Virus record (IMG/VR): IMGVR_UViG_3300013131_000024
Span: 32,001 to 96,000 of that record
Source of the DNA: a virus
Length of the DNA stretch: 64,000 nucleotides
Direction: 5' to 3' (one strand)
Shown: in pieces, positions 1 through 64,000 of the stretch
Layout of the letters: every line of letters starts with the position of its first letter
Position numbering within the stretch: position 1 is the stretch's first letter
The notes under the pieces: model-generated
Database searches by the model: none
What the model saw: the letters and a program-made list of their open reading frames with translations, nothing else
Told to the model about the DNA's origin: nothing
Program-made: the position numbers and the translations under genes

Positions 1-600
1 GAACCTGGTATGGACAGATTTAATCAGCCGGGTTGGGTTAATCGTGTTTGGACCAGCGGCAATTATCGCAGAGCCCATATCGATGTAGTCGATGCCCGAT
101 CAACAAAGGGCCTCTGGATGATGCACTGCTGTGTCTTTCCACATATCCATAACCCGGCACCCATATTTGGATTCGATGTGATCGCAGGCAAAAACAAAAT
201 CACAGGCTGTTTCATAGATTACAGTCCTACTGTCGATCGCGATCATCCTATGATAGACTATTTCTCTGAAGAAGTTAGCAGATACGAATGGATCAAGAAA
301 CGTGAATTACCCGAGTGGGCACAGCGTATTTTTAGCTCTAGCATGGTGGCAGCGGGCAATGTCAATGATGAAAACGAATTATCTCAGATAGAAAGTCTAG
401 CACATATTCTAGTAAATCATTACACAGAAACAGTAGGTGAAACTAACAACACTGTGACAGATGCTACATTTGAGCAGAATTACTATGCACAAAATCAGAA
501 GCAAAACCCACATACACCCAAAGTAATGGCTAGTTTAGGTTTAAATGAAGAGGATATTAGGGTTTTCATCCAGGATTGCCTGTTCCCGGAAATGCGCTAA
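1..600 (+). CDS. pcyX: Ferredoxin-dependent bilin reductase, phage PcyX-like (probably 5'-truncated by the window edge)
   Basis: Motifs RRAH-DVVD, MMHCCVFP, PIFGFDVIAG and C-terminal QKQNPHT...MASLG...LFP are typical of the PcyA/PcyX family; frame is open to position 1. Confidence 0.75.
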   Translation, partial: EPGMDRFNQPGWVNRVWTSGNYRRAHIDVVDARSTKGLWMMHCCVFPHIHNPAPIFGFDVIAGKNKITGCFIDYSPTVDRDHPMIDYFSEEVSRYEWIKKRELPEWAQRIFSSSMVAAGNVNDENELSQIESLAHILVNHYTETVGETNNTVTDATFEQNYYAQNQKQNPHTPKVMASLGLNEEDIRVFIQDCLFPEMR

Positions 601-610
601 ATACTCTACT

Positions 611-2059
611 ATGAGATTTTTTGAATTTAAATTACCAGCCCTAGGGTCTGATTTTTCTGCCGAAATAGAAGCAGATTTGCAAACTATTGCTGCTGCACTA
701 GATGAAAAACCTGAATTGGAAAAGCAGGTCAATCAAGAGTTAGAAAAATTACTGAAACAGGCCGACTCCATTCTAGCTAAGAATGCAGGCGCAGCACCAG
801 TTCAAAAACAACCACAACAACCACCACTGGATCAAACCAAAGAAAATTTAGATGAGGATGCTGCAACTTACACTCTCATAGACGATCTAAATGCTACAAT
901 CGATCAAATATGTGCAGCAGTAAAAAACTGTGATGCTATTGTTAAACCTTTCAAAGATAAAATTAAACAACTTAGGTCAATGGTTGAGAAAGAACTGGCA
1001 TCAGCTTTACAAAAAGGAAAAGAAACAAGAGATATAGAAATCCAACAATTTTTCAGCGGATTAGAAGATCAATTAAAACAATTAGCAGCAAAAGCTGCAC
1101 CAGATGCAAAAACACTTAAAGAAATAGTGATAAGATTTAAAAGCAGTTTTAGTGATACTATACTTAGAGATAGAAAAATAACTCAAGAGGATTTTGCAAC
1201 TTTTCTTAACGATGCTATCAACGGTAGAGTTATCGATATGGAAAATTTAGTTAAATCTCAACAAGGAAACATAGAATCCTATATCAAAGATCCAAAGCAT
1301 AAAGAAATATTCAACATCATAAAAGACGATATCTTTGGATATGTCCCTGGAGGCACTGGTGCAAATTTAGGGCCCGGAGAAGTAGCGTTGACCATGTTTG
1401 GTAATCCTATTAGAAAAGGCGACGTGGGTGATTTAGAAGTCAATGGTATAATGTATGAAGTAAAGGGTGGTAGGACTACAGGCAAAGAAAGCGGATATGG
1501 TGGTAGACTTAATGGCAAAGCCGTACTTAAGCCTACATCTGGAATGCGTATCATAACAAACTACTTTGCTCAAAAATTACCCAAAGTCGATCCTACTATG
1601 AAAGGAAAAACAGGAAAAACTGTTAGTAGATTTAACTGGAATAGCAAAGGAATCAGCAATCTAAATAATGTAGTAAGTGAAAGTATCAAGAGAAAGGATC
1701 TTATCAGAAAATTTAACCAAGGTCTAATGCTTGAACTTTGGAAAACTTTGATCACTAATAATGAAGAAATCAAGAATTTTGATAATCGTGTGATTGCTAT
1801 GGTTGATCCTCAAAGCGGTATTATCGACCCAGCTAACGCTATGCGAATTTCTACCGAACTGCTTTATGAAAGTTATGCTTTATCAGATGGTCAATTACTC
1901 AAGGGAAAAAGACAATTTAACATTATAGTATTAAATGCTGGAACACTCAACTATAGAATGATTAGAAAATCTCAGGATATTTCTAACGTTCAAATCGTAG
2001 GCGGAATTAGTTGGAATGATGCGAATCAAAGTTCTAGTCCTCAACTTTACATCCCATAA
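611..2059 (+). CDS. Hypothetical protein: helical N-terminal half, possible PD-(D/E)xK-like C-terminal domain
   Basis: ATG 611 follows TAAATA at 598-603; contains GPGE...GDL...YEVKG. Confidence 0.6.
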   Translation: MRFFEFKLPALGSDFSAEIEADLQTIAAALDEKPELEKQVNQELEKLLKQADSILAKNAGAAPVQKQPQQPPLDQTKENLDEDAATYTLIDDLNATIDQICAAVKNCDAIVKPFKDKIKQLRSMVEKELASALQKGKETRDIEIQQFFSGLEDQLKQLAAKAAPDAKTLKEIVIRFKSSFSDTILRDRKITQEDFATFLNDAINGRVIDMENLVKSQQGNIESYIKDPKHKEIFNIIKDDIFGYVPGGTGANLGPGEVALTMFGNPIRKGDVGDLEVNGIMYEVKGGRTTGKESGYGGRLNGKAVLKPTSGMRIITNYFAQKLPKVDPTMKGKTGKTVSRFNWNSKGISNLNNVVSESIKRKDLIRKFNQGLMLELWKTLITNNEEIKNFDNRVIAMVDPQSGIIDPANAMRISTELLYESYALSDGQLLKGKRQFNIIVLNAGTLNYRMIRKSQDISNVQIVGGISWNDANQSSSPQLYIP

Positions 2060-2121
2060 TACTACAATTTAATATTTCATAGTTTCGCTCTAAATACTAT
2101 ACCGACTACCGGGAGCGAATA

Positions 2122-2949
2122 ATGAAAAAAATAATAACTGGTCTCGTGTTGGGATTAGTTTCTCTGTCAGCTAGTGCTCAAACAACCTATGACTCTAAAT
2201 CATTGGTTGATACTAATAATAACAGCACTTCTACAAGCACTGTCAATAGTACCAGTACAAATACAAATAATAATGTAAACACTAGTACAGTTAATAGTGT
2301 CAGCACTAACACCAATATAAACCAAAACACTAGTACCAGTACCAGTGTGAATACCAATAACAATATCAATACTGGACATACAACAAGTGCCAACACAAAT
2401 ACAAATAATAATACTAATGTAAACACCAGTACCAGCACTGCTACAAGCACAAATCAAAATAATAATGTGAATCAAAATATTAATAGTGGAGACATGACCA
2501 ATAGAAATATTAATGAAAGTAATATTACACAAAAAGTAATTCAACCACCACCAACTGCTATTGCACCTGCAATGATGAGCGGAGGAAACAATGATCTCTG
2601 TACTACGGGAACCAGCGGTGCTGTACAGACGCAGATCCTGGGTATCAGTTCAGGAGGCACAGTTCGTGACATGAACTGCGAAAGATTAAAGAATGCTAAA
2701 ACATTGTATGATATGGGAATGAAGGTAGCTGCTGTGGCTACTATGTGTCAAGATCGTAGAGTATTTGATGCTATGTGGCATGCGGGTACACCTTGTCCTT
2801 ATGAGGGTGTAATTGGCGAACAGGCTCGTGTAGCATGGAATGCCAATCCAGATAAATGGCCAAAACCTGAGGAACCAAAGAGTGATGATTTCTATAAAAA
2901 GACTGGCTGGGGTGCTTTGCTTGGCATTCTGCTTTTTGCCATATTCTAA
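2122..2949 (+). CDS. Secreted/membrane-anchored protein with Asn/Thr-rich low-complexity region and Cys-containing C-terminal domain
   Basis: Signal peptide MKKIITGLVLGLVSLSASA, N/T/S repeats, C-terminal hydrophobic anchor, GGAG RBS. Confidence 0.8.
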   Translation: MKKIITGLVLGLVSLSASAQTTYDSKSLVDTNNNSTSTSTVNSTSTNTNNNVNTSTVNSVSTNTNINQNTSTSTSVNTNNNINTGHTTSANTNTNNNTNVNTSTSTATSTNQNNNVNQNINSGDMTNRNINESNITQKVIQPPPTAIAPAMMSGGNNDLCTTGTSGAVQTQILGISSGGTVRDMNCERLKNAKTLYDMGMKVAAVATMCQDRRVFDAMWHAGTPCPYEGVIGEQARVAWNANPDKWPKPEEPKSDDFYKKTGWGALLGILLFAIF

Positions 2950-5182
2950 CGCCCAGCAGATAGATCCCACCACAGGTAATCTAATCTATACTGATGCTAA
3001 TCCGCCGCCTGGTGGTTATGCCGCTCAGGGTGCATCCTGGACTGGACCGTTTGTCGGTACCAATTCAAATGGTGGCGGATTTTCTGGTGGCAATGTACCA
3101 GGGTGGAATCCCTCTACTGGCACATGGATGTTTGGCTATAATCAAGGTACAGTTTCTTATTCTACTTCAATACCTGCTGCCTTTGCTAACGCAGGTTCTG
3201 GCGTTTTAGTCAATGGATATACCTACAGTTGGAATTACCTCAATCAAGACTTCAGTAGAGGTACATTATCTGCCAACATCAATATAAGAAGTAACACAGG
3301 CTCTGTACTACACAGTTATAATTACAACATGCCTCAGACAACTGGAGGTTGGACCAATGTCAGTGGTGTACAAAACTTTGGAGTCCAGTATAATCCTTTA
3401 TCGTTGGGTAATTTAAATTTTAGCTTGACCGGTAAAGATGATCGTTGGTGGGCAGGATATTACGGTCCGCAGATTAAAGACATAGATGTAAGATTAAAAT
3501 ACTCTGTTGACCCTTGTGTGTCTAACTCTTTATATGGTAGTCATTGTCCGGGTTTCAACGATATAGTTACATCAGGCAATTTGATGGGAAGTAATCCATC
3601 GATAAGCTGGGGACAGTCTTTCAATGAAATCATATCCATAAGCACAGCACTACAACATGGTGGCTTGGGAGTAAAAGTACATGGATTTAATTGGGGCTAC
3701 GATGTAAAAAGTAATGATCCGTATTGTGCTGCTTGGTTTATAGTATGTTTCGATAATAGAGATCCGTTAGCTAGAACAACTGTCAATATTACGAATAGTG
3801 CAGGTCAAAGCATTTATTCTGTTTCCAGAGATTACAATGATATTAATAGCTATCAAAGTAAATCATATTCATACAATTTACCCAACAGCACAAATAGTTT
3901 AAGTTTAGGAAATTTTTCATTACAAGGTCAAACTTGGGATAACGCAGGAATACAAAATGTCTATGTAAATGCTAGATATACTCCAGACCAGTGCGTAACA
4001 AATCCTTTGTTTAGCGTTAGCTGTACTGGTTATGCAGAAGCTTTCTTTCAACAACAATGTTCTGCTAATCCGTTATATAATCAAACCTGTCCCGGGTATG
4101 CACAGGCATACTATAATCAACAATGTAGTTTAAATACTTTATATGATAGTGGATGCCCGGGATATGCACAGGCATATTTTAATCAACAGTGTTCATTAGA
4201 TCCTTTATATAATCAAGCATGTCCAGGTTATGCTCAGGCATATTTTAACAATCAGTGTTCATTGAACGCATTGTATAATATACAATGTCCAGGTTATGCT
4301 CAGGCAAAAGTTTTAAAGGACATGCAGGATAAACAAACCGCATCAACGGAATCTACATCAAATTCAAGTTCTTCATATACTTCCAATTCTTCTCCATCGA
4401 CGCAAACGTCATCAACGGTTGCGTTAGCCGATCCAACTAGAACAGAAACTGTGATTACTACAGACGTCGGTGGTGTTGAATTGACTACCTCTGGTCAAGT
4501 TAGTATTCCAACCGGTGAAACAACCTCAACTAAAGAAGCTGTTAAAGAAGCAGCTAGGGCAGAAGAAAAGAAAGAAGAACAAAAAGCAGAAACTAACAAA
4601 GCAGAAGATAAAAAACGTGTAGATCCTCGGACACTGGCAGTGGCCATGGCCGCAGTTGCCGCAACAGAACGTACAGCATTAGCCACAGCCGAGCAAGCGA
4701 TAGTAATGAGTCAAGCTAGCATTGGGCCTAATGATGGTAATGGTATTACACTAGGATCTGGATTGACTTTACAAAATAATAGATCGCAATCATCATTTAA
4801 TGATAAAATTGATGAAAGGAAGGATGAAGGTAGGAATACAGCTTCTCAACGAACATCAGGGCCGACCGACAATATTAATTTGTTGGCAATGCCAATTCAA
4901 CCAGTTCCTGATACTAATCAAAAGGCAGGACCTAGCGTAAGACGTGGTGGCACAGTCGAGGGCATGGAAGGCGGTCCCGATCCTACAGCATTAGCTCGTG
5001 CACCAATGGATTTCAACCAATATTTGAATTCACAGTTGAAAGATGCTCAGTTCTATCAAAGTCGAGAAATTTACCGCGGACAGAGAACTGTTGATAACGC
5101 TAGAGCACAGCGTTTCCTAAATGGTGCTAGCGATGTACTGCACCAACGTATGGTGGAACAACAATATCAGATAGGACAATGA
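2885..5182 (+). CDS. Large secreted protein with 22-aa Cys-rich repeats
   Basis: Signal peptide from ATG 2885 (MISIKRLAGVLCLAFCFLPYSNA); repeats C-x3-PLY-x3-CPGYAQAY. Confidence 0.8.
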   Translation: MISIKRLAGVLCLAFCFLPYSNAQQIDPTTGNLIYTDANPPPGGYAAQGASWTGPFVGTNSNGGGFSGGNVPGWNPSTGTWMFGYNQGTVSYSTSIPAAFANAGSGVLVNGYTYSWNYLNQDFSRGTLSANINIRSNTGSVLHSYNYNMPQTTGGWTNVSGVQNFGVQYNPLSLGNLNFSLTGKDDRWWAGYYGPQIKDIDVRLKYSVDPCVSNSLYGSHCPGFNDIVTSGNLMGSNPSISWGQSFNEIISISTALQHGGLGVKVHGFNWGYDVKSNDPYCAAWFIVCFDNRDPLARTTVNITNSAGQSIYSVSRDYNDINSYQSKSYSYNLPNSTNSLSLGNFSLQGQTWDNAGIQNVYVNARYTPDQCVTNPLFSVSCTGYAEAFFQQQCSANPLYNQTCPGYAQAYYNQQCSLNTLYDSGCPGYAQAYFNQQCSLDPLYNQACPGYAQAYFNNQCSLNALYNIQCPGYAQAKVLKDMQDKQTASTESTSNSSSSYTSNSSPSTQTSSTVALADPTRTETVITTDVGGVELTTSGQVSIPTGETTSTKEAVKEAARAEEKKEEQKAETNKAEDKKRVDPRTLAVAMAAVAATERTALATAEQAIVMSQASIGPNDGNGITLGSGLTLQNNRSQSSFNDKIDERKDEGRNTASQRTSGPTDNINLLAMPIQPVPDTNQKAGPSVRRGGTVEGMEGGPDPTALARAPMDFNQYLNSQLKDAQFYQSREIYRGQRTVDNARAQRFLNGASDVLHQRMVEQQYQIGQ

Positions 5183-5183
5183 T

Positions 5184-5624
5184 ATGTCTAGCATAGATTT
5201 TTCCGCAGGTAAAGCTGCATCAGGAACCCTAAAAGAAGCACAGAATATAGGCAAAGAAGTTGCAGGGGTTATCACAGATCAACAAGCTGACATGGAAAAA
5301 ACTGTTCAGGAACAGCATCGTAAAAGAATGAAAGAAAAGGCTCAGATGGAACTACAGGCATTATCAGAAGATTTTAAAGCCTTTGACAAGTATGAAGCTG
5401 AAAGAAAACATCAGCAGGCAGTGAATCAATTGAAAGTTGAGGCTATCAAAAAATATGGAAAAAATGCCTGGACGGAAATAGAAGCTGTTAAAGTAAAGAT
5501 GAAAAAAGAATACGAACAAGAAATGAAATTTATAGACAGTGATCGACACAAGATGATGGATTTATTTTATTGGTGTTTAACAGTTTCTGCAGTTATAACT
5601 TATTTTTTTAAATTATACAAATGA
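5184..5624 (+). CDS. Coiled-coil protein with C-terminal TM helix
   Basis: ORF track; hydrophobic C-terminus. Confidence 0.7.
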   Translation: MSSIDFSAGKAASGTLKEAQNIGKEVAGVITDQQADMEKTVQEQHRKRMKEKAQMELQALSEDFKAFDKYEAERKHQQAVNQLKVEAIKKYGKNAWTEIEAVKVKMKKEYEQEMKFIDSDRHKMMDLFYWCLTVSAVITYFFKLYK

Positions 5625-5704
5625 AAGCACAACCTACTATTTTTATACTTACAATAATAACTATACTAATTCTTCTATGGGCAGAACACAGCTTAAAAAT
5701 GTAA
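5621..5704 (+). CDS. 27-aa membrane mini-protein (MKAQPTIFILTIITILILLWAEHSLKM)
   Basis: ATGA overlap with upstream stop; single hydrophobic helix; not in ORF track. Confidence 0.45.
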   Translation: MKAQPTIFILTIITILILLWAEHSLKM

Positions 5705-5714
5705 AGGACACAAA

Positions 5715-5861
5715 ATGTTATTTGAATCATTTATGATTTTTTATTTGTTAGAAATATTAGTTTTAATATCAATGGCCATATGGTACTATAAAGAACCTAA
5801 ACTAATTGAAAAGAAAATTCACGATCCTTGGGGTTTTTTGGAAAGAAGGAAAATAAAATGA
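5715..5861 (+). CDS. 48-aa membrane mini-protein
   Basis: AAGGA RBS; hydrophobic N-terminus; ATGA overlap with next gene. Confidence 0.5.
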   Translation: MLFESFMIFYLLEILVLISMAIWYYKEPKLIEKKIHDPWGFLERRKIK

Positions 5862-6505
5862 GCGAAGAAGTAGATATTAATAAAAAAGTTGATGATTTAG
5901 AGGCTGCAAAAGAAAAGTATCTTAGCGAAAATACAGTGATTAGCATCGGTGGTTATGCTTTTACACCGGCTAAGTTGATGATCGCTGCCACCATAGTATC
6001 GTCAGTGCTAGGTGGATTATACGGTGCGTTCGAAATCTATAAAGACTATATGGACATGAAAGACAAGATCGCGAACTATGTCACACCAGACCTAACTGAG
6101 ATCTATAAGAAGATGGAAGTGTTGGACGCCAACACCAGTAAAATGGTTGAATACACTGACAACATCAAGACTGATCTAAAAAATGATGTACGTAGATTAG
6201 AATCAGTAGTTGAAAATGTCGAACGTAGTTCTAAGCAGACGGCACGTGACACTGATCAAACAGTCAAGGAGATAAAACGTGACACTGATCAAACAGTCAA
6301 GGAGATAAAACGTGATGTTGACAACACTCTTAAGGAAACTAGAAGATACAGTGATCAAACTGTTAAAGAAATCAATCAAGAGATAACTCGAAATAATCAA
6401 GAGATGGCTAGAAATCAAAAAGAAACTCAGATTGAGATACGTGCATTGAGAAAAGAGGTAGATGAAAAAATTAAGAAAGCATTGGACAATCCATTGTCCC
6501 AATAA
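5858..6505 (+). CDS. Membrane-anchored coiled-coil protein (paralog A) with 11-aa repeats
   Basis: TM segment then helical repeats RDTDQTVKEIK; similar to 6518-7027. Confidence 0.8.
   Translation: MSEEVDINKKVDDLEAAKEKYLSENTVISIGGYAFTPAKLMIAATIVSSVLGGLYGAFEIYKDYMDMKDKIANYVTPDLTEIYKKMEVLDANTSKMVEYTDNIKTDLKNDVRRLESVVENVERSSKQTARDTDQTVKEIKRDTDQTVKEIKRDVDNTLKETRRYSDQTVKEINQEITRNNQEMARNQKETQIEIRALRKEVDEKIKKALDNPLSQ
6245..6310 (+). repeat. Perfect 33-nt tandem duplication (cgtgacactgatcaaacagtcaaggagataaaa x2)
   Basis: Seen directly; encodes RDTDQTVKEIK twice. Confidence 0.9.
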
Positions 6506-6517
6506 GGAGAGGAGCAA

Positions 6518-7027
6518 GTGGCAGAAGAAAAAGATATAAACAAAGCAGTAGATGATTTAGCGGCGGCCAAAGAGAAATATCTCAGTGCTAATACTGTTAT
6601 CAGTATAGGCGGATATAGTTTTACTCCGGCGAAGTTAATGATAGCAGGAGGTATTATTTCATCAGTGCTAGGTGGGCTCTATGGTGCTTTTGAAGTATAT
6701 AAAGGCTATCAAGATATGAAAGAAAAAATAGCAAAATATGTAGCACCAGATCTGTCAGAATTTGACAAGCGTCTGACTGTAATAGAAAAAAATCAAGCTG
6801 AAACTTCTAATACTTTGAAAGACTCGGCTTCGAAGACAGCAGATTATACCCGTGATATCAAAAATGATTTGAAGGCTGATATTCGCAAAATTGAAAAAGT
6901 CGTAGATGATGTTGAGCGTAGCAATAAGCAGATGCAGAGAGATGTTGACAAAGACGTCAGGGAGCTGCGCAGGGAAATAGATAGAAAGATCAAAGAAGCT
7001 TTGGATAACCCATTAGCAAACAAATAA
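6518..7027 (+). CDS. Membrane-anchored coiled-coil protein (paralog B)
   Basis: Shares EKYLSxNTVISIGGY-FTPAKLMIA and ALDNPL with paralog A. Confidence 0.8.
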   Translation: MAEEKDINKAVDDLAAAKEKYLSANTVISIGGYSFTPAKLMIAGGIISSVLGGLYGAFEVYKGYQDMKEKIAKYVAPDLSEFDKRLTVIEKNQAETSNTLKDSASKTADYTRDIKNDLKADIRKIEKVVDDVERSNKQMQRDVDKDVRELRREIDRKIKEALDNPLANK

Positions 7028-7050
7028 ATAACTGTTTGTAAGGAGCCACT

Positions 7051-7350
7051 ATGAAAGGCCAAGTAGTAGTGGCGTTCCTATTAAGCTTATCTAGCTCTAT
7101 AGCCAACGCCCAATTTGAAACAAGTAAACCTGTGATTTGCGATGATACAAAAAAAATTGTTAGATCATTAGTAGAAATTTACAATGAAAAACCTGTGTGG
7201 GGTGCTGTCAATCCTCAAGACTCTACCAGATTCAGTCTTTTTGTAAATAATAAGACAGGAGCATGGACATTGATACAAATGAATCCGCAAGTAGCATGTA
7301 TTCTAGGTGTGGGCGAAGAATCAAAAATGATTTTCGACAATGACGCCTAA
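7051..7350 (+). CDS. Small secreted protein
   Basis: AAGGAG RBS, signal peptide, two Cys. Confidence 0.7.
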   Translation: MKGQVVVAFLLSLSSSIANAQFETSKPVICDDTKKIVRSLVEIYNEKPVWGAVNPQDSTRFSLFVNNKTGAWTLIQMNPQVACILGVGEESKMIFDNDA

Positions 7351-7549
7351 AGAGCAATTCCAGACATTACTTTATCCAAGTTGGTTTATTGATTCAATGG
7401 TAAATCAGTGGCTTGATTTTTGTGTATATTCTATGCTACAATTATATTTTATGCCTGCAACATTGATGGATCAAGGAACGGAAGCAGAGAAATGGATTTC
7501 TAGTTTTTCTACTAACGGGATGAAAAATTTTAATATTTGTAAACAATGA
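7340..7549 (+). CDS. Hypothetical small protein
   Basis: Overlaps both neighbours in operon style. Confidence 0.45.
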   Translation: MTPKEQFQTLLYPSWFIDSMVNQWLDFCVYSMLQLYFMPATLMDQGTEAEKWISSFSTNGMKNFNICKQ

Positions 7550-8256
7550 TTAAATTAACTATATTGCTGTTGACATTTTTCTTATCATTACCCTTATCAG
7601 CTAAAGATATCACAGCCACAGCGTGGTTAGTTGCCGATGCTGATGGAGAAATTCTCAACAGCGCAAACATTTACGAAGAAAGAAGCATTGCAAGTATAAC
7701 CAAATTAATGACAGTCATGGTAGTGCTTGATGCTAATCAAGATCTTGACCAGTATCTTAAACCTTATACCAGGAGAGAATTATTACAGCTATCCATAGTT
7801 CATAGTGATAATGCAGCTAGTGAAAAATTATGTCAAAACTATCCTGGGGGTAGAAGTAGTTGCATTTCTGCAATGAATCAAAAAGCAAAATTCCTCGGAA
7901 TGATCCATACTCAGTTTTCCGATCCAACAGGTTTAGGTATGACCAATCGCAGTACTGCTTATGATCTTGTAAAATTAGTACAGGCTGCACATCATTATCC
8001 CTTGATTGTAGATGCTAGTCAAATGAGTGCGGTAAAGATCAGGAAAAAGAAAAAGTATTTGGTTTATAGAAATACCAATCCTTTGGTTTCGACCAAGGAA
8101 TTTCTAGTAAGCAAAACAGGATATATTCGCGCCAGCGGAGGGTGTATAGTCATGATGTTAGACACCCATCTTGGACGCAGAATCGTTGTACTATTAAACT
8201 CAAAAAATACCAGGACTAGAATTCCAGAGGCATATAAGTTAGCTACTTTATACTAA
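7546..8256 (+). CDS. Serine D-Ala-D-Ala carboxy/endopeptidase (peptidase S11, PBP5/PBP7-like)
   Basis: Signal peptide; SxxK (ASITK), SDN and KTG motifs. Confidence 0.9.
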   Translation: MIKLTILLLTFFLSLPLSAKDITATAWLVADADGEILNSANIYEERSIASITKLMTVMVVLDANQDLDQYLKPYTRRELLQLSIVHSDNAASEKLCQNYPGGRSSCISAMNQKAKFLGMIHTQFSDPTGLGMTNRSTAYDLVKLVQAAHHYPLIVDASQMSAVKIRKKKKYLVYRNTNPLVSTKEFLVSKTGYIRASGGCIVMMLDTHLGRRIVVLLNSKNTRTRIPEAYKLATLY

Positions 8257-8258
8257 AC

Positions 8259-8402
8259 TTATCTCCCCTGACCCCTGTATTTTTTATAATTTCTTCGTTT
8301 GGTTTTGTTCATAGAACTTGTTTTTGCCACCCCTCCCTGACTAGTTCTTTTATGAACAGACACATGTGTATTAATGGATGTACTACCCTTAGTTTTAGCC
8401 AT
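8259..8402 (-). CDS. 47-aa basic peptide (MAKTKGSTS...NYKKYRGQGR)
   Basis: Read manually; GGAG RBS and TAAATA upstream on the minus strand; not in ORF track. Confidence 0.7.
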   Translation of the reverse strand: MAKTKGSTSINTHVSVHKRTSQGGVAKTSSMNKTKRRNYKKYRGQGR

Positions 8403-8487
8403 TATCTATCTCCAAAACACTATTTAATACATTGACAAATCTATATTTTTGTGTTATTATAGTAAAAAATCAACTTTCTCAGTTATT

Positions 8488-9330
8488 ATGAAAATCCAAA
8501 TAGTATCCGATCTCCATCTAGAGTTCGAAGATATTTTCATCAAGAATGAAAACTCCGCAGATATGCTGATTCTCAGCGGAGATATCCTCGTGACTGATGA
8601 TCTTTACAATCAACCTGTTAATCTCGCTTGGAGTGATGTTCAGGACACCGGATTTGGCCGTGCTAAACGCAGCATCCGTTATCGGGATTTTTTGAGCCGT
8701 GTCAGCTTTCAATTTCCTCATGTAATTTACGTCATGGGCAACCACGAACACTATCATGGCAAATTTGATAAGAGTGCTGAGATCATCAAACAAACTTTAG
8801 GATACCTTAACATCAATAATGTCTATCTCTTAGACAATGATACCAAAGATATCGACGGTGTGCGGTTTGTTGGTGGTACTATGTGGACTGACTGCAACAA
8901 AGGTGATCCTATGACACAGTATCACCTCGAGCAATGTATGAATGATTTCCGTATCATACGCATTGCCAACGAAGGATTTCGTAAGTTTCTTCCGGCCCGT
9001 ACTATCACAGAACATGTCAAGACCAAACAATATCTTGAAACTGTGATTCACGGCACACCGGATGACATGCCTGTAGTTGTCTGTACTCATCACGCACCTA
9101 GTGCTATGAGCATACATGAAATGTACAAACATGATCATCTAATGAACGGTGGCTACTACAGCGATCTCAGTGAGTTCATACTAGATCGTCCTAAGGTCAA
9201 ACTATGGACACACGGTCATATGCATCAGTGTTCTGATTACAATATAGGTGATTGTCGTGTGGTTTGTAATCCTCGCGGATATAATGACGAAAATCGTGCT
9301 TTCAATAGTCAATTTATAGTCGAAATATGA
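8488..9330 (+). CDS. Calcineurin-like metallophosphoesterase
   Basis: DLH, GD, GNHE, HH and GHMH motifs. Confidence 0.9.
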   Translation: MKIQIVSDLHLEFEDIFIKNENSADMLILSGDILVTDDLYNQPVNLAWSDVQDTGFGRAKRSIRYRDFLSRVSFQFPHVIYVMGNHEHYHGKFDKSAEIIKQTLGYLNINNVYLLDNDTKDIDGVRFVGGTMWTDCNKGDPMTQYHLEQCMNDFRIIRIANEGFRKFLPARTITEHVKTKQYLETVIHGTPDDMPVVVCTHHAPSAMSIHEMYKHDHLMNGGYYSDLSEFILDRPKVKLWTHGHMHQCSDYNIGDCRVVCNPRGYNDENRAFNSQFIVEI

Positions 9331-9788
9331 ACACTGTATTTTACAAAAAAGTAGGACGTAGATATCAACCAGTCAGCGAATATGATAGTGAGCTATGTGA
9401 TGCGTTTCCTCAAGGAGCGCATCTCGTAGTAACTAGACCGGGTAGTCGCAGTACGCATTACAGAATAGATCCTGCGCTGGCACCTATGATCGCCGCAGGA
9501 CGTTATGCACAAGATGCCATGGCTGATACTATTAGACGGACTACGGAACTACGTCCTGTCAATCATCAGTTATCAGAAGAAGAACAAATTAAATGGAAAC
9601 AGTTTATCAAAACTATGCCAGATGAATTTCGTTTTATGATGACGCATGGCTCTGCCATTGAGGCTGTGGATGCAGGTATCAAAGCTATGCAAGCAGAGGC
9701 AGATAAGATGTTAACCAATCCTGCTGTGCGTAAGGCTTATGATAACTTTATACTATTGTGTAAACTTGCCAAAGAAGAGGACGTATGA
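9327..9788 (+). CDS. Hypothetical phage protein
   Basis: ORF track; ATGA overlap. Confidence 0.7.
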   Translation: MNTVFYKKVGRRYQPVSEYDSELCDAFPQGAHLVVTRPGSRSTHYRIDPALAPMIAAGRYAQDAMADTIRRTTELRPVNHQLSEEEQIKWKQFIKTMPDEFRFMMTHGSAIEAVDAGIKAMQAEADKMLTNPAVRKAYDNFILLCKLAKEEDV

Positions 9789-9919
9789 TACTTGAAATAA
9801 TAATGTGGGGATTCTTCTCCGCATGGGGTTGGTTTGGAGCCAGCTATGTCAAAGATCAAATTTGGAAACCAGAGACAGTAGAGCAAGAAAAACCACATCC
9901 TAAAAAATCAACCGATTGA
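9785..9919 (+). CDS. 44-aa membrane mini-protein (MILEIIMWGFFSAWGWFG...)
   Basis: ATGA overlap; GAGG RBS; hydrophobic N-terminus. Confidence 0.5.
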   Translation: MILEIIMWGFFSAWGWFGASYVKDQIWKPETVEQEKPHPKKSTD

Positions 9920-9965
9920 CTTTTTTTAAGTTTAGTGTTATAATATACAAAATGAAAGGATTTTT

Positions 9966-10592
9966 ATGATCACCCTAAAAGATTTTATGGAATCTGTGGA
10001 TTATCGTATCACCGAAGGCAGTGAATTTCAATGGACCTGTTTCGGTCCCACTGCCTACAGGTTGGATTCGTGGAACGGTGAACAAGACGGACACACTGTC
10101 AGCATCGTGTTCGATACTCTAACACAAGAAGTATATCAGGCAGAAGCGTTTGATTATTCTCGTGAACGTGCATATCGCATGACCAACCCAAAGTATAAAG
10201 ATCTATTCGACGAAGAATGTGAACATCGTGATGTTGTGGACATGGCTTGGGAACGTGATGACGGTACTTCGGTCAATTATGTAGAAATCGATGTGGTAGA
10301 TGACTTTGTTGAAAAAGTCAAAGCTATCGTCGCTGACGAGGACTACGATACTCGCGTACAAGTTCCCGTAGACTTCACAGACGAAGAACTTTTAAAATAT
10401 ATGAAAATGGCTCATGAGCGCGACATGACGTTTAATGAGTTCGTAGAAATGGCTCTGAGAGCTGCCATTAACGAAATCAAAATCCGAGAATACGAAGACA
10501 ACATGCGTGATGAGTATGATTTCTCAGAAGGGGAATCGGGATCTGTTGACAAAGCTGTTAAGAAATTAAAAAAGAAAAAAGGTAAACTATGA
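9966..10592 (+). CDS. Hypothetical phage protein
   Basis: AAGGA RBS; sigma70-like promoter upstream. Confidence 0.75.
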   Translation: MITLKDFMESVDYRITEGSEFQWTCFGPTAYRLDSWNGEQDGHTVSIVFDTLTQEVYQAEAFDYSRERAYRMTNPKYKDLFDEECEHRDVVDMAWERDDGTSVNYVEIDVVDDFVEKVKAIVADEDYDTRVQVPVDFTDEELLKYMKMAHERDMTFNEFVEMALRAAINEIKIREYEDNMRDEYDFSEGESGSVDKAVKKLKKKKGKL

Positions 10593-10915
10593 CAAACGCA
10601 CAAAAGTTTTTAGAAGATCTAAAGACTGGCGTACGGCACGTGGTAATCAATGACTGCTACGGCGGATTTGGATTGAGTCAACGAGCTCAGATCGAATACT
10701 GTCGCTTGGCCGGCATCGATGAAAAAGATTTCTACGATCGTGAAGTTGCTCGAGATGATCCTTACCTAATAAAAGTTGTTAAGGAATTGGGGATGGGAGC
10801 CAACGGTGCCCATGCAAATCTAAAAATCGTAGAGATCCCCGGCGATGTTGAATGGTTGATTCAAGAATATGATGGTGCAGAATGGGTAGCGGAAACGCAC
10901 AGGACCTGGACTTGA
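10589..10915 (+). CDS. Hypothetical phage protein (NxCYGGFGLS...RDDP...EYDG type)
   Basis: ORF track; ATGA overlap. Confidence 0.75.
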   Translation: MTNAQKFLEDLKTGVRHVVINDCYGGFGLSQRAQIEYCRLAGIDEKDFYDREVARDDPYLIKVVKELGMGANGAHANLKIVEIPGDVEWLIQEYDGAEWVAETHRTWT

Positions 10916-13082
10916 TAGAATTTGAAATTGACAGGGATAGATATCAAGAACAACGTGAAATAGTGCGTTGGTGTGAACAAAATTTTGGGTTAAGTAATTA
11001 TAATCCAACAGGCGACAGAAGTTGGCATTGGGACAGCATGTTTGGCAATACTTTTTTTTATTTTAAAAAAGAAAGGGATGCGATTTTGTTTTCGCTGAAA
11101 TGGTTATGATTAAAATCAGTTTTGATAAATTACAACTGAAAAATAAGAAAGAAATGATAAAATGGTGCGTCCAGCGATTTGGCCATAGCGAACCTGATCC
11201 AAAAGGATTGGTAGACTCTAAACGATGGACCTACGACGTCGTTGGTTCTCGAATGTTTTTCTTTTTTAATAATGATTATGATCATGTTCTTTTTGCTCTA
11301 AGATGGATGTAGATAATCGAACAATAATTAAGATATCTTTTGGCAAAGACAGATATCATGAACAAGAGGACATGATACGCTGGTGTCGAAAGAATCTCGG
11401 AACCGGCGGTTGGCAATGTTCTCTGGTCTTAGGTGATAATCGCTGGCGAGTCGATTCAATGTTTGGAAGTACCCAGTTCTGGTTTAAAGAAGAACGAGAT
11501 TATCTATTGTTTTGTCTGAGGTGGATGTGAGAGTACTTAAAAAATCAATATGGCCGCATCAGGTAAAACTTGAATCAAACAAATATCATCACGAGGATTA
11601 TTTCTTTGATCCTAGAAGTGTATGGATGGTTAGAACTAAGATGCGTAAAGTCCTGGGTTTTATGCCCCGAGAACATAGAGAATGGAATGAAGAACGAGGA
11701 TATCGCACAATGATGCATCTTGACTTCTATGATGAAAGTCAACGCACTATGTTTCTATTAAAATACGGTGATTTCATAGGCAAAGAAGATGACAACAGAT
11801 TATACTTATTACATGGTCATGCCCTGCGGCGGTATGGCCTATTATGATGAGCCCCGTTTCGGAATGAATTATTTTTGCGCACAGTGTGAGGCCGTGGTTG
11901 GTAGTGAGCATCAGCCGAAAAAATGCAAAAGAGAAGAGGCCAAATGGCAGTTAATGAAACTGCTAGGTGGCCGGGGTTGGGATTATTTTGCAGAACCAGA
12001 CGAGTTTTTTTGATGAAATTAGAACAAGAAATTGCCAACGAGTTAGCCAGTGGTATGCAGAGTGAAATGGATTTTCACATACTGTCAGACATGCTGGTAC
12101 AACTAGGATGGAAGAAAGTAGTTCTTACTAGATTTTTTAGCCGTAAACATTCTATTGACATTCTAATGTGGTGCGAAGAACATATCAAACATCCTTTTGA
12201 GCATAGAGGTACCACCTTTGTTTTTGAAAACAAAGGAGACGCTGTGAACTTTACATTAAAATGGACATAAAATATAAAATCGTAGGAGACAGAGTCGAAG
12301 AAGTTCGCGAAGTGACTGTTTATGAATTTAAAGTAGGCGATGTTGACGATCCGGAAATATACGCTGCCCAACCTATATGGGAATGGCAACAGAGTGAACG
12401 AGGACAATGGGTAATGAAAAATGCCTATGAAGTTCCTGTGTACTATCATCAGGCAGATTTTGCCGATATGGGGCATAAGTACGTTATAAGGGCAAAGTTT
12501 ATGGGACCAGCATTGACAGAATGGTTGTTAAAGTATGGCAAGTAAAGAATCTCCAAAATCATTTGCCAATATGGCCCATAAACAAGTAGGGGCAATTTTA
12601 TTGGAACACGAAAGATTGATGCAGATCCTTGAATCTTATCATGTGGTGAGATTGATCAAAGATGATGACTTTGCAGAAAAATTGACCTGGTGTATGGAGC
12701 ATTGCCAAAGTAAATTTCGAGACATAAAAGAATCTAGTTGTCGAGCTTGGTACTTTCAAAATGAACAAGACGCTACAATGTTTGCAATGCGCTGGGCATG
12801 AGATATAATCTTAAATATCAAATATGGGTTGATGAAATGACCGAACTACCCAATACCAAAATTTATTGGATAGATACTGCTAGGCGATATGCACTATCAG
12901 CGAGAATGCGGGTCGTTTCTGCAGATAATGAAAATCATTTTGTCACAGGACTCAGCGAAAAAGACATAGATCCAATACAACAATGGTGTGAAGAACACAA
13001 CTGCGGCCGCCGATTAAGTTTTGATACTTTTCAATTTAAAAATAAAAAAGAAATTACTATGTTTCTGCTGAGGTGGGGATGA
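10912..13082 (+). repeat. Tandem family of 8 small paralogous CDSs ending F-x-L-[KR]-[WY]: 10912-11109, 11106-11312, 11303-11530, 11527-11847, 12013-12270, 12261-12545, 12535-12801, 12798-13082
   Basis: Shared W-C-x-E and F-x-F-x3-D-x3-F-x-L-x-W pattern; overlapping start/stop codons. Confidence 0.8.
11789..12013 (+). CDS. Small Cys-rich (Zn-ribbon-like) protein
   Basis: PCGG, CAQC and C motifs. Confidence 0.6.
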   Translation: MTTDYTYYMVMPCGGMAYYDEPRFGMNYFCAQCEAVVGSEHQPKKCKREEAKWQLMKLLGGRGWDYFAEPDEFF

Positions 13083-13290
13083 TAGCCAAAATATTAATAT
13101 ATTGTTATATAATCTTTGTAGTTCCGCCACTAGCGATAATTATGGTAGGATTGGCCTATGGCGGTGTAGTAGAAATCTCTAAATCATTGACAAAACCTCA
13201 TTGACTTCTCAGGACATTGATGCTACAATAATATATCATCAACAGACCCAGCGATATGCAGAAAATTTCAAATCGATTGATCGCTCAAAA

Positions 13291-13761
13291 ATGAAACGAG
13301 AACTAGACGAGCTGCTGTGTGAACGCTATCCTAAGATTTTTAGAGATAGACACGCTCCCATGGCAGAAACTGCTATGTGTTGGGGATTTGAATGTGGAGA
13401 TGGTTGGTTTAACATCATCGATCAGCTCTGCTCAAATATCCAGCATCATATTGATTGGAAGCAAGAGCAGAAAGAAAAGTATGAACGTGGGGAGGGCTGC
13501 TCGCAGGTCATAGCCATGCAGGTCAAAGAAAAGTTTGGTACACTGCGTTTTTATACCAGTGGCGGTGACGATACTATCTATGGTATGATCCGTATGGCTG
13601 AAAGTATGAGTGCTGTTACCTGTGAAACCTGCGGTAGTCCTGGTCAGATACGTGGACGAGGCTGGATGTATACTGCCTGCGATGCACACGCCAAAGATGA
13701 AGATCTTATCGACGAAGATCAACGCCAACAAGAAATGAAACAGTCAGGGTTAGAAGAATGA
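13291..13761 (+). CDS. Hypothetical phage protein (CGDGW...QVKEKFGTLRFY...CETCG)
   Basis: ORF track with start moved to ATG 13291. Confidence 0.75.
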   Translation: MKRELDELLCERYPKIFRDRHAPMAETAMCWGFECGDGWFNIIDQLCSNIQHHIDWKQEQKEKYERGEGCSQVIAMQVKEKFGTLRFYTSGGDDTIYGMIRMAESMSAVTCETCGSPGQIRGRGWMYTACDAHAKDEDLIDEDQRQQEMKQSGLEE

Positions 13762-14729
13762 ACGAACGAATCCGAGAACTTGCTGAACAGGCTGAATGGC
13801 GTTTTGCTGACCGAGCAACAGGGGAATTTTCTGAATATGATAATCGATTGAAAAAGTTCGCCGAGTTGATTGTTAATGAATGTCTTGAAGTGATTGACAG
13901 CAGAAATAGGAAGCAGTTTCATCCAACTTCTATCTGCGGTGAACTATTGTACAATGTTGCAAAAGATGTGAAACAACATTTCGGAGTTGAAGAATGAACA
14001 AACGATTACTACGCTTATTCAATGAAGCAGGATTCCATCAGCCAGAAATGGAACGATTGGGAATTGAAGACAAGTTTGAAAAATTCACCGAGTTGATTGT
14101 CAGGGAATGTATGGCAATTAACAAAGTAGAAACAATAGCCTTGGATCTACCCGATTACAATTTAGGTGTGATAGAAGGCTACAGGAGAGCCAGAGAAAAT
14201 ATCAGTATACATTTTGGAGTTGAAGAATGAACGAACGATTCAAGCAAATAGCCCAAGAAGTGTTTTTCGACGAATCCACTACCGGTAAGCCTGGCCAAAA
14301 GATGTATATTTTTGGTGAACTCAAGATGCAAAAGTTCGCCGAGTTGATTGTTAATGAATGTCTTGAAATCGTAGAAGATGAAGACGATGGTAGTCAGGAT
14401 ACTTTAGCAGTCCGTTGGGCCATGCACAGAATCCGTAAACATTTCGGAGTTGAAGAATGAATGAACGATTAAAAAAACTAATGCGGGATCATGGCGTACA
14501 CAAATACATCAGCGAGGAATGCCAAAGTCGTATTGAGTTGGTCACTAAGTTAGTAGTAGAAGAGTGCGCTCAATTATGCATGAGTCAAGCTGATCGTAGG
14601 AACATTCGAGCTGCATTTGACCTACCCGTTGAAAGTAATGTGAAGTATCCTAGTCCTGAAGATCACGGCAGTATAACTTCACAGTACGAAAGAAAATATA
14701 ATATACCACAAGCAGGAGAAGTAAATTGA
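13758..14729 (+). repeat. Four tandem MNER...KFAELIVxEC...HFGVEE mini-genes: 13758-13997, 13994-14230, 14227-14460, 14457-14729
   Basis: Shared protein and DNA cassettes; ATGA coupling. Confidence 0.85.
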
Positions 14730-15130
14730 AAATCGGTTTTAGTCTAGGTCGTTGTGTTCGCGATATCGTCAATGGTGAAGTCAGCATAGATGACGTGGCT
14801 TTTATTATCACTGCTACCAGTATTCACGATCGCGAACATATTGATCGTGTTATAGATGTTTACATTACAGAACCCAATTATCTCTTAGGCTTAGATTATA
14901 ATAAGTGTCTAGAAACTGCACAGGACCTGTGGGATAGTAATCGTTTGTTGCAGCCACGCAAACAAGGCCTGCATAGACACATGCAACCTGAGAACGCTGT
15001 CTGGGTTGACATCTTTCCCACGGCACTGAGCAATAACGAATCAGTTAAGAAATCGTGGGATGCATATAGATTTATGCTACATATGGTAGAGAACGTGGAT
15101 AATGAAGCCACAGAAGTTTTTAAAACATAG
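14726..15130 (+). CDS. Hypothetical phage protein
   Basis: AGGAG RBS, TTG start. Confidence 0.7.
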   Translation: MKIGFSLGRCVRDIVNGEVSIDDVAFIITATSIHDREHIDRVIDVYITEPNYLLGLDYNKCLETAQDLWDSNRLLQPRKQGLHRHMQPENAVWVDIFPTALSNNESVKKSWDAYRFMLHMVENVDNEATEVFKT

Positions 15131-15138
15131 GAGGCAGT

Positions 15139-15327
15139 ATGGATATAAAAAATGGTTCGAGATGGGTGGGCACAGAAGGCAGGGTTTTCGTAGTAATTAA
15201 TAGAACAAACTTAGAAGGTAAAGATTGGATCTATTATAGATCAGAACAACCTGTAGATCATTTACCCGAAGAATTCAGCTGTTATGAAGAAAGTTTTCTT
15301 GGCAGATTTACACTTTTGCCAGAATGA
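15139..15327 (+). CDS. Hypothetical small protein
   Basis: GGAGG RBS. Confidence 0.7.
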   Translation: MDIKNGSRWVGTEGRVFVVINRTNLEGKDWIYYRSEQPVDHLPEEFSCYEESFLGRFTLLPE

Positions 15328-15602
15328 TAAATCTAAGATTAGAAATCCTAAATCCCTGGAGCCGAGATAGATTTAAAAATCTAGGCTCTGTTTCTGGAAA
15401 AATCACTCAAAATAAAAGTTGGGAGTTAGAACATACATTCTGCGATAGTGTAATTTTTGACATAGAATTTAAATTTACAACCAAACAGGATCATGCTGGG
15501 TTAGAGTTAGTTTTTGGCATTTTAGGCTACGAAGTTCATTTTAGGATATGCGATAACAGGCATTGGGACTATGAAAACGATCGCTGGGCAGTGTATAATT
15601 AA
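15324..15602 (+). CDS. Hypothetical protein
   Basis: ATGA overlap. Confidence 0.65.
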   Translation: MINLRLEILNPWSRDRFKNLGSVSGKITQNKSWELEHTFCDSVIFDIEFKFTTKQDHAGLELVFGILGYEVHFRICDNRHWDYENDRWAVYN

Positions 15603-15655
15603 CATATACTATAATTTCAGAGATGATAAGTAATAGTGAATCCAAAGGAGCTGCT

Positions 15656-16225
15656 GTGTCCAAAAAGTTCGACGATTTTAATGCCGAAGATCGCATCGAC
15701 ATCAAATTACTGGAAAATTCCATACATTTTCTCACAGGTGAAATAGACCAAGAATCTGTGGATAAATGCATCAAATGGATAACCTACGAAAATTTAGATA
15801 CTCGATCAGAAAAAATTCTTACTCTTTACATCAATTCCACAGGCGGAGATTTGTATTCTGCTTTTGCCTTGATTGATGTAATGAAAAACAGTGAACATCC
15901 TGTTAGAACTATCGCTATAGGTGCTGTGATGAGTGCGGCATTTTTGATCGCAGCATCAGGTACCAAAGGACAGAGATTCGCTGCTCGCAATGTCAGTTAT
16001 ATGTGCCACCAATTTACGGAAAATGTTGATGCCAAATATCATGATATTAAGGCCGCGATGAAAGGTAATGAAATGTGTAATGATATGATGGTTGCTGTAT
16101 TGAAGGAAGCTACGGGGTTAGCACCTAGCATTATCAAGAAAAAACTACTGCCCGCCAGTGATGTGTATCTAACTGCTGATGAAGCTGTAGAATTAAAGAT
16201 CGCTGACAATATTTTAGAAAGATAA
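15656..16225 (+). CDS. clpP: ClpP-family protease subunit
   Basis: LYINSxGG, catalytic Ser in VMSAA, His in MCHQ, YLTADEA; GTG start after AAGGAG. Confidence 0.85.
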   Translation: MSKKFDDFNAEDRIDIKLLENSIHFLTGEIDQESVDKCIKWITYENLDTRSEKILTLYINSTGGDLYSAFALIDVMKNSEHPVRTIAIGAVMSAAFLIAASGTKGQRFAARNVSYMCHQFTENVDAKYHDIKAAMKGNEMCNDMMVAVLKEATGLAPSIIKKKLLPASDVYLTADEAVELKIADNILER

Positions 16226-16227
16226 AC

Positions 16228-16473
16228 ATGAGCAAAGTAATAGCCATAGACGGCAAAGCTAAAAAGGATCAAGAGCGGAAAGAATCTATGTTAGAAGTAT
16301 TGAAAGTCATAGAACAGCAGATAGAAGAAGGCAATATCAAAGAGTTCGTGGCCTGCTCTATGAACGAAGATGGCAAAGCGCAGGTGCATGCTAGCTGCTT
16401 AGATCTCGTAGGCGGCGTGGGCATGTTTGAAGTTGGCAAGCACTTACTGATCGAAAGCGACAGAATGTTGTAA
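16228..16473 (+). CDS. Hypothetical protein
   Basis: ORF track. Confidence 0.65.
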   Translation: MSKVIAIDGKAKKDQERKESMLEVLKVIEQQIEEGNIKEFVACSMNEDGKAQVHASCLDLVGGVGMFEVGKHLLIESDRML

Positions 16474-16500
16474 AAATGCCACATTATATGGGCATTTTTT
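16472..16500 (+). terminator. Probable (bidirectional) intrinsic terminator
   Basis: aaaaatgcc...ggcatttttt inverted repeat. Confidence 0.6.
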
Positions 16501-16502
16501 CA

Positions 16503-16531
16503 TTGACAAATAAATAAACAGACAATACAAT
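16503..16531 (+). promoter_or_regulatory. sigma70-like promoter
   Basis: TTGACA-17-TACAAT. Confidence 0.7.
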
Positions 16532-16600
16532 AGATACATGGTTAGTTGATGTTGTTGAAAAAGCAACAGCTCTTAATTTTTCCAAAAAGAAAAATAGGGG

Positions 16601-16629
16601 TTGACAACAGAACTAAATATTTGTATACT
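16601..16629 (+). promoter_or_regulatory. sigma70-like promoter of the leader/attenuator
   Basis: TTGACA-17-TATACT. Confidence 0.8.
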
Positions 16630-16680
16630 TAGATCATGCGTTGGAAATAGCGCAGAAATTTTAAAGGAAAAACAAAGCAA

Positions 16681-16821
16681 ATGAAAACAGTAGGATCGTT
16701 ATCAAGACATTATTGTATAGCCAAACAGGTAGGCATGCCCACCTCTTGGTCTGCGATTAGTCTGTTCAATAATGATCGTACACCAGAGCTATGTCAGGGG
16801 TCCATGGAGACGATGAGTTAA
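16681..16821 (+). CDS. Putative attenuator leader peptide, 46 aa (MKTVGSLSRHYCIAKQVGMPTSWSAISLFNNDRTPELCQGSMETMS)
   Basis: Read manually; AAGGA about 11 nt upstream; all 20 amino acids, 34 distinct codons; 3' end overlaps the antiterminator. Confidence 0.7.
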   Translation: MKTVGSLSRHYCIAKQVGMPTSWSAISLFNNDRTPELCQGSMETMS

Positions 16822-16853
16822 CGTAAAAATAACTCAAACTTCAAAAGGACCCC
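16797..16853 (+). promoter_or_regulatory. Putative antiterminator hairpin
   Basis: GGGGTCC(16797-16803)/GGACCCC(16847-16853); TGGAG/CTTCA; TGAGTTA(16814-16820)/TAACTCA(16830-16836). Confidence 0.7.
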
Positions 16854-16883
16854 AGGACTAAACACCCTGGGGTTTTTGTTTTT
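16849..16883 (+). terminator. Intrinsic terminator (attenuator)
   Basis: ACCCCAGG/CCTGGGGT stem, 9-nt loop, TTTTTGTTTTT tract. Confidence 0.85.
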
Positions 16884-16895
16884 ATAAGGAGAACT

Positions 16896-17072
16896 ATGCA
16901 GTATAATGAAATTGAATTTGATAAGTTGAGTAAGAGAATCGTTGAACAGGCTTACGCTTCTGCTGGTCAGGTACTAGACGAAGAGCAGAAACGCAAACTT
17001 ATTCAAGATAAGTTTGACCGAGCCCGTGCCATGCACGAAGCTCAACAGAAGAGTCCAATCTACGAAGATTAA
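16896..17072 (+). CDS. 58-aa helical protein immediately downstream of the attenuator
   Basis: AAGGAG RBS; MQYNEIEFDKLSKRIVEQAY...SPIYED; not in ORF track. Confidence 0.75.
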   Translation: MQYNEIEFDKLSKRIVEQAYASAGQVLDEEQKRKLIQDKFDRARAMHEAQQKSPIYED

Positions 17073-17078
17073 GACTCG

Positions 17079-17244
17079 AGTGTGGATGGGAAACGAGGTC
17101 CCAGCGACACACTGTAATAAAAACGTAAACGGGCGGCCTAGTGGATGGAATCCCTCTTGTGGGACTAAAAATACTAGCGTAATTAAGCATTCCCCATTCG
17201 CCCTGCGACGGCGTCTAAAATCATAGAGGAGAATGCTTAATTAC
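17079..17244 (+). ncRNA. Candidate structured RNA (three hairpins)
   Basis: agtgtg/cacact with tggga/tccca; ctagt/actag with tccc/ggga; perfect 14-bp stem 17179-17192/17231-17244. Confidence 0.5.
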
Positions 17245-17278
17245 ACACTCTCCTACTCCATTTGACAAGGAGGACAGG

Positions 17279-17307
17279 TTGACATAGTCTACGGAGAGTG
17301 TTATAAT
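17279..17307 (+). promoter_or_regulatory. sigma70 consensus promoter in front of tRNA-Tyr
   Basis: TTGACA-17-TATAAT. Confidence 0.85.
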
Positions 17308-17315
17308 ATGTCTTT

Positions 17316-17402
17316 GGAGGTGTGTGCCGAGCGGCGAAGGCAAGTGACTGTAAATCACCCACATCAGAAACACCGTAGGTTCGATTCCTACCGCCTCCAC
17401 CA
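17316..17402 (+). tRNA. tRNA-Tyr(GTA)
   Basis: Cloverleaf, long variable arm, encoded CCA. Confidence 0.9.
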
Positions 17403-17408
17403 AAATTT

Positions 17409-17483
17409 GGTCCTATAGTTTATCGGTTAGAATAATGGCCTGTCACGCCGTAGGGACGAGTTCGATTCTCGTTGGGACCGCCA
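17409..17483 (+). tRNA. tRNA-Asp(GTC)
   Basis: Cloverleaf, CCA. Confidence 0.9.
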
Positions 17484-17492
17484 AAGTTTTAT

Positions 17493-17570
17493 TCCGGGAT
17501 ACCGTTCTAGGTGAGGCGGGTCTGACTGTTAATCAGAAATAGATTGGTTCGAATCCAATTCCCGGAGCCA
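17493..17570 (+). tRNA. tRNA-Asn(GTT)
   Basis: Cloverleaf, CCA. Confidence 0.9.
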
Positions 17571-17623
17571 TTTGAAAGGTAGAGTGATAAATAAATATGT
17601 AAAATATTTTAAGGCTCTACCAT

Positions 17624-18067
17624 ATGAATTATAAGGGAACAAAAGACAAGACTTATGTCTGTCAGCATTGTAAAACAGAGTTTGGTTTTAAAGGTTATAG
17701 TAGCAATCATAAATTTTGCAGTTTAGATTGTTCTTATGCTTATCAATCAGCTCGAAAAGAAAGTTTAAAAGAGCATCGATATCAAAAATGGTTATCCGGA
17801 AAAGATATTGGTGTTAAAAATCCTCGTAAATTAATTAGAGATTTTTTAATTATACGCGATGGATATAGATGTAGTTGTTGTGGAATTGATAGTTGGAATG
17901 GTAAAGAAATAACACTCTGGACAGATCATATCGACGGAGATGCTACTAATAATCACCCAACTAACTTTAGATTAATCTGTCCTAACTGCGATAGCCAATC
18001 AGATACGTTTGGCGGCAAAAATTACGGTAAAGGAAGAAAATCTAGAGGTTTACCACAATATGGTTAA
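17624..18067 (+). mobile_element. Free-standing HNH homing endonuclease in the tRNA array
   Basis: CxxC/FCSxxC N-terminal Zn motif; RDGYRCSCC...DHIDG...N...NFRLICPNC. Confidence 0.85.
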
Positions 18068-18078
18068 GTAAAATTAAT

Positions 18079-18153
18079 GCACCGTTCGTCTATCGGTTAG
18101 GACACCCGCCTTTCACGCAGGTAAGAGGAGTTCGATTCTCCTACGGTGTACCA
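18079..18153 (+). tRNA. tRNA-Glu(TTC)
   Basis: Cloverleaf, CCA. Confidence 0.9.
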
Positions 18154-18160
18154 GTTTTAT

Positions 18161-18236
18161 GCGGCATTAGTACAGTTGGTAGTACATCTGCTTGCCAAGC
18201 AGAAGGTCACCAGTTCGAGCCTGGTATGCCGCTCCA
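18161..18236 (+). tRNA. tRNA-Gly(GCC)
   Basis: Cloverleaf, CCA. Confidence 0.92.
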
Positions 18237-18244
18237 AAGTTTTT

Positions 18245-18343
18245 GCCTCTGTAGCTTAATGGTAAAGAAGGGAGCTTATACCTCCCCAAAGCACAGGCCA
18301 GATAAGCCTGAGTGTGCAGGTTCGAGTCCTGCCAGAGGCACCA
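18245..18343 (+). tRNA. Atypical 99-nt tRNA-Ile-like RNA with two anticodon-like arms (TAT and GAT)
   Basis: Acceptor gcctctg/cagaggc plus ACCA, D and T arms; gggag-cttatac-ctccc and caggc-cagataa-gcctg. Confidence 0.75.
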
Positions 18344-18349
18344 GTTAAT

Positions 18350-18426
18350 GGCTCCGTAGTTCAGTCCGGCAGAACGTTGGTCTCCAAAACCAAATGTCGG
18401 TGGTTCAAATCCATCCGGGGTCGCCA
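18350..18426 (+). tRNA. tRNA-Trp(CCA)
   Basis: Cloverleaf, CCA. Confidence 0.9.
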
Positions 18427-18432
18427 AATGAT

Positions 18433-18509
18433 GTGAGGGTGCCAGAGAGGCCTAATGGCGCAGTCTGCAAAACTGTTGTTCGTCGGTTCGAATCCGACTC
18501 CTCACTCCA
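18433..18509 (+). tRNA. tRNA-Cys(GCA)
   Basis: Cloverleaf, U73, CCA. Confidence 0.9.
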
Positions 18510-18513
18510 GAAT

Positions 18514-18594
18514 GCCCCTATGGCCAAATTGGTAAAGGCGGCTCTCTCAAAAGGAGTGTCATAACTATCGGTTCGAATCCGATTAGGGGCACCA
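18514..18594 (+). tRNA. tRNA-Leu(CAA)
   Basis: Cloverleaf, reduced variable arm, CCA. Confidence 0.85.
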
Positions 18595-18602
18595 AAGATT
18601 AT

Positions 18603-18692
18603 GGAAGTGTGGCAGAGCCCGGCTTAATGCACCTGTCTTGAAAACAGACGATCCGAAAGGGTCCGTGAGTTCGAATCTCACCGCTTCCACCA
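18603..18692 (+). tRNA. tRNA-Ser(TGA)
   Basis: Cloverleaf, long variable arm, CCA. Confidence 0.9.
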
Positions 18693-18696
18693 AATT

Positions 18697-18770
18697 GCCC
18701 GGATAGTTAAATGGTATAACGGTCGCTTGATAAGCGATTATTCCAAGTTCAATTCTTGGTCTGGGCACCA
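18697..18770 (+). tRNA. tRNA-Ile(GAT)
   Basis: Cloverleaf, CCA. Confidence 0.9.
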
Positions 18771-18904
18771 ACCTTAAGGAGAACGCAAAATGGGGCGGTC
18801 GCAGTTTTACTCTTGCTGGTAGTATTGATATATTATATTGACAAAAATTTAAAATAGGAGAATGTTATGGAAAGTGATAAATCTGACAAAGGTCCCAAAC
18901 CTTT

Positions 18905-18979
18905 GGGGGTGTGGTGAAATGGTATCACAGCAGACTTTTAATCTGCCAATTTCGGGTTCGAGTCCCGGCGCCCCTACCA
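18905..18979 (+). tRNA. tRNA-Lys(TTT)
   Basis: Cloverleaf, CCA. Confidence 0.9.
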
Positions 18980-19045
18980 TATAAAAACACATTCTCTGCT
19001 GGGCATGAATCAGATTCTCTAGCGGGTATGAATGTGTTTCTATAT

Positions 19046-19120
19046 GGTAATGTAGCATAACGGTAGTGCAGCACCTTCATACGGTGCCCAGTGAAAGTTC
19101 GACTCTTTCCATTACCACCA
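19046..19120 (+). tRNA. tRNA(CAT): elongator Met, or lysidine-type Ile2
   Basis: Cloverleaf, G1-C72 paired, CCA. Confidence 0.85.
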
Positions 19121-19135
19121 GGATTAAATAAGTGT

Positions 19136-19381
19136 ATGAAAGAGCTACTGAAAAATCTGCCGCAGCTATTGGCTGCGATGCCAGAGCTAGTAAAGTACTT
19201 AAAATACATTCCAATCCTCATGATCCTCGCGGGCCTTGGCTACGGAGTAGTCTACTTCGTCCAGAATCGCAAGGATCCATATCAATGCGTTAACAATCAC
19301 GTCTTTGAACAGTTGAGATTAGACAGCGATGTCTATGTGTTCAAAGGCGGAACTTGTATCGATGCCAAAGATTTAAAATAA
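19136..19381 (+). CDS. Small membrane protein
   Basis: TAAATA upstream; one TM helix; two Cys. Confidence 0.7.
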   Translation: MKELLKNLPQLLAAMPELVKYLKYIPILMILAGLGYGVVYFVQNRKDPYQCVNNHVFEQLRLDSDVYVFKGGTCIDAKDLK

Positions 19382-19386
19382 ACTGT

Positions 19387-19460
19387 TGGGGTGTAGTGTA
19401 ATGGTAACACCACAGACTTTGACTCTGTAATTCTAGGTTCGAGCCCTAGCACCCCTGCCA
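19387..19460 (+). tRNA. tRNA-Gln(TTG)
   Basis: Cloverleaf, CCA. Confidence 0.9.
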
Positions 19461-19461
19461 T

Positions 19462-19535
19462 GCTCTTATAGTTAAATGGCAGAACACATCCTTGGTAAGG
19501 ATGCGATACAAGTTCGATTCTTGTTAGGAGCACCA
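19462..19535 (+). tRNA. tRNA-Thr(GGT)
   Basis: Cloverleaf, CCA. Confidence 0.9.
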
Positions 19536-19539
19536 TATT

Positions 19540-19614
19540 CGGCCTGTAGCTCAGTGGAAGAGTTCTGGTCTTCGAAACCAGCAGTCGGGAGTTCGAATCT
19601 CTCCAGGCCGGCCA
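19540..19614 (+). tRNA. tRNA-Arg(TCG)
   Basis: Cloverleaf, CCA. Confidence 0.85.
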
Positions 19615-19629
19615 TTTAAGGAGAAAACT

Positions 19630-19836
19630 ATGAAACCAACTTTATTCAAGAATCGTTTCAATAACGAGCGTTTTATCTGCGACAACCCTCGCTTGACCGA
19701 AAACATCGACGGTGTTGAATATGTTGTGGTCCATCGTCCTAATGAGCATCGTGAATTTAAAATGCGTCGTGATGCACTAGAAAAAATTAATGCGCCTGTA
19801 GCTCAGTCGGACCAGAGCACTACGCTACGAACGTAG
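19630..19836 (+). CDS. Hypothetical small protein whose 3' end overlaps tRNA-Arg(ACG)
   Basis: AAGGAG RBS. Confidence 0.7.
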   Translation: MKPTLFKNRFNNERFICDNPRLTENIDGVEYVVVHRPNEHREFKMRRDALEKINAPVAQSDQSTTLRT

Positions 19837-19869
19837 GGGTCGGAGGTTCGAATCCTTCCAGGCGTGCCA
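19792..19869 (+). tRNA. tRNA-Arg(ACG)
   Basis: Cloverleaf, CCA. Confidence 0.92.
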
Positions 19870-19875
19870 AACAAT

Positions 19876-19951
19876 GGTGTCCTTAATGTAGTGGCCTGCA
19901 TACTAGTCTGTGAAACTGGAAGTACCGGATCGATACCGGTAGGACACCCCA
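19876..19951 (+). tRNA. tRNA-His(GTG)
   Basis: G-1:C73, CCA; atypical T-loop ATCGATA. Confidence 0.85.
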
Positions 19952-19960
19952 AAAGAACAA

Positions 19961-20899
19961 TTAAAGATTTAAACAAAATTCTATTCGAATTTCTTTGTTG
20001 ATATGAGATACAAACAATTCATGTATATTAGAGGGCGGATCAAGTATTGTTCCTAAAGGTAGCTCTAACGGTAAATTACTTGGCAATCTTTCGTAAGATT
20101 TACACCACGATTGAAATCTTTTACTTGCATATAATCGTTTTCTTGTATAATCTATATCTATGGTAATACCGCCATTAGATCCGAGACGTCCTGTACAATC
20201 AAACTCGTTAGGATTATCTTCATCGTAAAATGATCGAAGAACACTTTTACCTAGAATGGATTGATCTAACAGCACCAAGTATTGATAAACTGAATATTTT
20301 TCATAATCATAATTTGCCAAAAAATCTTCTTGATCAAATTCTAACCAATTGTCAAATTGCAAATATCTATCAGTGGGCGTTATGTCAAAACTGGTAAATG
20401 GATATTTGGTTAAAGCATAATTTTTATTATCTGTAATAGTAATTTTTTCTAAAAGATGAACTGAATCATTGATTAAATTTATCAAGGAAAACCATTGATT
20501 ATAATCTATGAATTCTGGAATTGTGAATTTAGAATTATATACATTTTCCACAGATTTATTTAGGTGCAGAGTATCTCTAGCGAATAAAGCATTGTAAACA
20601 AAGAATCTGTGTAATTCATTTAGAATATTTTGATCGTAATTAAATTCTGTGGGAATCGTAGTAGGAAATTTTAAACCAAATCTTTCTAATTCTGATAAGG
20701 CAAATTGTATAAACTTCCAAGATTGTATAATTTGAGATTCGTGTATATAATATTCTTCTAATGATGCAAAATCTTTTTTACATTCATAAGATTGTTTTTT
20801 GCTATTAAAAAAATTAAACCATTTAAAATGCACTTTGTGATCTGTGAATATTCGAATCGCAATGTGTTGATCATTAAGAAAATGTAATTTTAAAAACAT
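19961..20899 (-). CDS. AT-rich hypothetical protein, antisense within the tRNA array
   Basis: 312-aa ORF; TAAATA on the minus strand just upstream. Confidence 0.75.
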   Translation of the reverse strand: MFLKLHFLNDQHIAIRIFTDHKVHFKWFNFFNSKKQSYECKKDFASLEEYYIHESQIIQSWKFIQFALSELERFGLKFPTTIPTEFNYDQNILNELHRFFVYNALFARDTLHLNKSVENVYNSKFTIPEFIDYNQWFSLINLINDSVHLLEKITITDNKNYALTKYPFTSFDITPTDRYLQFDNWLEFDQEDFLANYDYEKYSVYQYLVLLDQSILGKSVLRSFYDEDNPNEFDCTGRLGSNGGITIDIDYTRKRLYASKRFQSWCKSYERLPSNLPLELPLGTILDPPSNIHELFVSHINKEIRIEFCLNL

Positions 20900-20922
20900 A
20901 AATTATTTAATATCATCGCTTC

Positions 20923-20998
20923 GCCAACTTAGCTGATGTGGTCATAGCGGCGGTCTGAAGAACCGTGGAAAGACGTTCGATTCGTCTAGTTGGCACCA
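20923..20998 (+). tRNA. tRNA-Phe(GAA)
   Basis: Cloverleaf, CCA. Confidence 0.9.
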
Positions 20999-21001
20999 CA
21001 T

Positions 21002-21079
21002 GCGGATGTGATGGAATTTGGTATACATATCAGACTTAAAATCTGAGTTCTGAGGGTTCGAATCCCTCCATCCGCACCA
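21002..21079 (+). tRNA. tRNA-Leu(TAA), short variable loop
   Basis: Cloverleaf, CCA. Confidence 0.88.
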
Positions 21080-21084
21080 AACAT

Positions 21085-21156
21085 GCCTCTGCCGATGGAG
21101 CGGTGCCAGGTCTTCTAAACCAGGTTATGGGAGTTCGAATCTCTCCAGAGGCGCCA
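21085..21156 (+). tRNA. tRNA-Arg(TCT), shortened D arm
   Basis: Acceptor and T arms perfect; one anticodon-stem mismatch; CCA. Confidence 0.7.
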
Positions 21157-21164
21157 TATATCAG

Positions 21165-21193
21165 TTGACAAAGCATAGAATAGACTATATAAT
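21165..21193 (+). promoter_or_regulatory. sigma70 consensus promoter
   Basis: TTGACA-17-TATAAT. Confidence 0.85.
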
Positions 21194-21226
21194 ATACTTT
21201 GTTCATTAAAAATTTCTAGTTGTTAT

Positions 21227-21254
21227 GCCCCGGTGGTGGAATGGTAGACACGCT
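21227..21254 (+). pseudogene. Orphan 5' fragment of a tRNA-Leu
   Basis: gccccgg-tg-gtggaatggtagacac-gct matches a Leu acceptor 5' strand plus D arm, then breaks off. Confidence 0.75.
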
Positions 21255-21282
21255 TTTCTGTGTGTTTAGCATAAATAAATGT

Positions 21283-21726
21283 ATGAAAAACATTTATGAA
21301 TACATTTCACTCCCGAGGGTTGAAAGACAGTCTCATCTCAAATTGGATGAGCCGTGTCTAGAAAGAGGAGCAGGTAGTTATTATTTCAAAGGGCTTTTAG
21401 CTCATTGTTTAGATACTACAGTTCCTACAGGACATAAGATACATTTATGTCATGCTTGTCATAACGGTGCTTGTGGTAATCCCAATCATATGTATTGGGG
21501 TACAGCACAAGAAAATCGTTTAGATCAAGTTGAAAATAACGGCAAAACAATTTGGGAGAGAACTGTCGAAAAACACGGCTTAGAAAAAGCGAAAGCTATG
21601 AACAAACGTGTTGGAAATAAAAATGGTTCTGGCAATAAGGGTAAACCTAAAAGCGAGGAACATAAAGCAAAAATTGCCGCAAACCGTAAAGGTGGGCGAC
21701 AAAAGAAACATGCGGACGTGATGTAA
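21283..21726 (+). mobile_element. HNH/His-Cys-type homing endonuclease with NUMOD3-like tail
   Basis: CHACHNGACGNPNH...GTAQEN; KGKPKSEEHKAKIA. Confidence 0.85.
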
Positions 21727-21795
21727 CTGGTAGCCATGCGAGTCTTAGAAGCTCGTGCCTTGTGCGTGTGAGTTCGAGTCTCACCGTCCGCACCA
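21712..21795 (+). tRNA. tRNA-Leu(TAG)
   Basis: Cloverleaf with variable arm, CCA; 5' end overlaps the endonuclease stop. Confidence 0.9.
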
Positions 21796-21800
21796 AGTTT

Positions 21801-21831
21801 GCCCTATGGACTTAACCGACCTGGGGCACCA
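21801..21831 (+). other. tRNA microhelix-like remnant ending in ACCA
   Basis: gcccta/tggggc stem followed by ACCA. Confidence 0.5.
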
Positions 21832-21995
21832 TTAAAAAATAGCATTAGCGGGTATCGCTTGTGGACGCACAGGCTCACGAAGATTAGGGCCATCTACTTC
21901 TTCTGAAAAAACCGTGGACAATGGCTTATGAGGAGAATCGAACTCCACTCAGAAATCCGTCCCATCCCGTAGGGTGTAATGTTATTCTTTAATGG
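21829..21995 (+). ncRNA. Candidate ~165-nt structured RNA
   Basis: 19-bp closing stem (one A-C mismatch); inner gcggg/cccgt and ggacg/cgtcc pairings; no ORF in the track. Confidence 0.55.
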
Positions 21996-22006
21996 TAAAG
22001 TTTTTT

Positions 22007-22085
22007 CCGGGTGTAGCTTAGTCTGGCTTAAAGCGCCTGCTTTGGGAGCAGGAGATCGTGAGTTCGAATCCCACTTCCCGGACCA
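22007..22085 (+). tRNA. tRNA-Pro(TGG)
   Basis: Cloverleaf, CCA (some stem mismatches). Confidence 0.85.
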
Positions 22086-22091
22086 GTAAAT

Positions 22092-22166
22092 GCATCGTTA
22101 GTTCAGCGGTAGAACGTCGTCCTTACAAGGCGAATGTCAGTGGTTCGACTCCATTACGATGCACCA
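22092..22166 (+). tRNA. tRNA-Val(TAC)
   Basis: Cloverleaf, CCA. Confidence 0.9.
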
Positions 22167-22171
22167 ATGCC

Positions 22172-22263
22172 GGAAGGATGGCTGAGAGGCTTAAGGCAGC
22201 AGGTTGCTAACCTGTCGATTCGGGTAACTGGGTCCGAGGGTTCGAATCCCTCTTCTTCCACCA
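22172..22263 (+). tRNA. tRNA-Ser(GCT)
   Basis: Cloverleaf, long variable arm, CCA. Confidence 0.9.
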
Positions 22264-22282
22264 ATTTTAAAAAGGAAACTAA

Positions 22283-22462
22283 ATGTTAAGACCAACCGCA
22301 AATTACAAGATGTCCAAACCTACCAAAACTATGTTGGCATCGAGAAGATTTAATTCAGAAACACAAAGACATGACTGGAAAAGATCTATGATTCAGGCTG
22401 AATTAGCTGCTCTTATTCAACCTAAAAGAGAAAAAGGTCGTCGAGAGAACAAAGGTGAATAA
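22283..22462 (+). CDS. 59-aa basic protein (MLRPTANYKMSKPTK...)
   Basis: AAGGA RBS; read manually. Confidence 0.65.
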   Translation: MLRPTANYKMSKPTKTMLASRRFNSETQRHDWKRSMIQAELAALIQPKREKGRRENKGE

Positions 22463-22463
22463 C

Positions 22464-22646
22464 ATGGAAGATTCTCAAAATATTAAAAGAACCGGAACTT
22501 GTGGTTGTGGGCGATCACCAACTGGTGATTGTATTGGTTGGCACAGTCTATCTGAAGATATGTATCAACATCAAAAACTGCTTTGGATAGAAGAAGAAAT
22601 GCGTAAAGATCAGGAAGCAGCACACTTAAAGGAGACTGGCAGATGA
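22464..22646 (+). CDS. Small CDGSH-like Fe-S/Zn-binding protein
   Basis: CGCGRSPTGDCIGWH resembles the CDGSH 3Cys-1His motif. Confidence 0.55.
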   Translation: MEDSQNIKRTGTCGCGRSPTGDCIGWHSLSEDMYQHQKLLWIEEEMRKDQEAAHLKETGR

Positions 22647-22840
22647 GAGATAAACTGATAGATGCATTGAGAGTTCATTTTGCAGGTAATTTGTTAAAAC
22701 ATAAAATGAATGTAGAAGTTATGTTAAATAATCCAATCGCAATCCATGATCATACTGATTGGATGACTGCTATCGAATCGGAGATTGCACAAATAGCAGA
22801 ATACGAAGATAAATTAGAAGTATTGAATAAACATTTTTAA
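22643..22840 (+). CDS. Hypothetical small protein
   Basis: GGAG RBS; ATGA overlap. Confidence 0.7.
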   Translation: MRDKLIDALRVHFAGNLLKHKMNVEVMLNNPIAIHDHTDWMTAIESEIAQIAEYEDKLEVLNKHF

Positions 22841-22843
22841 ATT

Positions 22844-22917
22844 GGGGGATTAGTTAAATGGGATAACATCGGCTTTGCAAGCCGAGATTGAGAGTTCGAT
22901 TCTCTCATCCTCCACCA
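22844..22917 (+). tRNA. tRNA-Ala(TGC)
   Basis: Cloverleaf, G3:U70, CCA. Confidence 0.92.
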
Positions 22918-22921
22918 ATAT

Positions 22922-22995
22922 GCCCTTTTAGTATAATGGTAATACAGTGGATTTGTAATCCTCTGATGGCAGTTCGATTCTGTCAAGGGGCACCA
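22922..22995 (+). tRNA. tRNA-Thr(TGT)
   Basis: Cloverleaf, CCA. Confidence 0.9.
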
Positions 22996-23011
22996 AGATT
23001 ACCAAAATGTC

Positions 23012-23039
23012 TTGACACAGACACAAAACAGTGTATAAT
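23012..23039 (+). promoter_or_regulatory. sigma70-like promoter
   Basis: TTGACA-16-TATAAT. Confidence 0.75.
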
Positions 23040-23046
23040 AAGTTTT

Positions 23047-23320
23047 GTTGTGTAGCAATACACAACCGGTGAAGTGAAAGGTAGATGAGGATAGACGCCT
23101 AGTATGGTTTCATACCATACGAACTTATCTGGCAAAGACGACTTGAAAACGTCTCCGTGCTTGAGTGAGCTGATCCAAATATCTTTAACTAGACTGTCAA
23201 TTGCTGATCGGAAATATTCAGGTCTCTGTAGCCTGTCTATTGCACGTTGTCCAGACCGACGATATCGCACAATAGGTCTTGTCAATTGTCCGGTCTATTA
23301 CTTGACCTTTCATCGATCCG
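23047..23320 (+). ncRNA. Candidate ~270-nt structured RNA or long 5' leader
   Basis: GCAA-tetraloop hairpin; long-range gtgaaaggt/acctttcat and atagac/gtctat pairings; several inner hairpins. Confidence 0.55.
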
Positions 23321-23349
23321 TCATTATAATTGTAAAAAGAGAGACACAA

Positions 23350-23922
23350 ATGAATATCACACTACGCAAAGCAAATGCAGTACAAAACAGCATCAATGAT
23401 GCACTAAAAAACATTAAGGTTGATCTTAATGTTGAGATTAACGAGTTTCAAAATATCGAAGATGTTATTGGCAAAGCCAATAACACTTTGGTCGAAAATG
23501 ATGCACGTCGTCAAAAGTTGACTATGGCTTTGTACAATATCCGTGCTTTAGTAGGTACTGCAAATGCTGCGAGTGGAATTGACACTGCGCTGGCCAAGGC
23601 AGCGTTCATCGATAAACGTATTGGCCAATTAGAGCAATTGGCGAGCTCTACTGAGATGACTTCTTTAGAAATCATTAAAGGCAAGATTGAAAAGATCAAA
23701 AGTCTCAAGGACGAAGCTCGTAGCCGTATCTATGGCTATGGAGACACGGTAACAACTTCTGTTCTCAGCAAAGAACAGATCGCACAGGCCAAATCAGAAA
23801 TCCTTAATCTGAAAAAGCAAAAGCAAAAGCTCAACGATGAGATCCTTGAGCTGAATATCAAAACCGATATTCCATTATCAGATGATACTGTAGAATTACT
23901 ACAAACAGAAGGATTACTATGA
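23350..23922 (+). CDS. All-helical coiled-coil protein
   Basis: ATG 23350 (MNITLRKANAVQ); the longer ORF-track extension overlaps the structured RNA. Confidence 0.8.
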   Translation: MNITLRKANAVQNSINDALKNIKVDLNVEINEFQNIEDVIGKANNTLVENDARRQKLTMALYNIRALVGTANAASGIDTALAKAAFIDKRIGQLEQLASSTEMTSLEIIKGKIEKIKSLKDEARSRIYGYGDTVTTSVLSKEQIAQAKSEILNLKKQKQKLNDEILELNIKTDIPLSDDTVELLQTEGLL

Positions 23923-23928
23923 TATTGC

Positions 23929-24002
23929 CGCGGGTTATAGAAAAGGCATCTTACCAGTCTCATAAGCTGGAGTTGGGGGTTCGAGTCCCTCACCCGCAAC
24001 CA
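23929..24002 (+). tRNA. Initiator-like tRNA-fMet(CAT)
   Basis: C1:A72 mismatch, CCA; lacks the three consecutive G-C anticodon-stem pairs. Confidence 0.8.
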
Positions 24003-24031
24003 GTTATAGATAAAGATACTTATTTGAATAA

Positions 24032-24520
24032 ATGAATATCGCAATAATAATCGATTGTTGGAAAGATACACCAACTACATTGCATCATATAATTCTCTCT
24101 AAAATATTTAGATCGACAAGATTCGTTTATTTAAATATTAAGAAATTTTTAAGTTCAGATTTAATAGATGTAATAATTATTTCTTCCTACGACGACAAAG
24201 ATACTACTCCTACTATTTTAAACATAGACAAGAAAAAATTCTTTTTTTTACACGAAGAACAATTAATAGAATTTTTAAAAAATAATTCAGTTAAAAATAT
24301 CTATATGTGTGGTTGTGCCTGGGATAGTTGTGTAAGAGATCGTCCTCTTGGTTATTTGAATGTCTATAAAATTATTAATTCATTGAACTTAGATATTAGT
24401 GTTTTAGTAAAATATAACTGTGTTAAAAACTTAGATGACACATATTTTGTAAAATCAAAAAATGATGACTGGGTAAAAACCAGTGTAAAAAATATTTTTA
24501 AATACTATCCAAAATGTTAA
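24032..24520 (+). CDS. Isochorismatase/cysteine-hydrolase-like protein
   Basis: IIIDCW and IYMCGCAWDSCV motifs. Confidence 0.55.
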   Translation: MNIAIIIDCWKDTPTTLHHIILSKIFRSTRFVYLNIKKFLSSDLIDVIIISSYDDKDTTPTILNIDKKKFFFLHEEQLIEFLKNNSVKNIYMCGCAWDSCVRDRPLGYLNVYKIINSLNLDISVLVKYNCVKNLDDTYFVKSKNDDWVKTSVKNIFKYYPKC

Positions 24521-24527
24521 AGAATAT

Positions 24528-24597
24528 GTGGGAGTAGCTCGGTTGGTAGAGCATTTGCCTTTCAAGCAAGATGTCGTGAGTTCAAGTCTCGCAACCA
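24528..24597 (+). pseudogene. Decayed copy of tRNA-Gly(TCC); anticodon now TTC, acceptor 3' strand lost
   Basis: Near-identical to 24695-24770 over D, anticodon and variable regions. Confidence 0.8.
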
Positions 24598-24602
24598 ATT
24601 AG

Positions 24603-24677
24603 CTCGCTGTAGTTCAATGGACAGAACGATTCTCTCCTAAAGAATAAATCCAGGTTCGATTCCCGGTGGCGAGGCCA
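24603..24677 (+). tRNA. tRNA-Arg(CCT)
   Basis: Cloverleaf, CCA. Confidence 0.88.
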
Positions 24678-24694
24678 GTGTTAAATAGTTTTAT

Positions 24695-24770
24695 GCGGGT
24701 GTAGCTCAGTTGGTAGAGCACTTGCCTTCCAAGCAAGATGTCGAGAGTTCGAGACTCTTCGCCCGCTCCA
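24695..24770 (+). tRNA. tRNA-Gly(TCC)
   Basis: Cloverleaf, CCA. Confidence 0.92.
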
Positions 24771-24775
24771 AATAT

Positions 24776-25351
24776 ATGCAAGTAATAGACTATAACGATA
24801 CATTCCGTAAGTTTGATTTCAGTTCTGTTATAACAGCGGCTGATAACGATGTTGCTATAGGAATCGTGAAAAATATCATCGCAGATGGCAATTATTTTAC
24901 CAACAGTCCAAAATATCAAACTAAAGAAAACATCTTCAAAAGAAAAGAAACTGTATGGTTGAAATACCGTATGAGTTTTTTGTTTTCAGTTTTTATGTAC
25001 CTAGGTCGTGAAGTAAAAGTTTCTAACATGATGGCCTGGTCATTCATGACTAATTTAGAGGGTGCCGAAGACCGTGAAAAATTATGGCACCATCATTGGC
25101 ATCCTTCCAGACCAGATGCTAAGATGATGAGTGGAGTTTTTTATCTGCATATCCCCGACGATGTCAAAGACAGAGATTATGCAGGCACAGAAATGGCACC
25201 AAACGGCATAGATGCAGATGGAAAGTTTTTTGTCCGCCCTGCAGACTATCAATGGCTTATATATCCCAGCGATCAATGGCATAGACCCGGCATCGTCCAA
25301 AGTAACCAATACAGATTCGTGTTGGCAGCAGACGTAGAATATTACGATTGA
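24776..25351 (+). CDS. 2OG-Fe(II) oxygenase-like protein
   Basis: HxH...SGVFYL...YPS-x3-H...R pattern. Confidence 0.7.
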   Translation: MQVIDYNDTFRKFDFSSVITAADNDVAIGIVKNIIADGNYFTNSPKYQTKENIFKRKETVWLKYRMSFLFSVFMYLGREVKVSNMMAWSFMTNLEGAEDREKLWHHHWHPSRPDAKMMSGVFYLHIPDDVKDRDYAGTEMAPNGIDADGKFFVRPADYQWLIYPSDQWHRPGIVQSNQYRFVLAADVEYYD

Positions 25352-25397
25352 CAACAGCACTTTTTGGTGCTATAATACAACATCAAGGAGTGAAAAA

Positions 25398-25937
25398 ATG
25401 AACCCGTGGATCCAAAATGTATCTCTCAGCGATGTTAAGAAAGGAAATCATATCCATGCCGGCATTAACAGTATGCTGATTCAAATTGTAGATCCAGGTA
25501 TGGAGTTTCCTACACCTAGTTATCAGTTTCGAGAGATTCATCAATTCTTGTTTCTTGATGTTGAAGAAAAGGACGAAGTTTTGGAAGAAGAGATGCGTTG
25601 CAGTCAGACTCAGGCAGATCAGCTTGTCTCTCTGCTACACAGAGCATTCGAGAATCGTATGAACGTTGTTGTTCATTGTGTAGCAGGTGTTTGTCGTTCG
25701 GGTGCTGTCTGCGAAGTAGGTGTAATGATGGGCTTCCGTGATACCGAAGTATTTCGTTCGCCTAATCTGCTAGTCAAGCACAAGATGATGAAGTGCCTAG
25801 GTTGGACCTACGACGAGCAGGAGCCTCACACAATTAATGGGGCTCCTGTCGAAGAAGATTGGACCAACGACAACGAAAAGGTTTTTACCTTAGCAGCAGC
25901 TCGTCGTGAGCGCAGACAGCGTGAAGGAGATATCTAA
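25398..25937 (+). CDS. Protein-tyrosine/dual-specificity phosphatase-like protein
   Basis: VHCVAGVCRS (CX5R). Confidence 0.85.
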   Translation: MNPWIQNVSLSDVKKGNHIHAGINSMLIQIVDPGMEFPTPSYQFREIHQFLFLDVEEKDEVLEEEMRCSQTQADQLVSLLHRAFENRMNVVVHCVAGVCRSGAVCEVGVMMGFRDTEVFRSPNLLVKHKMMKCLGWTYDEQEPHTINGAPVEEDWTNDNEKVFTLAAARRERRQREGDI

Positions 25938-26344
25938 TGGAGTATCTCGTCCAGGCCAGAAACAAGAGGACTAAAGAGTTTATCGAAGCGATATTGCCTT
26001 CAATGATCAAACAACTGAGATTACAAAATAGTCGAAAAGCTCTATTCGTAAAAATCAGCAAGAGTGACATCGAAAGCAATAATATGGGACAGACTGCTTA
26101 TATTCAAGCCGTAGATGGGATTGTAGTTATAATCAGTCCTCAATCCAGAGAAAAGATGGGATTGACTCTAGCACACGAAATGATACATGTTAAACAGATG
26201 GCCAAAGGTGTGTTAAAAACTTATAATGGAGTTTCGTACTGGAGAGGTAAGAGGGTAGGTAAAAAAGTTAAATATCTGGATCAACCTTGGGAAATAGAAG
26301 CTTTTAGTAAACAGGAATTAATTTTTCGTAGGGCTATAGAATAA
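25937..26344 (+). CDS. Zn metallopeptidase-like protein
   Basis: LAHEMIHVKQ and PWEIEA. Confidence 0.8.
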   Translation: MEYLVQARNKRTKEFIEAILPSMIKQLRLQNSRKALFVKISKSDIESNNMGQTAYIQAVDGIVVIISPQSREKMGLTLAHEMIHVKQMAKGVLKTYNGVSYWRGKRVGKKVKYLDQPWEIEAFSKQELIFRRAIE

Positions 26345-26356
26345 AAGGAGGGCATT

Positions 26357-26962
26357 ATGCCAAGTGTGTTTTTAGTTTCAGACACGCACTTTGGACACGC
26401 TGGCGTTTGCCGTTTTACACGGGACGATGGTATTACAAAGTTGCGTCCGTGGGATGACCCCGCGGAGATGGACGAAGCTATGGTCAAGGCTTGGAACGAA
26501 CGGGTCAAGCCCACAGACAAAGTTTACCATTTGGGCGATGTTGTGATCAACCGTAAGGCGTTGACGACATTGAGTCGTTTGAACGGTGACAAGGTATTGA
26601 TCCGTGGAAACCATGATATCTTTCGTGATACAGACTATGCCAAGTACTTCCGTGAGCTTCGTGCTTACCACGTTATGAACGGTATGATATTGAGCCATAT
26701 TCCAGTACACGAAGCATCGTTAGGACGTTTTGGTGTAAACATACACGGGCACTTACATTCAAATCGTGTAAAGAAAGCTCGTGGAGTAGATGCTAGAACG
26801 GGCGAGGTCTTGTACAGCGATGAGATTGATGTTAGATATCATTGCGTGTGCGTAGAGCAAACTCCAGATTTTGCGCCTATACTTTTTGAAGATGTTATTA
26901 AACGCATCGAAGAAGAAGGTGGAAAAATAGGGTTTAGGAACGGCAACGGACCTATAATGTGA
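26357..26962 (+). CDS. Calcineurin-like metallophosphoesterase
   Basis: SDTHFGH, HLGD, GNHD, HGHLH. Confidence 0.9.
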   Translation: MPSVFLVSDTHFGHAGVCRFTRDDGITKLRPWDDPAEMDEAMVKAWNERVKPTDKVYHLGDVVINRKALTTLSRLNGDKVLIRGNHDIFRDTDYAKYFRELRAYHVMNGMILSHIPVHEASLGRFGVNIHGHLHSNRVKKARGVDARTGEVLYSDEIDVRYHCVCVEQTPDFAPILFEDVIKRIEEEGGKIGFRNGNGPIM

Positions 26963-26979
26963 CATTATCTACGTACTTT

Positions 26980-27006
26980 TAGGGCTCTTCGGAGCCCTAT
27001 TTTTTT
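26980..27006 (+). terminator. Intrinsic terminator
   Basis: tagggctc-ttcg-gagcccta followed by T7. Confidence 0.9.
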
Positions 27007-27069
27007 GGCTTTACTTCTTTAATACGACATAAATATATTGAGTTAGGAAATTTCCAGGAGTTGAGAATT

Positions 27070-28476
27070 ATGCCCTTACAGATTCGCAGAGGCACTGAAG
27101 CAGAAAGAGTAGCCATGACACAACCTCTAGCACAAGGGGAGCTGCTTTATGTTACAAATACACAAAGAATTTATGTTGGAAATGGATCCACTTTAGGGGG
27201 TATTCCTGTAACTGGATATACCGATGGTAATGCCAAGGACGCAGCAGCCACAATCTTCACTAGCGGATCTCACACTGGGATAAACTTTTCTTATAACACC
27301 GCAACTGACATTATAACTGCAACAGTAGATCTGTCAAATTATAATGGCACTATCAATGCTTCTGCTCTAAAAGGAACTATCGTCGCTGACGATTCTACCA
27401 TATTAGTCGATGCAGTTTCAGGAACAATTCCTGCAACAGTAATAAGTGGAACCGCCACTATTAACGTCATTGGGAATACCACAGGATATCATACTGGTGA
27501 TGTCAAAGGATCAGTATTTGCAGACGATTCTACCATATTAGTCGATGCTGTTGCCGGTTCATTTAATTTAGACGGAACTGTTAAAGGAAATATCGTTCCA
27601 GATGCAAATGAAGTTTATGATCTAGGATCAGTCACAAATCGTTTTAGAGACATTTATCTAAGCGGTACTTCTATTAAATTAGGAAATGCAACCATAACCG
27701 CCACCGGTGCTGCTGTTGATCTTCCGGTAGGATCTACTGTCGGTGGTATATCTATAGCTAGTTCTGGAGATGGAGTAATTTCAGGCAGTAATTACAATAT
27801 CAACATCATTCGAGATGACAGTACTGTAATAGTGAACTCTTCATCAGGAGTTATTACAGCAGATACATTATACGGAACTTTATTTGGAACACTCGAAGGA
27901 GATGTAAGCGGATCAATATTTTCAGATGACAGCACTATCATGCTAGACGGCATTGATAAAGTACTAACAGTCAATTCGATTAATACCACTGAGATAAATG
28001 CGGAGGCTTCTAGACTATTTGTTAAATCATCTAGTCCTCAACCCATAGATGCTGTTGCTATCACAGACGGATCTACTGCACCATATATAGGATTAAGTGT
28101 ATCTAGAGGAACTATATCCTCTCCCACAAATACTAATGCTAACGATATTCTAGGAGGATTTAAAATTGAAGGTTATAGAGCGGGCGTATATAAATTTGCA
28201 TCTGGTATGGCTTCTATATGGGCTAGTGATGCTGATTATTCATATACTTATCCTAGATCAACTTTTAATTTATTCACCGGCAACAACTCCAATATGTTAG
28301 CAATAGGTGCATCATTAGATGGTGCCGGAACTTGGACAGCTAACACGATAAAAACAGGCACGTACACTTCTGCTCCAGATACTAGACCTACTGGTTCAAA
28401 GGGCATGATTATTTTTAATGACACTACCGGAAAATTTCAAGGATTCGACGGTTCGAGTTGGGTTGATCTAAGTTAA
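27070..28476 (+). CDS. Tail fibre/virion structural protein
   Basis: LQIRRGT...LAQGEL...GNG N-terminal fibre motif; repeated GS(V/I)FADDST; C-terminal GMIIFN...FQG...W. Confidence 0.7.
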   Translation: MPLQIRRGTEAERVAMTQPLAQGELLYVTNTQRIYVGNGSTLGGIPVTGYTDGNAKDAAATIFTSGSHTGINFSYNTATDIITATVDLSNYNGTINASALKGTIVADDSTILVDAVSGTIPATVISGTATINVIGNTTGYHTGDVKGSVFADDSTILVDAVAGSFNLDGTVKGNIVPDANEVYDLGSVTNRFRDIYLSGTSIKLGNATITATGAAVDLPVGSTVGGISIASSGDGVISGSNYNINIIRDDSTVIVNSSSGVITADTLYGTLFGTLEGDVSGSIFSDDSTIMLDGIDKVLTVNSINTTEINAEASRLFVKSSSPQPIDAVAITDGSTAPYIGLSVSRGTISSPTNTNANDILGGFKIEGYRAGVYKFASGMASIWASDADYSYTYPRSTFNLFTGNNSNMLAIGASLDGAGTWTANTIKTGTYTSAPDTRPTGSKGMIIFNDTTGKFQGFDGSSWVDLS

Positions 28477-28509
28477 TTAATAGTATACTTTTCTGGGTAT
28501 AAATATCCC

Positions 28510-29151
28510 ATGAAAGATTATTACATCTGCTCCGCAAAATATCTTATTCTAGATATATCATATCCATATGATGAAATGTTAGACGAAGCTAGAAGACTTA
28601 GCCATCGTTTCGTACCTCACAGATCAGCTTTATCTAAAGGTTGGGAATCTTTAACACTGCATGGCCTAGGTGAAGATAAAACCGGAAGTTTTGAAGATTA
28701 TGGATACAAGAACGGAGGAGATGCAGCTAAAGATATGTATTGGACTAAGGCAGCAGATGAATCTCCGATAACGAAAAATTTTTTATTGAATAATTTTCCA
28801 AGTAAAAGATTCGGTAGAATTCGTCTAATGAAACTTAAGGCAGGTGGGTTTATCGGACTTCACTCTGACAGTAGTAGACCTGTTATAGAAAATATAAATT
28901 TAGTACTAAACAATCCTCAACATTGTTTATGGATATGGGGGGATGGCACCGAAGTGTTTATGGATCCTGGCAAAGCCTACGCTATGAATGTTCATTATCA
29001 ACATAGTGTTTACAACAATAGCTATGAAGATAGATATCACATGATTGTAACAAGACACGATTCAACTGATAAATGGAAAGAGATAGTACTGAAAGCATCT
29101 AAAGAAACAGGAGAATTAGGCTATTTTGAAAAAATTGATTATCTACCTTAA
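28510..29151 (+). CDS. Asp/Asn beta-hydroxylase-like 2OG-Fe(II) oxygenase
   Basis: R-x-M-x-L...HSD...HSVYN...RYHMI. Confidence 0.8.
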   Translation: MKDYYICSAKYLILDISYPYDEMLDEARRLSHRFVPHRSALSKGWESLTLHGLGEDKTGSFEDYGYKNGGDAAKDMYWTKAADESPITKNFLLNNFPSKRFGRIRLMKLKAGGFIGLHSDSSRPVIENINLVLNNPQHCLWIWGDGTEVFMDPGKAYAMNVHYQHSVYNNSYEDRYHMIVTRHDSTDKWKEIVLKASKETGELGYFEKIDYLP

Positions 29152-30549
29152 TATTATTGGCGATGTCCAGTCTTTGCTATGCCATTTTGGTTTATTAAGA
29201 ATGTTGATATCTGTTAAATTAAATTTACAGACTCGATCTTTATAAACTTGCGTAGATTTATCGCAAAATCCATCTGCAGCTCTAGCAGAGAATGAAAGAA
29301 AAATTTCCGGATTTTTTTCTTGTAATTTATAAATTAATCTGTTCTCGGCTGCTATTCTATACTTAAGACTTGAAGTATAAGAGAGTGGTGTATAATTAAA
29401 TACATCACTAACATTATAAAAAGTATTTGCAGTATTATCTACCCAATCAAGATTATATGTGCCTAAATAATTTATTAAAATAAAACCATACTGAAGATTT
29501 TTAATTCTGTTCCAAGTCATGTCCCAATCGTAGAATTTTGATTTAAATTTTTCCCATAATATATTAGATTGTATATAATATTCTTCAGGTATATGTATAG
29601 GACCCGATGGAAAATTTTTGTTGATAAAACTTTTATAAAATTCTCCGTAATTTTCTCCACTCCATTGGCTTATCATTAAGCTCATAAATTGTAGACATTG
29701 TGGGTTCACATCGGTAATTACGACTTTGGTTTTATTTGTTGTACCTAGAATATTTAAATTATTAATCCAATTAAAACCTGTGCCTGTAGTGATATATTGC
29801 TCAATAGGACCTTGACAATTTATATTATCTAATAGACTATCTGAATTGTGCGAAGGAACAAAATTAGATCCGAAAAATTGATAATAATATAAGTCAGCAA
29901 CTTCTTTTAAAAAAACATGATCGTGTTCATAATAAAGATATTTTTTATAGTTCCTTATATCGCCTAAATCTATTATTTTTTTTTCCTTTAACAATAATTT
30001 AGATATAAGATTCCACCCGTGCTTTTTACCCACATATGTTTTTTTATTTTTTCCTGTTTTAATCCAAAGAGGAACATAATCGTCGTGTACATTTTCTTCA
30101 CTTCTTATTGGCTCTATCTGATCATGATATTCATCTTGTTCATAGCCCATCTCTGGCATATCGATATCGGAATAGTCATATAAATTTAAAATATAGAACT
30201 GATGATGTAATTCGTAATAATATTCTTTTCTATCTAAAATGTGTCCTGCTAAACTAAAATCTGTAGAACAAAGTTTTTCAACAGACTCAAATAGTTTATC
30301 GTTCATTTTTAAACTTGTACCAGTCGAAATAAAAACAGCATACTTGTATTCTTCATATACTGCCATTTTAGCTAATAGATCTTCAGATTCTCCTATGAGA
30401 ATATCAAACCTTTCATGACATTTAAATATAAATTGATCTGTAAGATTAATTGATATCTCTTTAGCCCAGTTAGTTTGACAATTATTAGTATTATCAATAA
30501 TGCAAAATACTATGGGTTTTTTCTTGCTAACACTAAATTTTATTGCCAT
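29143..30549 (-). CDS. Hypothetical protein (possible methyltransferase-like C-terminal half)
   Basis: 468-aa ORF; TGTGF and ITDVN only weakly suggestive. Confidence 0.6.
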   Translation of the reverse strand: MAIKFSVSKKKPIVFCIIDNTNNCQTNWAKEISINLTDQFIFKCHERFDILIGESEDLLAKMAVYEEYKYAVFISTGTSLKMNDKLFESVEKLCSTDFSLAGHILDRKEYYYELHHQFYILNLYDYSDIDMPEMGYEQDEYHDQIEPIRSEENVHDDYVPLWIKTGKNKKTYVGKKHGWNLISKLLLKEKKIIDLGDIRNYKKYLYYEHDHVFLKEVADLYYYQFFGSNFVPSHNSDSLLDNINCQGPIEQYITTGTGFNWINNLNILGTTNKTKVVITDVNPQCLQFMSLMISQWSGENYGEFYKSFINKNFPSGPIHIPEEYYIQSNILWEKFKSKFYDWDMTWNRIKNLQYGFILINYLGTYNLDWVDNTANTFYNVSDVFNYTPLSYTSSLKYRIAAENRLIYKLQEKNPEIFLSFSARAADGFCDKSTQVYKDRVCKFNLTDINILNKPKWHSKDWTSPIILR

Positions 30550-31106
30550 TTTGGAAACCTACTAAGTTGTCGTAAAAATTTTTCTGCATCTAATTGCCAT
30601 ACAGTTTGTAATGTTTCTCTATAAAATACTTGTCCTATATTTTTTAGGACACCTTGTTTTTCTAGAGCAGGACCAAATATATTGTTAACTCGACGCTGTG
30701 TTCCTACATCACTTTCGTTAGATGTTATGTAAAGCTTAGACGTTGGTGGAGCCCATTCAATACATTTGGGTATTAGAAATTGAGAAGTAGGATTTTGATA
30801 TTCGGTTATAACTCTAATAGTTCTTAAGGCTCGTCCATACGAACCCTCTATTTCATCAGTTAATACACACGTTCTGGCTGCTATTCTATAACTTCCTTCT
30901 CCCATAACATCTTCGAAACTATGAGCAGCTACACTTCCGATTGGTTTAGATTTAAAATACAATATCCAGACCTGTTTTTCTTTTTCATTATTAAAGCAAT
31001 CAACTAATTTTTTCTGGCTACAATTATTCAAAAAACCTTTAGCTTTAGCTCTTTCATAGAAATAAGATAAATCTAGATCTTCAGACCAAGGAATTACGTA
31101 GAACAT
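30540..31106 (-). CDS. GNAT-like protein
   Basis: IGSVAAH...YRIAAR...LYITSN pattern. Confidence 0.5.
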   Translation of the reverse strand: MFYVIPWSEDLDLSYFYERAKAKGFLNNCSQKKLVDCFNNEKEKQVWILYFKSKPIGSVAAHSFEDVMGEGSYRIAARTCVLTDEIEGSYGRALRTIRVITEYQNPTSQFLIPKCIEWAPPTSKLYITSNESDVGTQRRVNNIFGPALEKQGVLKNIGQVFYRETLQTVWQLDAEKFLRQLSRFPKWQ

Positions 31107-31789
31107 AAAATCTTATCGATAAATTCAGACGAATAGTTATTCCTAAAACTATTCCAACAAAGTTTTTCAAGTATTTTAAAACTTTGAGGTTCCTCCCATT
31201 TTATATTTAAGATGTCAAGATGTTTTTTCATTTCATTTTGTCTTGTAGAATATATATGACTTTCAACGTCTTTTATACTGATGTTAGGTTCATCTTCGTG
31301 ATACGTGAAAAAATAATTTATACTTTTTAGTTTTCCTTGGACTATAAAATAGCTACTTGGATGCATACTGAATTTGTATAGTTTTAAAAATTTATGAGCT
31401 TTAATTATGTCAATCATCTGCTCTTGCCAATTTGGTAAAACGATATCATAATTTTCAGTAGCGCATCCTGCCTGCTCCCAAAAATCAACACCGTCTATTT
31501 GTAAATATATTTTTCTTTCAGTATAATCTATATCCAAAATAAAAGGAACATGCATAGGAAATGAACTGTGCATTATTTTTAGGAATTTAACTTCTCTTTC
31601 CCACTTTTCCTCCATCTTATCTGGATCAATAATCTCATTCATTCCTTTATGATAATTATTGTCGTTATAATACCATTGGACAAATGTTTTTTTGTCTTTG
31701 CTTATTAAGCTAGTGTAAATTAAATTATTTCGACAATTTCCCTTACCCGGAACATTGTTGTAATAGTATTCGTATTTCATAGATAGCAT
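31094..31789 (-). CDS. Kinase-fold-like protein
   Basis: EREVKFL...PFILDID...; paralog of 40311-41003. Confidence 0.5.
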   Translation of the reverse strand: MLSMKYEYYYNNVPGKGNCRNNLIYTSLISKDKKTFVQWYYNDNNYHKGMNEIIDPDKMEEKWEREVKFLKIMHSSFPMHVPFILDIDYTERKIYLQIDGVDFWEQAGCATENYDIVLPNWQEQMIDIIKAHKFLKLYKFSMHPSSYFIVQGKLKSINYFFTYHEDEPNISIKDVESHIYSTRQNEMKKHLDILNIKWEEPQSFKILEKLCWNSFRNNYSSEFIDKILCST

Positions 31790-31825
31790 ATTAATTTATC
31801 AATAAATATCTCGACCAAAATAAAA

Positions 31826-33304
31826 ATGTTAAAATGTATATTGTTCAATGTAGCCAGCGGAACTAATTTCGCAGGAAATGGTAGATCCGTTGGGGTTTAC
31901 AGAATCTCTCACCATCTTCGAGAAGAAGGTTGGGATGTAGAAGTTATAGATTTTGCTAACGAATGGAGTTTAGAAGATCTTAAATTACTTGCTAAATCAA
32001 GGATGCATGGCGGACTAAAATTTTTTGGATTCAGTCATATGTATTCAATATGGACTGAAACCTTAGAGAAATTTTGTCAATGGATTAAAAAAGAGTATAG
32101 TGACATAGTTCTAATATCTGGCTCTAGTGTATCACCTCAATTTACGTCTATACATTTAGATTTTTATATTCAAGGATTCGGAGAAAACGCTATAACAGCT
32201 TTACTATCATGGTTGTTTGGCAACGGACCTAAACCAATTTTTTCTATATTCAAAGCAAACGGAAAACCATTAATTGCTGCCAACGACAATTATCCTTCAT
32301 ATCCAAGGAGAAACTTAAATGTAATTTACGAAGATAGAGATTTTATCGAATCAGAAGAGTGGTTAGGCATAGAATTTTCTAGAGGATGTAAATTTAGTTG
32401 TGATTTTTGTAATTTTCCAGTATTAGGCGTAAAAGGTGATTATACCAGAGATGCCGAAAATTTTGAAATACAGATAAAAGATGCTTATGATAGATTTGGT
32501 GTTACTAACTATTTGGTATCAGACGAAACATTTAATGATCGTACAGAAAAAATTACTAAATTTGCAGATATAATAGATAAATTAGATTTTAAACCTTGGT
32601 TTAGCGGATTTATACGTCCTGATCTCTTAATTAACAGACCGCAGGACAGAGAAGAACTGCTACGCATGAATTTTTTAGGTCACCATTATGGTATAGAAAG
32701 TTTTAATTACAAAGCAGTTAAATCTATTGGAAAAGGTATGAATCCTGAAAAGGTTAAACAGGGTCTTATAGATGTTAGAAAATATTTTGAAAATAATGGA
32801 ATTAAAAAATACAGAGCTTTATTAACTTTTATCATAGGTCTACCTCATGAAACAAAAGATGACATTGAACGAACCACTAGATGGTTGATAGAAAATTGGC
32901 AAGGACAGTCATGGACTCCCTTCGTTCTGGAGATCCCCGTTGGGGAACTTAATAGAAAAAGTAAGATGAGCATGAACTATGAGAAATATGGCTATAGAAT
33001 TTTTCAAGGAGAGCACAAACATCTAGAGTATAAACAGGCAAGAGTATCTAAAGATTTGTTAATTTGGGAGCATGATCATATGAATTATTTCGATGCCTAT
33101 GATTTATTTTACAAAATGATAGAATCAAGAAATGATTTAAATAATAATTTTACTTTAGCTCCTTGGGATCTAGCTATGATAGGTCTTCCAGGAAACGTCT
33201 ATGATCGACTCATGTTACACAATTCATGTTTACAGGACAAAATTATAGAAGAAAATAGAATAAAATTTATACAAAGATACATAAGGAAAAAATTAGAATG
33301 TTAA
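31826..33304 (+). CDS. Radical SAM enzyme with N-terminal B12-binding-like domain
   Basis: SRGCKFSCDFC, DETFND, GIES, IIGLP. Confidence 0.9.
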   Translation: MLKCILFNVASGTNFAGNGRSVGVYRISHHLREEGWDVEVIDFANEWSLEDLKLLAKSRMHGGLKFFGFSHMYSIWTETLEKFCQWIKKEYSDIVLISGSSVSPQFTSIHLDFYIQGFGENAITALLSWLFGNGPKPIFSIFKANGKPLIAANDNYPSYPRRNLNVIYEDRDFIESEEWLGIEFSRGCKFSCDFCNFPVLGVKGDYTRDAENFEIQIKDAYDRFGVTNYLVSDETFNDRTEKITKFADIIDKLDFKPWFSGFIRPDLLINRPQDREELLRMNFLGHHYGIESFNYKAVKSIGKGMNPEKVKQGLIDVRKYFENNGIKKYRALLTFIIGLPHETKDDIERTTRWLIENWQGQSWTPFVLEIPVGELNRKSKMSMNYEKYGYRIFQGEHKHLEYKQARVSKDLLIWEHDHMNYFDAYDLFYKMIESRNDLNNNFTLAPWDLAMIGLPGNVYDRLMLHNSCLQDKIIEENRIKFIQRYIRKKLEC

Positions 33305-34767
33305 AATGTATTTTGTTTAACGTTGACAACGGTCCCTTAACTAGAAGACCAATAGGAGCACATAGAATAGCTCATTTTTTAAGAGAAAACAATTGGGATG
33401 CTGAAGTAATAGATTTTTTCAAATTTTGGAGTTTTGATCAACTACAACAATTAGCTAAACAAAAATTTACTCCAGATGTTAAATGGATCGGAATTTCTTA
33501 TCTTTTTTTGTCATCTCCTATCGAATCTGTTGATAATTTTTTCTTGTGGGTAAAAAAGGAATATCCACATATAAAAATCATAGTAGGAAGCCCGATACAG
33601 TATAATCAAAAATCTGTGTACGTTGACTATAATATATCTGGGTTCGGAGAAAACGCTCTGTTAGAACTATTAAAATATCTTTTCAGCAATGGAGCGTCAC
33701 CGAAATTTTCGTTGGCTACCCATGCCGGAAAACAGATACTAGCTAATGAAATGTACCCTTCTTATCCTATGAAGAGCCTCAATATAATCTATGAAGATAG
33801 AGACTTCATCCAGCCAGAAGAGTGGCTAGGCATTGAATTTGCTAGAGGTTGTAAATTTAGTTGTGCTTTCTGTAATTTTCCAGTTATAGGTGTTAAAGGA
33901 GATTACTCTCGAGATGCGGAAGATTTCGAAGTACAGATCAAGGATGCCTATGATAGATTTGGTGTAGAGAACTACTGGGTTTCAGATGAAACGTTTAATG
34001 ATCGCACGGAGAAAATCACCAAGTTCGCTGATGTTGTTGAAACACTTTCATTTACTCCATATTTTACCGGATTTATTAGACCTGACCTGTTAATCATTAG
34101 ACCACAAGATAGAGAAGAACTTCTGCGAATGAATTTTTTAGGTCACTTTTACGGCGTTGAAACTTTTAATCAAGAAACTGGAAAAATTATAGGAAAAGGT
34201 ATGGATCCTATTAAAATGAAAGAAGGATTGATAGCTATACGTAAATATTATGAACAATATGAAAATAGAAGATATCGGGGCAGTATAAGTTTAATTGCAG
34301 GGCTACCTTACGAATCGATTGACAGTATTTTACAAACCAAAGATTGGTTGATAGAAAATTGGCAAGGACAAAATTTTACCATGTATCCATTAGAGATTGG
34401 AGTTGATGAATTTGATAATCCATCAAAAATAAGTAAAAATTGGAAAAAATATGGTTATGTAGATGCATCTAACGATCCTGATATAGGACACCATTTCGCA
34501 CACATAGGAAATATGCAAATGAATAAAATTTTTATTTGGAAAAATGATTTCACTAATCTTAAAGAAGCCAGCGACATAGCGTATCTATATTGGAAAGAAA
34601 AATACAATACTGGAAACGATTTTAGACTTAGCAACTTTGCATTATTACATTTAGGATTACCTAAAAACTTAGATGAAAAATTTTCTGTAAAAGATACCGA
34701 AGAGATAGAAATGTACTCGGCAAATAAAATTATACAAGATTATATAGAGAAAAAATTAAACAATTAG
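33298..34767 (+). CDS. Radical SAM enzyme with B12-binding-like domain (tandem paralog)
   Basis: ARGCKFSCAFC; highly similar to upstream gene. Confidence 0.9.
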   Translation: MLKCILFNVDNGPLTRRPIGAHRIAHFLRENNWDAEVIDFFKFWSFDQLQQLAKQKFTPDVKWIGISYLFLSSPIESVDNFFLWVKKEYPHIKIIVGSPIQYNQKSVYVDYNISGFGENALLELLKYLFSNGASPKFSLATHAGKQILANEMYPSYPMKSLNIIYEDRDFIQPEEWLGIEFARGCKFSCAFCNFPVIGVKGDYSRDAEDFEVQIKDAYDRFGVENYWVSDETFNDRTEKITKFADVVETLSFTPYFTGFIRPDLLIIRPQDREELLRMNFLGHFYGVETFNQETGKIIGKGMDPIKMKEGLIAIRKYYEQYENRRYRGSISLIAGLPYESIDSILQTKDWLIENWQGQNFTMYPLEIGVDEFDNPSKISKNWKKYGYVDASNDPDIGHHFAHIGNMQMNKIFIWKNDFTNLKEASDIAYLYWKEKYNTGNDFRLSNFALLHLGLPKNLDEKFSVKDTEEIEMYSANKIIQDYIEKKLNN

Positions 34768-34777
34768 TTACGAAAAA

Positions 34778-35845
34778 ATGAAAAAATTGTCAGATACTCT
34801 TTCTGTTTGTGAATTTTGTTATAGACATGTGCCAGCCATACGATTTGAAAGAGATGGAGGAATCTGGTTGTGGAAAAAATGTAAATGGCATGGAGAATCA
34901 GAACATTTAGTCGAGCCTGATGCAAGTTTTTATTTAAATTATACCTACATAAGAAAACAATTAGAAAGTTACATGATTGATATAACCAATAAATGTAATC
35001 TCACTTGTCCAAACTGTCATCAAGAACCGAATAATAATTCAAAAGATTTACCTATAAATTTTTTTATAGATATCATATCATCATGGCCAGATAACGGTTG
35101 GCCAGTAGCACTTTGTGGGGCAGAACCGACTATTAGAAAAGATTTACCTGAATTTGTAGAAGCCATTAATTCTATGCCAAGAAAGAAACGTGATATTATT
35201 ATCCTCACCAACGCTGTGCGACTGGCTGATGAAAATTATACGCAGCAATTTATTGCCTACAACAATATCTACTGGACTATTGGGTTAAACCATCCTGAAT
35301 ATCAAGGGCATAAGGTTAGAGAAAAACAAATTAAAGGAATTGAAAATTTAGTAAAATATAAACAAAAAATTAAGAATATCAGTTACACTTTAGAAATACT
35401 AGGACAAATGGAGTATTGTCTTGAAGAGTTACAAGAATTTTCAAAAAAATATTGTAAGGCCTTTAGAGTAAGGACAGGTGTTGATATTGGCAGATATCCA
35501 GGAGGTCCAAAAGTGTATATGTCAGATTTAGTCAAAGAAATGAATAGAGTGGCAGAAAAAAATAAATGGCCAATTGAAAAAATTAATGACCAAGGTAATA
35601 GAGCTCATTACGCTGTGTTAATTAATGATGTGCCAGTAAAAATTATTCAATGGCCAGATGCACAAACATTAGATTTAAGAGAAATACAAACGGAAGCTTT
35701 TGGAGATTTTGTACCTAACAAACCAGCATCTCCGCTGATCCATCAAATTATTTTACGAGATGCACACATTAACAAAGGTCTTCCTCTATATGATACCATT
35801 CCACAGGAATATTTAGATAATTATGGCAATCATAGGAATCAATAA
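34778..35845 (+). CDS. Radical SAM enzyme with N-terminal CxxC...CxxHG domain
   Basis: CNLTCPNC, GAEP, TNA. Confidence 0.9.
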   Translation: MKKLSDTLSVCEFCYRHVPAIRFERDGGIWLWKKCKWHGESEHLVEPDASFYLNYTYIRKQLESYMIDITNKCNLTCPNCHQEPNNNSKDLPINFFIDIISSWPDNGWPVALCGAEPTIRKDLPEFVEAINSMPRKKRDIIILTNAVRLADENYTQQFIAYNNIYWTIGLNHPEYQGHKVREKQIKGIENLVKYKQKIKNISYTLEILGQMEYCLEELQEFSKKYCKAFRVRTGVDIGRYPGGPKVYMSDLVKEMNRVAEKNKWPIEKINDQGNRAHYAVLINDVPVKIIQWPDAQTLDLREIQTEAFGDFVPNKPASPLIHQIILRDAHINKGLPLYDTIPQEYLDNYGNHRNQ

Positions 35846-36632
35846 TTTACCTTATATAGATATGGAACCATACTTAGATATGGATATCTTTGAAAAATTA
35901 CAGCCTGAAATCTACACAGGATTTTCGTTGGCTAGAGAATATGCCAAAGAAGGAACTTGGATGCAGCCTGGATTTTCTATGAAAGATATGAGCTATATTA
36001 TAAATTGGAAACCAATATATAAAGCAATGGAAGAGTTTCAATCATTGCCGGACGACAACCCAATTAAAAAGGAAGGAATAAAGTTAATGCCATCCGATTT
36101 CAAAGATTTTCGTCAAAGAAATATTTTTACAAGATATTTAAAAATGGCTATGGGAGCATACGATCCTTACATTTATTATTTTTTATGGGAAGAAGGCGAT
36201 TGGAATAACAGAGAAAAAGAACGTAAGATGACCGACGAAGCAAAATATTTTCCTTCTGTTGTAGAATGGGTATTGAATCTTCAAAAAACACAGATATTTG
36301 AACATATTGGTAGAGTAATATTTTTCCACTGTGAGGCAGACGGCATTCCATTTGAACATAGAGATCTAGATGCCCAAAACGGCATAGACATAATTAAACC
36401 TCATCGAAACGAATTTATACATATTAGACCTGATACAAAAAAATCATTTTATATTTGGGATCCAAAAAAGAAAAATAAAATTTATCTTAATACAAGAGCA
36501 GCATGGTGGAATGACGTGGACTGGCATGGAGGAGAGAGGATTATGGAACAGAGTTATAGCTTACGTGTAGATGGCAGGTTTACCGATGAGTTTCGGAAAC
36601 GTTTAGGTATAAATCACTTGGATAATTATTAA
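35823..36632 (+). CDS. 2OG-Fe(II)-type (cupin) protein
   Basis: EHRD...WHGG...R pattern; paralog of next gene. Confidence 0.6.
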   Translation: MAIIGINNLPYIDMEPYLDMDIFEKLQPEIYTGFSLAREYAKEGTWMQPGFSMKDMSYIINWKPIYKAMEEFQSLPDDNPIKKEGIKLMPSDFKDFRQRNIFTRYLKMAMGAYDPYIYYFLWEEGDWNNREKERKMTDEAKYFPSVVEWVLNLQKTQIFEHIGRVIFFHCEADGIPFEHRDLDAQNGIDIIKPHRNEFIHIRPDTKKSFYIWDPKKKNKIYLNTRAAWWNDVDWHGGERIMEQSYSLRVDGRFTDEFRKRLGINHLDNY

Positions 36633-37405
36633 TGATAGGACTATACGGAAAAACTCATTTTGAATTAGATGAATTTATAGATTTAACTGAGTTTGACAAT
36701 ATTCAATTGGATATTTTTAGAGGTATAGCCATAGCTAAATCTCTTGCAGATCATGGATATCTAATATCCATGAAAATGTATAACGACGAGGATCTAAGTT
36801 CAACTCTTTCTGTTTTACCACTAATGGATGCATACAGAGATTTTTTGTCTCTACCTGAAAATAATGATGTGAAAATAATCGGAGACAAAATTTATAGAGA
36901 ACATGGCTATAATGCATTAGCAACTTTTTTAAAATATACATATAAAGCTCACGACTTATGTTCCCATTACTTATTTTGGGATTATCATCCGAACTGGAGA
37001 TTAAACAAACATAATAGACAATTAACCAAATTATCAGAACATTTCTCACCATTAATTAATTACATTGACAGTTTAATTAGAAAAGAAATATTCATTAATA
37101 TTGGAAGAGCGTATCTAATATCTTTTGACTCTAAAGGTCATTCTTTTGAACACAGAGATCCGCACTTAGATCCAGATGTATCAGAAGATGTTTTTCCTGA
37201 ATTCATACATATAAGACCTAATACAAAAAGACCGTTTTACATTTTTGATCATGAAAAAAATAAAAAACATTATGTTATGTCTAGAATAGGTTGGTGGAAT
37301 GATAGAGACATACATGGCGGTGAGGCAATATCTGAACCAACATATGCTATTCGCATTGACGGAATTTTTACGGATAAATTTAAAAAACAATTATGCATTT
37401 TATAG
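36632..37405 (+). CDS. 2OG-Fe(II)-type (cupin) protein
   Basis: EHRD...IHGG...RIDG. Confidence 0.6.
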   Translation: MIGLYGKTHFELDEFIDLTEFDNIQLDIFRGIAIAKSLADHGYLISMKMYNDEDLSSTLSVLPLMDAYRDFLSLPENNDVKIIGDKIYREHGYNALATFLKYTYKAHDLCSHYLFWDYHPNWRLNKHNRQLTKLSEHFSPLINYIDSLIRKEIFINIGRAYLISFDSKGHSFEHRDPHLDPDVSEDVFPEFIHIRPNTKRPFYIFDHEKNKKHYVMSRIGWWNDRDIHGGEAISEPTYAIRIDGIFTDKFKKQLCIL

Positions 37406-37896
37406 ATAATTATAAAGATTGGATAGATTCGTCTTTAACTAATTACCTTTTGAACAACGAAGGAATCTTAAGGCCAAATATAGGAACTAATCCCGATGTC
37501 GAAGAATTTAAAAATGCTGAAAAAGCAGGATACGATCTTAGAAAAACATGGTGGCACATTTATGAACCAAATATTTTGCCATTTACAATTAAATTACCTA
37601 TAGAATCGAATAGATCGTCGATATGGTGGTTCATTAAACTACTACCGGGAGGAATGATGCCCATGCATCGAGATCCTCATGTAAGATTTGATAATGTAAA
37701 AAATCCTACAAGGTACTGGATGCCTCTACAAGATTACGAACCGGGCCATATTTTTGTCTATAATAATGTCGTTCTTACCGATTACAAAGCTGGAGATCTT
37801 TGGAGCTACGGGGACAGCGATGAGCTTCATGGCGCTTGCAACATCAGTTATATTCCAAGGTTAACATTTCTTTTTACGATATATGACATCCCATGA
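37393..37896 (+). CDS. 2OG-Fe(II) oxygenase-like protein
   Basis: PMHRD...HGACN...R. Confidence 0.75.
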   Translation: MHFIDNYKDWIDSSLTNYLLNNEGILRPNIGTNPDVEEFKNAEKAGYDLRKTWWHIYEPNILPFTIKLPIESNRSSIWWFIKLLPGGMMPMHRDPHVRFDNVKNPTRYWMPLQDYEPGHIFVYNNVVLTDYKAGDLWSYGDSDELHGACNISYIPRLTFLFTIYDIP

Positions 37897-38492
37897 TATA
37901 CACTTTAAATTTAAAATATGATGTGGAAGAATCTAGAAAATATCTAGAAATTCTCAACGAAAAATTTTATAATCTTCATTGGTTCTATAGAAAACATCAT
38001 AATGAACCAAGAGTCATAGAGAAAAAAAATGCTATGGATGATGTACACGGATGGGGTCTACAAACAATATACGATGATCAATTTTTTCCCTACCATTGTG
38101 ATATAGATCCTCATAACGAAACAGCCGAATATTTTAAAGATACTCCTATGGTATTTGGATTTTTCTATAGATTCAAAAATTTATTCAAAAATCCTTATAG
38201 ATCTTTCTTGATGAATTTCCCAGGACATCATCATATAGGAAAATGGCTTCCGACTAAACCCTTGCACGGAAAGATTTTTCTTCCGATATATTCTAATGAA
38301 GAATCTGTTTTAATAACTTATAGTCAACCAATGGTTCAAATGAAATTTGAAGTGGGGAAAATATATTTGATAGATATGACGACACACCACGGTGAATTCA
38401 GAAACGATGGGGATTCTAAGATTTCTTTTATAACCTTTAATGTTCTTCCTGAGACCTTTAATAAAATTTTAGAATTACAAGGAACAGTATGA
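37893..38492 (+). CDS. Degenerate AspH-like cupin protein
   Basis: GKIYLID...H...N pattern; HxD not evident. Confidence 0.5.
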   Translation: MIYTLNLKYDVEESRKYLEILNEKFYNLHWFYRKHHNEPRVIEKKNAMDDVHGWGLQTIYDDQFFPYHCDIDPHNETAEYFKDTPMVFGFFYRFKNLFKNPYRSFLMNFPGHHHIGKWLPTKPLHGKIFLPIYSNEESVLITYSQPMVQMKFEVGKIYLIDMTTHHGEFRNDGDSKISFITFNVLPETFNKILELQGTV

Positions 38493-39013
38493 GGTATATA
38501 GAAAATTATAACTCTTGGATCACTAGCGATCTCATGAACCATTTAGAAACACATGACGGTGATACTAGATACGTCTATCAACCAGAACGTTGGAAAACAG
38601 GAAACTCTATTTTAGAAGAATTCAATGAAAGATGCAGAAAAGCATACTCAAAAAATCCACCATGTTTTCAACAGTTCAATTCTAATTCTAAAGACATGGA
38701 AAATTTTCCAATAATTTTACCAGACCTCCCTGAAAAAAGATCTAACTGTCATTGGTGGTTTGTTAAATTACTTCCCGGACAATTCCAAGCTATGCACGTT
38801 GATCCTCATTTATTAGAGGTAAAAAATCCGCTGAGATATACCTTATTTCTACAAGATTTTATACCGGGGCACATATTTGTATGGGATGATAAAATAATTA
38901 CAAATTATAAAAAGGGAGATATGTATGAATGGAGTGATCCTATGATAGTTCACGGTCCGGCCAATATATCTTTTGAAAACAGATACACGTTGCAGATAAC
39001 TCTTTATGATTGA
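38489..39013 (+). CDS. 2OG-Fe(II) oxygenase-like protein
   Basis: MHVD...HGPAN...R. Confidence 0.75.
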   Translation: MRYIENYNSWITSDLMNHLETHDGDTRYVYQPERWKTGNSILEEFNERCRKAYSKNPPCFQQFNSNSKDMENFPIILPDLPEKRSNCHWWFVKLLPGQFQAMHVDPHLLEVKNPLRYTLFLQDFIPGHIFVWDDKIITNYKKGDMYEWSDPMIVHGPANISFENRYTLQITLYD

Positions 39014-39597
39014 TATCCAAGAATATGCAACAGATAATTCGATTCTAAGCCACCATTAATACCAGTATGCCACTCTCTATAGTTCTTCCATTTAAAAATA
39101 GAACCCCAGGGAACTTCATACAGATAGTCGGTGCCTATAATTAATATGTGTCCCATAGTAGGATTATTTAGAAAAATACTATATCTTACTGGAGTACCTT
39201 TTTTTAAATACTCTGTCTCGTCGTCGTCTACATCCCAATGATGCGGCGCATAAAATCCAGGATCTAATCTGCTGATCCATGCTCGATGAACTCCACCTAG
39301 TCTAAGATAAAAAGATACATCATCTACTAATTCTTGTTCGAAATCTTCTCCTGGATAATAGTTGGTCCATCTTATAGAGGAAGGATTGAAATTGGCATTT
39401 TTCCATATTTTATAGATCTCATTATAGTTAGATTCGCTTTTATTCCATCTATCATAATCTGTTGTAAGAATAGTTCCCGATCGACTAGAAAGATTATTAA
39501 CGATTTGAGATAAATCTTTTCTTCTATATGTGCTAAGAAAGACTGAACTTTTTAAATTTAGTAATCTTAAATCATAGTGTGATGATAAATTTTGCAT
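39004..39597 (-). CDS. 2OG-Fe(II) oxygenase-like protein
   Basis: PHHWD...WHTGIN. Confidence 0.7.
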   Translation of the reverse strand: MQNLSSHYDLRLLNLKSSVFLSTYRRKDLSQIVNNLSSRSGTILTTDYDRWNKSESNYNEIYKIWKNANFNPSSIRWTNYYPGEDFEQELVDDVSFYLRLGGVHRAWISRLDPGFYAPHHWDVDDDETEYLKKGTPVRYSIFLNNPTMGHILIIGTDYLYEVPWGSIFKWKNYREWHTGINGGLESNYLLHILGYQS

Positions 39598-40310
39598 TAT
39601 TCTAAATACCCAAAAGCCCATAATCTCTCATGGCACCACCAGCAATTCCCGCAGTGAGTACCTAAATGTAAATGATTCTCACAACTCCTAGTTTTTACGA
39701 ACAATTCTTTTTCTATGTCTAAAAATCTATACATTTCTGCAATATCTTTTTTATTAAGATTTACGAACGGAACATATGCTCTATCATCAATAGAGACATC
39801 ATCGGCCCTAATATTAATATCTACTACTATAAATCTTTGATCTGTATTTTCATCCATTGGTATTGAAATACCATAAAGAGATTTTTCTATCTCATCGCTT
39901 CGGAATTTATTATGCCAATCCGGCTGCTGATCAGGAAAATCTTTCCAAACTTTGTAAGGAGGAAATTTTGTAAGACCTACATAAATTAAATCAACTTCGC
40001 GAATATCTAATTTTTTCCTATAAAGATCAAAAAGAGATTGAGGACGTTGTAAAACTACTGTGTCTTTAATATATGAAAAATTCTTATTACCTGTTAATCT
40101 TGAACAAGTTTCTACTATCATATCCACATGACATTCCATGGCAGGTCTTCTTTCGGGAGCAAACATTGTATAGATATGTAAATGTTGTTTTAGATTTTTC
40201 ATTAAAATATATAATAGTAATGCACTATCTGCCCCACCAGATACACTCACACCTACTGATCTGTCTTCGTATAAGATGATCGGATTACCGTTTACATATA
40301 TCGTTCGCAT
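39597..40310 (-). CDS. QueC-like PP-loop ATPase
   Basis: SGGADS; TRSC...CGNCWWC. Confidence 0.75.
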   Translation of the reverse strand: MRTIYVNGNPIILYEDRSVGVSVSGGADSALLLYILMKNLKQHLHIYTMFAPERRPAMECHVDMIVETCSRLTGNKNFSYIKDTVVLQRPQSLFDLYRKKLDIREVDLIYVGLTKFPPYKVWKDFPDQQPDWHNKFRSDEIEKSLYGISIPMDENTDQRFIVVDINIRADDVSIDDRAYVPFVNLNKKDIAEMYRFLDIEKELFVKTRSCENHLHLGTHCGNCWWCHERLWAFGYLE

Positions 40311-41003
40311 TTAATTTCTCAAATTTAAATTTTTATAGATAGCAGGAAATGGATTTTCTAACCACGTTTTTCCTAATTGCCGATTCATAGTTAGTTCAAA
40401 AAAAACTTTGAAATCTATCATGCCATCGGCTGTAGTCGCTTCTTGGAATCTTCCTGTGGAATCAATTCCTATCATATCTTTTATTTTAGAACATTCTATA
40501 TATCTTTCTTCTATGCCGACACAGGAATAAAAATCAAAGGTTTTTATGACATCATTCTTTAAGTAAAAGCAATGAGGATATAATGCTAATTTATAATATC
40601 CTTCTGAAATTATATCATTTACAATTTTAAAAATTTGTTCTCGCCAGTCGGAGCAGTAAACTTCTAATGGTTTTTTATGTTTAAACAATACATGATTAAT
40701 TGTTGTATCCCCCCACTCTAAGAAAATTTTTCGATTGATATAATCAATATCATAAAGAATTGGTGCCCACAAATATCCTTGAAATTTTTGTATGTGAAAA
40801 CATTCTCTTTCAAAGAAGAAATCAATAACTTCACTCGAAATGTCTTGAGCATTGTCTTTTCTATAGGAACTATTCTCATCCCATAACATACACATGACAT
40901 TATTTTCAGGATTTACCAAAGGAGTGTACATAACATTAGTACTCCATGTACTACCATCATCTATTACCTTATAAAAATATTTCCAATTAGTAGTATCAAT
41001 CAT
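40311..41003 (-). CDS. Kinase-fold-like protein
   Basis: FERE...PILYDID...KTFDF. Confidence 0.5.
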   Translation of the reverse strand: MIDTTNWKYFYKVIDDGSTWSTNVMYTPLVNPENNVMCMLWDENSSYRKDNAQDISSEVIDFFFERECFHIQKFQGYLWAPILYDIDYINRKIFLEWGDTTINHVLFKHKKPLEVYCSDWREQIFKIVNDIISEGYYKLALYPHCFYLKNDVIKTFDFYSCVGIEERYIECSKIKDMIGIDSTGRFQEATTADGMIDFKVFFELTMNRQLGKTWLENPFPAIYKNLNLRN

Positions 41004-41668
41004 ATAACATTAACAATAAAATTTTTACCTAAGATATCCGACAGCTGAGAAATTTCATTTTTTTCTATAAGAAGTTCTACAACATTATCATAAATTTTAA
41101 AATTTGAAATTTTGCCTGATTTATTAGCTTGATTGAGCCACTTACTAGCTGTTTGATCAAATTCAAATCTTTGGTCGTCTGCTGATAGATCTGAGGTTAT
41201 TGTTATTCTAATGGGATTTTCTAATTTATTTTTTATAAGTAATTTTCTTACAACTAGTTGTACTCTGTGTATTCTTCCTAAATTAGCAGCACTGTGCAAT
41301 CTGCCAGCATCCATTTCGTACCAAAATCCATCTTGAAAGATTTTATGTACAACATTGTTTTCTAGATCTATAAAATATGACTCCTCACTTTGTATATTAA
41401 GATGATATCTATCATCTATATCAGCATGAGATTGATAACATGTAGCAGGATATAAGACTATTATTCTAGCTTCACCATGAGGATAGGGCAAAGTTTTAAG
41501 AATATTATTCCATAAGGTGTTTTTATATTCATCTTTAATCGACCATGAATCGTAAAAAAAATCCCCGTTTGGTTGATTTAATGTTGTTTTATCGTGGAAG
41601 ATAAAACTTTCATCGGCACCTTCTTTGATTAAATTTAAGTTTACAGAATGACAAAGTTTAACTAGCAT
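41000..41668 (-). CDS. AspH-like 2OG-Fe(II) oxygenase
   Basis: HAD...RYH...HSAAN...R. Confidence 0.75.
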   Translation of the reverse strand: MLVKLCHSVNLNLIKEGADESFIFHDKTTLNQPNGDFFYDSWSIKDEYKNTLWNNILKTLPYPHGEARIIVLYPATCYQSHADIDDRYHLNIQSEESYFIDLENNVVHKIFQDGFWYEMDAGRLHSAANLGRIHRVQLVVRKLLIKNKLENPIRITITSDLSADDQRFEFDQTASKWLNQANKSGKISNFKIYDNVVELLIEKNEISQLSDILGKNFIVNVI

Positions 41669-41711
41669 AGTGAAAAATATTTATGTACTATTATTATCGT
41701 GTAAATATATT

Positions 41712-42398
41712 ATGGAACTTTATCTAGATCCAAATTGGAAAAAAATCGGAATCAGTATCAGCGGTGGTGCAGATAGTGCTCTATTAGCATTTCTAATCTG
41801 TTCAAATACAAATGCAGACATACATTTTACTAATCAAATACGTATGTGGAGGACACGACCTTGGCAAGAACATGTAGCAGATACTGTTATCGATTGGTTC
41901 AAAAATCGATTTAAAAATAATTTCTATCTTCATAGAAATTTAATACCACCAGAATTAGAGTGGTCCGAAAATGGTCCGACATTTATCGACGAATACGGAA
42001 AAATAAAAAGTGGTAATCGAGTAATATTGAGATCTCACAATGAATATGTGGCTCACAGATATAAATTAGATGCATTGTATGGAGGAGTAAATCAAAATCC
42101 ATCGATCAATATCGAAGGTTCTCTAAAAGATAGAGACGAGGAAAACTCTTATCTATCTCCGTATTTTATACATGATGGGATTCATATTTGTCATCCGTTA
42201 GTAAATGTGAAAAAAGACTTTATTATAAAACAATATGTTAAACATGAGATACTCGATCTCCTTGACATTACTCGTAGTTGCGAGGGAGAATTTGAGGATA
42301 TAAACTATAAAACATACATACCCGGACAAGTTGTTCCAACTTGCGGAAAATGTTTTTGGTGCAAAGAAAGAGAATGGGGCATCGAACATGCAAAGTAA
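41712..42398 (+). CDS. QueC-like PP-loop ATPase
   Basis: SGGADS; TRSC...CGKCFWC. Confidence 0.75.
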   Translation: MELYLDPNWKKIGISISGGADSALLAFLICSNTNADIHFTNQIRMWRTRPWQEHVADTVIDWFKNRFKNNFYLHRNLIPPELEWSENGPTFIDEYGKIKSGNRVILRSHNEYVAHRYKLDALYGGVNQNPSINIEGSLKDRDEENSYLSPYFIHDGIHICHPLVNVKKDFIIKQYVKHEILDLLDITRSCEGEFEDINYKTYIPGQVVPTCGKCFWCKEREWGIEHAK

Positions 42399-43644
42399 AA
42401 CATTTTGTATGCATCCGTTTACAGGATTGGCAACAAGAGAAGATGGAGCGATAAAGGTATGTTGCCGTAGTCATCCTATAGGATTCATTCAGAATTCAGA
42501 TCTAGAAGAAATTTGGAACAATGATACTATCAAACGCATTCGTGAGCAGGTATTAAACAACGAGCGGCCACCAGAATGCGAACCTTGTTTTAATTTAGAG
42601 GATCAAGGTGTTGAAAGTCTCCGACAACGGCATATTAGAGGAAACATTCCCGAAGCTAGAATTAACTTATATCCGAAAGCATTAGAAAAATTAGATTCAG
42701 ATTATTCAATGCCTTTTGAAATTCCAACTATGGAGTTAAAATTGAATAATCTATGTAATTTAAAATGTAGAATGTGTCATCCTATGGACAGTACCAGTTG
42801 GAATGATTGGGGAGAGATTAAAGAATTCTACAAAAACGAAAATCACATTATGTTCAAAATGATAGAAGATCATGGACTAGAACAAAAACCATTTTTAGAT
42901 CAGTTCCAGGATAATCCGGAATGGTGGAAAAAATTAGAAAAGTTGTTACCTTATTTTCGCCGAGTAGAGTTCGCCGGCGGTGAACCTCTTATGGATCCAC
43001 AGCATTATAAAATTTTAGATATGTTATCTCATTATGGAGATAATATAGAAATTAAATATGCTACCAATTTAACATTGTTAGGAAAAAGCAATAGAACTAT
43101 TTGGCAATATTGGCCTAAATTTAAAAGTGTAGCAGTAAACGTTAGTATCGACGGCATAGGAGATGTGTATGAATATATTAGAGGAAATGCTCGTTGGTCT
43201 GAACTAATACATAATGTTAAACAGATACAACAAATCCCCAACATAAGCAGAATAGTTGGTGCAGTTACTGTTCAAGTTTCTAACATAATGCAACTAGACA
43301 AGATCTGCGAATATTTTTTAAATGATTTAGGTATAGTATTTCATACTCATAGAGTAGAATATCCTCGAGTGCTTTCAGCTCAAGTTTTACCGAACGATCT
43401 TAGAAAGGTCTGTATAGAAAGATTAAAATCTGTTTCTGAACGTGTACATAAATTTAAATTAGTTTTAGAACATCCTCGATTGATAGAATATACTTTAGGT
43501 CAACTGAGAGATAATATAAATTATCTCGAAGCCAGAGATCAAAGTTTTAGATGGCAAGACTGTATAGAGTTCAATCAAAGATTAGATAAGACAAGAAGTC
43601 AAAGTTTTATCTCTGTTAATCCTGAGTTTAAACCTTATGTATAA
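42388..43644 (+). CDS. Radical SAM enzyme with N-terminal SPASM/twitch-like domain
   Basis: CMHPF...CC...CEPC; CNLKCRMC; GGEP. Confidence 0.9.
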   Translation: MQSKTFCMHPFTGLATREDGAIKVCCRSHPIGFIQNSDLEEIWNNDTIKRIREQVLNNERPPECEPCFNLEDQGVESLRQRHIRGNIPEARINLYPKALEKLDSDYSMPFEIPTMELKLNNLCNLKCRMCHPMDSTSWNDWGEIKEFYKNENHIMFKMIEDHGLEQKPFLDQFQDNPEWWKKLEKLLPYFRRVEFAGGEPLMDPQHYKILDMLSHYGDNIEIKYATNLTLLGKSNRTIWQYWPKFKSVAVNVSIDGIGDVYEYIRGNARWSELIHNVKQIQQIPNISRIVGAVTVQVSNIMQLDKICEYFLNDLGIVFHTHRVEYPRVLSAQVLPNDLRKVCIERLKSVSERVHKFKLVLEHPRLIEYTLGQLRDNINYLEARDQSFRWQDCIEFNQRLDKTRSQSFISVNPEFKPYV

Positions 43645-44533
43645 AATCACTTCTGCATGGCCGCATCAAGACCAATTAAAAATAGAATGGAATTTAGGCA
43701 AACGTTGTAATTACGATTGTAGTTACTGTCCTGCAGAAATACATGACAACTTTAGTCCGCATACTGATATCAACATTTTAGAAAAAACTGTTGACAGATT
43801 GTCTGATCTAGGCAAGCCTCTAAGAATAAGCCTCACAGGAGGGGAGCCTTGCGTTCATCCGGATATAGAAGAGTTATTCGATTATCTCAAGAGAAAAAAT
43901 ATATTTTGGGTAAACATAACAACTAACGGGACGAGGGGATATCGTTGGTATTTAGACAACGAAATGTTTTTTAACCATATTGTTTTTAGTTTACATTTCG
44001 AATTTGATTATACAAGAGTAGTAGATACTATTTTAAAATATTACGATTCTACAGAACGTGAGTTTTTAGTCAATGTAATGGCACATCATAATTATATGCC
44101 TCAGGTCAAAACTGTTGTTAGTAAATTTAAACAATTAGGTATAAAATTTGCTGTTCGAAGAATTCGATGGACAGAAGGCGACCATAATATATTTGATGAT
44201 CTAAGATATGAAGGCAAAGACTTAGAATGGATACTACAAGAACATTCTACTGCCAAACCTAATTGCAGAATTAATGATGAAACGATAGTACATGCCAACG
44301 ATATAATAAAATTACATCTTAATAAATTCAAAGGTTGGCAGTGTAATGCTGGTCTCGAAAGCTTAATGATCAACTGGGATGGAGAAGTACATCGTGCTAC
44401 TTGTAGAGTAGGCGGTAGCCTAGGAAACATATACCAAGGTACATTCAAAATTCCAACAGAGCCGATAATCTGCACCAGAGATTGGTGCACCTGTGCAGCT
44501 GATATTCCATTAACTAAAAATGTTATTAACTAA
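43637..44533 (+). CDS. Radical SAM enzyme with C-terminal SPASM/twitch-like Cys cluster
   Basis: CNYDCSYC, GGEP, TNG. Confidence 0.9.
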   Translation: MYKITSAWPHQDQLKIEWNLGKRCNYDCSYCPAEIHDNFSPHTDINILEKTVDRLSDLGKPLRISLTGGEPCVHPDIEELFDYLKRKNIFWVNITTNGTRGYRWYLDNEMFFNHIVFSLHFEFDYTRVVDTILKYYDSTEREFLVNVMAHHNYMPQVKTVVSKFKQLGIKFAVRRIRWTEGDHNIFDDLRYEGKDLEWILQEHSTAKPNCRINDETIVHANDIIKLHLNKFKGWQCNAGLESLMINWDGEVHRATCRVGGSLGNIYQGTFKIPTEPIICTRDWCTCAADIPLTKNVIN

Positions 44534-45362
44534 TCTTGATACAAATCGATACAAGAGATTTTTTTCTTTTGGTTGTAGTTTTACTAATTATTTCTGGCCT
44601 ACGTGGGCTGATATAATTGGTCGACAAATAGATCATTACGAAAATTGGGGGAAGGGTGGAGCCGGGAATCAGTTCATCTTTAACTCACTAATTGAATGTC
44701 ATAGACGAAATAAGTTTACCAAAGAAGATCTTGTTGTAGTGATGTGGACCAGTTGTAGTAGAGAAGACCGATATGTTAACAACGAGTGGTTAGTGGCCGC
44801 TTCAGAAAACAGAGAAGAAATATATGGTAAAGAATGGATGAAAAAGTTTGGTCAACAAAGCAAAGGTTTAATGATAAGAGATTTTGCTGTTATAGATGCG
44901 TCTCAAAAACTTTTAGATTCGTTCGGATGCGATTGGTTAAACTTATGTAGTTTGCCTCTGATTAGATTTGATTTTGAAAAAGCAGAACAAGATATTAAAA
45001 AAAATTATATAACTCTGGATGAAATAGAAAATAGATGGTGTAAACAACAACTGTCGTTATCAGAAGGAGGATCATATAGAGATCATTATCTAACAGATAT
45101 AGACGTAGTAGATCTGTACAAAGATATCTTTACAAAAATAAAAAGACCTTTATACGAAATAGTACGTAAAAACAAGCCCAGACCTAATTTTGGAGATCAA
45201 CATCCTAGCCCCCTAGAGGCCTTATCTTACATAAATGAAGTTGTTGATAATAATTTAGACGTCCTTGAATATTGTAATCATTGGAACGATATAGTTTTCA
45301 ATATTAAAAATAAATCATCAATACCTGTTAAGTTTTTTAGACCGGCACCTATAAGATTTTAA
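44520..45362 (+). CDS. SGNH-hydrolase-like protein
   Basis: FGCSFT...GAGN...DQHP. Confidence 0.65.
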   Translation: MLLTNLDTNRYKRFFSFGCSFTNYFWPTWADIIGRQIDHYENWGKGGAGNQFIFNSLIECHRRNKFTKEDLVVVMWTSCSREDRYVNNEWLVAASENREEIYGKEWMKKFGQQSKGLMIRDFAVIDASQKLLDSFGCDWLNLCSLPLIRFDFEKAEQDIKKNYITLDEIENRWCKQQLSLSEGGSYRDHYLTDIDVVDLYKDIFTKIKRPLYEIVRKNKPRPNFGDQHPSPLEALSYINEVVDNNLDVLEYCNHWNDIVFNIKNKSSIPVKFFRPAPIRF

Positions 45363-46323
45363 ATTTAGTTGTGTTTATTTCTGGCTGACAAAAACATTTG
45401 TTTCTAGTACATGTTGTCGGAATAATTTTAGGATTAAAATTATTCTTAAAATTTTTATCGAATATATTAAATTGATAAGGAAGGTCATAAAGATTTTCTC
45501 CACACGCTCCTTGGATAGAACCAGATTTATCAATATATAATGTATCTATTCCGATATTACATTTCCAACCGTCAAAAGAGTTTAAAGAATTTAATGAAAT
45601 CCAATTATGCGGAACTTTTTTTGTGCTATTATCATTAAATGTGACTGTACTTTTTTTATCTGGAATAGTTTGAGCTTTTAACCACCAGAAGACATTTGGA
45701 ATTCTTTTTAGTGATTTAGACAAATATTTTTTTTGATCTTCGGTATATCTTATAGAATGATGATGCACTTCTTGAGCATCTATAGGCCAACTTTTATTAC
45801 TGCCTTTCAAAGTCTCAATTAAATGAACGCACTGATTCCATGCTGTTGGATCCATTAATACTTTTACAGACAAACTCTTGTTTTTACTGTAAAGTAAATC
45901 TCCAACTTTTATTATGTGGGCAGGATCAACAAACTGGTGATGACAGCTTATCATCGTGTGATCAAAATTCTGACCATTTTCATCCCACCATTTCAATGTC
46001 CTACTCCCATTGGTAGAAATGCTTATCAAAGTGTTATAATTTTCTTTAAAGTATGAAACAAAATCTGTAAGATTCGGCCAAATAGTTGGTTCTCCACCGA
46101 TAATATGAAAATAAAAACGTTCTTTATTTTGATGTTGTTTATAATAATTTAATAAATGACTTAAATTATCAATTAGAAGATCGTAATCCGGCCAACGATG
46201 AGTTCCTTCGTTTGATCCGGGAAAGCAATACCAACATCGATGATTACATACGTTGAACAAGAATAATTCAATTCTTAAATAATTATTCGGTAAATTGGAT
46301 TCTATTTTAATAATTTCTTTCAT
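45349..46323 (-). CDS. Radical SAM enzyme
   Basis: CNHRCWYC, GGEP, TNG. Confidence 0.9.
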   Translation of the reverse strand: MKEIIKIESNLPNNYLRIELFLFNVCNHRCWYCFPGSNEGTHRWPDYDLLIDNLSHLLNYYKQHQNKERFYFHIIGGEPTIWPNLTDFVSYFKENYNTLISISTNGSRTLKWWDENGQNFDHTMISCHHQFVDPAHIIKVGDLLYSKNKSLSVKVLMDPTAWNQCVHLIETLKGSNKSWPIDAQEVHHHSIRYTEDQKKYLSKSLKRIPNVFWWLKAQTIPDKKSTVTFNDNSTKKVPHNWISLNSLNSFDGWKCNIGIDTLYIDKSGSIQGACGENLYDLPYQFNIFDKNFKNNFNPKIIPTTCTRNKCFCQPEINTTKFKIL

Positions 46324-47735
46324 AATAAATTGCTTAGTTCCGGAAATGTTATTTTAAAATCTAATTTACGTTGATTATCTAAAGTCGTTATATATTCTCT
46401 AAAATCAGGTAATAAATTTGTATGGTCTTCACTGTCCATCCAATCGAGAATTCCTTCCCAGCGTTTCCAACCATATGAATTTACTTCCCAGAAGTCTTCA
46501 TCTTTGGTATAATTATGCCAAAGCCATTCTTTTAATTCGTTGAATAAATTTCGAATTTCTTCTTTATGTTCTTTTGGCAAAACTTTCAAACTTAGCCAGG
46601 TCGGAATCCATACGAGATGTGCGCTGAACAATCCTCCGCTATGTATCTCTCCTACTATGTTTTGATTAAGATTAATTTTCTTAAAATTTTGTGAAATCTT
46701 CCATTTTATAAAATCAGGTATATGTTTGATATTCAACAATTGAACTGCACATGCGATTGTTGTTTCGATGTTTTCTGGAGCATTGTCAAGCAAATGCAAA
46801 TTTTTTACTACGGTTTCCCAATCGGTCGGATATCGAATATAATGCAATCTATCCCCCATACCATCTATGCTGAATCCAAATTTCACTTTTTTAAAATTTT
46901 TCCATAGATTTATTGTATTCTCATCTAGAAGTAATCCGTTGCTATTATATCTAAGTTCGATATCTTTTGCATATCCCTGTTTTATTATTTCTTCCAAGAA
47001 TCTCCTGTGTTCTTTAATCATTAGAGGTTCACCACCTGCAAAATAAATTTGTTTTATGTTAGGAATTTGTTCATAAATTTCTTTCCAAAAATTTAAATTC
47101 TCATGCCACAGATTATTAAATTTGTCTTGCTGCCAGCTCAATTGTTTTTTGATTAAAGAACTATTGAATAAAGGATAAATCTTTTTATGATCCTCTACCC
47201 ATTTGCTGCTGTCATGCGGACTACACATAACACATTTTAAATTACAGGTATGACCTAATCTTAAATCAATATAATGTAATTTATAAGGAACCCTACCGTC
47301 TAGGTCTGTCTGGGCAATTAATGATGGAATATCTATGCCTTGCTTATGCCATACGCCAGTTTCCCAAATACGTTTACTTACAACTCCGTTTTGTTCTTCT
47401 TCGAAACATTTTTTACAACTTAAAGGAATTTTTCCTTCTAACATCGTTTGTCTAACATTTCGCATGTATTCGCTGTTAAATGATTCCGATGGCGAATCTT
47501 TAGAAAAATTTGCAGATTCTCCAGTTTCTGTTTTTACAAGACCTACATTATAATTTCCATCTTTGGCACCACTGGCATTTGCAACACAACATATTCGCAT
47601 ATCTCCATTCGGTCTAGTAGCCAAATGTATCCATGGAAGAACACAGAAGCTAGGGCTTCCACTAATGTCTTCTATTTGTTTTTGCCAACTACCTAACTGT
47701 GATTCTTGAGATTGCATCCAGAATATTTTATTCAT
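46320..47735 (-). CDS. Radical SAM enzyme with N-terminal SPASM/twitch-like domain
   Basis: CVLPW...CC; CNLKCVMC; GGEP. Confidence 0.9.
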   Translation of the reverse strand: MNKIFWMQSQESQLGSWQKQIEDISGSPSFCVLPWIHLATRPNGDMRICCVANASGAKDGNYNVGLVKTETGESANFSKDSPSESFNSEYMRNVRQTMLEGKIPLSCKKCFEEEQNGVVSKRIWETGVWHKQGIDIPSLIAQTDLDGRVPYKLHYIDLRLGHTCNLKCVMCSPHDSSKWVEDHKKIYPLFNSSLIKKQLSWQQDKFNNLWHENLNFWKEIYEQIPNIKQIYFAGGEPLMIKEHRRFLEEIIKQGYAKDIELRYNSNGLLLDENTINLWKNFKKVKFGFSIDGMGDRLHYIRYPTDWETVVKNLHLLDNAPENIETTIACAVQLLNIKHIPDFIKWKISQNFKKINLNQNIVGEIHSGGLFSAHLVWIPTWLSLKVLPKEHKEEIRNLFNELKEWLWHNYTKDEDFWEVNSYGWKRWEGILDWMDSEDHTNLLPDFREYITTLDNQRKLDFKITFPELSNLL

Positions 47736-48819
47736 TGAATTGATCTAATTTTAAAAATTGGTCTTTGCTTTTGCTTATTTGATGATTTTTAAAAACTCCA
47801 CAGGTTCTCGAACATGCCCTGAGCGGACTATTTTCAAAAGAATCTATCCATAGTGTTTGCCACTGATCGCTGTCGACAATCTCTTCTATAGTTTTATTTT
47901 GCAAATTAAAATTCTCTAGTCCTCCAAACTTATCTATAAATTCAAAAAACGTTTGGCGACTATCTTCTTGAAATGAATGAACTAGCTGATCGGATTTTGT
48001 ATAAATGTAAGGAACTGCGCCTACAAAACAGCAGGGCCATAAATACCCATTAGCATCGATGAAAATACTCTTTGTTTTTTCTACATCGCAATTTATTTTT
48101 ACTTCGCTGAAAATTTTTCTATAATTTTCTACAGTTTTTTTATCAATAAAAGCTAATTTATGAACCGTAGGCATTTCTAATTTATGTGAAACTTTTCCTT
48201 CTTTGTTATAAACTTCATAATAAGGGGTTCCAATAAATCTACTTGTTTGTTTTTCAAAGAAACTATCGAATCCGAGAGTTTTTGCTAATTTTTTACATTC
48301 TTCTAATTGATGTTCATTGTGCTTAAATGTAATAAAAACCCATCGTGCATTTCCCCCTGCTTCGATAAATGATTTTGAATTATCGATAATTTTGTTCCAG
48401 TCAGTTCCGATTCTGTAAAGGGAATGCGTATCGGCTAGGCCATCTAACGCAAAATGCACTAAATGATTAGTCGGTAATGCAAGTGCAAGGTCTTTCCACC
48501 ATTTTGTTGACCTAGCTCCGCCATTTGTATGGATATCAATTTTTATTTTTGGAGATACTTTTTTAATATATTCTGTTATAGGTATAAGATCTTGGTTAAG
48601 TATAGGATCTCCAAAATTTCCGCACATAGAAATCTGATGCAATTGAGATAACAAATCAGGTGAAACTATTTTTTTAAAAAAATCTAAATCAACATCTTTT
48701 ACCTTCAAAATAGGATTAGGCAACCCTCCATGATGATTTCTCGCACACATAGGACAACTTGCCTGACAATTAGAGGATAGCTCAAGATGTAATTCTTTTA
48801 AATCTTCGTATCGATACAT
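47728..48819 (-). CDS. Radical SAM enzyme with C-terminal SPASM/twitch-like domain
   Basis: CQASCPMC, GDP, TNG, PCC. Confidence 0.9.
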   Translation of the reverse strand: MYRYEDLKELHLELSSNCQASCPMCARNHHGGLPNPILKVKDVDLDFFKKIVSPDLLSQLHQISMCGNFGDPILNQDLIPITEYIKKVSPKIKIDIHTNGGARSTKWWKDLALALPTNHLVHFALDGLADTHSLYRIGTDWNKIIDNSKSFIEAGGNARWVFITFKHNEHQLEECKKLAKTLGFDSFFEKQTSRFIGTPYYEVYNKEGKVSHKLEMPTVHKLAFIDKKTVENYRKIFSEVKINCDVEKTKSIFIDANGYLWPCCFVGAVPYIYTKSDQLVHSFQEDSRQTFFEFIDKFGGLENFNLQNKTIEEIVDSDQWQTLWIDSFENSPLRACSRTCGVFKNHQISKSKDQFLKLDQFNE

Positions 48820-49433
48820 TATACTTTACCTATGATCATGAATCTTTTATATAAAGATAATTCTAATTCTCTCGACCAAAGAACTTGGATATTAGATTGT
48901 TTTATAAATTCTTCTAGAGAACCGGCTGTCCTCACATGTTCTGGTATGTTATAGTTGTTGCTTTGTAAAACAATTATACTGTTTTGAGGTTGGCCACTGA
49001 GCCATAGATCGTATTGATCCTGCGTAATATGTTCGCAACTGGTATTGATAATGATATCAGCATCACTTCGCATAATACACATGTCTGCGGTTACTGCTCT
49101 AAAACGACCTCCCATTTCTTCTTTCTTATTCATCATAGTTGCTATAGATTCACAGTCTGGATCTATATCAATGCTACGAATATTACTGATAGGAATATCG
49201 CTTTGGAACAACATACTGGCCAACACTCCTACCCATCCGCCGTGTACGTCGACACTTAATGGAAAGTCTAAAACTTTGTTTATTTCAGTATAGATATAAT
49301 ATTCTAAGTTTTCAATTAACCATTCTTTGCTTTGTATTTGTCCTCGCCAGAATGCATCAAGGGTACGCATAGGATCCTTGCTTTCACGAATAGCACACAT
49401 CCAATAATGTAAATGTTCTGTATCAATTTGCAT
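48819..49433 (-). CDS. Class I SAM-dependent methyltransferase-like protein
   Basis: GGWVG, SIDID, INTSCEH. Confidence 0.7.
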   Translation of the reverse strand: MQIDTEHLHYWMCAIRESKDPMRTLDAFWRGQIQSKEWLIENLEYYIYTEINKVLDFPLSVDVHGGWVGVLASMLFQSDIPISNIRSIDIDPDCESIATMMNKKEEMGGRFRAVTADMCIMRSDADIIINTSCEHITQDQYDLWLSGQPQNSIIVLQSNNYNIPEHVRTAGSLEEFIKQSNIQVLWSRELELSLYKRFMIIGKV

Positions 49434-50427
49434 GAATAGGTATAATCTTTTTACTGTTGTTAATCTTTCTCTTCGGCATGACAGTTTCAACACTGCAAAC
49501 ACAAGAAGTTTGACTACATATCGCTGGTTTAATAGAGGGATTAAATTTTTTTGTAAAGTCTATATCATAAAGATTGTATGAGAAGTCATTTCCATATAAA
49601 ACTTGATTACAACTTCCTTGTATGTTACCTTCTTTTGATACATTGACCCAATGAACACCTACACTACATTCCCATCCATAAAAATTATTCAACTTTTTTA
49701 GTAGGATTTCGTTGTCCTTAAACTTATGTTTTTTATTATTTAAATCAGTTACCACTACAGAACTTCTATAATATTTGTTATTTTTCCAAAAGAAAAACGG
49801 ATTTACTTTACGTGCTCTATGTTTAGATAAAATTTTCTTTTGTTCTTCTGTATAATCTACAGTATTGTCGATAATTTCAACATACCTAATAGTCCATCTA
49901 CGTCTACTACCTTTTAAGTATTCAACCAATTCTAAACACTTGTCCCATTCACGGGGATCCATCATTACTGATACACTTACTACAATATTTTTCTCATACA
50001 AATGATCACATAGATTTCTAAATTCTTCCTTGTCGACAAATTCATGATGGCAACTCATATGCACTCGATCAAAATACTTTGCGTTCTGTTCCCACCAGTC
50101 TAATTTCTTAGAACCGTTAGATGTCATAGATATTAAACAATTAAATTCTTCTTTAAGAAACTTTATAAACTCTGGTAATTTAGGCCAATGCGTAGGTTCA
50201 CCGCCACAAAAATGAACATCGAATACTTTTTTATCTGTATAAGTTTTATAATAATTTATAAAATGAGAAATATTTTGTTTTATTACATCTATATCAGGAA
50301 ATTTATGAGTACCTACATTTGACCCTGGCCAACAATACCAACATTTGTAATTACAGTAATTGCCGAGATTTATGTCAATGTTTAATACTTCTTCTCGCCA
50401 ATTATTCTTTATTTCGATTATATCCAT
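49423..50427 (-). CDS. Radical SAM enzyme
   Basis: CNYKCWYC, GGEP, SNG. Confidence 0.9.
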   Translation of the reverse strand: MDIIEIKNNWREEVLNIDINLGNYCNYKCWYCWPGSNVGTHKFPDIDVIKQNISHFINYYKTYTDKKVFDVHFCGGEPTHWPKLPEFIKFLKEEFNCLISMTSNGSKKLDWWEQNAKYFDRVHMSCHHEFVDKEEFRNLCDHLYEKNIVVSVSVMMDPREWDKCLELVEYLKGSRRRWTIRYVEIIDNTVDYTEEQKKILSKHRARKVNPFFFWKNNKYYRSSVVVTDLNNKKHKFKDNEILLKKLNNFYGWECSVGVHWVNVSKEGNIQGSCNQVLYGNDFSYNLYDIDFTKKFNPSIKPAICSQTSCVCSVETVMPKRKINNSKKIIPIHAN

Positions 50428-51124
50428 ATTGTACCATTTTAATATTTAATCTTGTCTTATCTCCTGGATAGTCGGTAATGATATCAGTTAGAGTATTTGC
50501 AAATAACTCATTTCCTTTTAAGGTATAATGATTACCTGACGGTTTTTTAAAATTTAAAAAATATTTTTCCTGTTCTTCTGCATATGTGTATAAAGGTATA
50601 CCAATAGTAACTCCTTTATCAAAAGTATAATTAGAATAATCCCCATCAAACCCAAAAAAATGTACAATCTTTTCTATACTATATTTTTTAACTATATCGT
50701 CTAGTTCCTTAAACCATTGATGTACTGCCCAATTATAAAAATCAAATGACATTAGATGTTTGTAATATTGAAATGCAGCTTGATGCACTTCATCGGGCAT
50801 CTTATATTCTTTATCGTTTACATTAATTAACCTAGTTTCGACACTTCGAAAATTAAGACCTACATCGTTATCATTCGGAATTCGATATGGTTCTGTATGA
50901 CATACTATCAGTATTTTGGGTATGCTAATTTCCAATTCTTTTAAAATAATTTTCCTGTAAGACCACCAAGATCCGCCCGGCATTCCTTTGCCTCTCGGTT
51001 GTCTTTTTGAATTAAATGTCTCTCCTGTTAAATTACTAACTAGAATTTGAGGCCAGTGATATTTCTTGTTTCTGTCTGAACAAAAACTATCTCCGACTAT
51101 TAATATATCATTCCAATTATACAT
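50402..51124 (-). CDS. SGNH-hydrolase-like protein
   Basis: GDSF...NH. Confidence 0.6.
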   Translation of the reverse strand: MYNWNDILIVGDSFCSDRNKKYHWPQILVSNLTGETFNSKRQPRGKGMPGGSWWSYRKIILKELEISIPKILIVCHTEPYRIPNDNDVGLNFRSVETRLINVNDKEYKMPDEVHQAAFQYYKHLMSFDFYNWAVHQWFKELDDIVKKYSIEKIVHFFGFDGDYSNYTFDKGVTIGIPLYTYAEEQEKYFLNFKKPSGNHYTLKGNELFANTLTDIITDYPGDKTRLNIKMVQYGYNRNKE

Positions 51125-51155
51125 GCTTATACTTTACATCCGTCTAAATTTATTT

Positions 51156-51812
51156 CTAATCGCACTTAGCTCGATCTCTTAAGAAATGTTTTACAACTCC
51201 GTAAGGTTTATGATACGGAATATCGTTGCTTATATTTAAAAACTCTAAAATCTGTTTGGCAAATGCTTGATTGCATTCTATACCCGGATGACATTTATCA
51301 AGAGCATAAGGATAAAATTCACTTAATCTAATAATATAAACAGGAATATGTCTAACTGTGTCATTTGACAATGTTAATATTGTGTTTATAGAATCTTTAA
51401 CAATTAAATTATATGTTTGTATATTTTTAGATTTTAAAAACACGTTAGCATGGTTAACAAATAATTTTGACATTAGATTAGCATCAAAAACATCATAAAA
51501 ATCTTTGTAGTACTCGCAATCAGATCTTACATTAATATCAATGACGCGATCTTGTTTTATAATTGCACTTCGATCTGGGTACGACCATAAAATAAAAACA
51601 GTATCTGTTTCAATAAAATTAAAATTAAGTATAGTATTCCAGATTCGTTTATTACTAGATCCCGGACTAGCCATGTTTATACAATGTCTATTCATATATT
51701 TTGCAAGAATAGTAGGCCATCCTAATTGACTAGGAGTAGGACACGGGTTAACACAATCAGGAAGACCTTGTCCATATGTCAACGAGCATCCAAAAGTTAT
51801 CAATCTTTCCAT
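51156..51812 (-). CDS. SGNH-hydrolase-like protein
   Basis: FGCSLT...GSSN...DKCHP. Confidence 0.65.
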   Translation of the reverse strand: MERLITFGCSLTYGQGLPDCVNPCPTPSQLGWPTILAKYMNRHCINMASPGSSNKRIWNTILNFNFIETDTVFILWSYPDRSAIIKQDRVIDINVRSDCEYYKDFYDVFDANLMSKLFVNHANVFLKSKNIQTYNLIVKDSINTILTLSNDTVRHIPVYIIRLSEFYPYALDKCHPGIECNQAFAKQILEFLNISNDIPYHKPYGVVKHFLRDRAKCD

Positions 51813-52783
51813 TTTGGTATCTTACTGTCTGCTGAACTAACACATGTTGGGGTGATACAAATTTTTGATTCTTTAAAAAGTTCAAAATTAGTTATAGTAC
51901 CTAATGATATATCTTGACAACTATACGATCTTTTAACTTCACTACCTCTTATTATGATACTTTGATATCCTGAATTGCAATTCCATCCGGTGAATTTGTT
52001 AAATCCGTAAGCATTAAATCGTTCAGCTTGATCAATTAAATATTCTTTTTCGTTTTTATCGTAAAGAGATATCTGATACACATCTTCACCGTTCGTTTGT
52101 TGAGGAAATCCGGTTTTCATCAGTCTGGTCATCTCATCGGTATAACCATCTACTACACAACTTGCAGTAGGATCACTCTGCGGTTTTAAAGTCACATTGA
52201 TTCCTCTTCGATATAATCGTTCGCAACGTTCGTATAATTCGTAAAATTTTTCCGGTACCATTACTTGATTAACTGTTAAGAAAACATTTTCATAAATTAA
52301 CTGTAAACATTTATCTCCAAATTCTTGTTCTTTAGCATGTTCTGCATGATAACTAGCAGTTATACTACGGCGTTGTAAATCTTTAGTAATACTACACCAA
52401 GATCCCCACCATTTCGACCCTGGACTAAGGTTCGTAGTCATATGAACACTTTGGTATGGGGTTGTTGGACCATCATCTAAATATTGTATTAGATGTAAGA
52501 GATCTTTATAAGCAGTAGGTTCTCCGCCGCTAAAACTCCAATGAAACTCCATGAAATCATTTTGCCTAGCCTGACGTTTAATTTCATCTATGGTGCGTTT
52601 ATAAACTGCAAGTTCTTGATGGTCAAGTTCATCGCTTCGAGCATAAGGCCAACAATAAGAACAATTATAATTACAGAATCTTCCCAATATCCAGCTTACA
52701 GAAAACAAAGGACGAGACAACATAGTTCGTTGTCCAAATTTAACAATATGTTGAAAAGGAATTTTTTGAAAATCGTGCGTCAT
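51800..52783 (-). CDS. Radical SAM enzyme
   Basis: CNYNCSYC, GGEP. Confidence 0.9.
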   Translation of the reverse strand: MTHDFQKIPFQHIVKFGQRTMLSRPLFSVSWILGRFCNYNCSYCWPYARSDELDHQELAVYKRTIDEIKRQARQNDFMEFHWSFSGGEPTAYKDLLHLIQYLDDGPTTPYQSVHMTTNLSPGSKWWGSWCSITKDLQRRSITASYHAEHAKEQEFGDKCLQLIYENVFLTVNQVMVPEKFYELYERCERLYRRGINVTLKPQSDPTASCVVDGYTDEMTRLMKTGFPQQTNGEDVYQISLYDKNEKEYLIDQAERFNAYGFNKFTGWNCNSGYQSIIIRGSEVKRSYSCQDISLGTITNFELFKESKICITPTCVSSADSKIPKWKD

Positions 52784-52811
52784 AAACTGCTAATATTTAA
52801 CCTATAAAAGG

Positions 52812-52840
52812 TTGCTTTAAAGATTTTAAGGTTATATAAT
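52812..52840 (+). promoter_or_regulatory. sigma70-like promoter of the orphan tRNA-like RNA
   Basis: TTGCTT-17-TATAAT; predicted start about 52847. Confidence 0.7.
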
Positions 52841-52846
52841 ATACTT

Positions 52847-52957
52847 GTGGTCGTGAGTGGAATTGGCAGACCTCCGGTCCGTTGCGAAACGCACTTGGGT
52901 TATGGGGCGCCGTCTTAGACACAGCCTTTGTAGGTTCGAATCCTACCGACCACACCA
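52847..52957 (+). tRNA. Atypical 111-nt tRNA-Leu-like RNA with ~33-nt insertion after the D arm
   Basis: gtggtcg/cgaccac plus ACCA; Leu-type D loop GGAATTGGCAGAC; perfect T arm; imperfect gccgt-cttagac-acagc arm. Confidence 0.7.
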
Positions 52958-53000
52958 TATTCTATGATAAGTAGAATACTACTAACAAAAGGAAAACATT

Positions 53001-53204
53001 ATGTCAAATACAGTAGAACAATTAAAAGCAGCGTTTGAAGAATTCTTAGCTGAAGATTCAAAATTTTCTTCGGGAAATAATGCAGCAGGTACACGTAGTC
53101 GTAAAGCATTACAGGAAGTAGCCAAACTTGTCAAGGCTCGTCGCAATGAAATCACCGAAGAAAAAAACGCTCGCAAAGAAGCCAAAGCCTCAACAAAGGG
53201 CTGA
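53001..53204 (+). CDS. Histone H1-like (Hc1 family) protein
   Basis: KF-x2-GN-x-AAGTR-x-RK-x-L...R motif. Confidence 0.75.
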   Translation: MSNTVEQLKAAFEEFLAEDSKFSSGNNAAGTRSRKALQEVAKLVKARRNEITEEKNARKEAKASTKG

Positions 53205-53205
53205 T

Positions 53206-53706
53206 ATGGATGACAAGGACCTACTGACCTTCGGTGGTACAGACAGCATTACGGTTACTGACACTATTACTCTTGACCTAGACTTTGGTGCTGCCCAACC
53301 AGCTTTAACTACTATAGGGTTCGATACTATTAGTTTAGATGATATAGTCAATACATCATCGACCATAACATTGCCTTCTTCCTCAACGTACACAATTAAT
53401 ACCGGAGGTAGTAGTTCTATAGGTGGAGGAGTATACACTACTTCTGGTACAGGTTATACTTGGAATCAAAGCTATGCCCCTACAGTTAATATTGACAACG
53501 ATGGTGTCAATATTAAAGATGGTGGTGATCTTAAGATAGGCAATAAAAGTCTCAAAGAGTTTATGACCAAGATGGAAGAACGTTTGTCCATTTTGGTCCC
53601 GGATCCAGAAAGACTAGAAAAGTTTGAAGCACTGAAAAAAGCCTACGAACACTACAAAACTATGGAAGCACTGTGTTTTCCAGACGAGAAAGACAAGAAA
53701 GAATGA
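53206..53706 (+). CDS. Hypothetical protein
   Basis: ORF track with start at ATG 53206. Confidence 0.7.
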   Translation: MDDKDLLTFGGTDSITVTDTITLDLDFGAAQPALTTIGFDTISLDDIVNTSSTITLPSSSTYTINTGGSSSIGGGVYTTSGTGYTWNQSYAPTVNIDNDGVNIKDGGDLKIGNKSLKEFMTKMEERLSILVPDPERLEKFEALKKAYEHYKTMEALCFPDEKDKKE

Positions 53707-54386
53707 ATGTTAAACTGGTATCCTATTCACAACCAACAGCGGAATTTGCAGATATGGGAATCGCAGATGCGCAGGAACTCATTGCGTATTGCGCCCGTGT
53801 CAGCAACCCATCAAACCAATTCAATACAGAGACATCAGAGAAGCTTATACGATATCTTGTTAAACACGCACACTGGAGTCCCCTTGAAATGGTTTCAGCC
53901 TGTGTTGAAATTACCACAACAAGAGATATTGCTAGACAGATCCTTAGACACAGATCATTCTCCTTCCAAGAGTTCAGTCAGCGATATGCTGACCCTACTA
54001 AAGATCTCTCGTTCGTACTGCGAGAAGCACGACTCCAAGATCCAAAGAACAGACAGAACAGCGTCCCTTTGGACGGTACACTCGGCCATGCAATCGTACA
54101 AGACGAATGGGAACGCAGACAAAAAGAGCTTATCTCAATGGCCAGACAAACCTATGAATGGGCTATCAATAAAGGCATAGCCAAAGAACAGGCTCGTGCT
54201 GTACTACCAGAAGGTCTAATCGAAAGCAAACTTTATATGAACGGTACTCTGCGTTCATGGGTTCATTTTATTGAATTGCGTTCCGGCAATGGTACACAGA
54301 AAGAACATCAGTTAGTGGCGCTGGCCTGTGCTAAAGCTATCTCTGCTATTTTTCCTATGACCGAAAGTTTAATACAAAATGCATGA
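53703..54386 (+). CDS. thyX: Flavin-dependent thymidylate synthase
   Basis: HWSPLE, RQILRHRSFSFQEFSQRY, EQARAVLP. Confidence 0.95.
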   Translation: MNVKLVSYSQPTAEFADMGIADAQELIAYCARVSNPSNQFNTETSEKLIRYLVKHAHWSPLEMVSACVEITTTRDIARQILRHRSFSFQEFSQRYADPTKDLSFVLREARLQDPKNRQNSVPLDGTLGHAIVQDEWERRQKELISMARQTYEWAINKGIAKEQARAVLPEGLIESKLYMNGTLRSWVHFIELRSGNGTQKEHQLVALACAKAISAIFPMTESLIQNA

Positions 54387-54762
54387 TGAACTGTATATGT
54401 TCTGCAAGAATTACGAAGTGCAGATACTAAACGATCAGAAACGCAGGGCAAGATATCACCCTCCCCGTTTTTTTACAGATCCAGAACGTGCTGATCTTAT
54501 TCGTAATGATGTCGTAGAGTATGAAACTGAAAAAGTCATCACTATGGATATTCCAGAAAGCAGACTACGTGCATTGATTGAAATGGAAAGACGCTTCTTC
54601 AAATGGCAGAATCACAACAGAGGCGAAATAGATATGTTCCAAACACTAATGGACAAAGAGCGAGAAGAAGCACACTATCGTCATACCAATCCTGCCGTCC
54701 AAAAAGCCTATGAGCAGTATTCAATCATGCTCAATCTAGCTGGCTACCAAAGAAAATTTTGA
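54379..54762 (+). CDS. Hypothetical protein
   Basis: ORF track. Confidence 0.7.
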   Translation: MHDELYMFCKNYEVQILNDQKRRARYHPPRFFTDPERADLIRNDVVEYETEKVITMDIPESRLRALIEMERRFFKWQNHNRGEIDMFQTLMDKEREEAHYRHTNPAVQKAYEQYSIMLNLAGYQRKF

Positions 54763-54835
54763 TTCATTTTGATATAATCATTGACAGGTTTTGACAGAGA
54801 TCGTATAATTAAGTTGTTCGACAGAAAGAAATTAT

Positions 54836-55651
54836 ATGAGAAACTATTGGACTTGCTCAAAATTTGCGGATTGGATCCGCGGTACTACCAAAATCAAATG
54901 TGGTACAGGTAAAGAATGGCGTGAATGGGAAGAGGCTGCTAAGGCCCGATATCCCGTTCGTTGGTGGATTGCAGAAGAGGGTTTAGATAAACTGCAAGAC
55001 GTTTGGTGCTATATTCCTGAAAGGATCAACGATGTACGCTATTATGTCAACAATCGCTGGATCACTAAGGCCCACGCTCTCACTGCTCACCCAAATGATA
55101 TTCCTCGTGGCGAGTGGCGTGATGTTGGCAACCGTTTTCTTCCATGTCTTTTTAACGAACTTGTGGATTTTGTTGAAGTAGAGCAGGCCTGGCATCACTG
55201 TGTTTGGGATGATGAAGCTCGTAAAAAATATAATTATCCTTGGTGGCGTCGTTGGTATCGCAACTGGCGCTGTCCAGAAGCTGGTATCGCCTATCTACAT
55301 TGGGCCATGACCCTAACCAACGAGGAGTTTTTGGATGAAGATCAAAAACACCTAGCCGAACCAACCTATCAGGCCAAAGCTGCTCGAGAAATCCTAGAGC
55401 TTTACACCTGGTGGAAAGAAGTCTACCCAAAGCGTCCTGATGTATACGATGCCAGCGGGTGGAGTGCTTACTGTGATATGCGTCGTGAGAAAGGTTATCA
55501 TCTTCTTGATATGGAGGAAAAAACTCCTGAAGAAGCAGAAATGCGGGATACTGCCTTAGCCAAAAGTAATGAAATAGAAGCAGCATACAATAAAGAAGAT
55601 GAAGAAATGATGATCCGTCTTATAAAAATCCGTGAATCACTTTGGACCTAA
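54836..55651 (+). CDS. Trp-rich hypothetical phage protein
   Basis: TTGACA-17-TATAAT upstream at 54781. Confidence 0.75.
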   Translation: MRNYWTCSKFADWIRGTTKIKCGTGKEWREWEEAAKARYPVRWWIAEEGLDKLQDVWCYIPERINDVRYYVNNRWITKAHALTAHPNDIPRGEWRDVGNRFLPCLFNELVDFVEVEQAWHHCVWDDEARKKYNYPWWRRWYRNWRCPEAGIAYLHWAMTLTNEEFLDEDQKHLAEPTYQAKAAREILELYTWWKEVYPKRPDVYDASGWSAYCDMRREKGYHLLDMEEKTPEEAEMRDTALAKSNEIEAAYNKEDEEMMIRLIKIRESLWT

Positions 55652-55652
55652 T

Positions 55653-55874
55653 ATGGCTATAATTGATAAGAACGCTAAAAGCACAGACGAGCTGTATTCA
55701 AAATATTTACAATTTACAGGTCTTATGCTTGAAGAATACGATGCGATAGAAATAGCAGCTATTATGGCTGTTCAGGCTCTTAGTTTATATCGTACTTGCA
55801 TGTCTGAGGAAGATTATCAACGTATGGTTAAAAGTATATACGATCAAAGAGATCAAGTTCAAACTTTTGAATAA
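55653..55874 (+). CDS. Hypothetical protein
   Basis: ORF track. Confidence 0.65.
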   Translation: MAIIDKNAKSTDELYSKYLQFTGLMLEEYDAIEIAAIMAVQALSLYRTCMSEEDYQRMVKSIYDQRDQVQTFE

Positions 55875-55875
55875 T

Positions 55876-56220
55876 ATGGAAACACAAACACCAGCAGAAG
55901 GCATACTCAAGAAAAACGATTGGGGTGATGCGAAAATGTATCATGTGGTCTGCGATTGCGGAGCAGACGATCACACTCAAGATCTCTGGATCGAAGCCGA
56001 AGACATAGGAATAACTGTAATTATCTATGCTACTGTAAAATCTCCTTGGTGGTCTATGAATCGTTTTAAACAAATTTGGAAATTACTTACAGATGGTTAT
56101 TTAGAACAACAAACTGTGCTAACCATGAATGAACAAACTGCTTTTAATTATTCAGAAACATTAAAGAAAGCTATTCAAGATGTCCGACAATTCAGAGAAG
56201 ACCGTGTCAAAAAGTCCTGA
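55876..56220 (+). CDS. Hypothetical protein
   Basis: ORF track. Confidence 0.65.
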   Translation: METQTPAEGILKKNDWGDAKMYHVVCDCGADDHTQDLWIEAEDIGITVIIYATVKSPWWSMNRFKQIWKLLTDGYLEQQTVLTMNEQTAFNYSETLKKAIQDVRQFREDRVKKS

Positions 56221-56743
56221 TCGACATACCTTCCAAAAGGAAGGATACGTCAAACGGCAGGAAGAAAAGGGCGAACCCATCAACGAAGACTATCTAGATT
56301 ATTTCGAAAAGATAATCGAAGAATCTAATCATAAGTTTGACGATCCCCAAAGCAGAATCCGTAATATGGAGTACGATCTCCTAACCACTGATTGGATTCT
56401 GGAAAAAGTTCGAGCCAACGAAGCCTATGCCCAAAACTTATATGCGGCCATGTGTAATAATGGTTTTATTCGTTTAGAAGTTATCCCCGTTCTTTTAGAA
56501 GAAGAATGGTCATGCTCTTGGCGTTATGCCGGAGGTATAATCGCAGACATGAGACAAGAAGGCGACTACATTGATTGGTACTGTTCTGGTATTCGAGATA
56601 TATCGCACGATGAAGAAGAAAACAAAGTCTGGGGCAATAGACAGTATGTATCAGAAGGCATGATAACTGACGAGATCCGGACAGATCTCCAGAGTCTTGG
56701 TTGGGCAGTGGCGCCTGATGGAGATTGGACTAAATTTGAATAA
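56180..56743 (+). CDS. Hypothetical protein (YAQNLYAAMCNN...SWRYAGG...YIDWYCSG)
   Basis: ORF track. Confidence 0.7.
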   Translation: MSDNSEKTVSKSPDRHTFQKEGYVKRQEEKGEPINEDYLDYFEKIIEESNHKFDDPQSRIRNMEYDLLTTDWILEKVRANEAYAQNLYAAMCNNGFIRLEVIPVLLEEEWSCSWRYAGGIIADMRQEGDYIDWYCSGIRDISHDEEENKVWGNRQYVSEGMITDEIRTDLQSLGWAVAPDGDWTKFE

Positions 56744-56768
56744 CTTAATAGGAGAAAAGTGAAAGAAA

Positions 56769-56963
56769 ATGACCTGGGAACTGTATGAGGTCTGGACCGA
56801 AGATGAAGACGGTCATCAAGAATTAATTGATACAACCAAAAGCAAAAAGGAAGCAGAGGATATCGCTCAAAGAACTTTGATAGAAGGTGCTTATTTGGTT
56901 TTGGTTATGAAAGAAACCCAAGACGGTGAAATAGAAGAAATAGACCGATTGACATTGGGTTAA
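56769..56963 (+). CDS. Small acidic protein
   Basis: ORF track, AGGAG upstream. Confidence 0.6.
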   Translation: MTWELYEVWTEDEDGHQELIDTTKSKKEAEDIAQRTLIEGAYLVLVMKETQDGEIEEIDRLTLG

Positions 56964-57006
56964 TTTGGTGTTATAATATATACACTGTAAACAATAGGAG
57001 CAATAA

Positions 57007-58191
57007 ATGGCTAAGTCTGCAATTAAGACTCGTGTTTCCAAAAAACACGTAGCAGAACATCGATCAAATTCTAAACGAGATCTTAGTCCAAAATGGGATG
57101 GACATGAAACGATGTCCACCGACGATTTTTATATGCACTTTCGTCGTTCTATGAATTACTATCGAGTAGAGTTCAGTGGACGCGATCTCAAACCGAAAGT
57201 CATTAATTGGATGGGTGCTAACGGTTATACCAAAGACCAAATCAAAGCATTTAAAGATACCAAAGACTTTCGCTGTAATGGAACTATGGGCGCGATCGCA
57301 GCTAATCTTTTGCGTGGAATGCCTGTCGTTCGTAAAGATTTTAACGAAGGTCGTAGCACTGAAAAATGGCTTCGTGAATCAATTGACAAAATTATATTAG
57401 AAGGCAAAGACGATTACGAGCCCGAAGTAGTTGAAGATAAAGCTGCCGTTCCTGTAATGTCGATCCAGGATCGAGTCCGTGAAGCCACCTTTGCAATGAC
57501 TGAAGAACTAGAAGAAACTATTGAGTCATTCAGCCAAGATCCGGAAGCATTTGATCCTAAATCGTTCAAAGTTCTTAATCTCCTGCGAGGGAAACAGACC
57601 AAAGCTGCTCACGCTCGTATTATCAAAGATTACTACCAACGACAATATAATGAATATATTGAGCTACAAGAAGGTAAATGCGAACAGCTCAAAGAAGCTT
57701 ATCGTCATCTAAGCAAGGCTCAGATAAAGAAAATCGTAGCGTTTTATCAAGAAATCCTCTCAGCCTGCGATATGCTGATGCAGGAAGCTAAGGTCAATCG
57801 TAAGCCTCGTGCTAAAAAGTCTAAACCTGTTGAGAAGATCGTTGAAAAACTAAAGTATCTTAAACAAGATGATAAACTTAAACTTGTTTCTATCAATCCA
57901 ACTGATATCGTAGGCTGTAAAGAATTATGGGTTTTTAATATTAAAACACGTAAATTAGGTAGATATTCTGCATCAGAGTTTGGAGAAATAAGTATTAAAG
58001 GAACATCCATCACTGGCTTTGATGATATCCGATCTGTACAAAAGACTTTGCGTAAACCGGAAGATCAGTTAAAAGAATTTAAAAATGCCGGTAAAGTAGC
58101 ATTGCGGAAGTTCTTAGAAGATATTAAAGCTGTAGATATCAAACTAAATGGACGTATTAATGAAGATACAATACTGTTAAAAACTCAGTAA
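57007..58191 (+). CDS. Hypothetical early phage protein
   Basis: TTGACA-17-TATAAT promoter, AGGAG RBS, followed by terminator. Confidence 0.8.
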   Translation: MAKSAIKTRVSKKHVAEHRSNSKRDLSPKWDGHETMSTDDFYMHFRRSMNYYRVEFSGRDLKPKVINWMGANGYTKDQIKAFKDTKDFRCNGTMGAIAANLLRGMPVVRKDFNEGRSTEKWLRESIDKIILEGKDDYEPEVVEDKAAVPVMSIQDRVREATFAMTEELEETIESFSQDPEAFDPKSFKVLNLLRGKQTKAAHARIIKDYYQRQYNEYIELQEGKCEQLKEAYRHLSKAQIKKIVAFYQEILSACDMLMQEAKVNRKPRAKKSKPVEKIVEKLKYLKQDDKLKLVSINPTDIVGCKELWVFNIKTRKLGRYSASEFGEISIKGTSITGFDDIRSVQKTLRKPEDQLKEFKNAGKVALRKFLEDIKAVDIKLNGRINEDTILLKTQ

Positions 58192-58209
58192 ATAGTAAAG
58201 TAGATCCTA

Positions 58210-58235
58210 AAAAGCGGGCTACGGCCCGCTTTTTT
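58210..58235 (+). terminator. Intrinsic terminator
   Basis: aaaagcgggc-tacg-gcccgctttttt. Confidence 0.9.
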
Positions 58236-58257
58236 ATTGGCAGATAAATATAATACT

Positions 58258-59358
58258 ATGAGCAATAATCACATCGATCGAGCATTAGCAGCGTTAGGCG
58301 ACGCTATAAAAGCGATAGAATCTAACACCGTTATAGATTATAAAGAACTTTCTAGAAAATTTCCATTGAAATCTCTAAGTGGAGATCATATAGTTGGAGG
58401 TAAAATCCAGAACTTTTCTAGTTCAGGTATTACAGATAATTCAAATAAAACACAACTTACTATTAATAATGATGGTGTTCATATTGCTACACTAACTGTA
58501 GATAAAATAGATAATCTAAGTGTAAGCGGCACTCTAAAAACAAAGATATTAGAAGTTGATGAAATCAAAGCAGATATAAAATTTGAGAAAAATGTTCCTA
58601 TAGTATTCTCGGCCGATGATTTAGATGGTAAAGGTTTGCTTTGGGCTGGCAAGGGATTTACAAAACAATTTGTATTTTCATCTAACCCTGACAGATTTTT
58701 TATGTCAGAAAATTTAGAATTTGCCAAAGGCAAAAGCATCACAGTTAATAATGTTAAATTAATAGATGAAAAATCAATAGGTCCTAGTATAACCAAAAGT
58801 AATTTGCAAGAATTAGGAAGATTAAAAGGTTTAATCGTTGATGGCTCTATGGTTATAGATCAATACATAGTTTATAGCAGTGATACAAATAGATTAGGAT
58901 TAGGTATAGAAGAACCTAATAGTGCTCTTAGTGTTGCTGAAGACGGTATAGAAATAGTCATAGGCACTAGAGATCATGTAAAAGGATATGTAGGTACATA
59001 TGCGAGCAACGATTTTGATATCGTTACAGATAACACATCCAGATTATCTATAACTTCGGGCGGTAATATTACTTTAGGCAACCCTAAAATTGCTCCTGTA
59101 AAAGTTTCAGTTCATGGAAGACTATCAGTTAGAGTATCTACTCCGGATCCAGAAGTTGATTTACATGTGAATGGGTCTGTAAAATTCAATAACAAATTAC
59201 AAACCGTAGGTAATCATTCCCCTACAGCTGGATCATACAATCCGGGAGACATAGTTTGGAATTCAGATCCAAAAATAAATCAATATGTTGGTTGGATATG
59301 TGTACAAGCTGGTAGTCCAGGAATATGGGAACCATTTGGAAAAATTGGAAATTCTTAA
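58258..59358 (+). CDS. Virion/fibre-like beta-rich protein (paralog A)
   Basis: RLGLG...P...L-x-V and GDIVWN...GWIC...G-x-W; TAAATA upstream. Confidence 0.6.
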   Translation: MSNNHIDRALAALGDAIKAIESNTVIDYKELSRKFPLKSLSGDHIVGGKIQNFSSSGITDNSNKTQLTINNDGVHIATLTVDKIDNLSVSGTLKTKILEVDEIKADIKFEKNVPIVFSADDLDGKGLLWAGKGFTKQFVFSSNPDRFFMSENLEFAKGKSITVNNVKLIDEKSIGPSITKSNLQELGRLKGLIVDGSMVIDQYIVYSSDTNRLGLGIEEPNSALSVAEDGIEIVIGTRDHVKGYVGTYASNDFDIVTDNTSRLSITSGGNITLGNPKIAPVKVSVHGRLSVRVSTPDPEVDLHVNGSVKFNNKLQTVGNHSPTAGSYNPGDIVWNSDPKINQYVGWICVQAGSPGIWEPFGKIGNS

Positions 59359-59360
59359 TT

Positions 59361-60203
59361 ATGACAGACAAAGCAAAACTAGAAACGTTGGCCAATCTTC
59401 TTAAAGAAATATTATCAGAGGGTCAAACTATAGATTCTGCAGAATTTCCTTACGTTATTATCAAAGGAGATATTGAGGGCAAGGGTATTCTATGGTCTGG
59501 ACAAGGACATAACAAGCAATTTATTTTTGCAAATGACCCGGATAGATTCTTCATATCTGAAAATATTGATTTAAACAAAGGTAAATGTATATCTATCAAT
59601 AACATTAAACTCATAGACGAAAAAGAATTAGGATCATCAATAACTAAAAGTAATTTACGAGAAGTTGGTAGACTTAAAGGTCTGATTGTAGACGGAGGTT
59701 TGAGCGTTAATCAATATCTTGTTTACGATGCCAATACAGATAGATTAGGTATAGGCACTGATCAACCAAAAGCATCTCTAAGTATAGTAGATCAAAATAT
59801 AGAATTATTATTGGGTTCGTCTGAACCCAATGTAGCAGTAATAGGATCATATAATTTTGTAGATTTAGATCTTGTCACTGATAATACTCCTAGAATCAAA
59901 ATCCAAGCAGGCGGAAATATAGTTTTAGGAAATGCATCGGCCGGTGATATAAAAGTTACGGTGCTAGGAAAACTAGGTGTAAATGTATCTAATCCCGATC
60001 CACGAAGTGCATTACATGTTAATGGTGCTATTAAATTTAATGACAAATTGCATCTAAATGGTAGAGAACCGCCTACGAGTGGTGCATTTAATGAGGGAGA
60101 TATTGTTTGGAACACTGATCCGCAACCAAACAAGTTCGTTGGTTGGGTATGTACTAAATCTGGAAATCCTGGTTTGTGGAATGGATTCGGAAGAATTGAA
60201 TAA
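59361..60203 (+). CDS. Virion/fibre-like beta-rich protein (paralog B)
   Basis: Strongly similar to 58258-59358. Confidence 0.6.
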   Translation: MTDKAKLETLANLLKEILSEGQTIDSAEFPYVIIKGDIEGKGILWSGQGHNKQFIFANDPDRFFISENIDLNKGKCISINNIKLIDEKELGSSITKSNLREVGRLKGLIVDGGLSVNQYLVYDANTDRLGIGTDQPKASLSIVDQNIELLLGSSEPNVAVIGSYNFVDLDLVTDNTPRIKIQAGGNIVLGNASAGDIKVTVLGKLGVNVSNPDPRSALHVNGAIKFNDKLHLNGREPPTSGAFNEGDIVWNTDPQPNKFVGWVCTKSGNPGLWNGFGRIE

Positions 60204-60796
60204 TGCAGCATGTGTTGGTAGTAGGAAACGGAGAAAGTAGAAAAAATCTAAATATAAAAAACTTTACTCAAGACACCATAATAGGTTGCAATGCTTTACA
60301 TAGAGACATAATTGTCGACCATTTAGTATGCTGCGATAGAAGAATGGTAGCAGAAGCTTTAGAAAATCCTCAAACAAAAAATACCAAAATATATGTAAGA
60401 CACCATTGGTATCATTTTTTTAGAAAAATACAGAAGAATAAAAATATCAATCATCTTCCGCAAATACCGTATCAAGGAGAATATAAAAGAGATGATCCCG
60501 AACATTGGGGTAGTGGACCTTATGCAGTTCTGCTGGCTGCAACATTAGGGTTCCCAAATATCGAAATGATAGGATTTGATTTATATTCTATAGATCATTC
60601 TGTGAATAACATATACAAAAATAGTTCTAATTATTCTAGAGAAAATTCACAACCTGTCGATCCTTGTTATTGGATATATCAAATATCGCAGATTTTTAAA
60701 TATTATCCGGATTCGAAATTCATATTACGAAACCACTCGGCCTGGCAAATGCCGAAAGAATGGATAAAAAATAACGTAGAGTTTATTGCGTTATAA
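60203..60796 (+). CDS. Rossmann-like protein (VVGNGES; sialyltransferase/Maf-like)
   Basis: GNGxS, IGCN, SG-x2-A, GFD motifs. Confidence 0.55.
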   Translation: MQHVLVVGNGESRKNLNIKNFTQDTIIGCNALHRDIIVDHLVCCDRRMVAEALENPQTKNTKIYVRHHWYHFFRKIQKNKNINHLPQIPYQGEYKRDDPEHWGSGPYAVLLAATLGFPNIEMIGFDLYSIDHSVNNIYKNSSNYSRENSQPVDPCYWIYQISQIFKYYPDSKFILRNHSAWQMPKEWIKNNVEFIAL

Positions 60797-60822
60797 ATAT
60801 TCTAGTAGTATAATATCTACAT

Positions 60823-60870
60823 AGAGGCCTTAAATGACGCTCACCCCTCTCTAAATACTCTGCGTGTCAT
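60823..60870 (+). promoter_or_regulatory. Candidate preQ1-riboswitch-like pseudoknot in the queD leader
   Basis: AGAGG/CCTCT stem; loop ATGAC pairs GTCAT (60866-60870); promoter TTGCGT-17-TATAAT ends at 60814. Confidence 0.4.
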
Positions 60871-60905
60871 CAAACTTACTCGCTTATTTGTACAGGAGGC
60901 AAGAG

Positions 60906-61433
60906 ATGGCGAAATTCTATTCAACAAAAACTTACGGTAACGACAGAGGATTGTCCTGCTGTTTTAGGCAGTGGCGTGCCACACATAGCCATTGTTCAAC
61001 CTTACATGGTTATTCGATCGGAATCAAACTGATTTTTGAGTGTGATACACTAGATGATAAAAACTGGTGTATGGACTTTGGCGGTCTCAAAGAATTCAAA
61101 GCATGGGCCGATCATATGTTCGATCATACTTTGGTCATAGCAGAAGATGATCCAATGCTGGATCGATTCAAAGCAATGAGCGGTTGGAGTTCAAACCCAG
61201 AACATGACAACAATCCAGAACGTGTACAGATAGAACCATATCGCAGATCGGGTGTCTGTGATCTACGTATTGTTCCGGGAGTGGGCTGTGAGATGTTTGC
61301 TAAGATGTGTTTTGACAAAATGGCAGAACTACTAGCATCAGGAAATATGCGTTATCCGATCAATCCCAGTGTGCGTATTAAATCTGTGGAAGTGTTTGAA
61401 CATGGTGCTAACTCAGCAATATATGAAGGATAA
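60906..61433 (+). CDS. queD: 6-carboxy-5,6,7,8-tetrahydropterin synthase (QueD/PTPS family)
   Basis: HCSTLHGY, MDFGGLK, FDH, VEVFE; GGAGG RBS. Confidence 0.85.
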   Translation: MAKFYSTKTYGNDRGLSCCFRQWRATHSHCSTLHGYSIGIKLIFECDTLDDKNWCMDFGGLKEFKAWADHMFDHTLVIAEDDPMLDRFKAMSGWSSNPEHDNNPERVQIEPYRRSGVCDLRIVPGVGCEMFAKMCFDKMAELLASGNMRYPINPSVRIKSVEVFEHGANSAIYEG

Positions 61434-61454
61434 TATGTACTCATAAATAATTCT

Positions 61455-62285
61455 ATGCGTACATTTAATATCAATCAAATTAAGGTCAGCAATGAGAATA
61501 AATTTTTTCTCATTGCTGGTCCATGTCAAATAGAATCTCTAGATCATGCTCACGAAACTGCTGGTCAAATAAAAGAAATCTGCGATATACTAGATATAGA
61601 TTTAATTTACAAAAGTAGTTTTGACAAGGCAAATAGATCTAGTATCAATACTAAGAGAGGATGTGGTCTTGAAAAAGGACTTAAAATTCTATCTAGTATC
61701 AAGCAATCTATAGGGGTGCCCGTACTTACAGATATTCACGAAACATGGCAGGCCGAATTGGTTGCCAGTGCAGGTATAGATGTTTTGCAGATTCCCGCAT
61801 TTCTCTGCAGACAAACAGATTTATTATTAGCGGCCGGTGCCACAGGCAAAGCGGTCAATGTTAAGAAAGGACAATTCTTAGCACCTCACGATATGAAAAA
61901 TGTCGCAGAAAAAATTGCATCCACAGGCAACGAACGTGTGATGCTCTGTGAAAGAGGATATACTCATGGATACAATAATCTTGTGGTCGACATGCGTAGT
62001 CTACCTATTATGGCACGCTCTGGTTATCCCGTGGTCTTTGATGCAACACATTCTGTGCAGCAACCTGGAGGTATGGGAACAACGTCAGGTGGAGATCGCG
62101 AAATGGTGCCCTACTTGGCGAGAGCTGCTGTAGCCACAGGCTGTGTAGCCGGAATATTTATGGAAGTCCATGAAGACCCCGATTCAGCTCCCAGCGATGG
62201 ACCTAATATGATTAAAATTAACAACCTTAGATCCGTTTTAGAAGATTTGGTAGCTATAGATGGAATTGTCAAAAGAAGAACGTAA
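61455..62285 (+). CDS. kdsA: KDO 8-phosphate synthase
   Basis: [42 protein letters not shown]. Confidence 0.95.
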
Positions 62286-63054
62286 GCGTCTCAAACAAGA
62301 GGCCAAAGCCGCTAAATTAAATCGTTTGGCGGAAAGGGAAACAAATCCCATTGCCGGAAACTTAACGGTACTGTGTGTTAGATTTGGTCAAAAATATGGA
62401 AGAGAATATGTAGAAAAGTTAAGGAATATGGTAGACAGACATCTTACTATTCCTTATGAATTTGTTTGCTTAACAGACGACCAGCATTCTATTTCGGGAG
62501 TTAGAAGCATACATCAAGCCAATGCCAATTATCAAAAAGGTTGGTGGCACAAGGTACATATGTTTGATCCAAAATTACCATTGTCAGGAAGAATTTTGTA
62601 TTTTGATCTCGATGTAGTCATTCATAACAACATAGATAAACTTGCTTCATTTCAAATAGATCATTTTATAGGTATACATGATTTTAATAGAAAATTTCAT
62701 CCCACGTGGAAGTATTTGAATAGTTCTGTGTTAGCATGGACTCATGGTACACAGAATCATATATACGATCAATTTAAAGAAAAGCCAACAGAAGCTATGC
62801 GAATGCAGGGAGATCAAGATTGGATATGGAAGCTATCTGCAAATCGAATAAAGTTTTGGCCTAGAGAATGGATTCAAAGTTATAAATGGGAAATTCGCAG
62901 TCGAGAAGAATTACATCTAATAAACGGAAAAAGACAATTCAAAGAAGTAAAAGACAAAGTAAATGTGCCTACAGATTGTTCGGTGATCGTTTTTCATGGT
63001 GAACCAAATCCTTGCGAAGTTAAGGACAAATTTGTCATTGACAATTGGTGCTAA
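62260..63054 (+). CDS. GT-A fold glycosyltransferase-like protein
   Basis: GWWHK, YFDLDV, NSSV, GDQD, FHG-x-P. Confidence 0.8.
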
Positions 63055-63072
63055 TTCTTGTATAATAAAAGT

Positions 63073-64000
63073 ATGACTAAACGTATAGGCTTCGCTTGCA
63101 AATGGATCGACCGTCCCGATCAGGTCGATGGGATTAAATCCAAAGACGACTGTAAAAAATACAATACAGGTTCTACTACCGTAGCTTGGTTAAATAGACA
63201 GACTAAGGAAGTGGCCGTAGAAAAGCTCTGGACATTAATGGAGCAAAATATCGAATCGTGCCGCTTACTTGTAGAACGAGTAGGAGCATTAGATGAAAAT
63301 CTTAGAATGGTACGACTCAGTAGCGATATTCTTCCTGTATACACTGAGCCTAATTGGAGCTGGTTTTGGAGGACTGCTGACGTCAGAGCTGAAGCAGAAA
63401 AAAGATTTAGACAAGTCGGAGGTTTGGCTCGCTCGCGTAATGTTCGGCTCAGTTTTCATCCTGGGCAGTTTTGCGTGTTGGCATCTGATAACCCTGATAT
63501 TGTCAACAGAAGTATAGAGGAATTTGAATATCATGTGGACATGGCTCGCTGGATGGGATATGGTCAAACGTTTCAAGACTTTAAGATCAATGTTCACATC
63601 GCAGGCAGACAAGGCCCAATGGGAATCGTTGCTGCGCTGGCTCGCATGACTCCCGAAGCCCGCAACACATTAACCATCGAGAACGACGAAATTTCATGGG
63701 GCACTGATGCTAGTCTGGAACTGATAGAGCACTGTGCTCTGGTATTAGACATACACCATCATTGGATACACACAGGAGAATATATTGAAGCGACTGATGA
63801 CCGTGTTAAAAGGATTATTGACAGTTGGCGCGGTGTGCGTCCTGTCATACATTATAGTGTTTCACGGAAAGAGCATCTTACTAATCATTCCGGATACCAA
63901 CGCCCCGATCTTCGGACGCTATTAGAAAGCGGACACAAAAAAGCAAAACTCAGAGCACATTCTAATTACTACTGGAACACAGCAGTGAATGAATGGGCAC
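63073..64000 (+). CDS. uvsE: UV-damage endonuclease (3'-truncated by the window edge)
   Basis: Read manually: RIGFAC, RLSSD, SFHPGQF, NVH, IENDE, LDIHHH; absent from ORF track because there is no stop in the window. Confidence 0.9.
   Translation, partial: MTKRIGFACKWIDRPDQVDGIKSKDDCKKYNTGSTTVAWLNRQTKEVAVEKLWTLMEQNIESCRLLVERVGALDENLRMVRLSSDILPVYTEPNWSWFWRTADVRAEAEKRFRQVGGLARSRNVRLSFHPGQFCVLASDNPDIVNRSIEEFEYHVDMARWMGYGQTFQDFKINVHIAGRQGPMGIVAALARMTPEARNTLTIENDEISWGTDASLELIEHCALVLDIHHHWIHTGEYIEATDDRVKRIIDSWRGVRPVIHYSVSRKEHLTNHSGYQRPDLRTLLESGHKKAKLRAHSNYYWNTAVNEWA

Follow-up and report, generated by a model that had tools for sequence, protein, structure and literature searches.

What is a reading frame of 46 codons holding all 20 amino acids doing at the head of a phage tRNA array, and could it decide when that array is transcribed? 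The question arises from a 64,000-nucleotide window (positions 32,001 to 96,000 of IMG/VR record IMGVR_UViG_3300013131_000024), the whole stretch of DNA analysed here, whose source is an uncultured giant phage from lake water. Leader-peptide attenuation is a textbook mechanism, and to our knowledge the leaders described so far respond to one amino acid or to a few or, like that of whiB7, are broad through an accident of composition. A sequence-only reading of the window had proposed a generalised version, in which a stall at almost any codon of the leader lets transcription run on towards the array, and had named as refuting findings homologous loci without the ORF or the alternative pairing and a codon diversity no higher than background. 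The proposal is supported and came through all of its refutation tests that can be run on sequences, and we regard it as rather probable that the leader is a ribosome-mediated transcription attenuator whose peptide serves as a universal decoding test.

The Leader Transcript and Its Reading Frame

All features described here lie on the + strand, with positions counted from the first letter of the window. As had been proposed, a sigma-70-type promoter (TTGACA-17-TATACT, 16601-16629, 11 of 12 matches) stands ahead of the leader ORF, and homologues carry an equivalent one. The leader transcript is strongly structured (z = -4.75), and its minimum free energy (MFE) fold places a 5′ stem-loop at 16637-16654, which is present in the subgroup of homologues with a 5′ UTR and missing in a near-leaderless subgroup; in relatives, variant sequences of this stem-loop keep the pairing, as judged by eye. 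The initiation signals of the leader are unusual, with AGGA 12-16 nt before the ATG, and in the near-leaderless subgroup, which is large, the -10 box is a mere 6-11 nt from the ATG.

The leader ORF (16681-16821) comprises 46 codons and ends in a TAA stop, and all 20 amino acids are indeed present by codon 36, that is, within codons 1-36 (16681-16788), the proposed sensing part. Its homologues, 74 distinct leaders of 35-54 codons drawn from about 100 uncultured phage contigs, were gathered as two sets, one through the peptide and the other independently through the downstream gene. The frame is kept in all 74, every indel between the conserved blocks is a multiple of three, and no leader homologue contains an in-frame stop. 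Neither the locus, the leader nor its 780-aa neighbour has a DNA or protein match in cultured-phage databases, and the clade carrying the element is known from metagenomes only. A second copy of the element is absent from the same record, and the single match returned by a DNA-pattern scan of 185,579 prokaryote genomes was rejected as chance, being a G+C-rich contig without ORF, switch or tRNAs. In runs that are on record as RNA, just 5-8% of words are present.

Most leaders share the motif ..AKQ.GFMPSYWS..NDRTPE together with its underlying nucleotides. The conserved NDRTPE forms the last codons of the sensing part, directly 5′ of the hairpin described below, and variation in these six codons is confined to synonymous third positions; conservation also reaches synonymous sites themselves (AAT GAT CGT ACA CCA GAG; GCC, GGC, and CCC). 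This conserved peptide and nucleotide motif is more than selection on composition alone can explain, and no conserved RNA structure that would account for it was found in the ORF body, where RNAalifold on 25 leaders gave a consensus energy of about 0. The sequence-only reading had expected the peptides to diverge, which is true of some members, including very divergent leaders that lack the usual motif and still hold all 20 amino acids, but not of the majority, in which the motif is retained.

The leader peptide as modelled does not look like a folded protein: AlphaFold2, run with 34 sequences, returned a pLDDT of 60, a pTM of 0.12, and one 4-residue helix only. It has no Pfam or PHROG family at E ≤ 0.1, and the linker that separates its Trp from NDRTPE is 4 to 12 residues long, depending on the homologue. 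An Xre-type helix-turn-helix small protein was considered and dropped because of the AlphaFold2 result and the varying linker length, with no Pfam or PHROG match to set beside them. Two further candidates were rejected, namely a match of one homologue to the SpeFL leader, which is at chance level (E = 0.15), and a TnaC/SecM-like arrest peptide with fixed Trp-Pro spacing, this spacing being 12 in the window and 9-17 in homologues.

Amino Acid and Codon Completeness

The window leader uses 34 distinct codons compared with 27.5 ± 2.8 under the genome null (P = 0.009), its GC3 is 0.43 against 0.30 for the genome, and its codons engage 26 of the 29 phage tRNA species, for which the null gives 19.4 ± 2.3 (P = 0.001). 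Complete amino acid sets have a genome background of 1.3-4.3% and occur in 1.7% of 46-aa windows of this genome's ORFs. Among the 179 ATG-initiated ORFs of 35-54 aa in the record three are complete, and the two besides the leader are spurious frames over tRNA genes. Given these chance rates, the completeness of the single window leader is only mildly unusual, and the decisive support comes from the homologues.

Of the 74 distinct leaders (35-54 aa), 68 contain all 20 amino acids, 4 contain 19, and 2 contain 18, whereas none of the 66 forms of the neighbouring gene (51-65 aa), taken as a matched control, exceeds 19 kinds, the range being 14-19. Completeness recurs in the sample anchored on the downstream gene only, in which leaders were chosen by a longest-ORF rule (45/50), and in representatives less than 50% identical, of which 18 of 20 are complete, while 5000 column shuffles gave 3.0 complete leaders on average and 10 at most. 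Cys is present as a single copy in 26 of 33 leaders yet is spread over 13 alignment columns, and His and Tyr, both mostly single-copy, occupy 6 and 8 columns, respectively. Such compensatory "hopping" of rare residues preserves the diversity of the leaders, and their sequences indicate that selection keeps the complete amino acid set. Amino acid and codon diversity, which the sequence-only reading had wanted compared with background, both lie far above it.

Runs of a cognate amino acid, a classical feature of attenuators, are lacking; the leaders have all 20 amino acids instead, mostly in one to three copies each, with Ala at a mean of 2.7 residues per leader of ~47 (about 6%), and their codons match the tRNA cargo in a generalised sense only. 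The complete set is reached by the end of the sensing part in 20 of 33 homologues. Thirteen of 33 leaders have Val or Ile in the tail only, at the hairpin arm or within it, so a stall at these residues would not favour read-through in the simple model.

Antiterminator and Terminator

The sequence-only reading had described a long hairpin (GGGGTCC/GGACCCC and further pairings) that competes with an intrinsic terminator for a CCCC, and this geometry was confirmed by folding and covariation. The antiterminator is a three-tier hairpin of 57 nt (16797-16853, -22.8 kcal/mol) with tiers at 16797-16803:16847-16853, 16805-16809:16839-16843, and 16814-16820:16830-16836, and the stop codon of the leader (16819-16821) is located at the 5′ edge of its apical loop. 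The terminator (16850-16883, -12.5 kcal/mol), likewise supported by covariation, has a 7-bp G+C-rich stem (16850-16856/16866-16872) with a 9-nt loop, followed by the T-run TTTTTGTTTTT to 16883. The CCCC at 16850-16853 supplies the first four bases of the terminator and the last four of the antiterminator.

The ORF and the alternative pairing are both retained at homologous loci. Across 71 loci the base helix of the antiterminator is 98.8% paired with compensatory changes in five of seven pairs, the terminator stem is 99.4% paired with compensatory changes in four of seven, and for neither helix was the observed covariation score or percentage of paired cells reached in 500 shuffles. At each of the four shared columns, both pairings are possible in 67-70 of the 71 loci; in one of these columns, where 70 of 71 loci allow both pairings, the triplets G-C-G, A-U-G, A-U-A, and G-U-G occur in 39, 17, 10, and 4 loci, respectively. 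The shared bases change together with both of their partners, a three-way co-variation. In all 71 loci the antiterminator is more stable than the terminator (median -23.6 vs -11.1 kcal/mol), and in 69 of 69 the antiterminator encloses the stop codon, which is found a median of 22 nt past the first base of this hairpin and a median of 28 nt (range 23-34 nt) upstream of the terminator.

Folded without a ribosome, the transcript adopts the antiterminator with a probability of 0.995. When a ribosome footprint is imposed in equilibrium, not kinetic, folding, P-site codons 2-33 leave the antiterminator in place and codons 35-45 give a terminator probability of 0.8-1.0, which is the switch that this comparison had been expected to reveal. 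Once the P-site reaches the last sense codon, the modelled base helix re-forms around the ribosome, an arrangement that is sterically doubtful. A protector or pause hairpin (1:2) was not found upstream of the antiterminator, and an untranslated transcript should therefore read through. A search of 15500-26000 against Rfam at E ≤ 1 returned tRNAs and chance matches only, with no match to T-box or other curated cis-regulatory families.

Genes behind the Switch

The first gene behind the switch (16896-17072), conserved in most loci, has AAGGAG 6 nt upstream of its ATG and encodes a 58-aa protein with the motif ..KLIQDKF.RAR.., which is predicted to form a two-helix hairpin and for which Pfam, PHROG, and ESM Atlas gave nothing above chance level. 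Between this gene and the first tRNA lies a conserved structured RNA of ~180 nt (17075-17262) with 32 predicted pairs, 18 of them showing compensatory changes; it directly follows the terminator in three relatives and has no Rfam match at E ≤ 1. The tRNA array itself (17316-24770) consists of 29 genes identified by ARAGORN and 2 by Rfam, serves all 20 amino acids, and is interspersed with homing-endonuclease-like and other ORFs. In essentially every locus the array starts 250-980 nt (mostly 250-720) downstream.

The caveat that the array of the window has promoters of its own proved justified. A consensus promoter just before tRNA-Tyr (17279-17307) offers a switch-independent entry, and further consensus promoters are found at 21165 and 23012, so that in the window the switch would only add to tRNA transcription, or would mainly control 16896-17262. 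In many relatives, the interval from the terminator to the first tRNA contains no near-consensus promoter.

Proposed Mechanism

In the favoured reading, RNA polymerase would start from the promoter at 16601-16629 and a ribosome would translate the 46-codon leader in step with transcription. Were every codon decoded promptly, the ribosome would enter the last ten codons and the stop, which constitute the 5′ arm of the antiterminator, and would hold this arm, leaving the CCCC (16850-16853) free for the terminator stem so that transcription would end at 16873-16883. Were the ribosome delayed anywhere in codons 2 to ~34, or never loaded, the more stable antiterminator would form first and capture the CCCC, and the polymerase would continue into the 58-aa gene, the structured RNA, and the tRNA array. 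The delay might be caused by the lack of any charged tRNA, by tRNA cleavage, or by a general block of elongation. The polarity, by which completion of the leader leads to termination, and the physiological signal to which the switch responds are what we infer from this arrangement.

Alternative and Further Readings

The switch may also be an alarm for attack on the translation apparatus, with the 58-aa protein and the structured RNA as dedicated, directly controlled effectors beside the replacement tRNAs; its trigger would be the loss of any usable tRNA to host anticodon nucleases or other tRNA-directed defences. We offer this extension only tentatively. If it is true, the 58-aa protein and the structured RNA would be new counter-defence or ribosome-rescue factors.

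The same translation-driven switch could instead respond to overall ribosome activity or to transcription-translation coupling, not to individual charged tRNAs, with host shut-off, ribosome-targeting toxins or antibiotics, or the timing of infection as signals and the 58-aa protein and structured RNA as the product that matters. It would suit such a switch that the 58-aa gene or the structured RNA always stands directly behind the terminator, that the tRNAs of the window own consensus promoters, and that the antiterminator is predicted without a ribosome. Attenuators sensing general translation stress are known from whiB7 (PMC10274678), and the available portions of two reports describe the ABCF genes vmlR and msrD as likewise attenuator-controlled (PMC9226507, PMC10314930). 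A general sensor, however, needs no complete amino acid set, sensitivity to each amino acid is suggested by the way in which single Cys, His, Tyr, and Trp codons are retained through compensation, and in many relatives no promoter can be recognised from the switch to the first tRNA. We consider this alternative unlikely.

It is more improbable still that the terminated transcript of ~250 nt is itself the product, as a stable small or dual-function RNA protected by its long 3′ hairpin, in which the overlap with the terminator would only secure efficient 3′-end formation. The transcript does possess its own promoter and terminator and the strong structure noted above, yet the ORF body is without conserved secondary structure; nucleotide conservation in some stretches exceeds what coding demands, but neither the reading-frame signature nor selection for 20 amino acids would arise without translation. 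Contigs from RNA libraries, which belong to relatives, cover the leader and several end near 16873-16882, a weak sign in favour of this RNA that, with loose ends and possible DNA carry-over, does not count as evidence for expression or termination. For a simple 3′ hairpin there would be no need to maintain both competing helices, as the three-way co-variation does.

Very improbable is an ordinary small protein gene with its own terminator, for example a micropeptide that is a minimal DNA-binding helix-turn-helix or a modified-peptide precursor, with completeness inherited by descent, since against the conserved motif, a segment recalling by eye helices 2-3 of Xre-type HTH domains, and radical-SAM/SPASM genes elsewhere in the window stand the missing Pfam and PHROG matches, the absence of an AlphaFold2 fold, the variable linker, the loss of the motif in divergent members that retain all 20 amino acids, the column-shuffle tests, which reject simple inheritance, and the position of the radical-SAM genes, 15-30 kb off and unlinked to the element in the related loci fetched.

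Significance

Selection visibly maintains a full set of amino acid codons in these leaders, down to a length of 35 codons, and this implies a decoding sensor that is universal by design. If confirmed, the attenuator would be the first described case of phage tRNA arrays under cis-regulatory control, would explain when giant phages supply their own tRNAs, and would bring these arrays into the arms race that surrounds tRNA-targeting defences. It would also mean that a 58-aa protein and a ~180-nt structured RNA are made when translation falters. The compact and modular element might moreover be developed into a synthetic reporter for any aminoacyl-tRNA shortage.

Comparison with Known Systems

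The literature search found no all-amino-acid leader and no attenuator before phage tRNAs. The classical enterobacterial attenuators include trpL, hisL, leuL, pheL, the multivalent thrL and ilvL, and pheM of pheST. In these, the leader has its regulatory amino acids, one to three in number, arranged in runs, and a protector (1:2) hairpin doubles as a pause signal; a ribosome at the leader end allows the terminator to form, and a stalled ribosome brings about read-through. An example of such a leader attenuator is pheL (PMC3082878). The phage element shares with this class a leader ORF, an intrinsic terminator, and an overlapping antiterminator, but it is without runs, without a protector hairpin, and without a match to any Rfam leader family.

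The closest published system is the uORF attenuator of whiB7 (wblC) in mycobacteria and other Actinobacteria, in which a short uORF precedes a Rho-independent terminator with a competing antiterminator, efficient translation of the uORF leads to termination, and impaired translation leads to read-through (PMC10274678). Experiments revealed that the amino acids present in the uORF set which starvations are sensed, and the uORF of M. smegmatis contains every amino acid but Cys (PMC10274678). These uORFs consist of 25-40% alanine, the amino acids missing from them vary, and a transcription factor is controlled (PMC10274678). Common to both systems are a short ORF, a terminator with a competing antiterminator, a diverse composition, and, as proposed here, the same polarity. 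In contrast to whiB7, the phage leader is a viral element without sequence relation to it, with Ala at about 6%; completeness itself is conserved (68/74) within a mere 35-54 codons, with rare residues present about once each, and a small protein, a structured RNA, and a tRNA array make up the cargo. The resemblance lies in how the attenuator would work and not in family membership.

For the cargo, the nearest parallel in the available portions of the reports concerned is the trn operon of Anabaena, a near-complete supplementary tRNA array that is normally silent and is switched on when translation is impaired (PMC8421152). That array is cellular, lies on a megaplasmid, and is governed by a protein repressor, TrcR (PMC8421152, PMC10272220), whereas the control proposed here is a cis-acting leader switch in phages. 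Phage tRNAs have been described as countermeasures to tRNA-targeting defences in two reports that, in the portions available, treat the tRNAs themselves and describe no sensor or attenuator before the arrays (PMC10264068, PMC11555353). Such countermeasures would give a phage a motive for sensing the loss of usable tRNAs and for replying with its own.

Genomic setting and the leader ORF

The element upstream of the tRNA array combines a preserved reading frame, a selected amino-acid composition, two competing and covarying helices, a fixed stop-codon position and linkage to tRNA genes. It is most likely a leader-peptide attenuator extended to the full set of amino acids, an interpretation put forward in the sequence-only reading and supported in all tests that could be run on sequence. 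The window belongs to a 109.9-kb IMG/VR virus record from lake-water metagenomes, whose estimated completeness of about 31% implies a phage genome of probably about 350 kb, and searches against 50,697 cultured-phage records gave zero DNA or protein matches. The gene order is a ClpP-like protease (15623-16225; Pfam CLP_protease, 5e-31), an 81-aa ORF, the leader element, a 58-aa ORF, a structured non-coding stretch and the tRNA array. The nearest PHROGs of the ClpP-family gene, which adjoins this translation-related island, are head-maturation proteases.

Both the promoter (TTGACA-17-TATACT) and the 46-codon ORF described earlier were found, at 16601-16629 and 16681-16821, respectively. A second near-consensus promoter, TTGACA-17-TACAAT (16503-16575), lies 100 nt 5′ of the leader promoter and is kept in the homologous locus L002; because a short hairpin and T-run (16551-16570) come next, it might produce a very short transcript or serve as a tandem promoter.

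The leader does encode all 20 amino acids, the set being complete at codon 36, and the predicted excess of codon diversity over 46-codon windows of the genome was borne out (34 distinct codons versus 27.5 ± 2.8, P = 0.009), with a GC3 of 0.43 versus 0.30. Its codons engage 26 of the 29 phage tRNA species versus a null value of 19.4 ± 2.3 (P = 0.001). Taken alone, the completeness of this single ORF is only a 1.7% event, this being the chance of an all-20 set in one 46-codon ORF; among 179 ATG-ORFs of 35-54 aa in the whole record, three contain 20 kinds, the other two being spurious frames over tRNA genes.

Amino-acid completeness among homologues

Homologous loci were collected in two ways. 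The first sample was reached via the ClpP neighbour and then short peptide patterns (44 loci, 33 distinct leader coding sequences), and the second was anchored on the downstream 58-aa gene alone and hence blind to the leader (61 loci), which was taken as the longest ATG-ORF ending 25-95 nt 5′ of the terminator, irrespective of composition. Among the 74 distinct leaders, which measure 35-54 aa (median 47), 68 have all 20 amino acids, four have 19 and two have 18. In the leader-blind sample 45 of 50 leaders are complete; it includes leaders of just 35-38 codons with 19-20 kinds, and others, for example those of L059, L062, L093 and L104, in which almost nothing of the usual motif is left. A matched control, the neighbouring small gene of the same loci (66 forms, 51-65 aa), holds 14-19 kinds and never reaches 20.

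Shared ancestry could in principle carry a complete peptide through the group. Descent alone nevertheless does not account for the completeness, since 18 of 20 cluster representatives (<50% identity) are complete, against a mean of 3.0 and a maximum of 10 in 5000 trials in which residues were permuted within columns; a separate permutation analysis gave a similar outcome. The excess arises because rare residues sit in varying alignment columns: Cys averages 1.1 copies, is absent from no leader and occupies 13 columns, while a single His is found in 30 of 33 leaders (6 columns) and a single Tyr in 26 of 33 (8 columns). Leaders in which the Tyr before Trp is replaced carry Tyr elsewhere, and one that lost its usual His has a new one four residues downstream. 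Composition is thus what the leader conserves, with completeness itself maintained in a minimal ORF.

Some features count against the attenuator reading or stay unexplained by it. The set is complete by the end of the conserved NDRTPE motif (33-43 codons) in 20 of 33 leaders and the others need only Val or Ile later; Val or Ile is confined to the tail in 13 of 33. A peptide and nucleotide motif is kept in most leaders, synonymous sites included, which is more than composition alone requires. The AGGA-ATG distance of 12-16 nt is too long, and a large subgroup of homologues is nearly leaderless.

The frame itself bears marks of coding. Indels between conserved leader blocks are always multiples of three, the six NDRTPE codons differ only at third positions and always synonymously, no homologue has an in-frame stop, and the stop is TAA in nearly all of them. 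RNA pairing does not explain the preserved frame, because RNAalifold found no conserved secondary structure within the ORF body. We infer that the leader is translated and that its translation is coupled to transcription.

Two competing hairpins

The proposed antiterminator is a three-tier hairpin at 16797-16853, and the terminator consists of a stem (16850-16856/16866-16872) with a T-run to 16883; four C residues are common to both in the window, in keeping with the mutual exclusion first suggested. The whole leader transcript folds with unusual stability (z = -4.75), and its minimum-energy structure contains the long hairpin and lacks the terminator.

In 71 loci realigned with a covariance model built from the hairpin, the anticipated covariation was found for the base helix and the terminator stem. 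The base helix is 98.8% paired with compensatory changes in five of seven pairs (one pair being G-C in 39 loci, A-U in 27 and G-U in 4), and the terminator stem is 99.4% paired, with four of seven compensatory. The apical helix aligns poorly owing to its variable length, yet forms in each individual fold. Covariation of the whole hairpin was reached by none of 500 shuffles and scored far above slid controls. At the four shared columns both partners remain pairable in 67-70 of the 71 loci; the triplets at one position are G-C-G (39), A-U-G (17), A-U-A (10) and G-U-G (4), and at another G-C-G (63) and U-A-U (4). A base that changes in step with both of its alternative partners is the signature of a structure required to be able to adopt either helix.

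In all 71 loci the long hairpin is more stable than the terminator (median -23.6 versus -11.1 kcal/mol; -22.8 and -12.5 kcal/mol in the window). As it is also transcribed earlier, the antiterminator should win unless its 5′ arm is held. RNAalifold found no protector hairpin in the leader, so the untranslated state is predicted to read through, which also counts against the attenuator reading. A degenerate copy of the element in L025 (2507-2665), also seen in L028, lacks the antiterminator hairpin, a deletion through which the leader ORF runs across the terminator sequence to a TAG stop; it could be a dead copy or a naturally occurring 'always terminate' form.

Ribosome position and the predicted switch

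The leader stop codon lies within the long hairpin in all 69 loci compared. It comes 11-28 nt (median 22) past the start of the 5′ arm, and the distance from there to the terminator is 23-34 nt (median 28). The ribosome was modelled by forcing a 27-nt footprint single-stranded during equilibrium folding of 16636-16883, and the expected change from antiterminator to terminator as the ribosome advances was reproduced. The antiterminator probability is 0.995 in the ribosome-free model and 0.63-1.0 with P-site codons 2-33, and the terminator reaches 0.8-1.0 with P-site codons 35-45. When the last sense codon occupies the P-site, equilibrium folding closes the 7-bp base helix around the ribosome, which is sterically doubtful. 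The terminator in the window is beyond the reach of a terminating ribosome because it begins 29 nt 3′ of the stop codon. This spacing fits reported measurements of terminator repression, which was confined to terminators a few bases behind a gene (PMC4824070).

On this basis, prompt decoding would bring the ribosome into the antiterminator 5′ arm, so that the terminator forms and transcription stops, and a delay at any of the first ~34 codons would let the antiterminator form and the polymerase continue. This polarity is suggested by the folding model and by analogy; the natural trigger may be a lack of amino acids or tRNAs, defence systems that cleave tRNAs or a general elongation block.

Cargo of the proposed switch

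An ORF of 51-65 aa with a well-placed AAGGAG starts 12-15 nt past the T-run in nearly all loci. In the window it is the 58-aa gene (16896-17072), kept in most relatives, with the motif KLIQDKF.RAR and a predicted two-helix hairpin (pLDDT 70); no Pfam, PHROG or ESM Atlas family matches its product. Between it and tRNA-Tyr lies a conserved structured RNA of ~180 nt (17075-17262) with 32 RNAalifold-predicted pairs, 18 of them with compensatory changes, which three helices display. Its invariant stretches are GGGCGGCC, GGATG and a GTATTAAAG.../...CTTTAATAC stem, and it matches no Rfam family. It abuts the first tRNA of the array, usually tRNA-Tyr, and follows the terminator directly in three loci missing the small ORF (L011, L035 and L036).

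In essentially all loci of sufficient length a tRNA array follows, starting 250-980 nt downstream (250-720 nt in most). That of the window, 29 genes by ARAGORN and two by Rfam, covers all 20 amino acids and has, as already noted, its own promoter, a perfect consensus at 17279, 5′ of tRNA-Tyr. For about half of the loci in the first sample, a simple scan found no near-consensus promoter before the first tRNA. The array may therefore be entered mainly through the switch in many relatives, and the switch may be an extra entry in the window. In L002 (7630-7715), L006, L021, L031, L034, L039 and L044, a long-arm tRNA-Tyr-like gene missed by ARAGORN is the first tRNA behind the structured RNA; as it starts only 4-8 nt past a TACAAA box, its mature form probably derives from the read-through transcript, not from its own promoter.

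The window's array is interrupted by an HNH endonuclease gene (17624-18067; PHROG 1e-21), homing endonucleases being typical insertions in phage tRNA regions. A 96-nt tRNA-like gene (18245-18340; 59 bits with Rfam), not called by ARAGORN, appears to have an insertion within or close to the anticodon arm; its 92-nt equivalent in relatives is called as tRNA-Ile (anticodon TAT) by ARAGORN. The second Rfam-only tRNA is at 24528-24600. Permuted (two-piece type) tmRNA genes (Rfam RF04321, 99-110 bits) lie 300-900 nt upstream of the respective leaders in L024 (1548-2036) and L025 (1739-2211), so that some phages of the group also encode ribosome rescue beside the tRNA island. Further along the window, 27061-28476 encodes an Mtd_N-domain (major tropism determinant) protein, and a low-G+C block (28000-52800; 30-33% versus 37-41% elsewhere) with at least four radical-SAM proteins, one bearing a SPASM domain, may be a peptide- or nucleotide-modification island.

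Comparison with known systems

Full-text literature searches found neither an attenuator described ahead of phage tRNA arrays nor a leader containing all amino acids. Phage tRNAs are reported to counter tRNA-targeting defences (PMC10264068, PMC11555353). In Anabaena, an extra tRNA array is induced by translational stress, reportedly under a protein repressor (PMC8421152, PMC10272220). Classical trp/his/thr/ilv leaders have their architecture in common with the phage leader but differ in their codon runs and protector hairpin. The nearest published system is whiB7, in which efficient uORF translation leads to a Rho-independent terminator and translation stress to an antiterminator, and in which removal of the sole Trp codon or the His codons weakens the response to depletion of that amino acid (PMC10274678); this validates the logic and polarity proposed for the phage switch. 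However, whiB7 uORFs are 25-40% Ala, vary in the amino acids they miss and control a transcription factor in Actinobacteria (PMC10274678), whereas in the phage leader completeness itself is maintained, in a minimal ORF and before tRNA genes. Leader-peptide attenuation is known; what is unprecedented in the proposed phage switch is its design principle and its cargo.

Follow-up and report, generated by a model that had tools for sequence, protein, structure and literature searches.

The stretch of viral DNA analysed here, hereafter the window, comprises 64,000 nucleotides (positions 32,001 to 96,000 of IMG/VR record IMGVR_UViG_3300013131_000024) and carries an array of 29 tRNA genes called by ARAGORN between positions 17316 and 24770. 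Within this array, at 18245-18343 on the plus strand, lies a tRNA gene of 96 nt plus an encoded CCA that contains two anticodon-like arms and that ARAGORN, run on the window, does not call. The Rfam tRNA model RF00005 matches this gene at 18245-18340 over model positions 1-71 of 71, with 59.3 bits and an E-value of 3.6e-11. The score is above the curated gathering threshold of the model, 29 bits, and inside the range of 48-69 bits obtained for the neighbouring tRNAs, and the fold of the gene has a z value of -2.6. The viral record as a whole is 110 kb long and only about 31% complete, so the source phage is probably a jumbo phage; lake-water metagenomes contain nearly all of its DNA. The window has a GC content of 36.4%, and AUA is its commonest isoleucine codon, accounting for 41.6% of Ile codons and 32 codons per 1000 in a crude set of open reading frames. 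A canonical tRNA-Ile(GAU) is already present in the phage (18697-18770, called by ARAGORN), and neither TilS nor a class Ia synthetase was found in the 110-kb record, itself about 31% complete.

The acceptor stem of the two-arm tRNA is formed by GCCUCUG (18245-18251) and CAGAGGC (18333-18339), the latter followed by the discriminator A73 (18340), nearly constant in the family, and by the CCA (18341-18343); the T arm is GCAGG-UUCGAGU-CCUGC (18316-18332). The initial annotation had described the acceptor, D and T arms as normal, which holds for the acceptor and T arms but not fully for the D arm. The 5′ strand of the D stem, GCUU (18254-18257), precedes a loop, AAUGGUA (18258-18264), that contains G18 and G19 and is common to most of the family, and it has two alternative 3′ partners. 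The proximal partner, AAGA (18265-18268), gives three pairs and a G10·A25 mismatch and defines the UAU cloverleaf. The distal partner, AAGC (18289-18292), is a perfect complement of 18254-18257 and defines the GAU cloverleaf, in which the A at 18293 takes position 26. Both anticodon-like arms are present where the initial annotation had placed them, each with a perfect 5-bp stem and a 7-nt loop. Arm 1, GGGAG-CUUAUAC-CUCCC (18270-18286), displays U33, the anticodon UAU, A37 and C38, while arm 2, the extra arm, CAGGC-CAGAUAA-GCCUG (18294-18310), displays GAU, A37 and A38 and has, as first described, A in place of U33. In the window's class, arm 2 is preceded by 7 nt and followed by 5 nt, here the spacer AGUGU (18311-18315), which separates it from the T arm by the distance originally given and has the length of a class I variable loop. 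In the UAU fold, the variable region spans 29 nt (18287-18315) and holds a covarying 5-bp helix, as in class II tRNAs.

The identity set of E. coli-type tRNA-Ile (PMC9976931) is present in part. A73 and U12-A23 are both present and nearly invariant in the family, U12-A23 being formed with either version of the D stem. The pairs C4-G69 and C29-G41 are absent, since 4-69 is U-A, a pair that varies widely among relatives, and 29-41 is G-C in both arms. The anticodon-loop set is incomplete in the presumed decoding loop of arm 1, which has U34 and C38, and the full G34 A35 U36 A37 A38 occurs in arm 2 only. Bacterial ANN-decoding tRNAs strictly retain 36-UAA-38 (PMC13276492). Under this rule for t6A37 substrates, arm 1 fails, reading UAC, and arm 2 fits, reading UAA; UAA is likewise found at positions 36-38 in 10 of the 11 other ANN-decoding tRNAs called by ARAGORN in the window.

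The only ARAGORN-called ANN decoder of the array without 36-UAA-38 is the tRNA called Met (CAU) at 19046-19120, whose loop, UUCAUAC, has C38 as in arm 1; an elongator Met and a lysidine-type Ile2 are both possible identities for it. A second CAU tRNA (23929-24002) has a C1 x A72 mismatch atop its acceptor stem, like bacterial initiator tRNAs. The tRNA-Arg(UCU) at 21085-21156 scores 24.3 bits with the Rfam model, under the 29-bit threshold, and has a shortened, non-canonical D region and an anticodon stem with an A·A mismatch; it carries exactly the acceptor stem of the two-arm tRNA, GCCUCUG/CAGAGGC. A tRNA-like sequence missed by ARAGORN lies at 24528-24600 (Rfam, 44.8 bits). Its anticodon would be UUC (Glu, already represented at 18079), its acceptor stem pairs at 4 of 7 positions, and it may be a duplicate in decay.

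A blastn search of GenBank phages finds the same two-loop design in several unrelated phage groups, including Drexlerviridae coliphages, a Klebsiella phage, an Acinetobacter siphovirus and Vibrio phages, one of which, River4, is a member of the Demerecviridae. The tRNA is annotated in 3 of 16 GenBank phage records, as tRNA-Ile. In four phages (Acinetobacter phage qsb1, EC3a, Opt-79 and PCEc3, loci L002-L005) the gene stands directly after a tRNA-Arg, which in EC3a is annotated tct, that is, an AGA reader; AGA and AUA would form a recurrent rare-codon pair if the tRNA-Arg of the other three phages is also tct. These four are small phages, with one or two tRNA genes in the records at the two-arm locus. 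A pattern scan of IMG/VR yielded 105 stretches with 69 distinct sequences; one match of the first such scan (L036) was discarded as a chance match that is not a tRNA. A genome scan yielded at least 120 bacterial loci, including Acidobacteriaceae, Pyrinomonadaceae, Xanthomonadales and Rhodobacterales. One locus (L283), in a MAG labelled Methanobacteriota, is a phage-type two-arm UAU tRNA with an encoded CCA on a 9.7-kb contig of this archaeal bin; the contig may be viral or mis-binned.

The family divides into five classes. Class B, the window's own, class C, the type of coliphages and Vibrio phages, and class X, from Xanthomonadales, have in common a linker ending in AAGC or GAGC followed by A, a 5-bp arm 2 and a 5-nt spacer. 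Class A, of about 88 nt, has a canonical D arm and a short bulged extra arm, and class D has a canonical D arm and an extra arm with other loop endings. In both A and D, the distal strand is absent and a perfect D arm stands beside arm 1. In an alignment of 53 distinct class B, C and X sequences (A1), the acceptor stem, both arms and the T arm covary: the acceptor stem is 99.7% paired with double changes in 7 of 7 pairs, arm 1 is 94.7% paired with double changes at 4 pairs, arm 2 is paired throughout (100%) and shows double changes at 5 of 5 pairs, and the T arm is 99.6% paired, again with double changes. The initial annotation had pointed to a double-arm design in phages and to covariation as the places to look; the design proves to be that of a whole family, and both arms covary in the 53 relatives.

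The two loops are tied to each other. Both viral scans were anchored on the D loop, so the tested feature was not presupposed. With a fixed UAU loop and no constraint on its distance from the T loop, the variable region measured 21-31 nt in 144 of 146 loci (98 of 100 distinct sequences), counts that, like those below, partly reflect shared ancestry; the two remaining UAU loci with the family D loop are plain class I tRNAs. The arm-2 loop reads YAGAU in 142 of the 144 long-armed members, across 27 different inner-stem versions. Loss of GAU among homologues, which the initial annotation would have taken as decisive against its reading, is therefore not what is found. When the CAGAUAA loop was fixed and the anticodon left free, every locus recovered carried UAU (68-69 loci according to two counts, from 68 stretches). 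The decoding loop was CUUAUAC in 65 of the 68 loci and CUUAUAA in 3, and CUUAUAC is thus conserved like a true anticodon loop. Across classes, arm 2 differs at positions 37 and 38 (AA, UA, GA, GG, UG and others), and the conserved triplet is GAU, the anticodon of the major tRNA-Ile, a coincidence expected once in 64 by chance. Because loops stay constant while the stems vary freely, these comparisons of sequence indicate that both loops are under purifying selection. The gene encodes a genuine tRNA that is both conserved and under-annotated, and its second arm is unusual and selected.

The two possible partners of the D-stem 5′ strand generate two alternative cloverleaves. In alignment A1, 74.1% of cells are paired in the proximal D stem, pair 10-25 forming in 12 of 53 sequences, as against 92.9% in the distal stem. 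Compensatory changes occur at two pairs of the distal stem (G-C to U-A at 10-25′, and U-A, C-G or G-C at 13-22′), and at a third, 12-23′, which is C-G in a Frateuria sequence outside the alignment (L272). In register, the distal strand forms 3.65 of 4 pairs, compared with 0.35-1.6 when shifted, and when the 14 strand combinations were shuffled 10,000 times, the observed pairing was never reached. In three loci (L202, L257 and L296) the proximal strand has drifted to mismatch and the distal strand has not. Alignment to RF00005 with Infernal picks the distal D stem together with arm 2 and treats the gene as a GAU tRNA whose D loop carries a 25-nt insertion. In the distal fold, the GAU arm occupies the place of a canonical anticodon arm, with G10-C25, C11-G24, U12-A23, A26 and a 5-nt variable loop. 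Nearest-neighbour energies, which take no account of tertiary structure, lie within about 3 kcal/mol of each other for the two folds in every type, and for the window type they are -33.3 versus -33.7, a gap of about 0.4 kcal/mol. Minimum-free-energy folding reproduces neither cloverleaf exactly, as is usual for tRNAs. The alternative distal pairing in the window's class thus appears real, a conclusion that is well supported but not proven because the independent covariation events are few (about four) and come from related sequences.

It is likely that this RNA is a real, translating AUA tRNA. Arm 1 is probably its decoding arm, mainly because classes A and D, which lack the distal strand, have a perfect D arm beside arm 1; arm 1 also carries U33, and most classes pair it with a perfect canonical D arm. 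Its UAU anticodon would read the Ile codon AUA, and lysidine made by TilS would be unnecessary. The initial annotation had proposed to split decoding and IleRS recognition between the arms, and of this proposal the decoding role of arm 1 gains support from the many relatives in which a perfect D arm adjoins it, while a role of arm 2 towards IleRS is still conjectural. Charging of a UAU anticodon by E. coli IleRS is poor (PMC3575796), bacterial-type IleRS, unlike the eukaryote-type enzyme, relies strongly on t6A37 as a determinant (PMC9976931), and the t6A enzyme TsaBD requires A38 and contacts G10-C25, C11-G24 and U12-A23 (PMC13276492). With its U34, poor for E. coli IleRS, and its C38, which breaks 36-UAA-38, arm 1 therefore fails both enzyme requirements. 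Arm 2, read here as a selected functional element, displays A33-G34-A35-U36, with the anticodon of the major tRNA-Ile; through its G34 and 36-UAA-38, it would provide bacterial-type IleRS and TsaBD with features missing from the decoding loop. Pairing with the proximal D-stem partner would produce the decoding form, a UAU tRNA whose variable arm is long, and the distal partner would bring the GAU arm to the anticodon position, the form offered to the enzymes. S. aureus IleRS clamps the anticodon arm and leaves U33 unread (PMC11685878).

Taken as a whole, the statement that the RNA is an AUA-decoding tRNA-Ile whose GAU arm serves as a handle for IleRS and the t6A enzyme is given a probability of about 0.4, and the handle function of arm 2, considered separately, stands at or slightly below that of the whole, somewhat short of an even bet. 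A more specific version, in which the RNA is a naturally bistable tRNA that would present the GAU cloverleaf to IleRS (and TsaBD) and read AUA on the ribosome as the UAU cloverleaf, is more doubtful still, with the odds clearly against it. Several observations count against the handle. Position 37 of arm 2 is U or G in about half of the family, so that t6A is impossible there, and 10 genes with U37 in arm 2 sit in genomes with bacterial-type IleRS. YAGAU is also kept in the classes that lack the distal strand and hence cannot adopt the GAU cloverleaf, so switching between folds cannot account for the family in general. The variable arm of a class II tRNA with normal geometry is directed away from the site at which a class I synthetase binds the anticodon. 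Finally, the handle model leaves the invariant A33 without explanation. The GAU arm as an IleRS handle rates low to moderate, and the observation itself rates high.

The genomes of the bacterial carriers provide one test of the handle, since t6A-dependent, bacterial-type IleRS1 hosts would be expected to keep A37 in arm 2 and IleRS2 hosts would not need to. U37 is found in 5 of 5 genomes with IleRS2, the eukaryote-type enzyme. The 24 genomes assigned IleRS1, by a zinc-finger hit in a frame of 940-1112 amino acids rather than by a full IleRS model, divide into 14 with A37 and 10 with U37, and 7 more genomes were untypable. One of the 14 (G021, locus L314), also part of the TilS tally, is unpublished. 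The association of A37 with IleRS type gives a one-sided Fisher p of about 0.025, uncorrected for relatedness. In its strict form, the prediction fails on the 10 of 24 IleRS1 genomes that have U37, and the weak trend is not counted as support. Of 36 carrier genomes, 35 have a TilS match that exceeds the cut-off, and the exception is an archaeal MAG. Replacement of TilS by the two-arm tRNA is thereby ruled out in this sample, and the gene there is an additional AUA reader. The description of the tRNA as independent of TilS, made in the initial annotation, holds in the sense that UAU needs no lysidine and not in the sense that its carriers dispense with the enzyme. RNA data come from contigs of two riverine metatranscriptomes. 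In these, the gene of a close relative, in which arm 1 shows a compensatory change from G-C to C-G, is covered in its uncut form. No joint that removes an arm is among the joints listed for these contigs, from which, as contigs only, transcription, ends and amounts are not inferable.

The strongest competitor of the handle keeps the AUA-reading tRNA-Ile(UAU) and assigns the extra arm to something other than attracting IleRS or TsaBD. Candidate roles are the tuning of ribosome binding against the reading of AUG by U34, the steering or blocking of U34 modification, stability, or a decoy that would draw a tRNA-Ile(GAU)-cleaving nuclease. Discrimination is a genuine problem, as the tRNA-Ile(UAU) of Mycoplasma mobile misreads AUG on E. 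coli ribosomes (PMC3575796), and allo-tRNA genes have been reported near toxin-antitoxin loci (PMC5389517). The variation of arm-2 positions 37 and 38 (A, U, G), which makes the loop less than a full copy of an Ile anticodon loop, the conserved A33 in place of U33, and the U37 loops of IleRS1 hosts all point in the same direction. Against such roles stands the conserved triplet, which is exactly the cognate GAU, and the complete, covarying, canonical anticodon-arm context in which arm 2 lies in the window's class. We also know of no partners for AGAU other than Ile-specific enzymes. We consider another function of the arm somewhat less likely than the handle. A second alternative makes the GAU arm the true anticodon arm; the RNA would then be a tRNA-Ile(GAU) whose D loop has gained a 25-nt hairpin, the UAU hairpin serving as an accessory. 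The Rfam alignment indeed uses the distal D stem and arm 2, and the distal stem is better paired than the proximal one in the window's class. Nevertheless, U33 is always absent from arm 2, the D arm next to arm 1 is perfect in classes A and D, which have no distal strand, CUUAUAC is conserved as a true anticodon loop would be, and the phage already has the canonical tRNA-Ile(GAU) at 18697-18770. In addition, the position of the gene directly after tRNA-Arg in small phages is what a supply of tRNAs for rare codons predicts. This alternative is accordingly held to be improbable.

The long variable arm and A73, a LeuRS-type discriminator, raise the question of whether the RNA is a class II-type tRNA charged with Leu or Ser through its long arm and mistranslating AUA. 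The nematode nev-tRNA-Ile(UAU) is leucylated in vitro (PMC3333845, PMC4300185), and some allo-tRNAs put Ser at Leu codons (PMC5389517). In that report, six allo-tRNA(UAU) variants, converted to CUA amber suppressors, inserted no serine in E. coli. As AUA is the commonest Ile codon of the phage, miscoding would strike every protein, and many lytic phages keep the family, so that charging with Leu or Ser appears very improbable. Excision of one arm with its linker (24-25 nt) from a precursor, which would leave a normal 72-nt tRNA-Ile(UAU) or tRNA-Ile(GAU), is the least probable of the readings considered. Removal of either unit would indeed leave a canonical class I cloverleaf, but bulge-helix-bulge and group I features are absent: the Rfam search of the region gave the tRNA and weak, sub-threshold, unrelated matches, with no motif visible. 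To our knowledge, bacteria do not have a tRNA splicing endonuclease. Classes A and D would yield no clean product, and the uncut form is what appears in the two RNA libraries, with no internal joint among the joints listed, an argument that is weak as it comes from contigs only. The idea of a processed precursor, raised in the initial annotation, thus finds no support. A regulatory or mobile-element-associated tRNA-like RNA with no role in translation has been proposed by Mukai et al. for allo-tRNA(UAU) (PMC5389517), and the retention of TilS by carrier bacteria means that the gene is dispensable there for AUA reading. Here, the gene lies within a 29-gene tRNA array of an AUA-rich phage, encodes its CCA and retains the acceptor, the T arm, A73 and all core tertiary positions, and an RNA outside translation is about as improbable as one whose true anticodon is GAU.

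The two-arm tRNA can be set beside several known systems. The TilS-independent, class I tRNA-Ile2 of M. mobile has the same UAU read as AUA without lysidine and faces the same problem of IleRS with U34 (PMC3575796), and lactic acid bacteria are also cited for a TilS-independent tRNA-Ile(UAU) (PMC9976931). Such M. mobile-type tRNAs have an ordinary 5-nt variable loop and rely on a solution on the enzyme side (Arg865 of M. mobile IleRS), whereas the tRNA described here has an extra GAU arm and its hosts keep TilS. The bacterial tRNA-Ile2, with CAU converted to lysidine by TilS, performs the same task of reading AUA as Ile. It requires a wobble base made by an enzyme, and this base doubles as its IleRS determinant; the two-arm tRNA, in contrast, has U34 and no need for TilS. 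With the class II tRNAs for Leu, Ser and Tyr, the two-arm tRNA shares a base-paired variable arm between the anticodon and T arms; it differs from them by the conserved 7-nt anticodon-like loop of this arm and, in the window's class, by the competing D-stem strand. The nematode nev-tRNA-Ile(UAU) combines the same class II architecture with the Ile UAU anticodon (PMC3333845, PMC4300185), but it is eukaryotic and leucylated in vitro, and the comparison is one of architecture, not of homology.

The closest published relatives may be the (8/4) allo-tRNA(UAU) of Acidobacteria (Mukai et al. 2017, PMC5389517), which are likewise long-armed UAU tRNAs with "five-stem-junction" structures. The window gene differs from the allo-tRNA type, defined by an 8/4 or 9/3 branch and a long D stem with a tetraloop, in having a 7-bp acceptor stem, a 5-bp T stem and a 7-nt D loop with G18G19. 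Two loci in our collection (L198 and L208) and about 40 other Acidobacteriaceae or Terriglobales loci are nearly identical chromosomal UAU tRNA-like genes with CAGAUUA as the variable-arm loop. These Acidobacteriaceae relatives have a long-stem D arm of the allo-tRNA type, with a 4-6-nt loop without G18G19, and an 8/4 or 9/3 acceptor/T branch could not be fitted to them. From their sequences, these CAGAUUA genes would connect the phage family with the published group of allo-tRNA(UAU), a likeness that rests on the type of D arm. The accessible part of PMC5389517 does not mention a GAU-like loop, a phage family or an alternative D stem. More generally, full-text literature searches turned up no account of a GAU-like extra arm, its tie to UAU or an alternative D stem. 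The genome papers on phage PhiM1 list just "a single tRNA-Ile".

Reading AUA as Ile, and not as Met, is a classic problem, to which the known answers are a lysidine, agmatidine or pseudouridine wobble base, or an adapted IleRS. An additional anticodon arm that looks cognate would add a third, located in the tRNA itself. If this is true, aminoacylation identity and decoding would lie on separate, exchangeable modules, and phages could give an AUA reader to any host with bacterial-type IleRS without involving TilS. It would be a rare natural separation of identity elements from decoding elements, useful for the engineering of orthogonal or codon-reassigning tRNAs. The family is widespread and often missed by gene finders, so that the AUA-decoding capacity of phages is under-counted.

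Follow-up and report, generated by a model that had tools for sequence, protein, structure and literature searches.

Only loosely similar radical SAM cassettes have been described in the literature. In the host recognition cluster of pelagimyophages and cyanomyophages, such cassettes occur together with AspH-type genes and sugar enzymes, with no function given (PMC7029224), and the Campylobacter phages CP220 and CPt10 carry 11 to 12 radical SAM genes of unknown function, including an interchangeable five-gene module (PMC2853527). As for the NCBIfam family NF033640 (N_Twi_rSAM), which is a sequence model, we found no characterised member in the literature. Outside phages, the tailoring of aminoglycoside and nucleoside antibiotics uses B12-radical SAM methylases, twitch radical SAM dehydrogenases or epimerases and 2OG oxygenases.

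In the window, i.e., the whole stretch of 64,000 nucleotides analysed here, we identified 28 tightly packed ORFs at positions 28510 to 52783 (24 kb), arranged in six blocks of alternating strand, in agreement with the dense packing on both strands reported by the first-pass annotation. The intergenic gaps inside this island do not exceed 36 nt, and its G+C content is 0.30 to 0.33, versus 0.37 to 0.42 in the flanks. The tail-fibre-like gene that had been proposed upstream (o00) does carry an Mtd_N domain, and a homologue of it adjoins the island in a related locus (L033) and in a complete relative (G001). A 29-gene tRNA array lies on one side of the island and a tRNA-like RNA on the other; a ThyX-like gene is also found nearby. 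The inventory comprises 10 radical SAM proteins, 8 AspH/2OG-oxygenase-like proteins, 2 PP-loop ATPases, 3 SGNH-like proteins, 2 proteins with a protein-kinase fold, 1 methyltransferase-like protein and 2 proteins without assignment (o02 and o03); all 28 are predicted from their sequences to be soluble, with transmembrane-like or signal-like hydrophobic segments in 0/28:

o00, 27061..28476, plus strand: fibre-like, left neighbour of the island; DDSTI(L/M)VD repeats; Pfam Mtd_N 39.3 bits, cut-off 26.3
o01, 28510..29151, plus strand: AspH-type 2OG oxygenase; Pfam Asp_Arg_Hydrox 40.4 bits, cut-off 22.6
o02, 29143..30549, minus strand: 468 aa, partner of o01; virus-dominated family without assigned function
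o03, 30540..31106, minus strand: 188 aa, no assigned function; conserved in relatives
o04, 31094..31789, minus strand: protein-kinase fold without catalytic Asp (atypical or pseudokinase)
o05, 31826..33304, plus strand: B12-binding-type radical SAM; Pfam Radical_SAM 54 bits, B12-binding 24 bits (below the cut-off of 32)
o06, 33298..34767, plus strand: B12-binding-type radical SAM; paralogue of o05, 52% identity
o07, 34778..35845, plus strand: radical SAM with N-terminal Zn ribbon (HMPTM, TrsS, Tes type); Zn_ribbon_HMPTM 45 bits, Radical_SAM 35.6 bits
o08, 35823..36632, plus strand: 2OG-Fe(II) oxygenase fold; H179, D181 and H235 invariant
o09, 36632..37405, plus strand: paralogue of o08, 33% identity; 2OG/DSBH fold, invariant HxD..H
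o10, 37393..37896, plus strand: small AspH-like cupin oxygenase
o11, 37893..38492, plus strand: small cupin oxygenase-like, distant in the o10 group; HxD..H visible, aligned in A6
o12, 38489..39013, plus strand: small AspH-like cupin oxygenase; paralogue of o10, 39% identity
o13, 39004..39621, minus strand: small AspH-like cupin oxygenase
o14, 39597..40310, minus strand: PP-loop ATP pyrophosphatase with QueC-like Zn tail; Pfam QueC 34 bits, C-terminal part only
o15, 40311..41003, minus strand: kinase-fold paralogue of o04; DFG-like Asp kept, catalytic-loop Asp absent
o16, 41000..41668, minus strand: AspH-like oxygenase, weak (Asp_Arg_Hydrox 16.7 bits, below cut-off); HxD and distal His
o17, 41670..42398, plus strand: PP-loop ATP pyrophosphatase with QueC-like Zn tail; paralogue of o14
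o18, 42331..43644, plus strand: N-terminal-twitch radical SAM; NF033640 340 bits, cut-off 170; start codon uncertain
o19, 43637..44533, plus strand: small radical SAM with extra C-terminal Cys cluster; Pfam/NCBIfam matches
o20, 44520..45362, plus strand: SGNH-like; GCS replaces GDS
o21, 45349..46323, minus strand: small radical SAM; paralogue of o25, 43% identity
o22, 46320..47735, minus strand: N-terminal-twitch radical SAM, core gene; NF033640 406 bits, cut-off 170
o23, 47728..48819, minus strand: radical SAM with C-terminal SPASM, core gene; Radical_SAM 32.9 bits, SPASM 22.2 bits (cut-off 21.5)
o24, 48819..49433, minus strand: Rossmann methyltransferase-like, core gene; motifs in alignment A1
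o25, 49423..50427, minus strand: small radical SAM with extra C-terminal Cys cluster
o26, 50402..51124, minus strand: SGNH-like; GDS motif
o27, 51156..51812, minus strand: SGNH-like; GCS motif
o28, 51800..52783, minus strand: small radical SAM, core gene, conserved right edge; 46-51% identity to Bdellovibrionota

NF033640 is matched by o18 and o22, both well above its cut-off; in this phage the family supplies the core of an island of many enzymes and has numerous paralogues. Like the host recognition cluster, the island is a variable region located by fibre genes (PMC7029224), and the island of Pelagibacter phage Mosig shares with it a homologue of o24 and MoaA-like radical SAM genes. However, the present phage belongs to a jumbo lineage and is not T4-like, its island contains no glycosyltransferase and has a far higher density of radical SAM and 2OG genes, and the N_Twi radical SAM proteins have no match in cultured pelagiphages. 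The resemblance to CP220 and CPt10 is distant: they encode homologues of o23 at 24% identity, but are devoid of the N_Twi core, the AspH array and the Bdellovibrionota link. With the BtrN, GenK-type and BlsE pathways of antibiotic tailoring, the island shares soluble enzyme classes that work there alongside 2OG oxygenases, carbamoyl- and amidinotransferases, and the fold of o08 resembles HygX, EvdO and PolD; the similarity is nevertheless generic, scaffold genes are not present and the twitch of o18 and o22 is N-terminal. Moreover, o07, o18, o21, o22 and o25 partially match HxsB, HxsC or HxsC4 of the paired HXS (His-Xaa-Ser) system, and the N_Twi and small radical SAM genes of these islands tend to be adjacent, but the scores are far under the cut-offs and the His-Xaa-Ser/Cys-His-x-Ser repeat protein is absent from the window and the contig.

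We confirmed the presence of the CxxxCxxC motif in all ten proteins that had been listed as radical SAM enzymes; each of them is intact and passes the Pfam Radical_SAM cut-off, and no further match to this family occurs on the 110-kb contig. The two said to have B12-binding-like domains, o05 and o06, score 24 bits for that domain, under the cut-off of 32, and their top NCBIfam matches are B12-radical SAM families only. The SPASM/twitch-like character attributed to several others was recovered as an N-terminal twitch in o18 and o22, which show conserved N-terminal cysteines besides CxxxCxxC, as a SPASM domain in o23, and as three extra invariant C-terminal Cys residues in the four small enzymes (o19, o21, o25 and o28), the remaining protein being the Zn-ribbon type o07. 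The N-terminal core of the small enzymes is similar to MoaA, viperin and QueE; for the radical SAM proteins in general, similarity to known enzymes is confined to the generic core, with BtrN and BlsE among the weak PDB matches. The gene o19 usually lies next to o18 (39/54 cases). The core genes o22 and o23 were found in 80 viral loci and 31 genome loci, respectively, with o22 showing 45-50% identity to Bdellovibrionota.

The estimate of about eight 2OG-Fe(II)-type proteins proved accurate (o01, o08 to o13, and the weakly scoring o16, which occurs in 45 related loci). The predicted structure of o08 (pLDDT 87) gave a VIA Z of 11.8 to 6n1f and 10.9 to AspH, and is as close to EvdMO1, AviO1, HygX and PolD, which act in sugar/nucleoside tailoring (Z 9-10.4), as to peptide hydroxylases. 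In the family of o10 to o13 (alignment A6), H92 and D94 never vary, at least 90% of the rows retain H146, and 5/31 members match Pfam Asp_Arg_Hydrox (AspH). The gene o01 pairs with o02 in several loci; o02 has no Pfam, PHROG or NCBIfam match, and its Atlas matches are virus-only clusters and a 688-aa cluster carrying AspH. A GNAT-like assignment proposed for o03 was borne out by no library (Pfam, PHROGs, NCBIfam or PDB profile search).

Both proteins previously called QueC-like are PP-loop proteins with a QueC-like Zn tail, in which SGGADS and four C-terminal Cys residues are invariant, but they are not QueC: o14 reaches 25 bits against the cut-off of 150 of the QueC equivalog TIGR00364, and o17 failed the QueC model as well. 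Weak matches are of the TilS, NAD-synthase and MnmA types, and at E <= 0.1 the model for N-acetyl sugar amidotransferase was not matched. The three SGNH-like proteins were upheld by the invariant S10, G51, N54 and H175 of their family (alignment A7), 8/19 members of which match Lipase_GDSL. For the two kinase-like proteins the fold held, the AlphaFold model of o04 (pLDDT 94) giving a VIA Z of 12.5 to RIO1, IRAK3 and Bud32, but the catalytic-loop Asp is absent. The methyltransferase assignment of o24, whose homologues begin at Met24 of the longest ORF, agrees with its motifs, with Methyltransf_31 as the nearest Pfam-bearing Atlas cluster and with the annotation of its homologue in Mosig. All 28 genes are intact, and the catalytic motifs of the island enzymes are kept across the alignments of relatives. 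For each gene dN lies far under a saturated dS, and all are predicted to be under purifying selection.

The island, from an uncultured freshwater (lake) jumbo phage, is real, lineage-wide and hypervariable: 80 viral contigs or more carry it at an equivalent genomic position, fixed beside fibre-like genes, with rearranged gene order, turnover of paralogues and syntenic flanking genes at the right edge. The complete relative of 357 kb contains a version of about 32 kb, likewise ending at a fibre-like gene. Furthermore, the four-gene core o22-o23-o24-o28 is also found in chromosomes of Bdellovibrionota (predatory Bdellovibrio-like bacteria), together with genes for GT2 glycosyltransferases, a carbamoyltransferase of the NodU/CmcH type, a PP-loop protein and an AspH-like protein, in heterogeneous neighbourhoods where housekeeping genes are the majority. 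Related phage islands include a gene of the UDP-glucose 6-dehydrogenase family (E 8e-21), one for an NDP-sugar epimerase/dehydratase (E 5e-28) and one for an amidinotransferase of the StrB1/HsvA type (E 9e-23). In other parts of the genome, this phage lineage also codes for SDR epimerases, a GT1 and a DegT-like protein. In Mosig, the o24 homologue adjoins a carbamoyltransferase, an ArnB-like aminotransferase, an epimerase and a MoaA-like radical SAM gene, beside VrlC.

It is possible to hypothesize that the island enzymes tailor, in the cytoplasm, a scaffold of sugar type with a link to host recognition, a reading that we favour tentatively. They would act inside the infected cell on a nucleotide sugar, or on a glycan- or aminocyclitol-like molecule, supplied by the host or by phage genes outside the island, with C-methylation, oxidation or epimerisation, hydroxylation, ATP-dependent amidation and (de)acylation as the expected edits, and the product would serve the host-recognition interface, be it phage fibres or host envelope. 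The phages have surrounded the four-gene core with additional, paralogous radical SAM enzymes and with AspH-type Fe/2OG oxygenases, PP-loop ATPases, SGNH-like proteins (esterases or acyltransferases) and atypical proteins of kinase fold. What the sequences show directly is the set of genes, how it is conserved and what surrounds it; substrate class and product fate we infer, the evidence for a sugar coming entirely from gene neighbourhoods in relatives and not from chemistry: indirect support is gained from the GT2 and carbamoyltransferase beside the cellular counterparts, from the sugar enzymes and amidinotransferase embedded in related phage islands, and from the sugar aminotransferase, epimerase and carbamoyltransferase around the Mosig o24 homologue. 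Profile searches of this phage's own island yielded neither a glycosyltransferase nor an NDP-sugar enzyme nor a carbamoyltransferase, which leaves the scaffold out of sight there. Apart from matches to generic superfamilies and to the uncharacterised NF033640, none of the island proteins attains the threshold of any characterised sugar-tailoring family. The first-pass annotation, which had rightly reported neither scaffold enzyme nor precursor peptide, left four options (virion proteins, glycans, a metabolite or nucleotides); the glycan option gains by context, the protein one loses ground and a canonical 7-deazaguanine nucleotide is unsupported.

It also speaks against a sugar that SPASM/twitch radical SAM and AspH families classically modify peptides or proteins. 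Side chains of a phage protein, such as the adjacent fibre-like one, could be modified before assembly by the radical SAM, AspH-type, methyltransferase and kinase-fold enzymes, or those of a peptide encoded elsewhere, as suggested by the SPASM/twitch domains, the partial NCBIfam matches to HxsB/C, ScmE/F, PapB and SkfB, the AspH matches, the fibre adjacency kept in this phage, L033 and G001, and the combination of two B12-radical SAM enzymes with 2OG oxygenases and a methyltransferase, which recalls proteusin pathways. We nevertheless regard this as unlikely, since the short gaps leave no room for a precursor, no conserved small ORF was found outside the coding frames, and no CHxS/HxS repeat protein was found in the window, the 110-kb contig or the fetched loci; moreover, all peptide-maturase matches are far below family cut-offs, and what is embedded in the loci of relatives, cellular as well as phage, is sugar enzymes rather than peptidases, transporters or leader-binding proteins. 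A single CHxS-type match in the related locus L030 looks spurious. A diffusible aminoglycoside- or nucleoside-antibiotic-like molecule, released or intracellular (e.g., against competitors or host defences) and not surface-attached, would suit the predicted solubility of every island protein, the carbamoyl- and amidinotransferases of relatives and enzyme classes that mirror antibiotic tailoring, kinase-fold proteins included. These proteins have no catalytic Asp, however, profile searches of the island revealed neither a scaffold synthase nor an exporter or self-resistance gene, and the fixed position beside fibre genes better suits a virion or host-recognition role, which makes such a metabolite rather improbable.

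A similarly low probability is assigned to hypermodification of the phage DNA or of its own tRNAs, or to the making of modified nucleotides. The PP-loop ATPases, with their QueC-like Zn tail and their weak matches of TilS, NAD-synthase and MnmA type, would be consistent with it, as would the MoaA-, viperin- and QueE-like core of the small radical SAM enzymes, the proximity of the kinase fold to RIO and Bud32, and the flanking tRNA array, tRNA-like RNA and ThyX-like gene; yet the radical SAM similarity is that of the generic core, and neither the SGNH-like enzymes nor the sugar-enzyme context of relatives fits. In particular, the canonical 7-deazaguanine route is unsupported because neither the contig nor the complete relative yielded a TGT/DpdA and the PP-loop proteins fail the QueC model. 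That the enzymes directly remodel lipid A or other membrane lipids of the host, by LpxO/OlsC-like hydroxylation and deacylation, and so alter the cell surface, seems very improbable, given that 0/28 proteins have a transmembrane or signal-like segment and that lipid-family matches are hundreds of bits under their cut-offs. The bacterial AspH family does include lipid hydroxylases, the weak top matches of o05, o06 and o07 are to lipid-related radical SAM families (ladderane B12-radical SAM, HpnJ, Tes), and both related islands and Bdellovibrionota neighbourhoods contain fatty-acid-desaturase-like genes.

The tailoring island at window 28510-52783 belongs to an IMG/VR virus record of 109,857 bases, of which the window covers bases 32001-96000 and for which CheckV estimates a completeness of about 31%, and the public runs containing the stretch are lake-water metagenomes. 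The island comprises 28 ORFs (o01 to o28, numbered from left to right) arranged in six alternating-strand blocks, where many gene ends overlap and the gaps are of 36 nt at most, and its G+C content is 0.30 to 0.33 versus 0.37 to 0.42 in the flanks. The following features surround it.

Window 17.3-24.8 kb: 29 tRNA genes
Window 27061-28476: fibre-like gene with an Mtd_N domain
Window 58.2-60.2 kb: two more fibre-like genes

Just ahead of the fibre-like gene on the left, we could notice a strong terminator-like hairpin at window 26980-26999 on the plus strand (8 bp with 5 G-C pairs, and a T run), and, after it, a promoter-like site at 27010-27039; inside the island, the promoter and terminator scan gave no excess over shuffled sequence. 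An ORF on the plus strand (window 53673-54386), located about 0.9 kb beyond the right edge of the island and syntenic in relatives, carries the ThyX signature RHRSFSFQEFSQRY and probably encodes a flavin-dependent thymidylate synthase.

When each island gene was compared with its best relative, dN was in every case far below a saturated dS, and ω did not exceed 0.38 for all island genes where it was computable. Judging from the aligned sequences, the island genes are not degenerate, and their catalytic residues are kept. A membrane-like segment was predicted in none of the 28 island proteins; therefore, their substrates are expected to be cytoplasmic.

The first-pass annotation had listed ten radical SAM proteins, a count that we could confirm, since the CxxxCxxC motif is present in ten island ORFs, all scoring between 32.9 and 54.3 bits against the Pfam PF04055 cut-off of 29.5; these ten are the only radical SAM matches across the whole 110-kb contig. 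In particular, o18 and o22 belong to the NCBIfam family NF033640 (N_Twi_rSAM), with 340.2 and 405.7 bits, respectively, against a curated cut-off of 170, and both present a Pfam SPASM match ahead of the radical SAM domain (residues 26 to 86 in o18 and 31 to 110 in o22). Among the N-terminal cysteines of NF033640-type proteins, C31, C107, and C110 do not vary at all, and C50 varies only rarely. A SPASM domain is instead located at the C terminus of o23 (22.2 bits versus a cut-off of 21.5), and o07 carries an HMPTM-type Zn ribbon. For o05 and o06, the B12-binding domain was detected at 24.1 and 24.8 bits, below the cut-off of 32.1, and the best NCBIfam matches are all B12-radical SAM families, at scores far below the cut-offs of these families. 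Finally, o19, o21, o25, and o28 constitute one paralogous family of about 300 aa, with three extra invariant cysteines at the C terminus (C269, C309, and C314), which we infer, from sequence, to bind a cluster.

As far as the Fe/2OG oxygenases are concerned, the metal triad H179, D181, and H235 is invariant in the alignment of o08 and o09 homologues, and the predicted model of o08 (pLDDT 87) shows a DSBH / 2OG-oxygenase fold, with Z scores of 11.8 to 6n1f and 10.9 to AspH; neither o08 nor o09 has a sequence match to Asp_Arg_Hydrox (PF05118). The sole island protein above the cut-off of this Pfam family (22.6 bits) is o01, with 40.4 bits, while o16 matches it at 16.7 bits, under the cut-off. 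In the family formed by o10 to o13, H92 and D94 are invariant, H146 is found in at least 90% of the aligned rows, and PF05118 matches occur in 5 of the 31 members (best E, 8e-5). The AspH-like o01 recurs together with o02 as a pair (window 28510-30549); o02, of 468 aa, belongs to a virus-dominated family, and a single fused o01-o02 protein of about 660 to 688 aa exists in both Bdellovibrionota and viruses (the related locus L089 and a 688-aa Atlas cluster).

Among the remaining enzymes, o14 and o17 are PP-loop ATPases with an SGGADS motif and four invariant C-terminal cysteines. They had been described as two QueC-like proteins, and the likeness stands for the PP-loop and the C-terminal Zn motif, to which it is confined; membership of the QueC equivalog was rejected, as o14 reaches 25.2 bits against the TIGR00364 cut-off of 150 and o17 does not match it. 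The three SGNH-like proteins previously proposed (o20, o26, and o27) were borne out by the invariance of S10, G51, N54, and H175 across the family alignment, with Lipase_GDSL matches in 8 of the 19 family members (best E, 6e-5; none for o27 itself). In the methyltransferase-like o24, the Rossmann methyltransferase motifs DIHGGWVG, SIDIDP, DMC, and NTSCEH are kept across 15 sequences; this protein has no Pfam match, its nearest Pfam-carrying Atlas cluster bears Methyltransf_31 on 21% of the members (score, 0.96), and its PDB profile search gave E 0.06 to PH1948. More in general, PDB sequence-profile searches were uninformative for o24, o08, the PP-loop family, o03, and the c0/c4 family of related loci, and of the island proteins submitted to PHROGs, 18 had no match. 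The kinase-fold proteins are the following paralogues.

Window 31094-31789, minus strand: o04
Window 40311-41003, minus strand: o15

The o04 model (pLDDT 94) presents a bilobal kinase fold, with a Z score of 12.5 to RIO1, IRAK3, IRAK4, and Bud32, the alignments to RIO1, IRAK3, and IRAK4 covering 168 to 191 residues. The catalytic loop of the two paralogues reads K139-x-S-(L/M)-(H/Y)-P144, without the Asp and with invariant K139 and P144, and the DFG position is occupied by Asn in the o04 subfamily and by Asp in the o15 subfamily only. The two proteins may be atypical kinases or pseudokinases, or may perform other chemistry. The inventory of the first-pass annotation therefore holds except for the kinase activity that it implied and for the GNAT-like protein, o03 having no match in Pfam, PHROGs, NCBIfam, or the PDB profile search.

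With ten radical SAM enzymes and eight Fe/2OG oxygenases packed into 24 kb, the island has one of the densest radical/oxidative sets known in any virus, and none of these enzymes is in a characterised family. An IMG/VR scan with o22 retrieved at least 80 loci, nearly all with several other island genes, the recurrent ones being o03, o04, o07, o08, o10, o12, o13, o15 to o19, o21/25, o22 to o24, and o28. Gene order, orientation, and paralogue number vary between related loci (radical SAM genes per fetched locus: median, 6; maximum, 13), the genes flanking the o28 edge are the same across relatives, and a complete relative of 357.6 kb (G001) contains an island of about 32 kb whose end is marked by a homologue of the fibre-like gene. 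Purifying selection, together with the presence of the block in at least 80 viral contigs of lake and marine origin, indicates that these abundant phages clearly benefit from it, and we conclude that the tailoring island beside the fibre gene is real and conserved.

A close version of the island was not found in cultured phages. In megablast against the phage collection, the island had no match and the flanks matched tRNAs only; in tblastn against cultured phages, o08 and o28 had no match, and o22, o23, and o24 had distant matches only (RsoM2USA, Vibrio K566/K567, CP220, and Mosig), the neighbourhood of the match in RsoM2USA being annotated entirely as "hypothetical." Loosely comparable gene sets are on record: in pelagimyophages and cyanomyophages, a "host recognition cluster" that is hypervariable and encodes glycosyltransferases as well as radical SAM cassettes lies beside the tail fibres (PMC7029224), and the Campylobacter phages CP220 and CPt10 contain 11 to 12 radical SAM genes, five of which form an exchangeable module (PMC2853527). 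A function is assigned to these radical SAM gene sets in neither report, and we found no description in the literature of N_Twi radical SAM enzymes or of this jumbo-phage island. We class the island as a variation on the "host recognition / hyperplastic island" theme, already known, in which the radical SAM core is uncharacterised.

Outside the viruses, the best matches to o22 among those listed share 45 to 50% identity and nearly all belong to Bdellovibrionota MAGs, where the contigs concerned reach 2.5 Mb, a taxonomic picture conditional on the two short patterns that seeded the cellular genome scan. In Bdellovibrionota, o22 is accompanied by homologues of o23, o24, and o28 and by additional N_Twi paralogues in arrays. 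In a FastTree reconstruction, a quick method applied here to a tree with some long branches, viral and Bdellovibrionota o22 orthologues form separate, well-supported sister clades, and the other paralogue subfamilies are likewise virus or bacterium specific, which argues for old sharing and not for recent transfer. A 1.8-kb contig of a "Bacteroidetes" MAG (CAIJZG010000054.1), with 75%, 64%, and 41% identity to o22, o24, and o23, respectively, seems to be a phage fragment that ended up in a bacterial MAG through binning.

With respect to the substrate, a RiPP-like or protein-modifying role fits the island, which adjoins a fibre gene and encodes SPASM radical SAM and AspH-type enzymes, for which peptides or proteins are classical substrates. 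However, the short intergenic gaps leave no space for a precursor gene, and the conserved small ORFs are only out-of-frame shadows of the enzyme genes; as for an HXS-type kit, no His-Xaa-Ser/Cys-His-x-Ser repeat protein occurs in the six frames of the window or of the 110-kb contig, and the fetched loci give one spurious-looking match only (L030). Modification of nucleic acids would fit the PP-loop proteins, the MoaA/viperin/QueE-like radical SAM cores, the RIO/Bud32-like fold, and the nearby tRNA array and ThyX-like gene, but the likeness to QueC is partial, and the DpdA/TGT transglycosylase of 7-deazaguanine DNA modification systems (PF01702) has no match in either the present record, which is about 31% complete, or the 100%-complete G001. 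A released secondary metabolite would require the same chemistry, a reading to be set against the lack of scaffold, export, and resistance genes. Remodelling of lipid A or other lipids is unlikely and was set aside because of the lack of membrane segments in the island proteins.

The best-supported guess is a sugar-type scaffold, to which we assign somewhat less than an even chance. The support is that of gene context. In Bdellovibrionota, the clusters also encode GT2 glycosyltransferases and a NodU/CmcH-type carbamoyltransferase, besides a 383-aa PP-loop protein and an AspH-like one; in related phages, the radical SAM genes of the islands are interspersed with genes for a UDP-glucose 6-dehydrogenase-family enzyme, an NDP-sugar epimerase/dehydratase, and a StrB1/HsvA-type amidinotransferase. 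Furthermore, the o24 homologue of the Pelagibacter phage Mosig lies within a fibre-adjacent variable island, next to a carbamoyltransferase, an ArnB-like aminotransferase, an epimerase, an Asp_Arg_Hydrox protein, and three MoaA-like radical SAM genes. Against a sugar-type scaffold, the island in the window has no GT2, GT1, SDR-epimerase, or DegT match and lacks glycosyltransferases and NDP-sugar enzymes altogether; the scaffold must be supplied from outside it. SDR epimerases, GT1, and a DegT-like gene do occur elsewhere in the genome in this phage lineage; in particular, the only GT1 match of the contig (78 bits, in a 342-aa open frame) lies beyond the window, some 43 kb upstream of the island (G000:C1:17154-17477), and a GT1 match is also present in another relative, G002.

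It is possible to hypothesize, as a tentative proposal that in its entirety is less likely than not, that a radical SAM-centred pathway (N-terminal-twitch, SPASM, and small twitch radical SAM enzymes plus a methyltransferase) common to aquatic jumbo phages and predatory Bdellovibrionota would introduce new carbon-centred chemistry on a sugar-type scaffold. Paralogue turnover in the phages could then vary the decoration on fibres or on the host surface, and such decoration would act as an enzymatic determinant of host range or exclusion. If sugar decoration were indeed edited at the host-recognition interface, phages would have a new means to vary or mask receptors, and untouched radical SAM families, NF033640 above all, would be opened to enzymology; the core common to Bdellovibrionota could offer a cultured, genetically tractable route to this chemistry.

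Additional gene families were observed in the related loci. A family of about 227 aa (c0), with an "IVFISY...N" N-terminal stretch and a "VVDGD" motif, is found beside o24 and o22 homologues in 23 viral and 12 Bdellovibrionota loci and is absent from the window; a homology search returned at least 4973 homologues in metagenomes, which are unnamed hypothetical proteins without a Pfam family. At the level of motifs, it may be guessed to be a GT-A-like glycosyltransferase. Moreover, some of the islands in loci L060 to L066 contain a halogenase-like gene of the flavin-dependent type (GxGxxG, 519 aa), together with a gene that resembles membrane fatty-acid desaturases and has His boxes; the two were recognised by motifs only. 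Examples of these genes are given below.

L047:4952-5635, plus strand: c0 family
L087:9231-9941, minus strand: c0 family
L065:7839-9398 and L061:19246-20016: halogenase-like / desaturase-like genes

Follow-up and report, generated by a model that had tools for sequence, protein, structure and literature searches.

The molecules closest to the RNA described here are the class II tRNA-Leu of bacteria and phages (RF00005). Phage tRNAs are now seen partly as counter-measures to tRNA-targeting immunity. Phages T5 and T4 also encode tRNA-like stable RNAs. RNA1 and RNA2 of T5 (NC_005859, 30501-30644 and 32959-33083) are annotated as "tRNA-like stable RNA with unknown functions" and combine tRNA-like acceptor and T arms with an enlarged non-tRNA interior. 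The T4 RNAs rnaC and rnaD (species 1 and 2), likewise annotated without a known function, are small, stable and partly tRNA-like. They are co-located with tRNAs and arise by processing of the tRNA cluster transcript, not from a promoter of their own. A chargeable mimic without an anticodon is known from the tRNA-like domain of tmRNA (RF00023), whose aminoacyl-tRNA synthetase ignores the anticodon. [quoted passage not shown] Enlarging the variable arm lowers both kcat and affinity, and post-transfer editing needs the anticodon arm (PMC2377443).

Here, we analyzed a 111-nt RNA gene at positions 52847-52957 (+) of a 64,000-nt stretch of phage DNA, referred to as the window. The stretch is part of an IMG/VR virus record of 109,857 bases, which is judged 31% complete and carries the RNA gene once. 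The gene reads GTGGTCG...CGACCAC-A-CCA and sits within the 217 nt that separate a leftward radical-SAM ORF from a rightward Hc1 ORF. An earlier note on this DNA had proposed an orphan tRNA-Leu-like RNA with an extra domain and its own promoter, and had placed it 28 kb from the tRNA array. The distance is correct, the array consisting of 29 genes at 17316-24770. The perfect acceptor stem, the A73-CCA end, the Leu-type D loop and the T arm are likewise seen directly. The features of the locus are as follows.

51800-52783 (-): divergent upstream ORF encoding a radical SAM protein (Pfam PF04055, E = 4.8e-12)
52812-52817 (+): -35 hexamer TTGCTT, 17 nt upstream of the -10 hexamer
52835-52840 (+): -10 hexamer TATAAT; G1 (52847) is the 7th base downstream and the predicted start
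52847-52957 (+): whole anticodon-less tRNA-Leu-like RNA, 105.6 bits with our covariance model R1, covered by RNA-library contigs
52847-52853 (+): 5' strand of the acceptor stem, GTGGTCG, forming seven Watson-Crick pairs with CGACCAC at 52947-52953
52854-52875 (+): D region, nt 8-29, UGAGUGGAAUUGGCAGACCUCC; near-invariant alignment columns that include the equivalents of U8, A14, A15 and G18G19
52872-52899 (+): hairpin 1, nt 26-53, at the anticodon-arm position, from constrained folds; helices 2 and 3 covary
52900-52903 (+): linker UUAU joining hairpins 1 and 2; 2-4 nt in relatives
52904-52928 (+): hairpin 2, nt 58-82, at the position of the class II variable arm; helices 4 and 5 covary
52929 (+): single U, equivalent to U48, the partner of A15 in tRNA-Leu; invariant column T83
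52930-52946 (+): T arm GTAGG-TTCGAAT-CCTAC, 5 bp with loop UUCGAAU; local match of the Rfam tRNA model
52954-52957 (+): discriminator A73 and encoded CCA; A73 in 55 of 55 distinct members
52960-52976 (+): small hairpin TTCTA-TGATAAG-TAGAA with the motif ATAAGTA, which is conserved in Hc1-type relatives
53001-53204 (+): downstream ORF encoding an Hc1 histone-like protein (Pfam PF07432, E = 8.9e-15)

Judged from its sequence, the layout of the RNA is that of a class II tRNA, with a D arm, an arm in the anticodon position, a linker of 2-4 nt, a long variable arm, U48 and the T arm. It shares with tRNA-Leu the 7-bp acceptor stem, A73-CCA, the D loop GGAAUUGGYAGA with G18G19 (GGAATTGGCAGA in the window copy), A15-U48, a T arm with a UUCRANY loop and a long arm in the variable position. 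A canonical anticodon arm (5-bp stem, 7-nt loop, U33 and purine 37) is absent, both candidate arms closing into loops of 3 or 4 nt. On this layout the RNA is without an anticodon and would be unable to read codons, because hairpin 1 is capped and hairpin 2 ends in a 3-nt loop with a covarying closing pair. Compared with tRNA-Leu, the 7-nt anticodon loop is replaced by a capped hairpin of 4-12 bp, the arm in the variable position is longer (5 bp, an irregularity, 3-4 bp and a 3-nt loop), an extra nucleotide precedes the D stem, and the transcript is predicted to start at nt 1 without a leader. ARAGORN made no tRNA call on the window RNA, and neither ARAGORN nor Rfam called a tmRNA. The Rfam tRNA model RF00005 fails globally and matches only the T arm locally, at 14 bits. 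The tRNA-like domain of tmRNA differs further in being alanine-type and part of a 300-400-nt molecule with a tag ORF and pseudoknots, whereas the RNA has 111 nt and no ORF.

The interior of the RNA required a different reading from the one first given. The earlier note had seen an insert of about 33 nt ahead of an imperfect anticodon-like arm with the triplet TAG. Instead, hairpin 1 occupies the position of the anticodon arm and hairpin 2 that of the variable arm. Directly after the D region, hairpin 1 of the window forms a 10-bp stem that is interrupted by two 1x1 mismatches and closed by a GNRA-type tetraloop, GCGA, at 52884-52887. The pairing tgcg-aaa-cgca suggested at first is better read as CGUU-GCGA-AACG within this capped arm, a register backed by the double change from G31:C48 to A31:U48 in the relative L282. 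Hairpin 2 of the window consists of the base GGGGC/GCCUU, a 3x3 internal loop, the stem GUC/GAC and the loop UUA at 52915-52917. These elements are kept in the closest relatives, whereas the supposed TAG arm (GCCGU/ACAGC with a 7-nt loop) is not. The apparent TAG is made up of the UA of the hairpin 2 loop and the G of the covarying closing pair. The extra-arm theme thought to be shared with 18245-18343 holds only loosely, the latter being a true tRNA of 59 bits with 7-nt anticodon loops.

Covariation was assessed in 27 distinct sequences after model-based realignment, which inflates the figures somewhat by fitting sequences to the structure. All six helices covary; one is the acceptor stem, one the T stem, and hairpins 1 and 2 contribute two apiece. 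Standard pairs fill 94.9% of the cells and double compensatory changes occur in 22 of 29 pairs. None of 500 shuffles reached any of the main covariation measures, and sliding the partners by 1-3 columns as a control lowered pairing to 32-46%. The same swaps in hairpin 1 are evident in the raw, unaligned sequences (CTAGTC/GACTAG, CTATGC/GCATAG and CTCGAC/GTCGAG). Double compensatory changes affect six of the seven acceptor-stem pairs and three of the five T-stem pairs, the T stem being paired in 100% of cells. The acceptor stem varies freely by compensation, whereas nt 8-29 (UGAGUGGAAUUGGYAGACCUCC, 22 nt) are near-invariant. This D region has no variation and hence no covariation signal, and the D stem amounts to at most 2-3 weak pairs. 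In an alignment with E. coli tRNA-Leu, the weak D stem is preceded by three nucleotides instead of two.

Across the family, the hairpin 1 stem is as short as 4 bp plus tetraloop in L319 and L142 and reaches about 12 bp in others, capped by UUCG (8 sequences), GCGA (7), UACG, GAGA, GAAA and others. Hairpin 2 follows a common plan, in which a 5-bp base (G-U, G-U, G-C, N-N, C-G) is followed by either a 2-nt bulge or an internal loop of 3x3, then by a stem of 3-4 bp and a 3-nt loop. Of the 52 members folding into two hairpins, 46 have AUA, UUA, AUU or GUA as this loop. The closing pair of the loop covaries (C:G 20, A:U 5, U:A 2). Between hairpin 2 and the T stem lies a single invariant U. Of 55 members, 49 end in ACCA and 4 in ACCG, and a G1-U72 wobble occurs in 10 of 27. 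The alignment demonstrates selection on the acceptor stem, A73-CCA, the D/T elbow and the long variable-arm-like hairpin.

Several other structures were considered and rejected. The unconstrained minimum-free-energy fold (z = -0.87) pairs GAGUG with CACUU, a partner confined to the closest subgroup. The first MAFFT/RNAalifold structure had both hairpins mis-registered and was superseded by the model-based realignment. A tRNA-Leu bearing a group I intron would need an intron of at least 200 nt; here, only about 30 nt are extra, Rfam yields no intron match and the RNA-library contigs contain no joint.

The RNA belongs to a family that is conserved and single-copy in uncultured aquatic phages of large genome size. 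Scanning IMG/VR with the D-loop 17-mer GGAATTGGYAGACCTCC yielded 51 loci, and a metagenome scan added further copies. Members were retained if a T loop was found at the right distance along with a paired acceptor stem. IMG/VR and metagenome contigs together contain at least 82 copies, of which 55 are distinct, with lengths of 92-116 nt. Exactly one copy is present in each of five genomes; one of these is complete, with 322 kb and terminal repeats, and another has 353 kb and is 98% complete. Lake, freshwater and wastewater metagenomes make up the DNA runs in which the stretch occurs. The family is defined by the invariant GUGAGUGGAAUUGGYAGACCUCC, a capped hairpin 1, a hairpin 2 with a 3-nt loop, CUUUGUAGGUUCGA, A73-CCA and a promoter starting at nt 1, and the window copy shows every one of these features. 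With the covariance model R1, members score 83-125 bits and genuine tRNAs at most 47 bits. The best matches outside the family are genuine tRNA-Leu in the window (47 and 42.6 bits), with Ser and other tRNAs at 26 bits or less. Among cultured phages, the tRNA-Leu genes of T5 and T4 score 36.8 and 32.6 bits, respectively.

The stable RNAs of cultured phages stand outside this family. RNA1 of T5 has the same Leu-type D arm (CCGGAAUUGGUAGACGG), matches the D-loop/T-loop pattern and contains a CUUAAAA loop sequence beside an insertion of about 40 nt. The pattern had no match in phages phi3T and SBSphiJ, for which another motif may be required. RNA1 and RNA2 are not members because they score only 15.3 and 15.1 bits with R1, and they also differ by their location inside a tRNA cluster and the lack of an encoded CCA. 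The rnaC of T4 scores 18.8 bits and rnaD has no match; both differ in architecture and are not members. The scores of these stable RNAs fall below those of genuine tRNAs. Rfam 15 contains no match for the RNA at gathering score, and an E-value of 10 recovered only a T-arm fragment. BLASTN of the RNA with its 1-kb surroundings against 50,697 phage records matched T arms and the Hc1 gene of Synechococcus phage S-SRM01 only, and two proteins of the window had no TBLASTN match among cultured phages. The 17-mer occurs 80 times in 185,579 reference genomes, all by chance and none with a T arm at the right distance. A literature search found no paper describing the family, and a 2023 catalogue of structured RNAs in IMG/VR includes generic tRNA-like candidates only (PMC10690425).

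The promoter proposed initially, with a start at the mature 5' end, is a feature of nearly the entire family. The pattern TTGNNN, 16-18 nt, TANNNT, placed 5-8 nt before nt 1, is found in 54 of 55 distinct members. The spacing between the -10 hexamer and nt 1 is six bases in 50 members, and nt 1 is a purine in 53. The hexamers form a strong sigma-70-type promoter, and several members carry a terminator hairpin just upstream. The primary transcript is predicted to start at nt 1, the mature 5' end, so that there would be no leader and no RNase P step would be needed. Contigs from four metatranscriptome runs of four studies cover the RNA or a close relative at word depths of 3-25, with the promoter uncovered. 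Three of the RNA-library contigs start 10-21 nt inside nt 1 and none reaches upstream; two extend 100-260 nt downstream into the Hc1 gene. The uncovered stretches at 52698-52841 and beyond 53200 may reflect relatives with less than 88% identity and were not counted as silence. One contig of 124 nt consists of adapter followed by 52857-52957 and ends exactly at CCA; the adapter abutting 52857 marks a fragment end. Its end at CCA is a weak hint and may be a break in the assembly graph. The RNA-library contigs contain no joint inside the RNA and thus no sign of hairpin 1 being spliced out. Overall, they provide a consistent hint of expression, as contigs cannot prove transcription or map ends.

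The family also retains what LeuRS reads in a tRNA. The tRNA-Leu identity nucleotides A73, U8-A14, A15-U48, G18-U55 and G19-C56 are present and invariant across the family. The U54-A58 nucleotides are present too, and U48 and the T loop are invariant. With its full identity set and no anticodon arm, the RNA would retain the LeuRS requirements and drop only what is dispensable. Hairpin 2, with 8-9 bp and an irregularity, exceeds the usual variable arms of tRNA-Leu, and given the LeuRS penalty for an enlarged variable arm, charging may therefore be poor. Taken together, the RNA is a selected, non-decoding and probably leucylatable tRNA mimic. The laboratory minimalist tRNA-Leu is synthetic, whereas the phage RNA is natural and under selection, and charging fidelity could differ between the two.

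Gene order around the RNA is partly conserved. A leftward radical SAM gene, the RNA, a small ORF and a conserved 187-aa protein recur in this order in 20-30 loci, and a radical-SAM homologue occupies the same position in 20 family loci. The ORF following the RNA varies from Hc1-like in the subgroup of the window to a small secreted-looking HExxH protein, a P-loop protein (L127) or a tRNA (L150). In L125, the RNA lies 59 nt after a tRNA array and no ORF follows closely downstream. The differing downstream gene between subgroups argues for an independent, trans-acting gene. The window contains at least eight radical-SAM ORFs, and the earlier note had considered the RNA as an aminoacyl donor for this adjacent modification island. 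A tie to the island found no support. Leu_Phe_trans, FemAB, DUF2156/LPG_synthase_C, Acetyltransf_6, CDPS, class I aminoacyl-tRNA synthetases and the CCA-adding enzyme were all absent from the record and from two complete and two partial relatives, in searches with PF03588, PF02388, PF09924, PF00133, PF01743, PF16715 and PF13480 whose controls matched in reference genomes. PF04738 (Lant_dehydr_N) matched neither the record and relatives nor its own control. A donor role for the island could possibly involve a host enzyme or an unrecognised phage family. The Hc1 and radical-SAM ORFs are best regarded as neighbours, as synteny among related phages is no evidence of a functional link.

We are highly confident that the RNA is a functional non-decoding tRNA mimic. 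As to its role, we tentatively favour a decoy, or a competing substrate, aimed at host factors for which the shape of class II tRNAs is the recognition signal. The strong promoter would give a primary transcript beginning at nt 1, host enzymes would trim the 3' side to CCA, and host LeuRS, for which the anticodon arm is dispensable, could charge the product. As no codon pairing would be possible, the RNA would stay off the ribosome. It might then accumulate early in infection and, by decoy action or by competition as a substrate, occupy a host factor reading the tRNA body (the acceptor/CCA end, the elbow and the long variable arm) and not the anticodon. Anti-phage effectors inactivating class II tRNAs would be the most plausible factors, and the real tRNAs would be spared with decoding undisturbed. 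Factors of this kind have recently been described in anti-phage systems. PtuAB of Septu and of retron-Eco7 cleaves tRNA-Tyr in its variable arm, an effect relieved by phage tRNA-Tyr (PMC13096335). The DUF1814 toxin MenT3 requires a long variable loop and the CCA end, while a shortened anticodon stem has only a slight effect; this nucleotidyltransferase shares a superfamily with the abortive-infection toxin AbiEii (PMC11162799). We infer the decoy role rather than assert it because tRNA-Leu is not a known target of any of these effectors. To our knowledge, no defence effector targets the body of tRNA-Leu. The strict A73-CCA would be unnecessary for a decoy and fits an aminoacyl donor at least as well.

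Such a donor would work independently of the ribosome. Host LeuRS would charge the RNA, and the leucine would be handed to a transferase, which could be the L/F-transferase of the host or a phage enzyme not yet recognised, possibly with a link to the neighbouring radical-SAM genes. The strict conservation of A73 and CCA, the retained leucine identity set with an anticodon arm dispensable for charging (PMC2377443) and the radical-SAM adjacency in 20 loci all speak for this explanation, and the G1-U72 wobble might weaken use by the translation apparatus. We nevertheless regard it as unlikely given the absence of the above aminoacyl-tRNA-using or tRNA-handling families from the record and four relatives, the limited meaning of synteny in related phages and the location at a tRNA array in L125. 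In this reading, the missing anticodon would keep the charged pool out of translation. The RNA might also act as a sponge or regulator of a housekeeping tRNA-handling protein, such as LeuRS, EF-Tu or a processing or modification enzyme, with titration re-tuning host translation or tRNA maturation. The promoter is of a strong early type, the invariant D region and intact elbow are the parts that such proteins grip, and the free length of hairpin 1 implies that the anticodon end is irrelevant. A phage with about 30 tRNAs relies on the same machinery, though, and titration would harm the phage too, making this role rather improbable.

A cis-acting role as the 5' module of an early mRNA, either protecting the transcript or directing RNase cleavage to release or time the downstream message, would agree with the predicted start at nt 1, the presence of an ORF within 20-70 nt downstream in most loci and the RNA-library contigs continuing from the RNA into the Hc1 ORF. 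The window sequence also has no strong terminator after CCA. We consider this role improbable, as the downstream gene is inconstant, L125 and L150 lack a close ORF, and a simple protective hairpin has no need for selection on A73-CCA and the nucleotides of tertiary contacts. A decoding function is highly improbable, be it as tRNA-Leu(UAG) with a 33-nt insert that is removed or tolerated or as tRNA-Arg(UCG) in short relatives. The window copy can be drawn with the loop CUUAGAC on the stem GCCGU/ACAGC, but stem and loop are lost even in the closest subgroup (e.g., L274), and the three loop-adjacent pairs covary as Watson-Crick pairs, leaving a 3-nt loop. The position of U33 is G, A or U across the family, and taking hairpin 2 as the anticodon arm would leave a variable region of 1 nt. 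The tRNA-Arg(tcg) calls by ARAGORN for L128 and L143 arise from opening a cUUCGg tetraloop. The contigs are unspliced, and the phage already has a tRNA-Leu(UAG) at 21712-21795 among its own set. Finally, a decaying tRNA-Leu pseudogene with junk insertions could account for the missing calls by ARAGORN and by Rfam at gathering score. The earlier note had named an insert unconserved in homologues as the mark of a simple pseudogene. Covariation of both extra hairpins in the 27 distinct sequences refutes this explanation. The window copy has 54 other distinct homologues, and the 55 distinct copies keep all helices by compensatory change and retain the D region of 22 invariant nt, A73-CCA and a promoter at precise spacing. 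The RNA thus stands as a tRNA-Leu-like functional RNA.

The family constitutes a natural "minimalist tRNA-Leu", common in large uncultured lake phages and with a predicted leaderless transcript that is rare for tRNA-like genes. A conserved non-decoding tRNA isolates the non-translational part of the role of tRNAs in counter-defence. It is possible, if doubtful, that from the first minute of infection on these phages produce an anticodon-less tRNA that can be charged and acts as an effector sponge or a private leucine carrier, and that the RNA thereby represents a new functional class of phage RNA. Identifying the partner would provide a new mechanism of anti-defence or aminoacyl transfer and would suggest experiments on the stable RNAs of T4 and T5. 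If true, the mimic reading would offer an explanation for the 50-year-old puzzle posed by these "tRNA-like stable RNAs". Knowing the partner would also provide annotation pipelines with a model for RNAs that are currently missed or miscalled, such as the two relatives assigned to tRNA-Arg by ARAGORN.

A further conserved element lies between the CCA end and the next ORF. The 5' strand of the small hairpin at 52960-52976 covaries in Hc1-type relatives (TACTT/AAGTA and ATACT/AGTAT). Candidate roles of this hairpin are a processing site, a weak terminator or a late promoter.

IMG/VR loci L002-L117 hold at least 92 more distinct phage RNAs in which a tRNA-Leu D arm (GGCGGAAUUGGUAGACGC) and a T arm go with an acceptor stem of 7 bp. 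Two examples are:

L007, 6527-6634
L096, 8289-8387

Compared with the anticodon-less tRNA-Leu-like family that includes the window RNA at 52847-52957, this set is far bigger and more heterogeneous. The interiors span 45-75 nt, are very variable and do not resemble tRNA, and the Rfam tRNA model scores the RNAs at 31-40 bits. Some of them look pseudoknotted, as in L007 where GAGCUUU pairs with AAAGCUC.

Short hairpins also follow RNAs of the anticodon-less family. In the window, a small conserved hairpin containing ATAAGTA is located at 52960-52976 (+), between the CCA end and the Hc1-like ORF, and relatives show covariation in its 5' strand. ATAAGTA itself is similar to the late promoter of T4 type (TATAAATA). 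In the subgroup of loci L120, L121, L126, L133, L148 and L156, whose RNAs end in ...CCAUACCA, another hairpin that is conserved and covaries lies directly 3' of the RNA. This hairpin reads AAGC-N-CUG...CAGG-N-GGCUU followed by UAUAAGUAUUAGAAC, and could act as terminator or as processing site.

The downstream coding region is split in the window:

53001-53204, + strand, Hc1-like ORF, one half of a single ORF in the relative L137
53128-53706, + strand, overlapping ORF, other half of the same L137 ORF

Both correspond to one 221-aa ORF in L137. The two halves are in different frames, and a run of seven A (about 53162-53168) falls within their overlap. Possible causes of the split are a frameshift, slippage during transcription and misassembly.

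Within the tRNA array, ARAGORN passes over two sites matched by the Rfam tRNA model:

18245-18340, + strand, tRNA of 96 nt, 59.3 bits
24528-24600, + strand, tRNA match, 44.8 bits

Two drawings are possible for the 96-nt tRNA, and in each a fully paired stem of 5 bp carries a loop of 7 nt, namely GGGAG-CUUAUAC-CUCCC with the anticodon UAU or CAGGC-CAGAUAA-GCCUG with the anticodon GAU. Either anticodon specifies isoleucine, and Rfam takes the first of these hairpins to be 25 nt inserted into the D loop. The match at 24528-24600 sits at the edge of the array, and its 3' acceptor strand fails to pair with the 5' strand, which makes a truncated tRNA or a pseudo tRNA likely.

Radical-SAM ORFs are unusually concentrated in the window, with at least eight at 31826-35845, 42331-43644 and 46320-52783. 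Among these, two encode a B12-binding domain, three a SPASM domain and one an HMPTM-type zinc ribbon. One further ORF carries a major tropism determinant N-terminal domain:

27061-28476, + strand, ORF with Mtd_N domain (E = 6e-10)

Proteins of the Mtd_N kind are diversified by diversity-generating retroelements.
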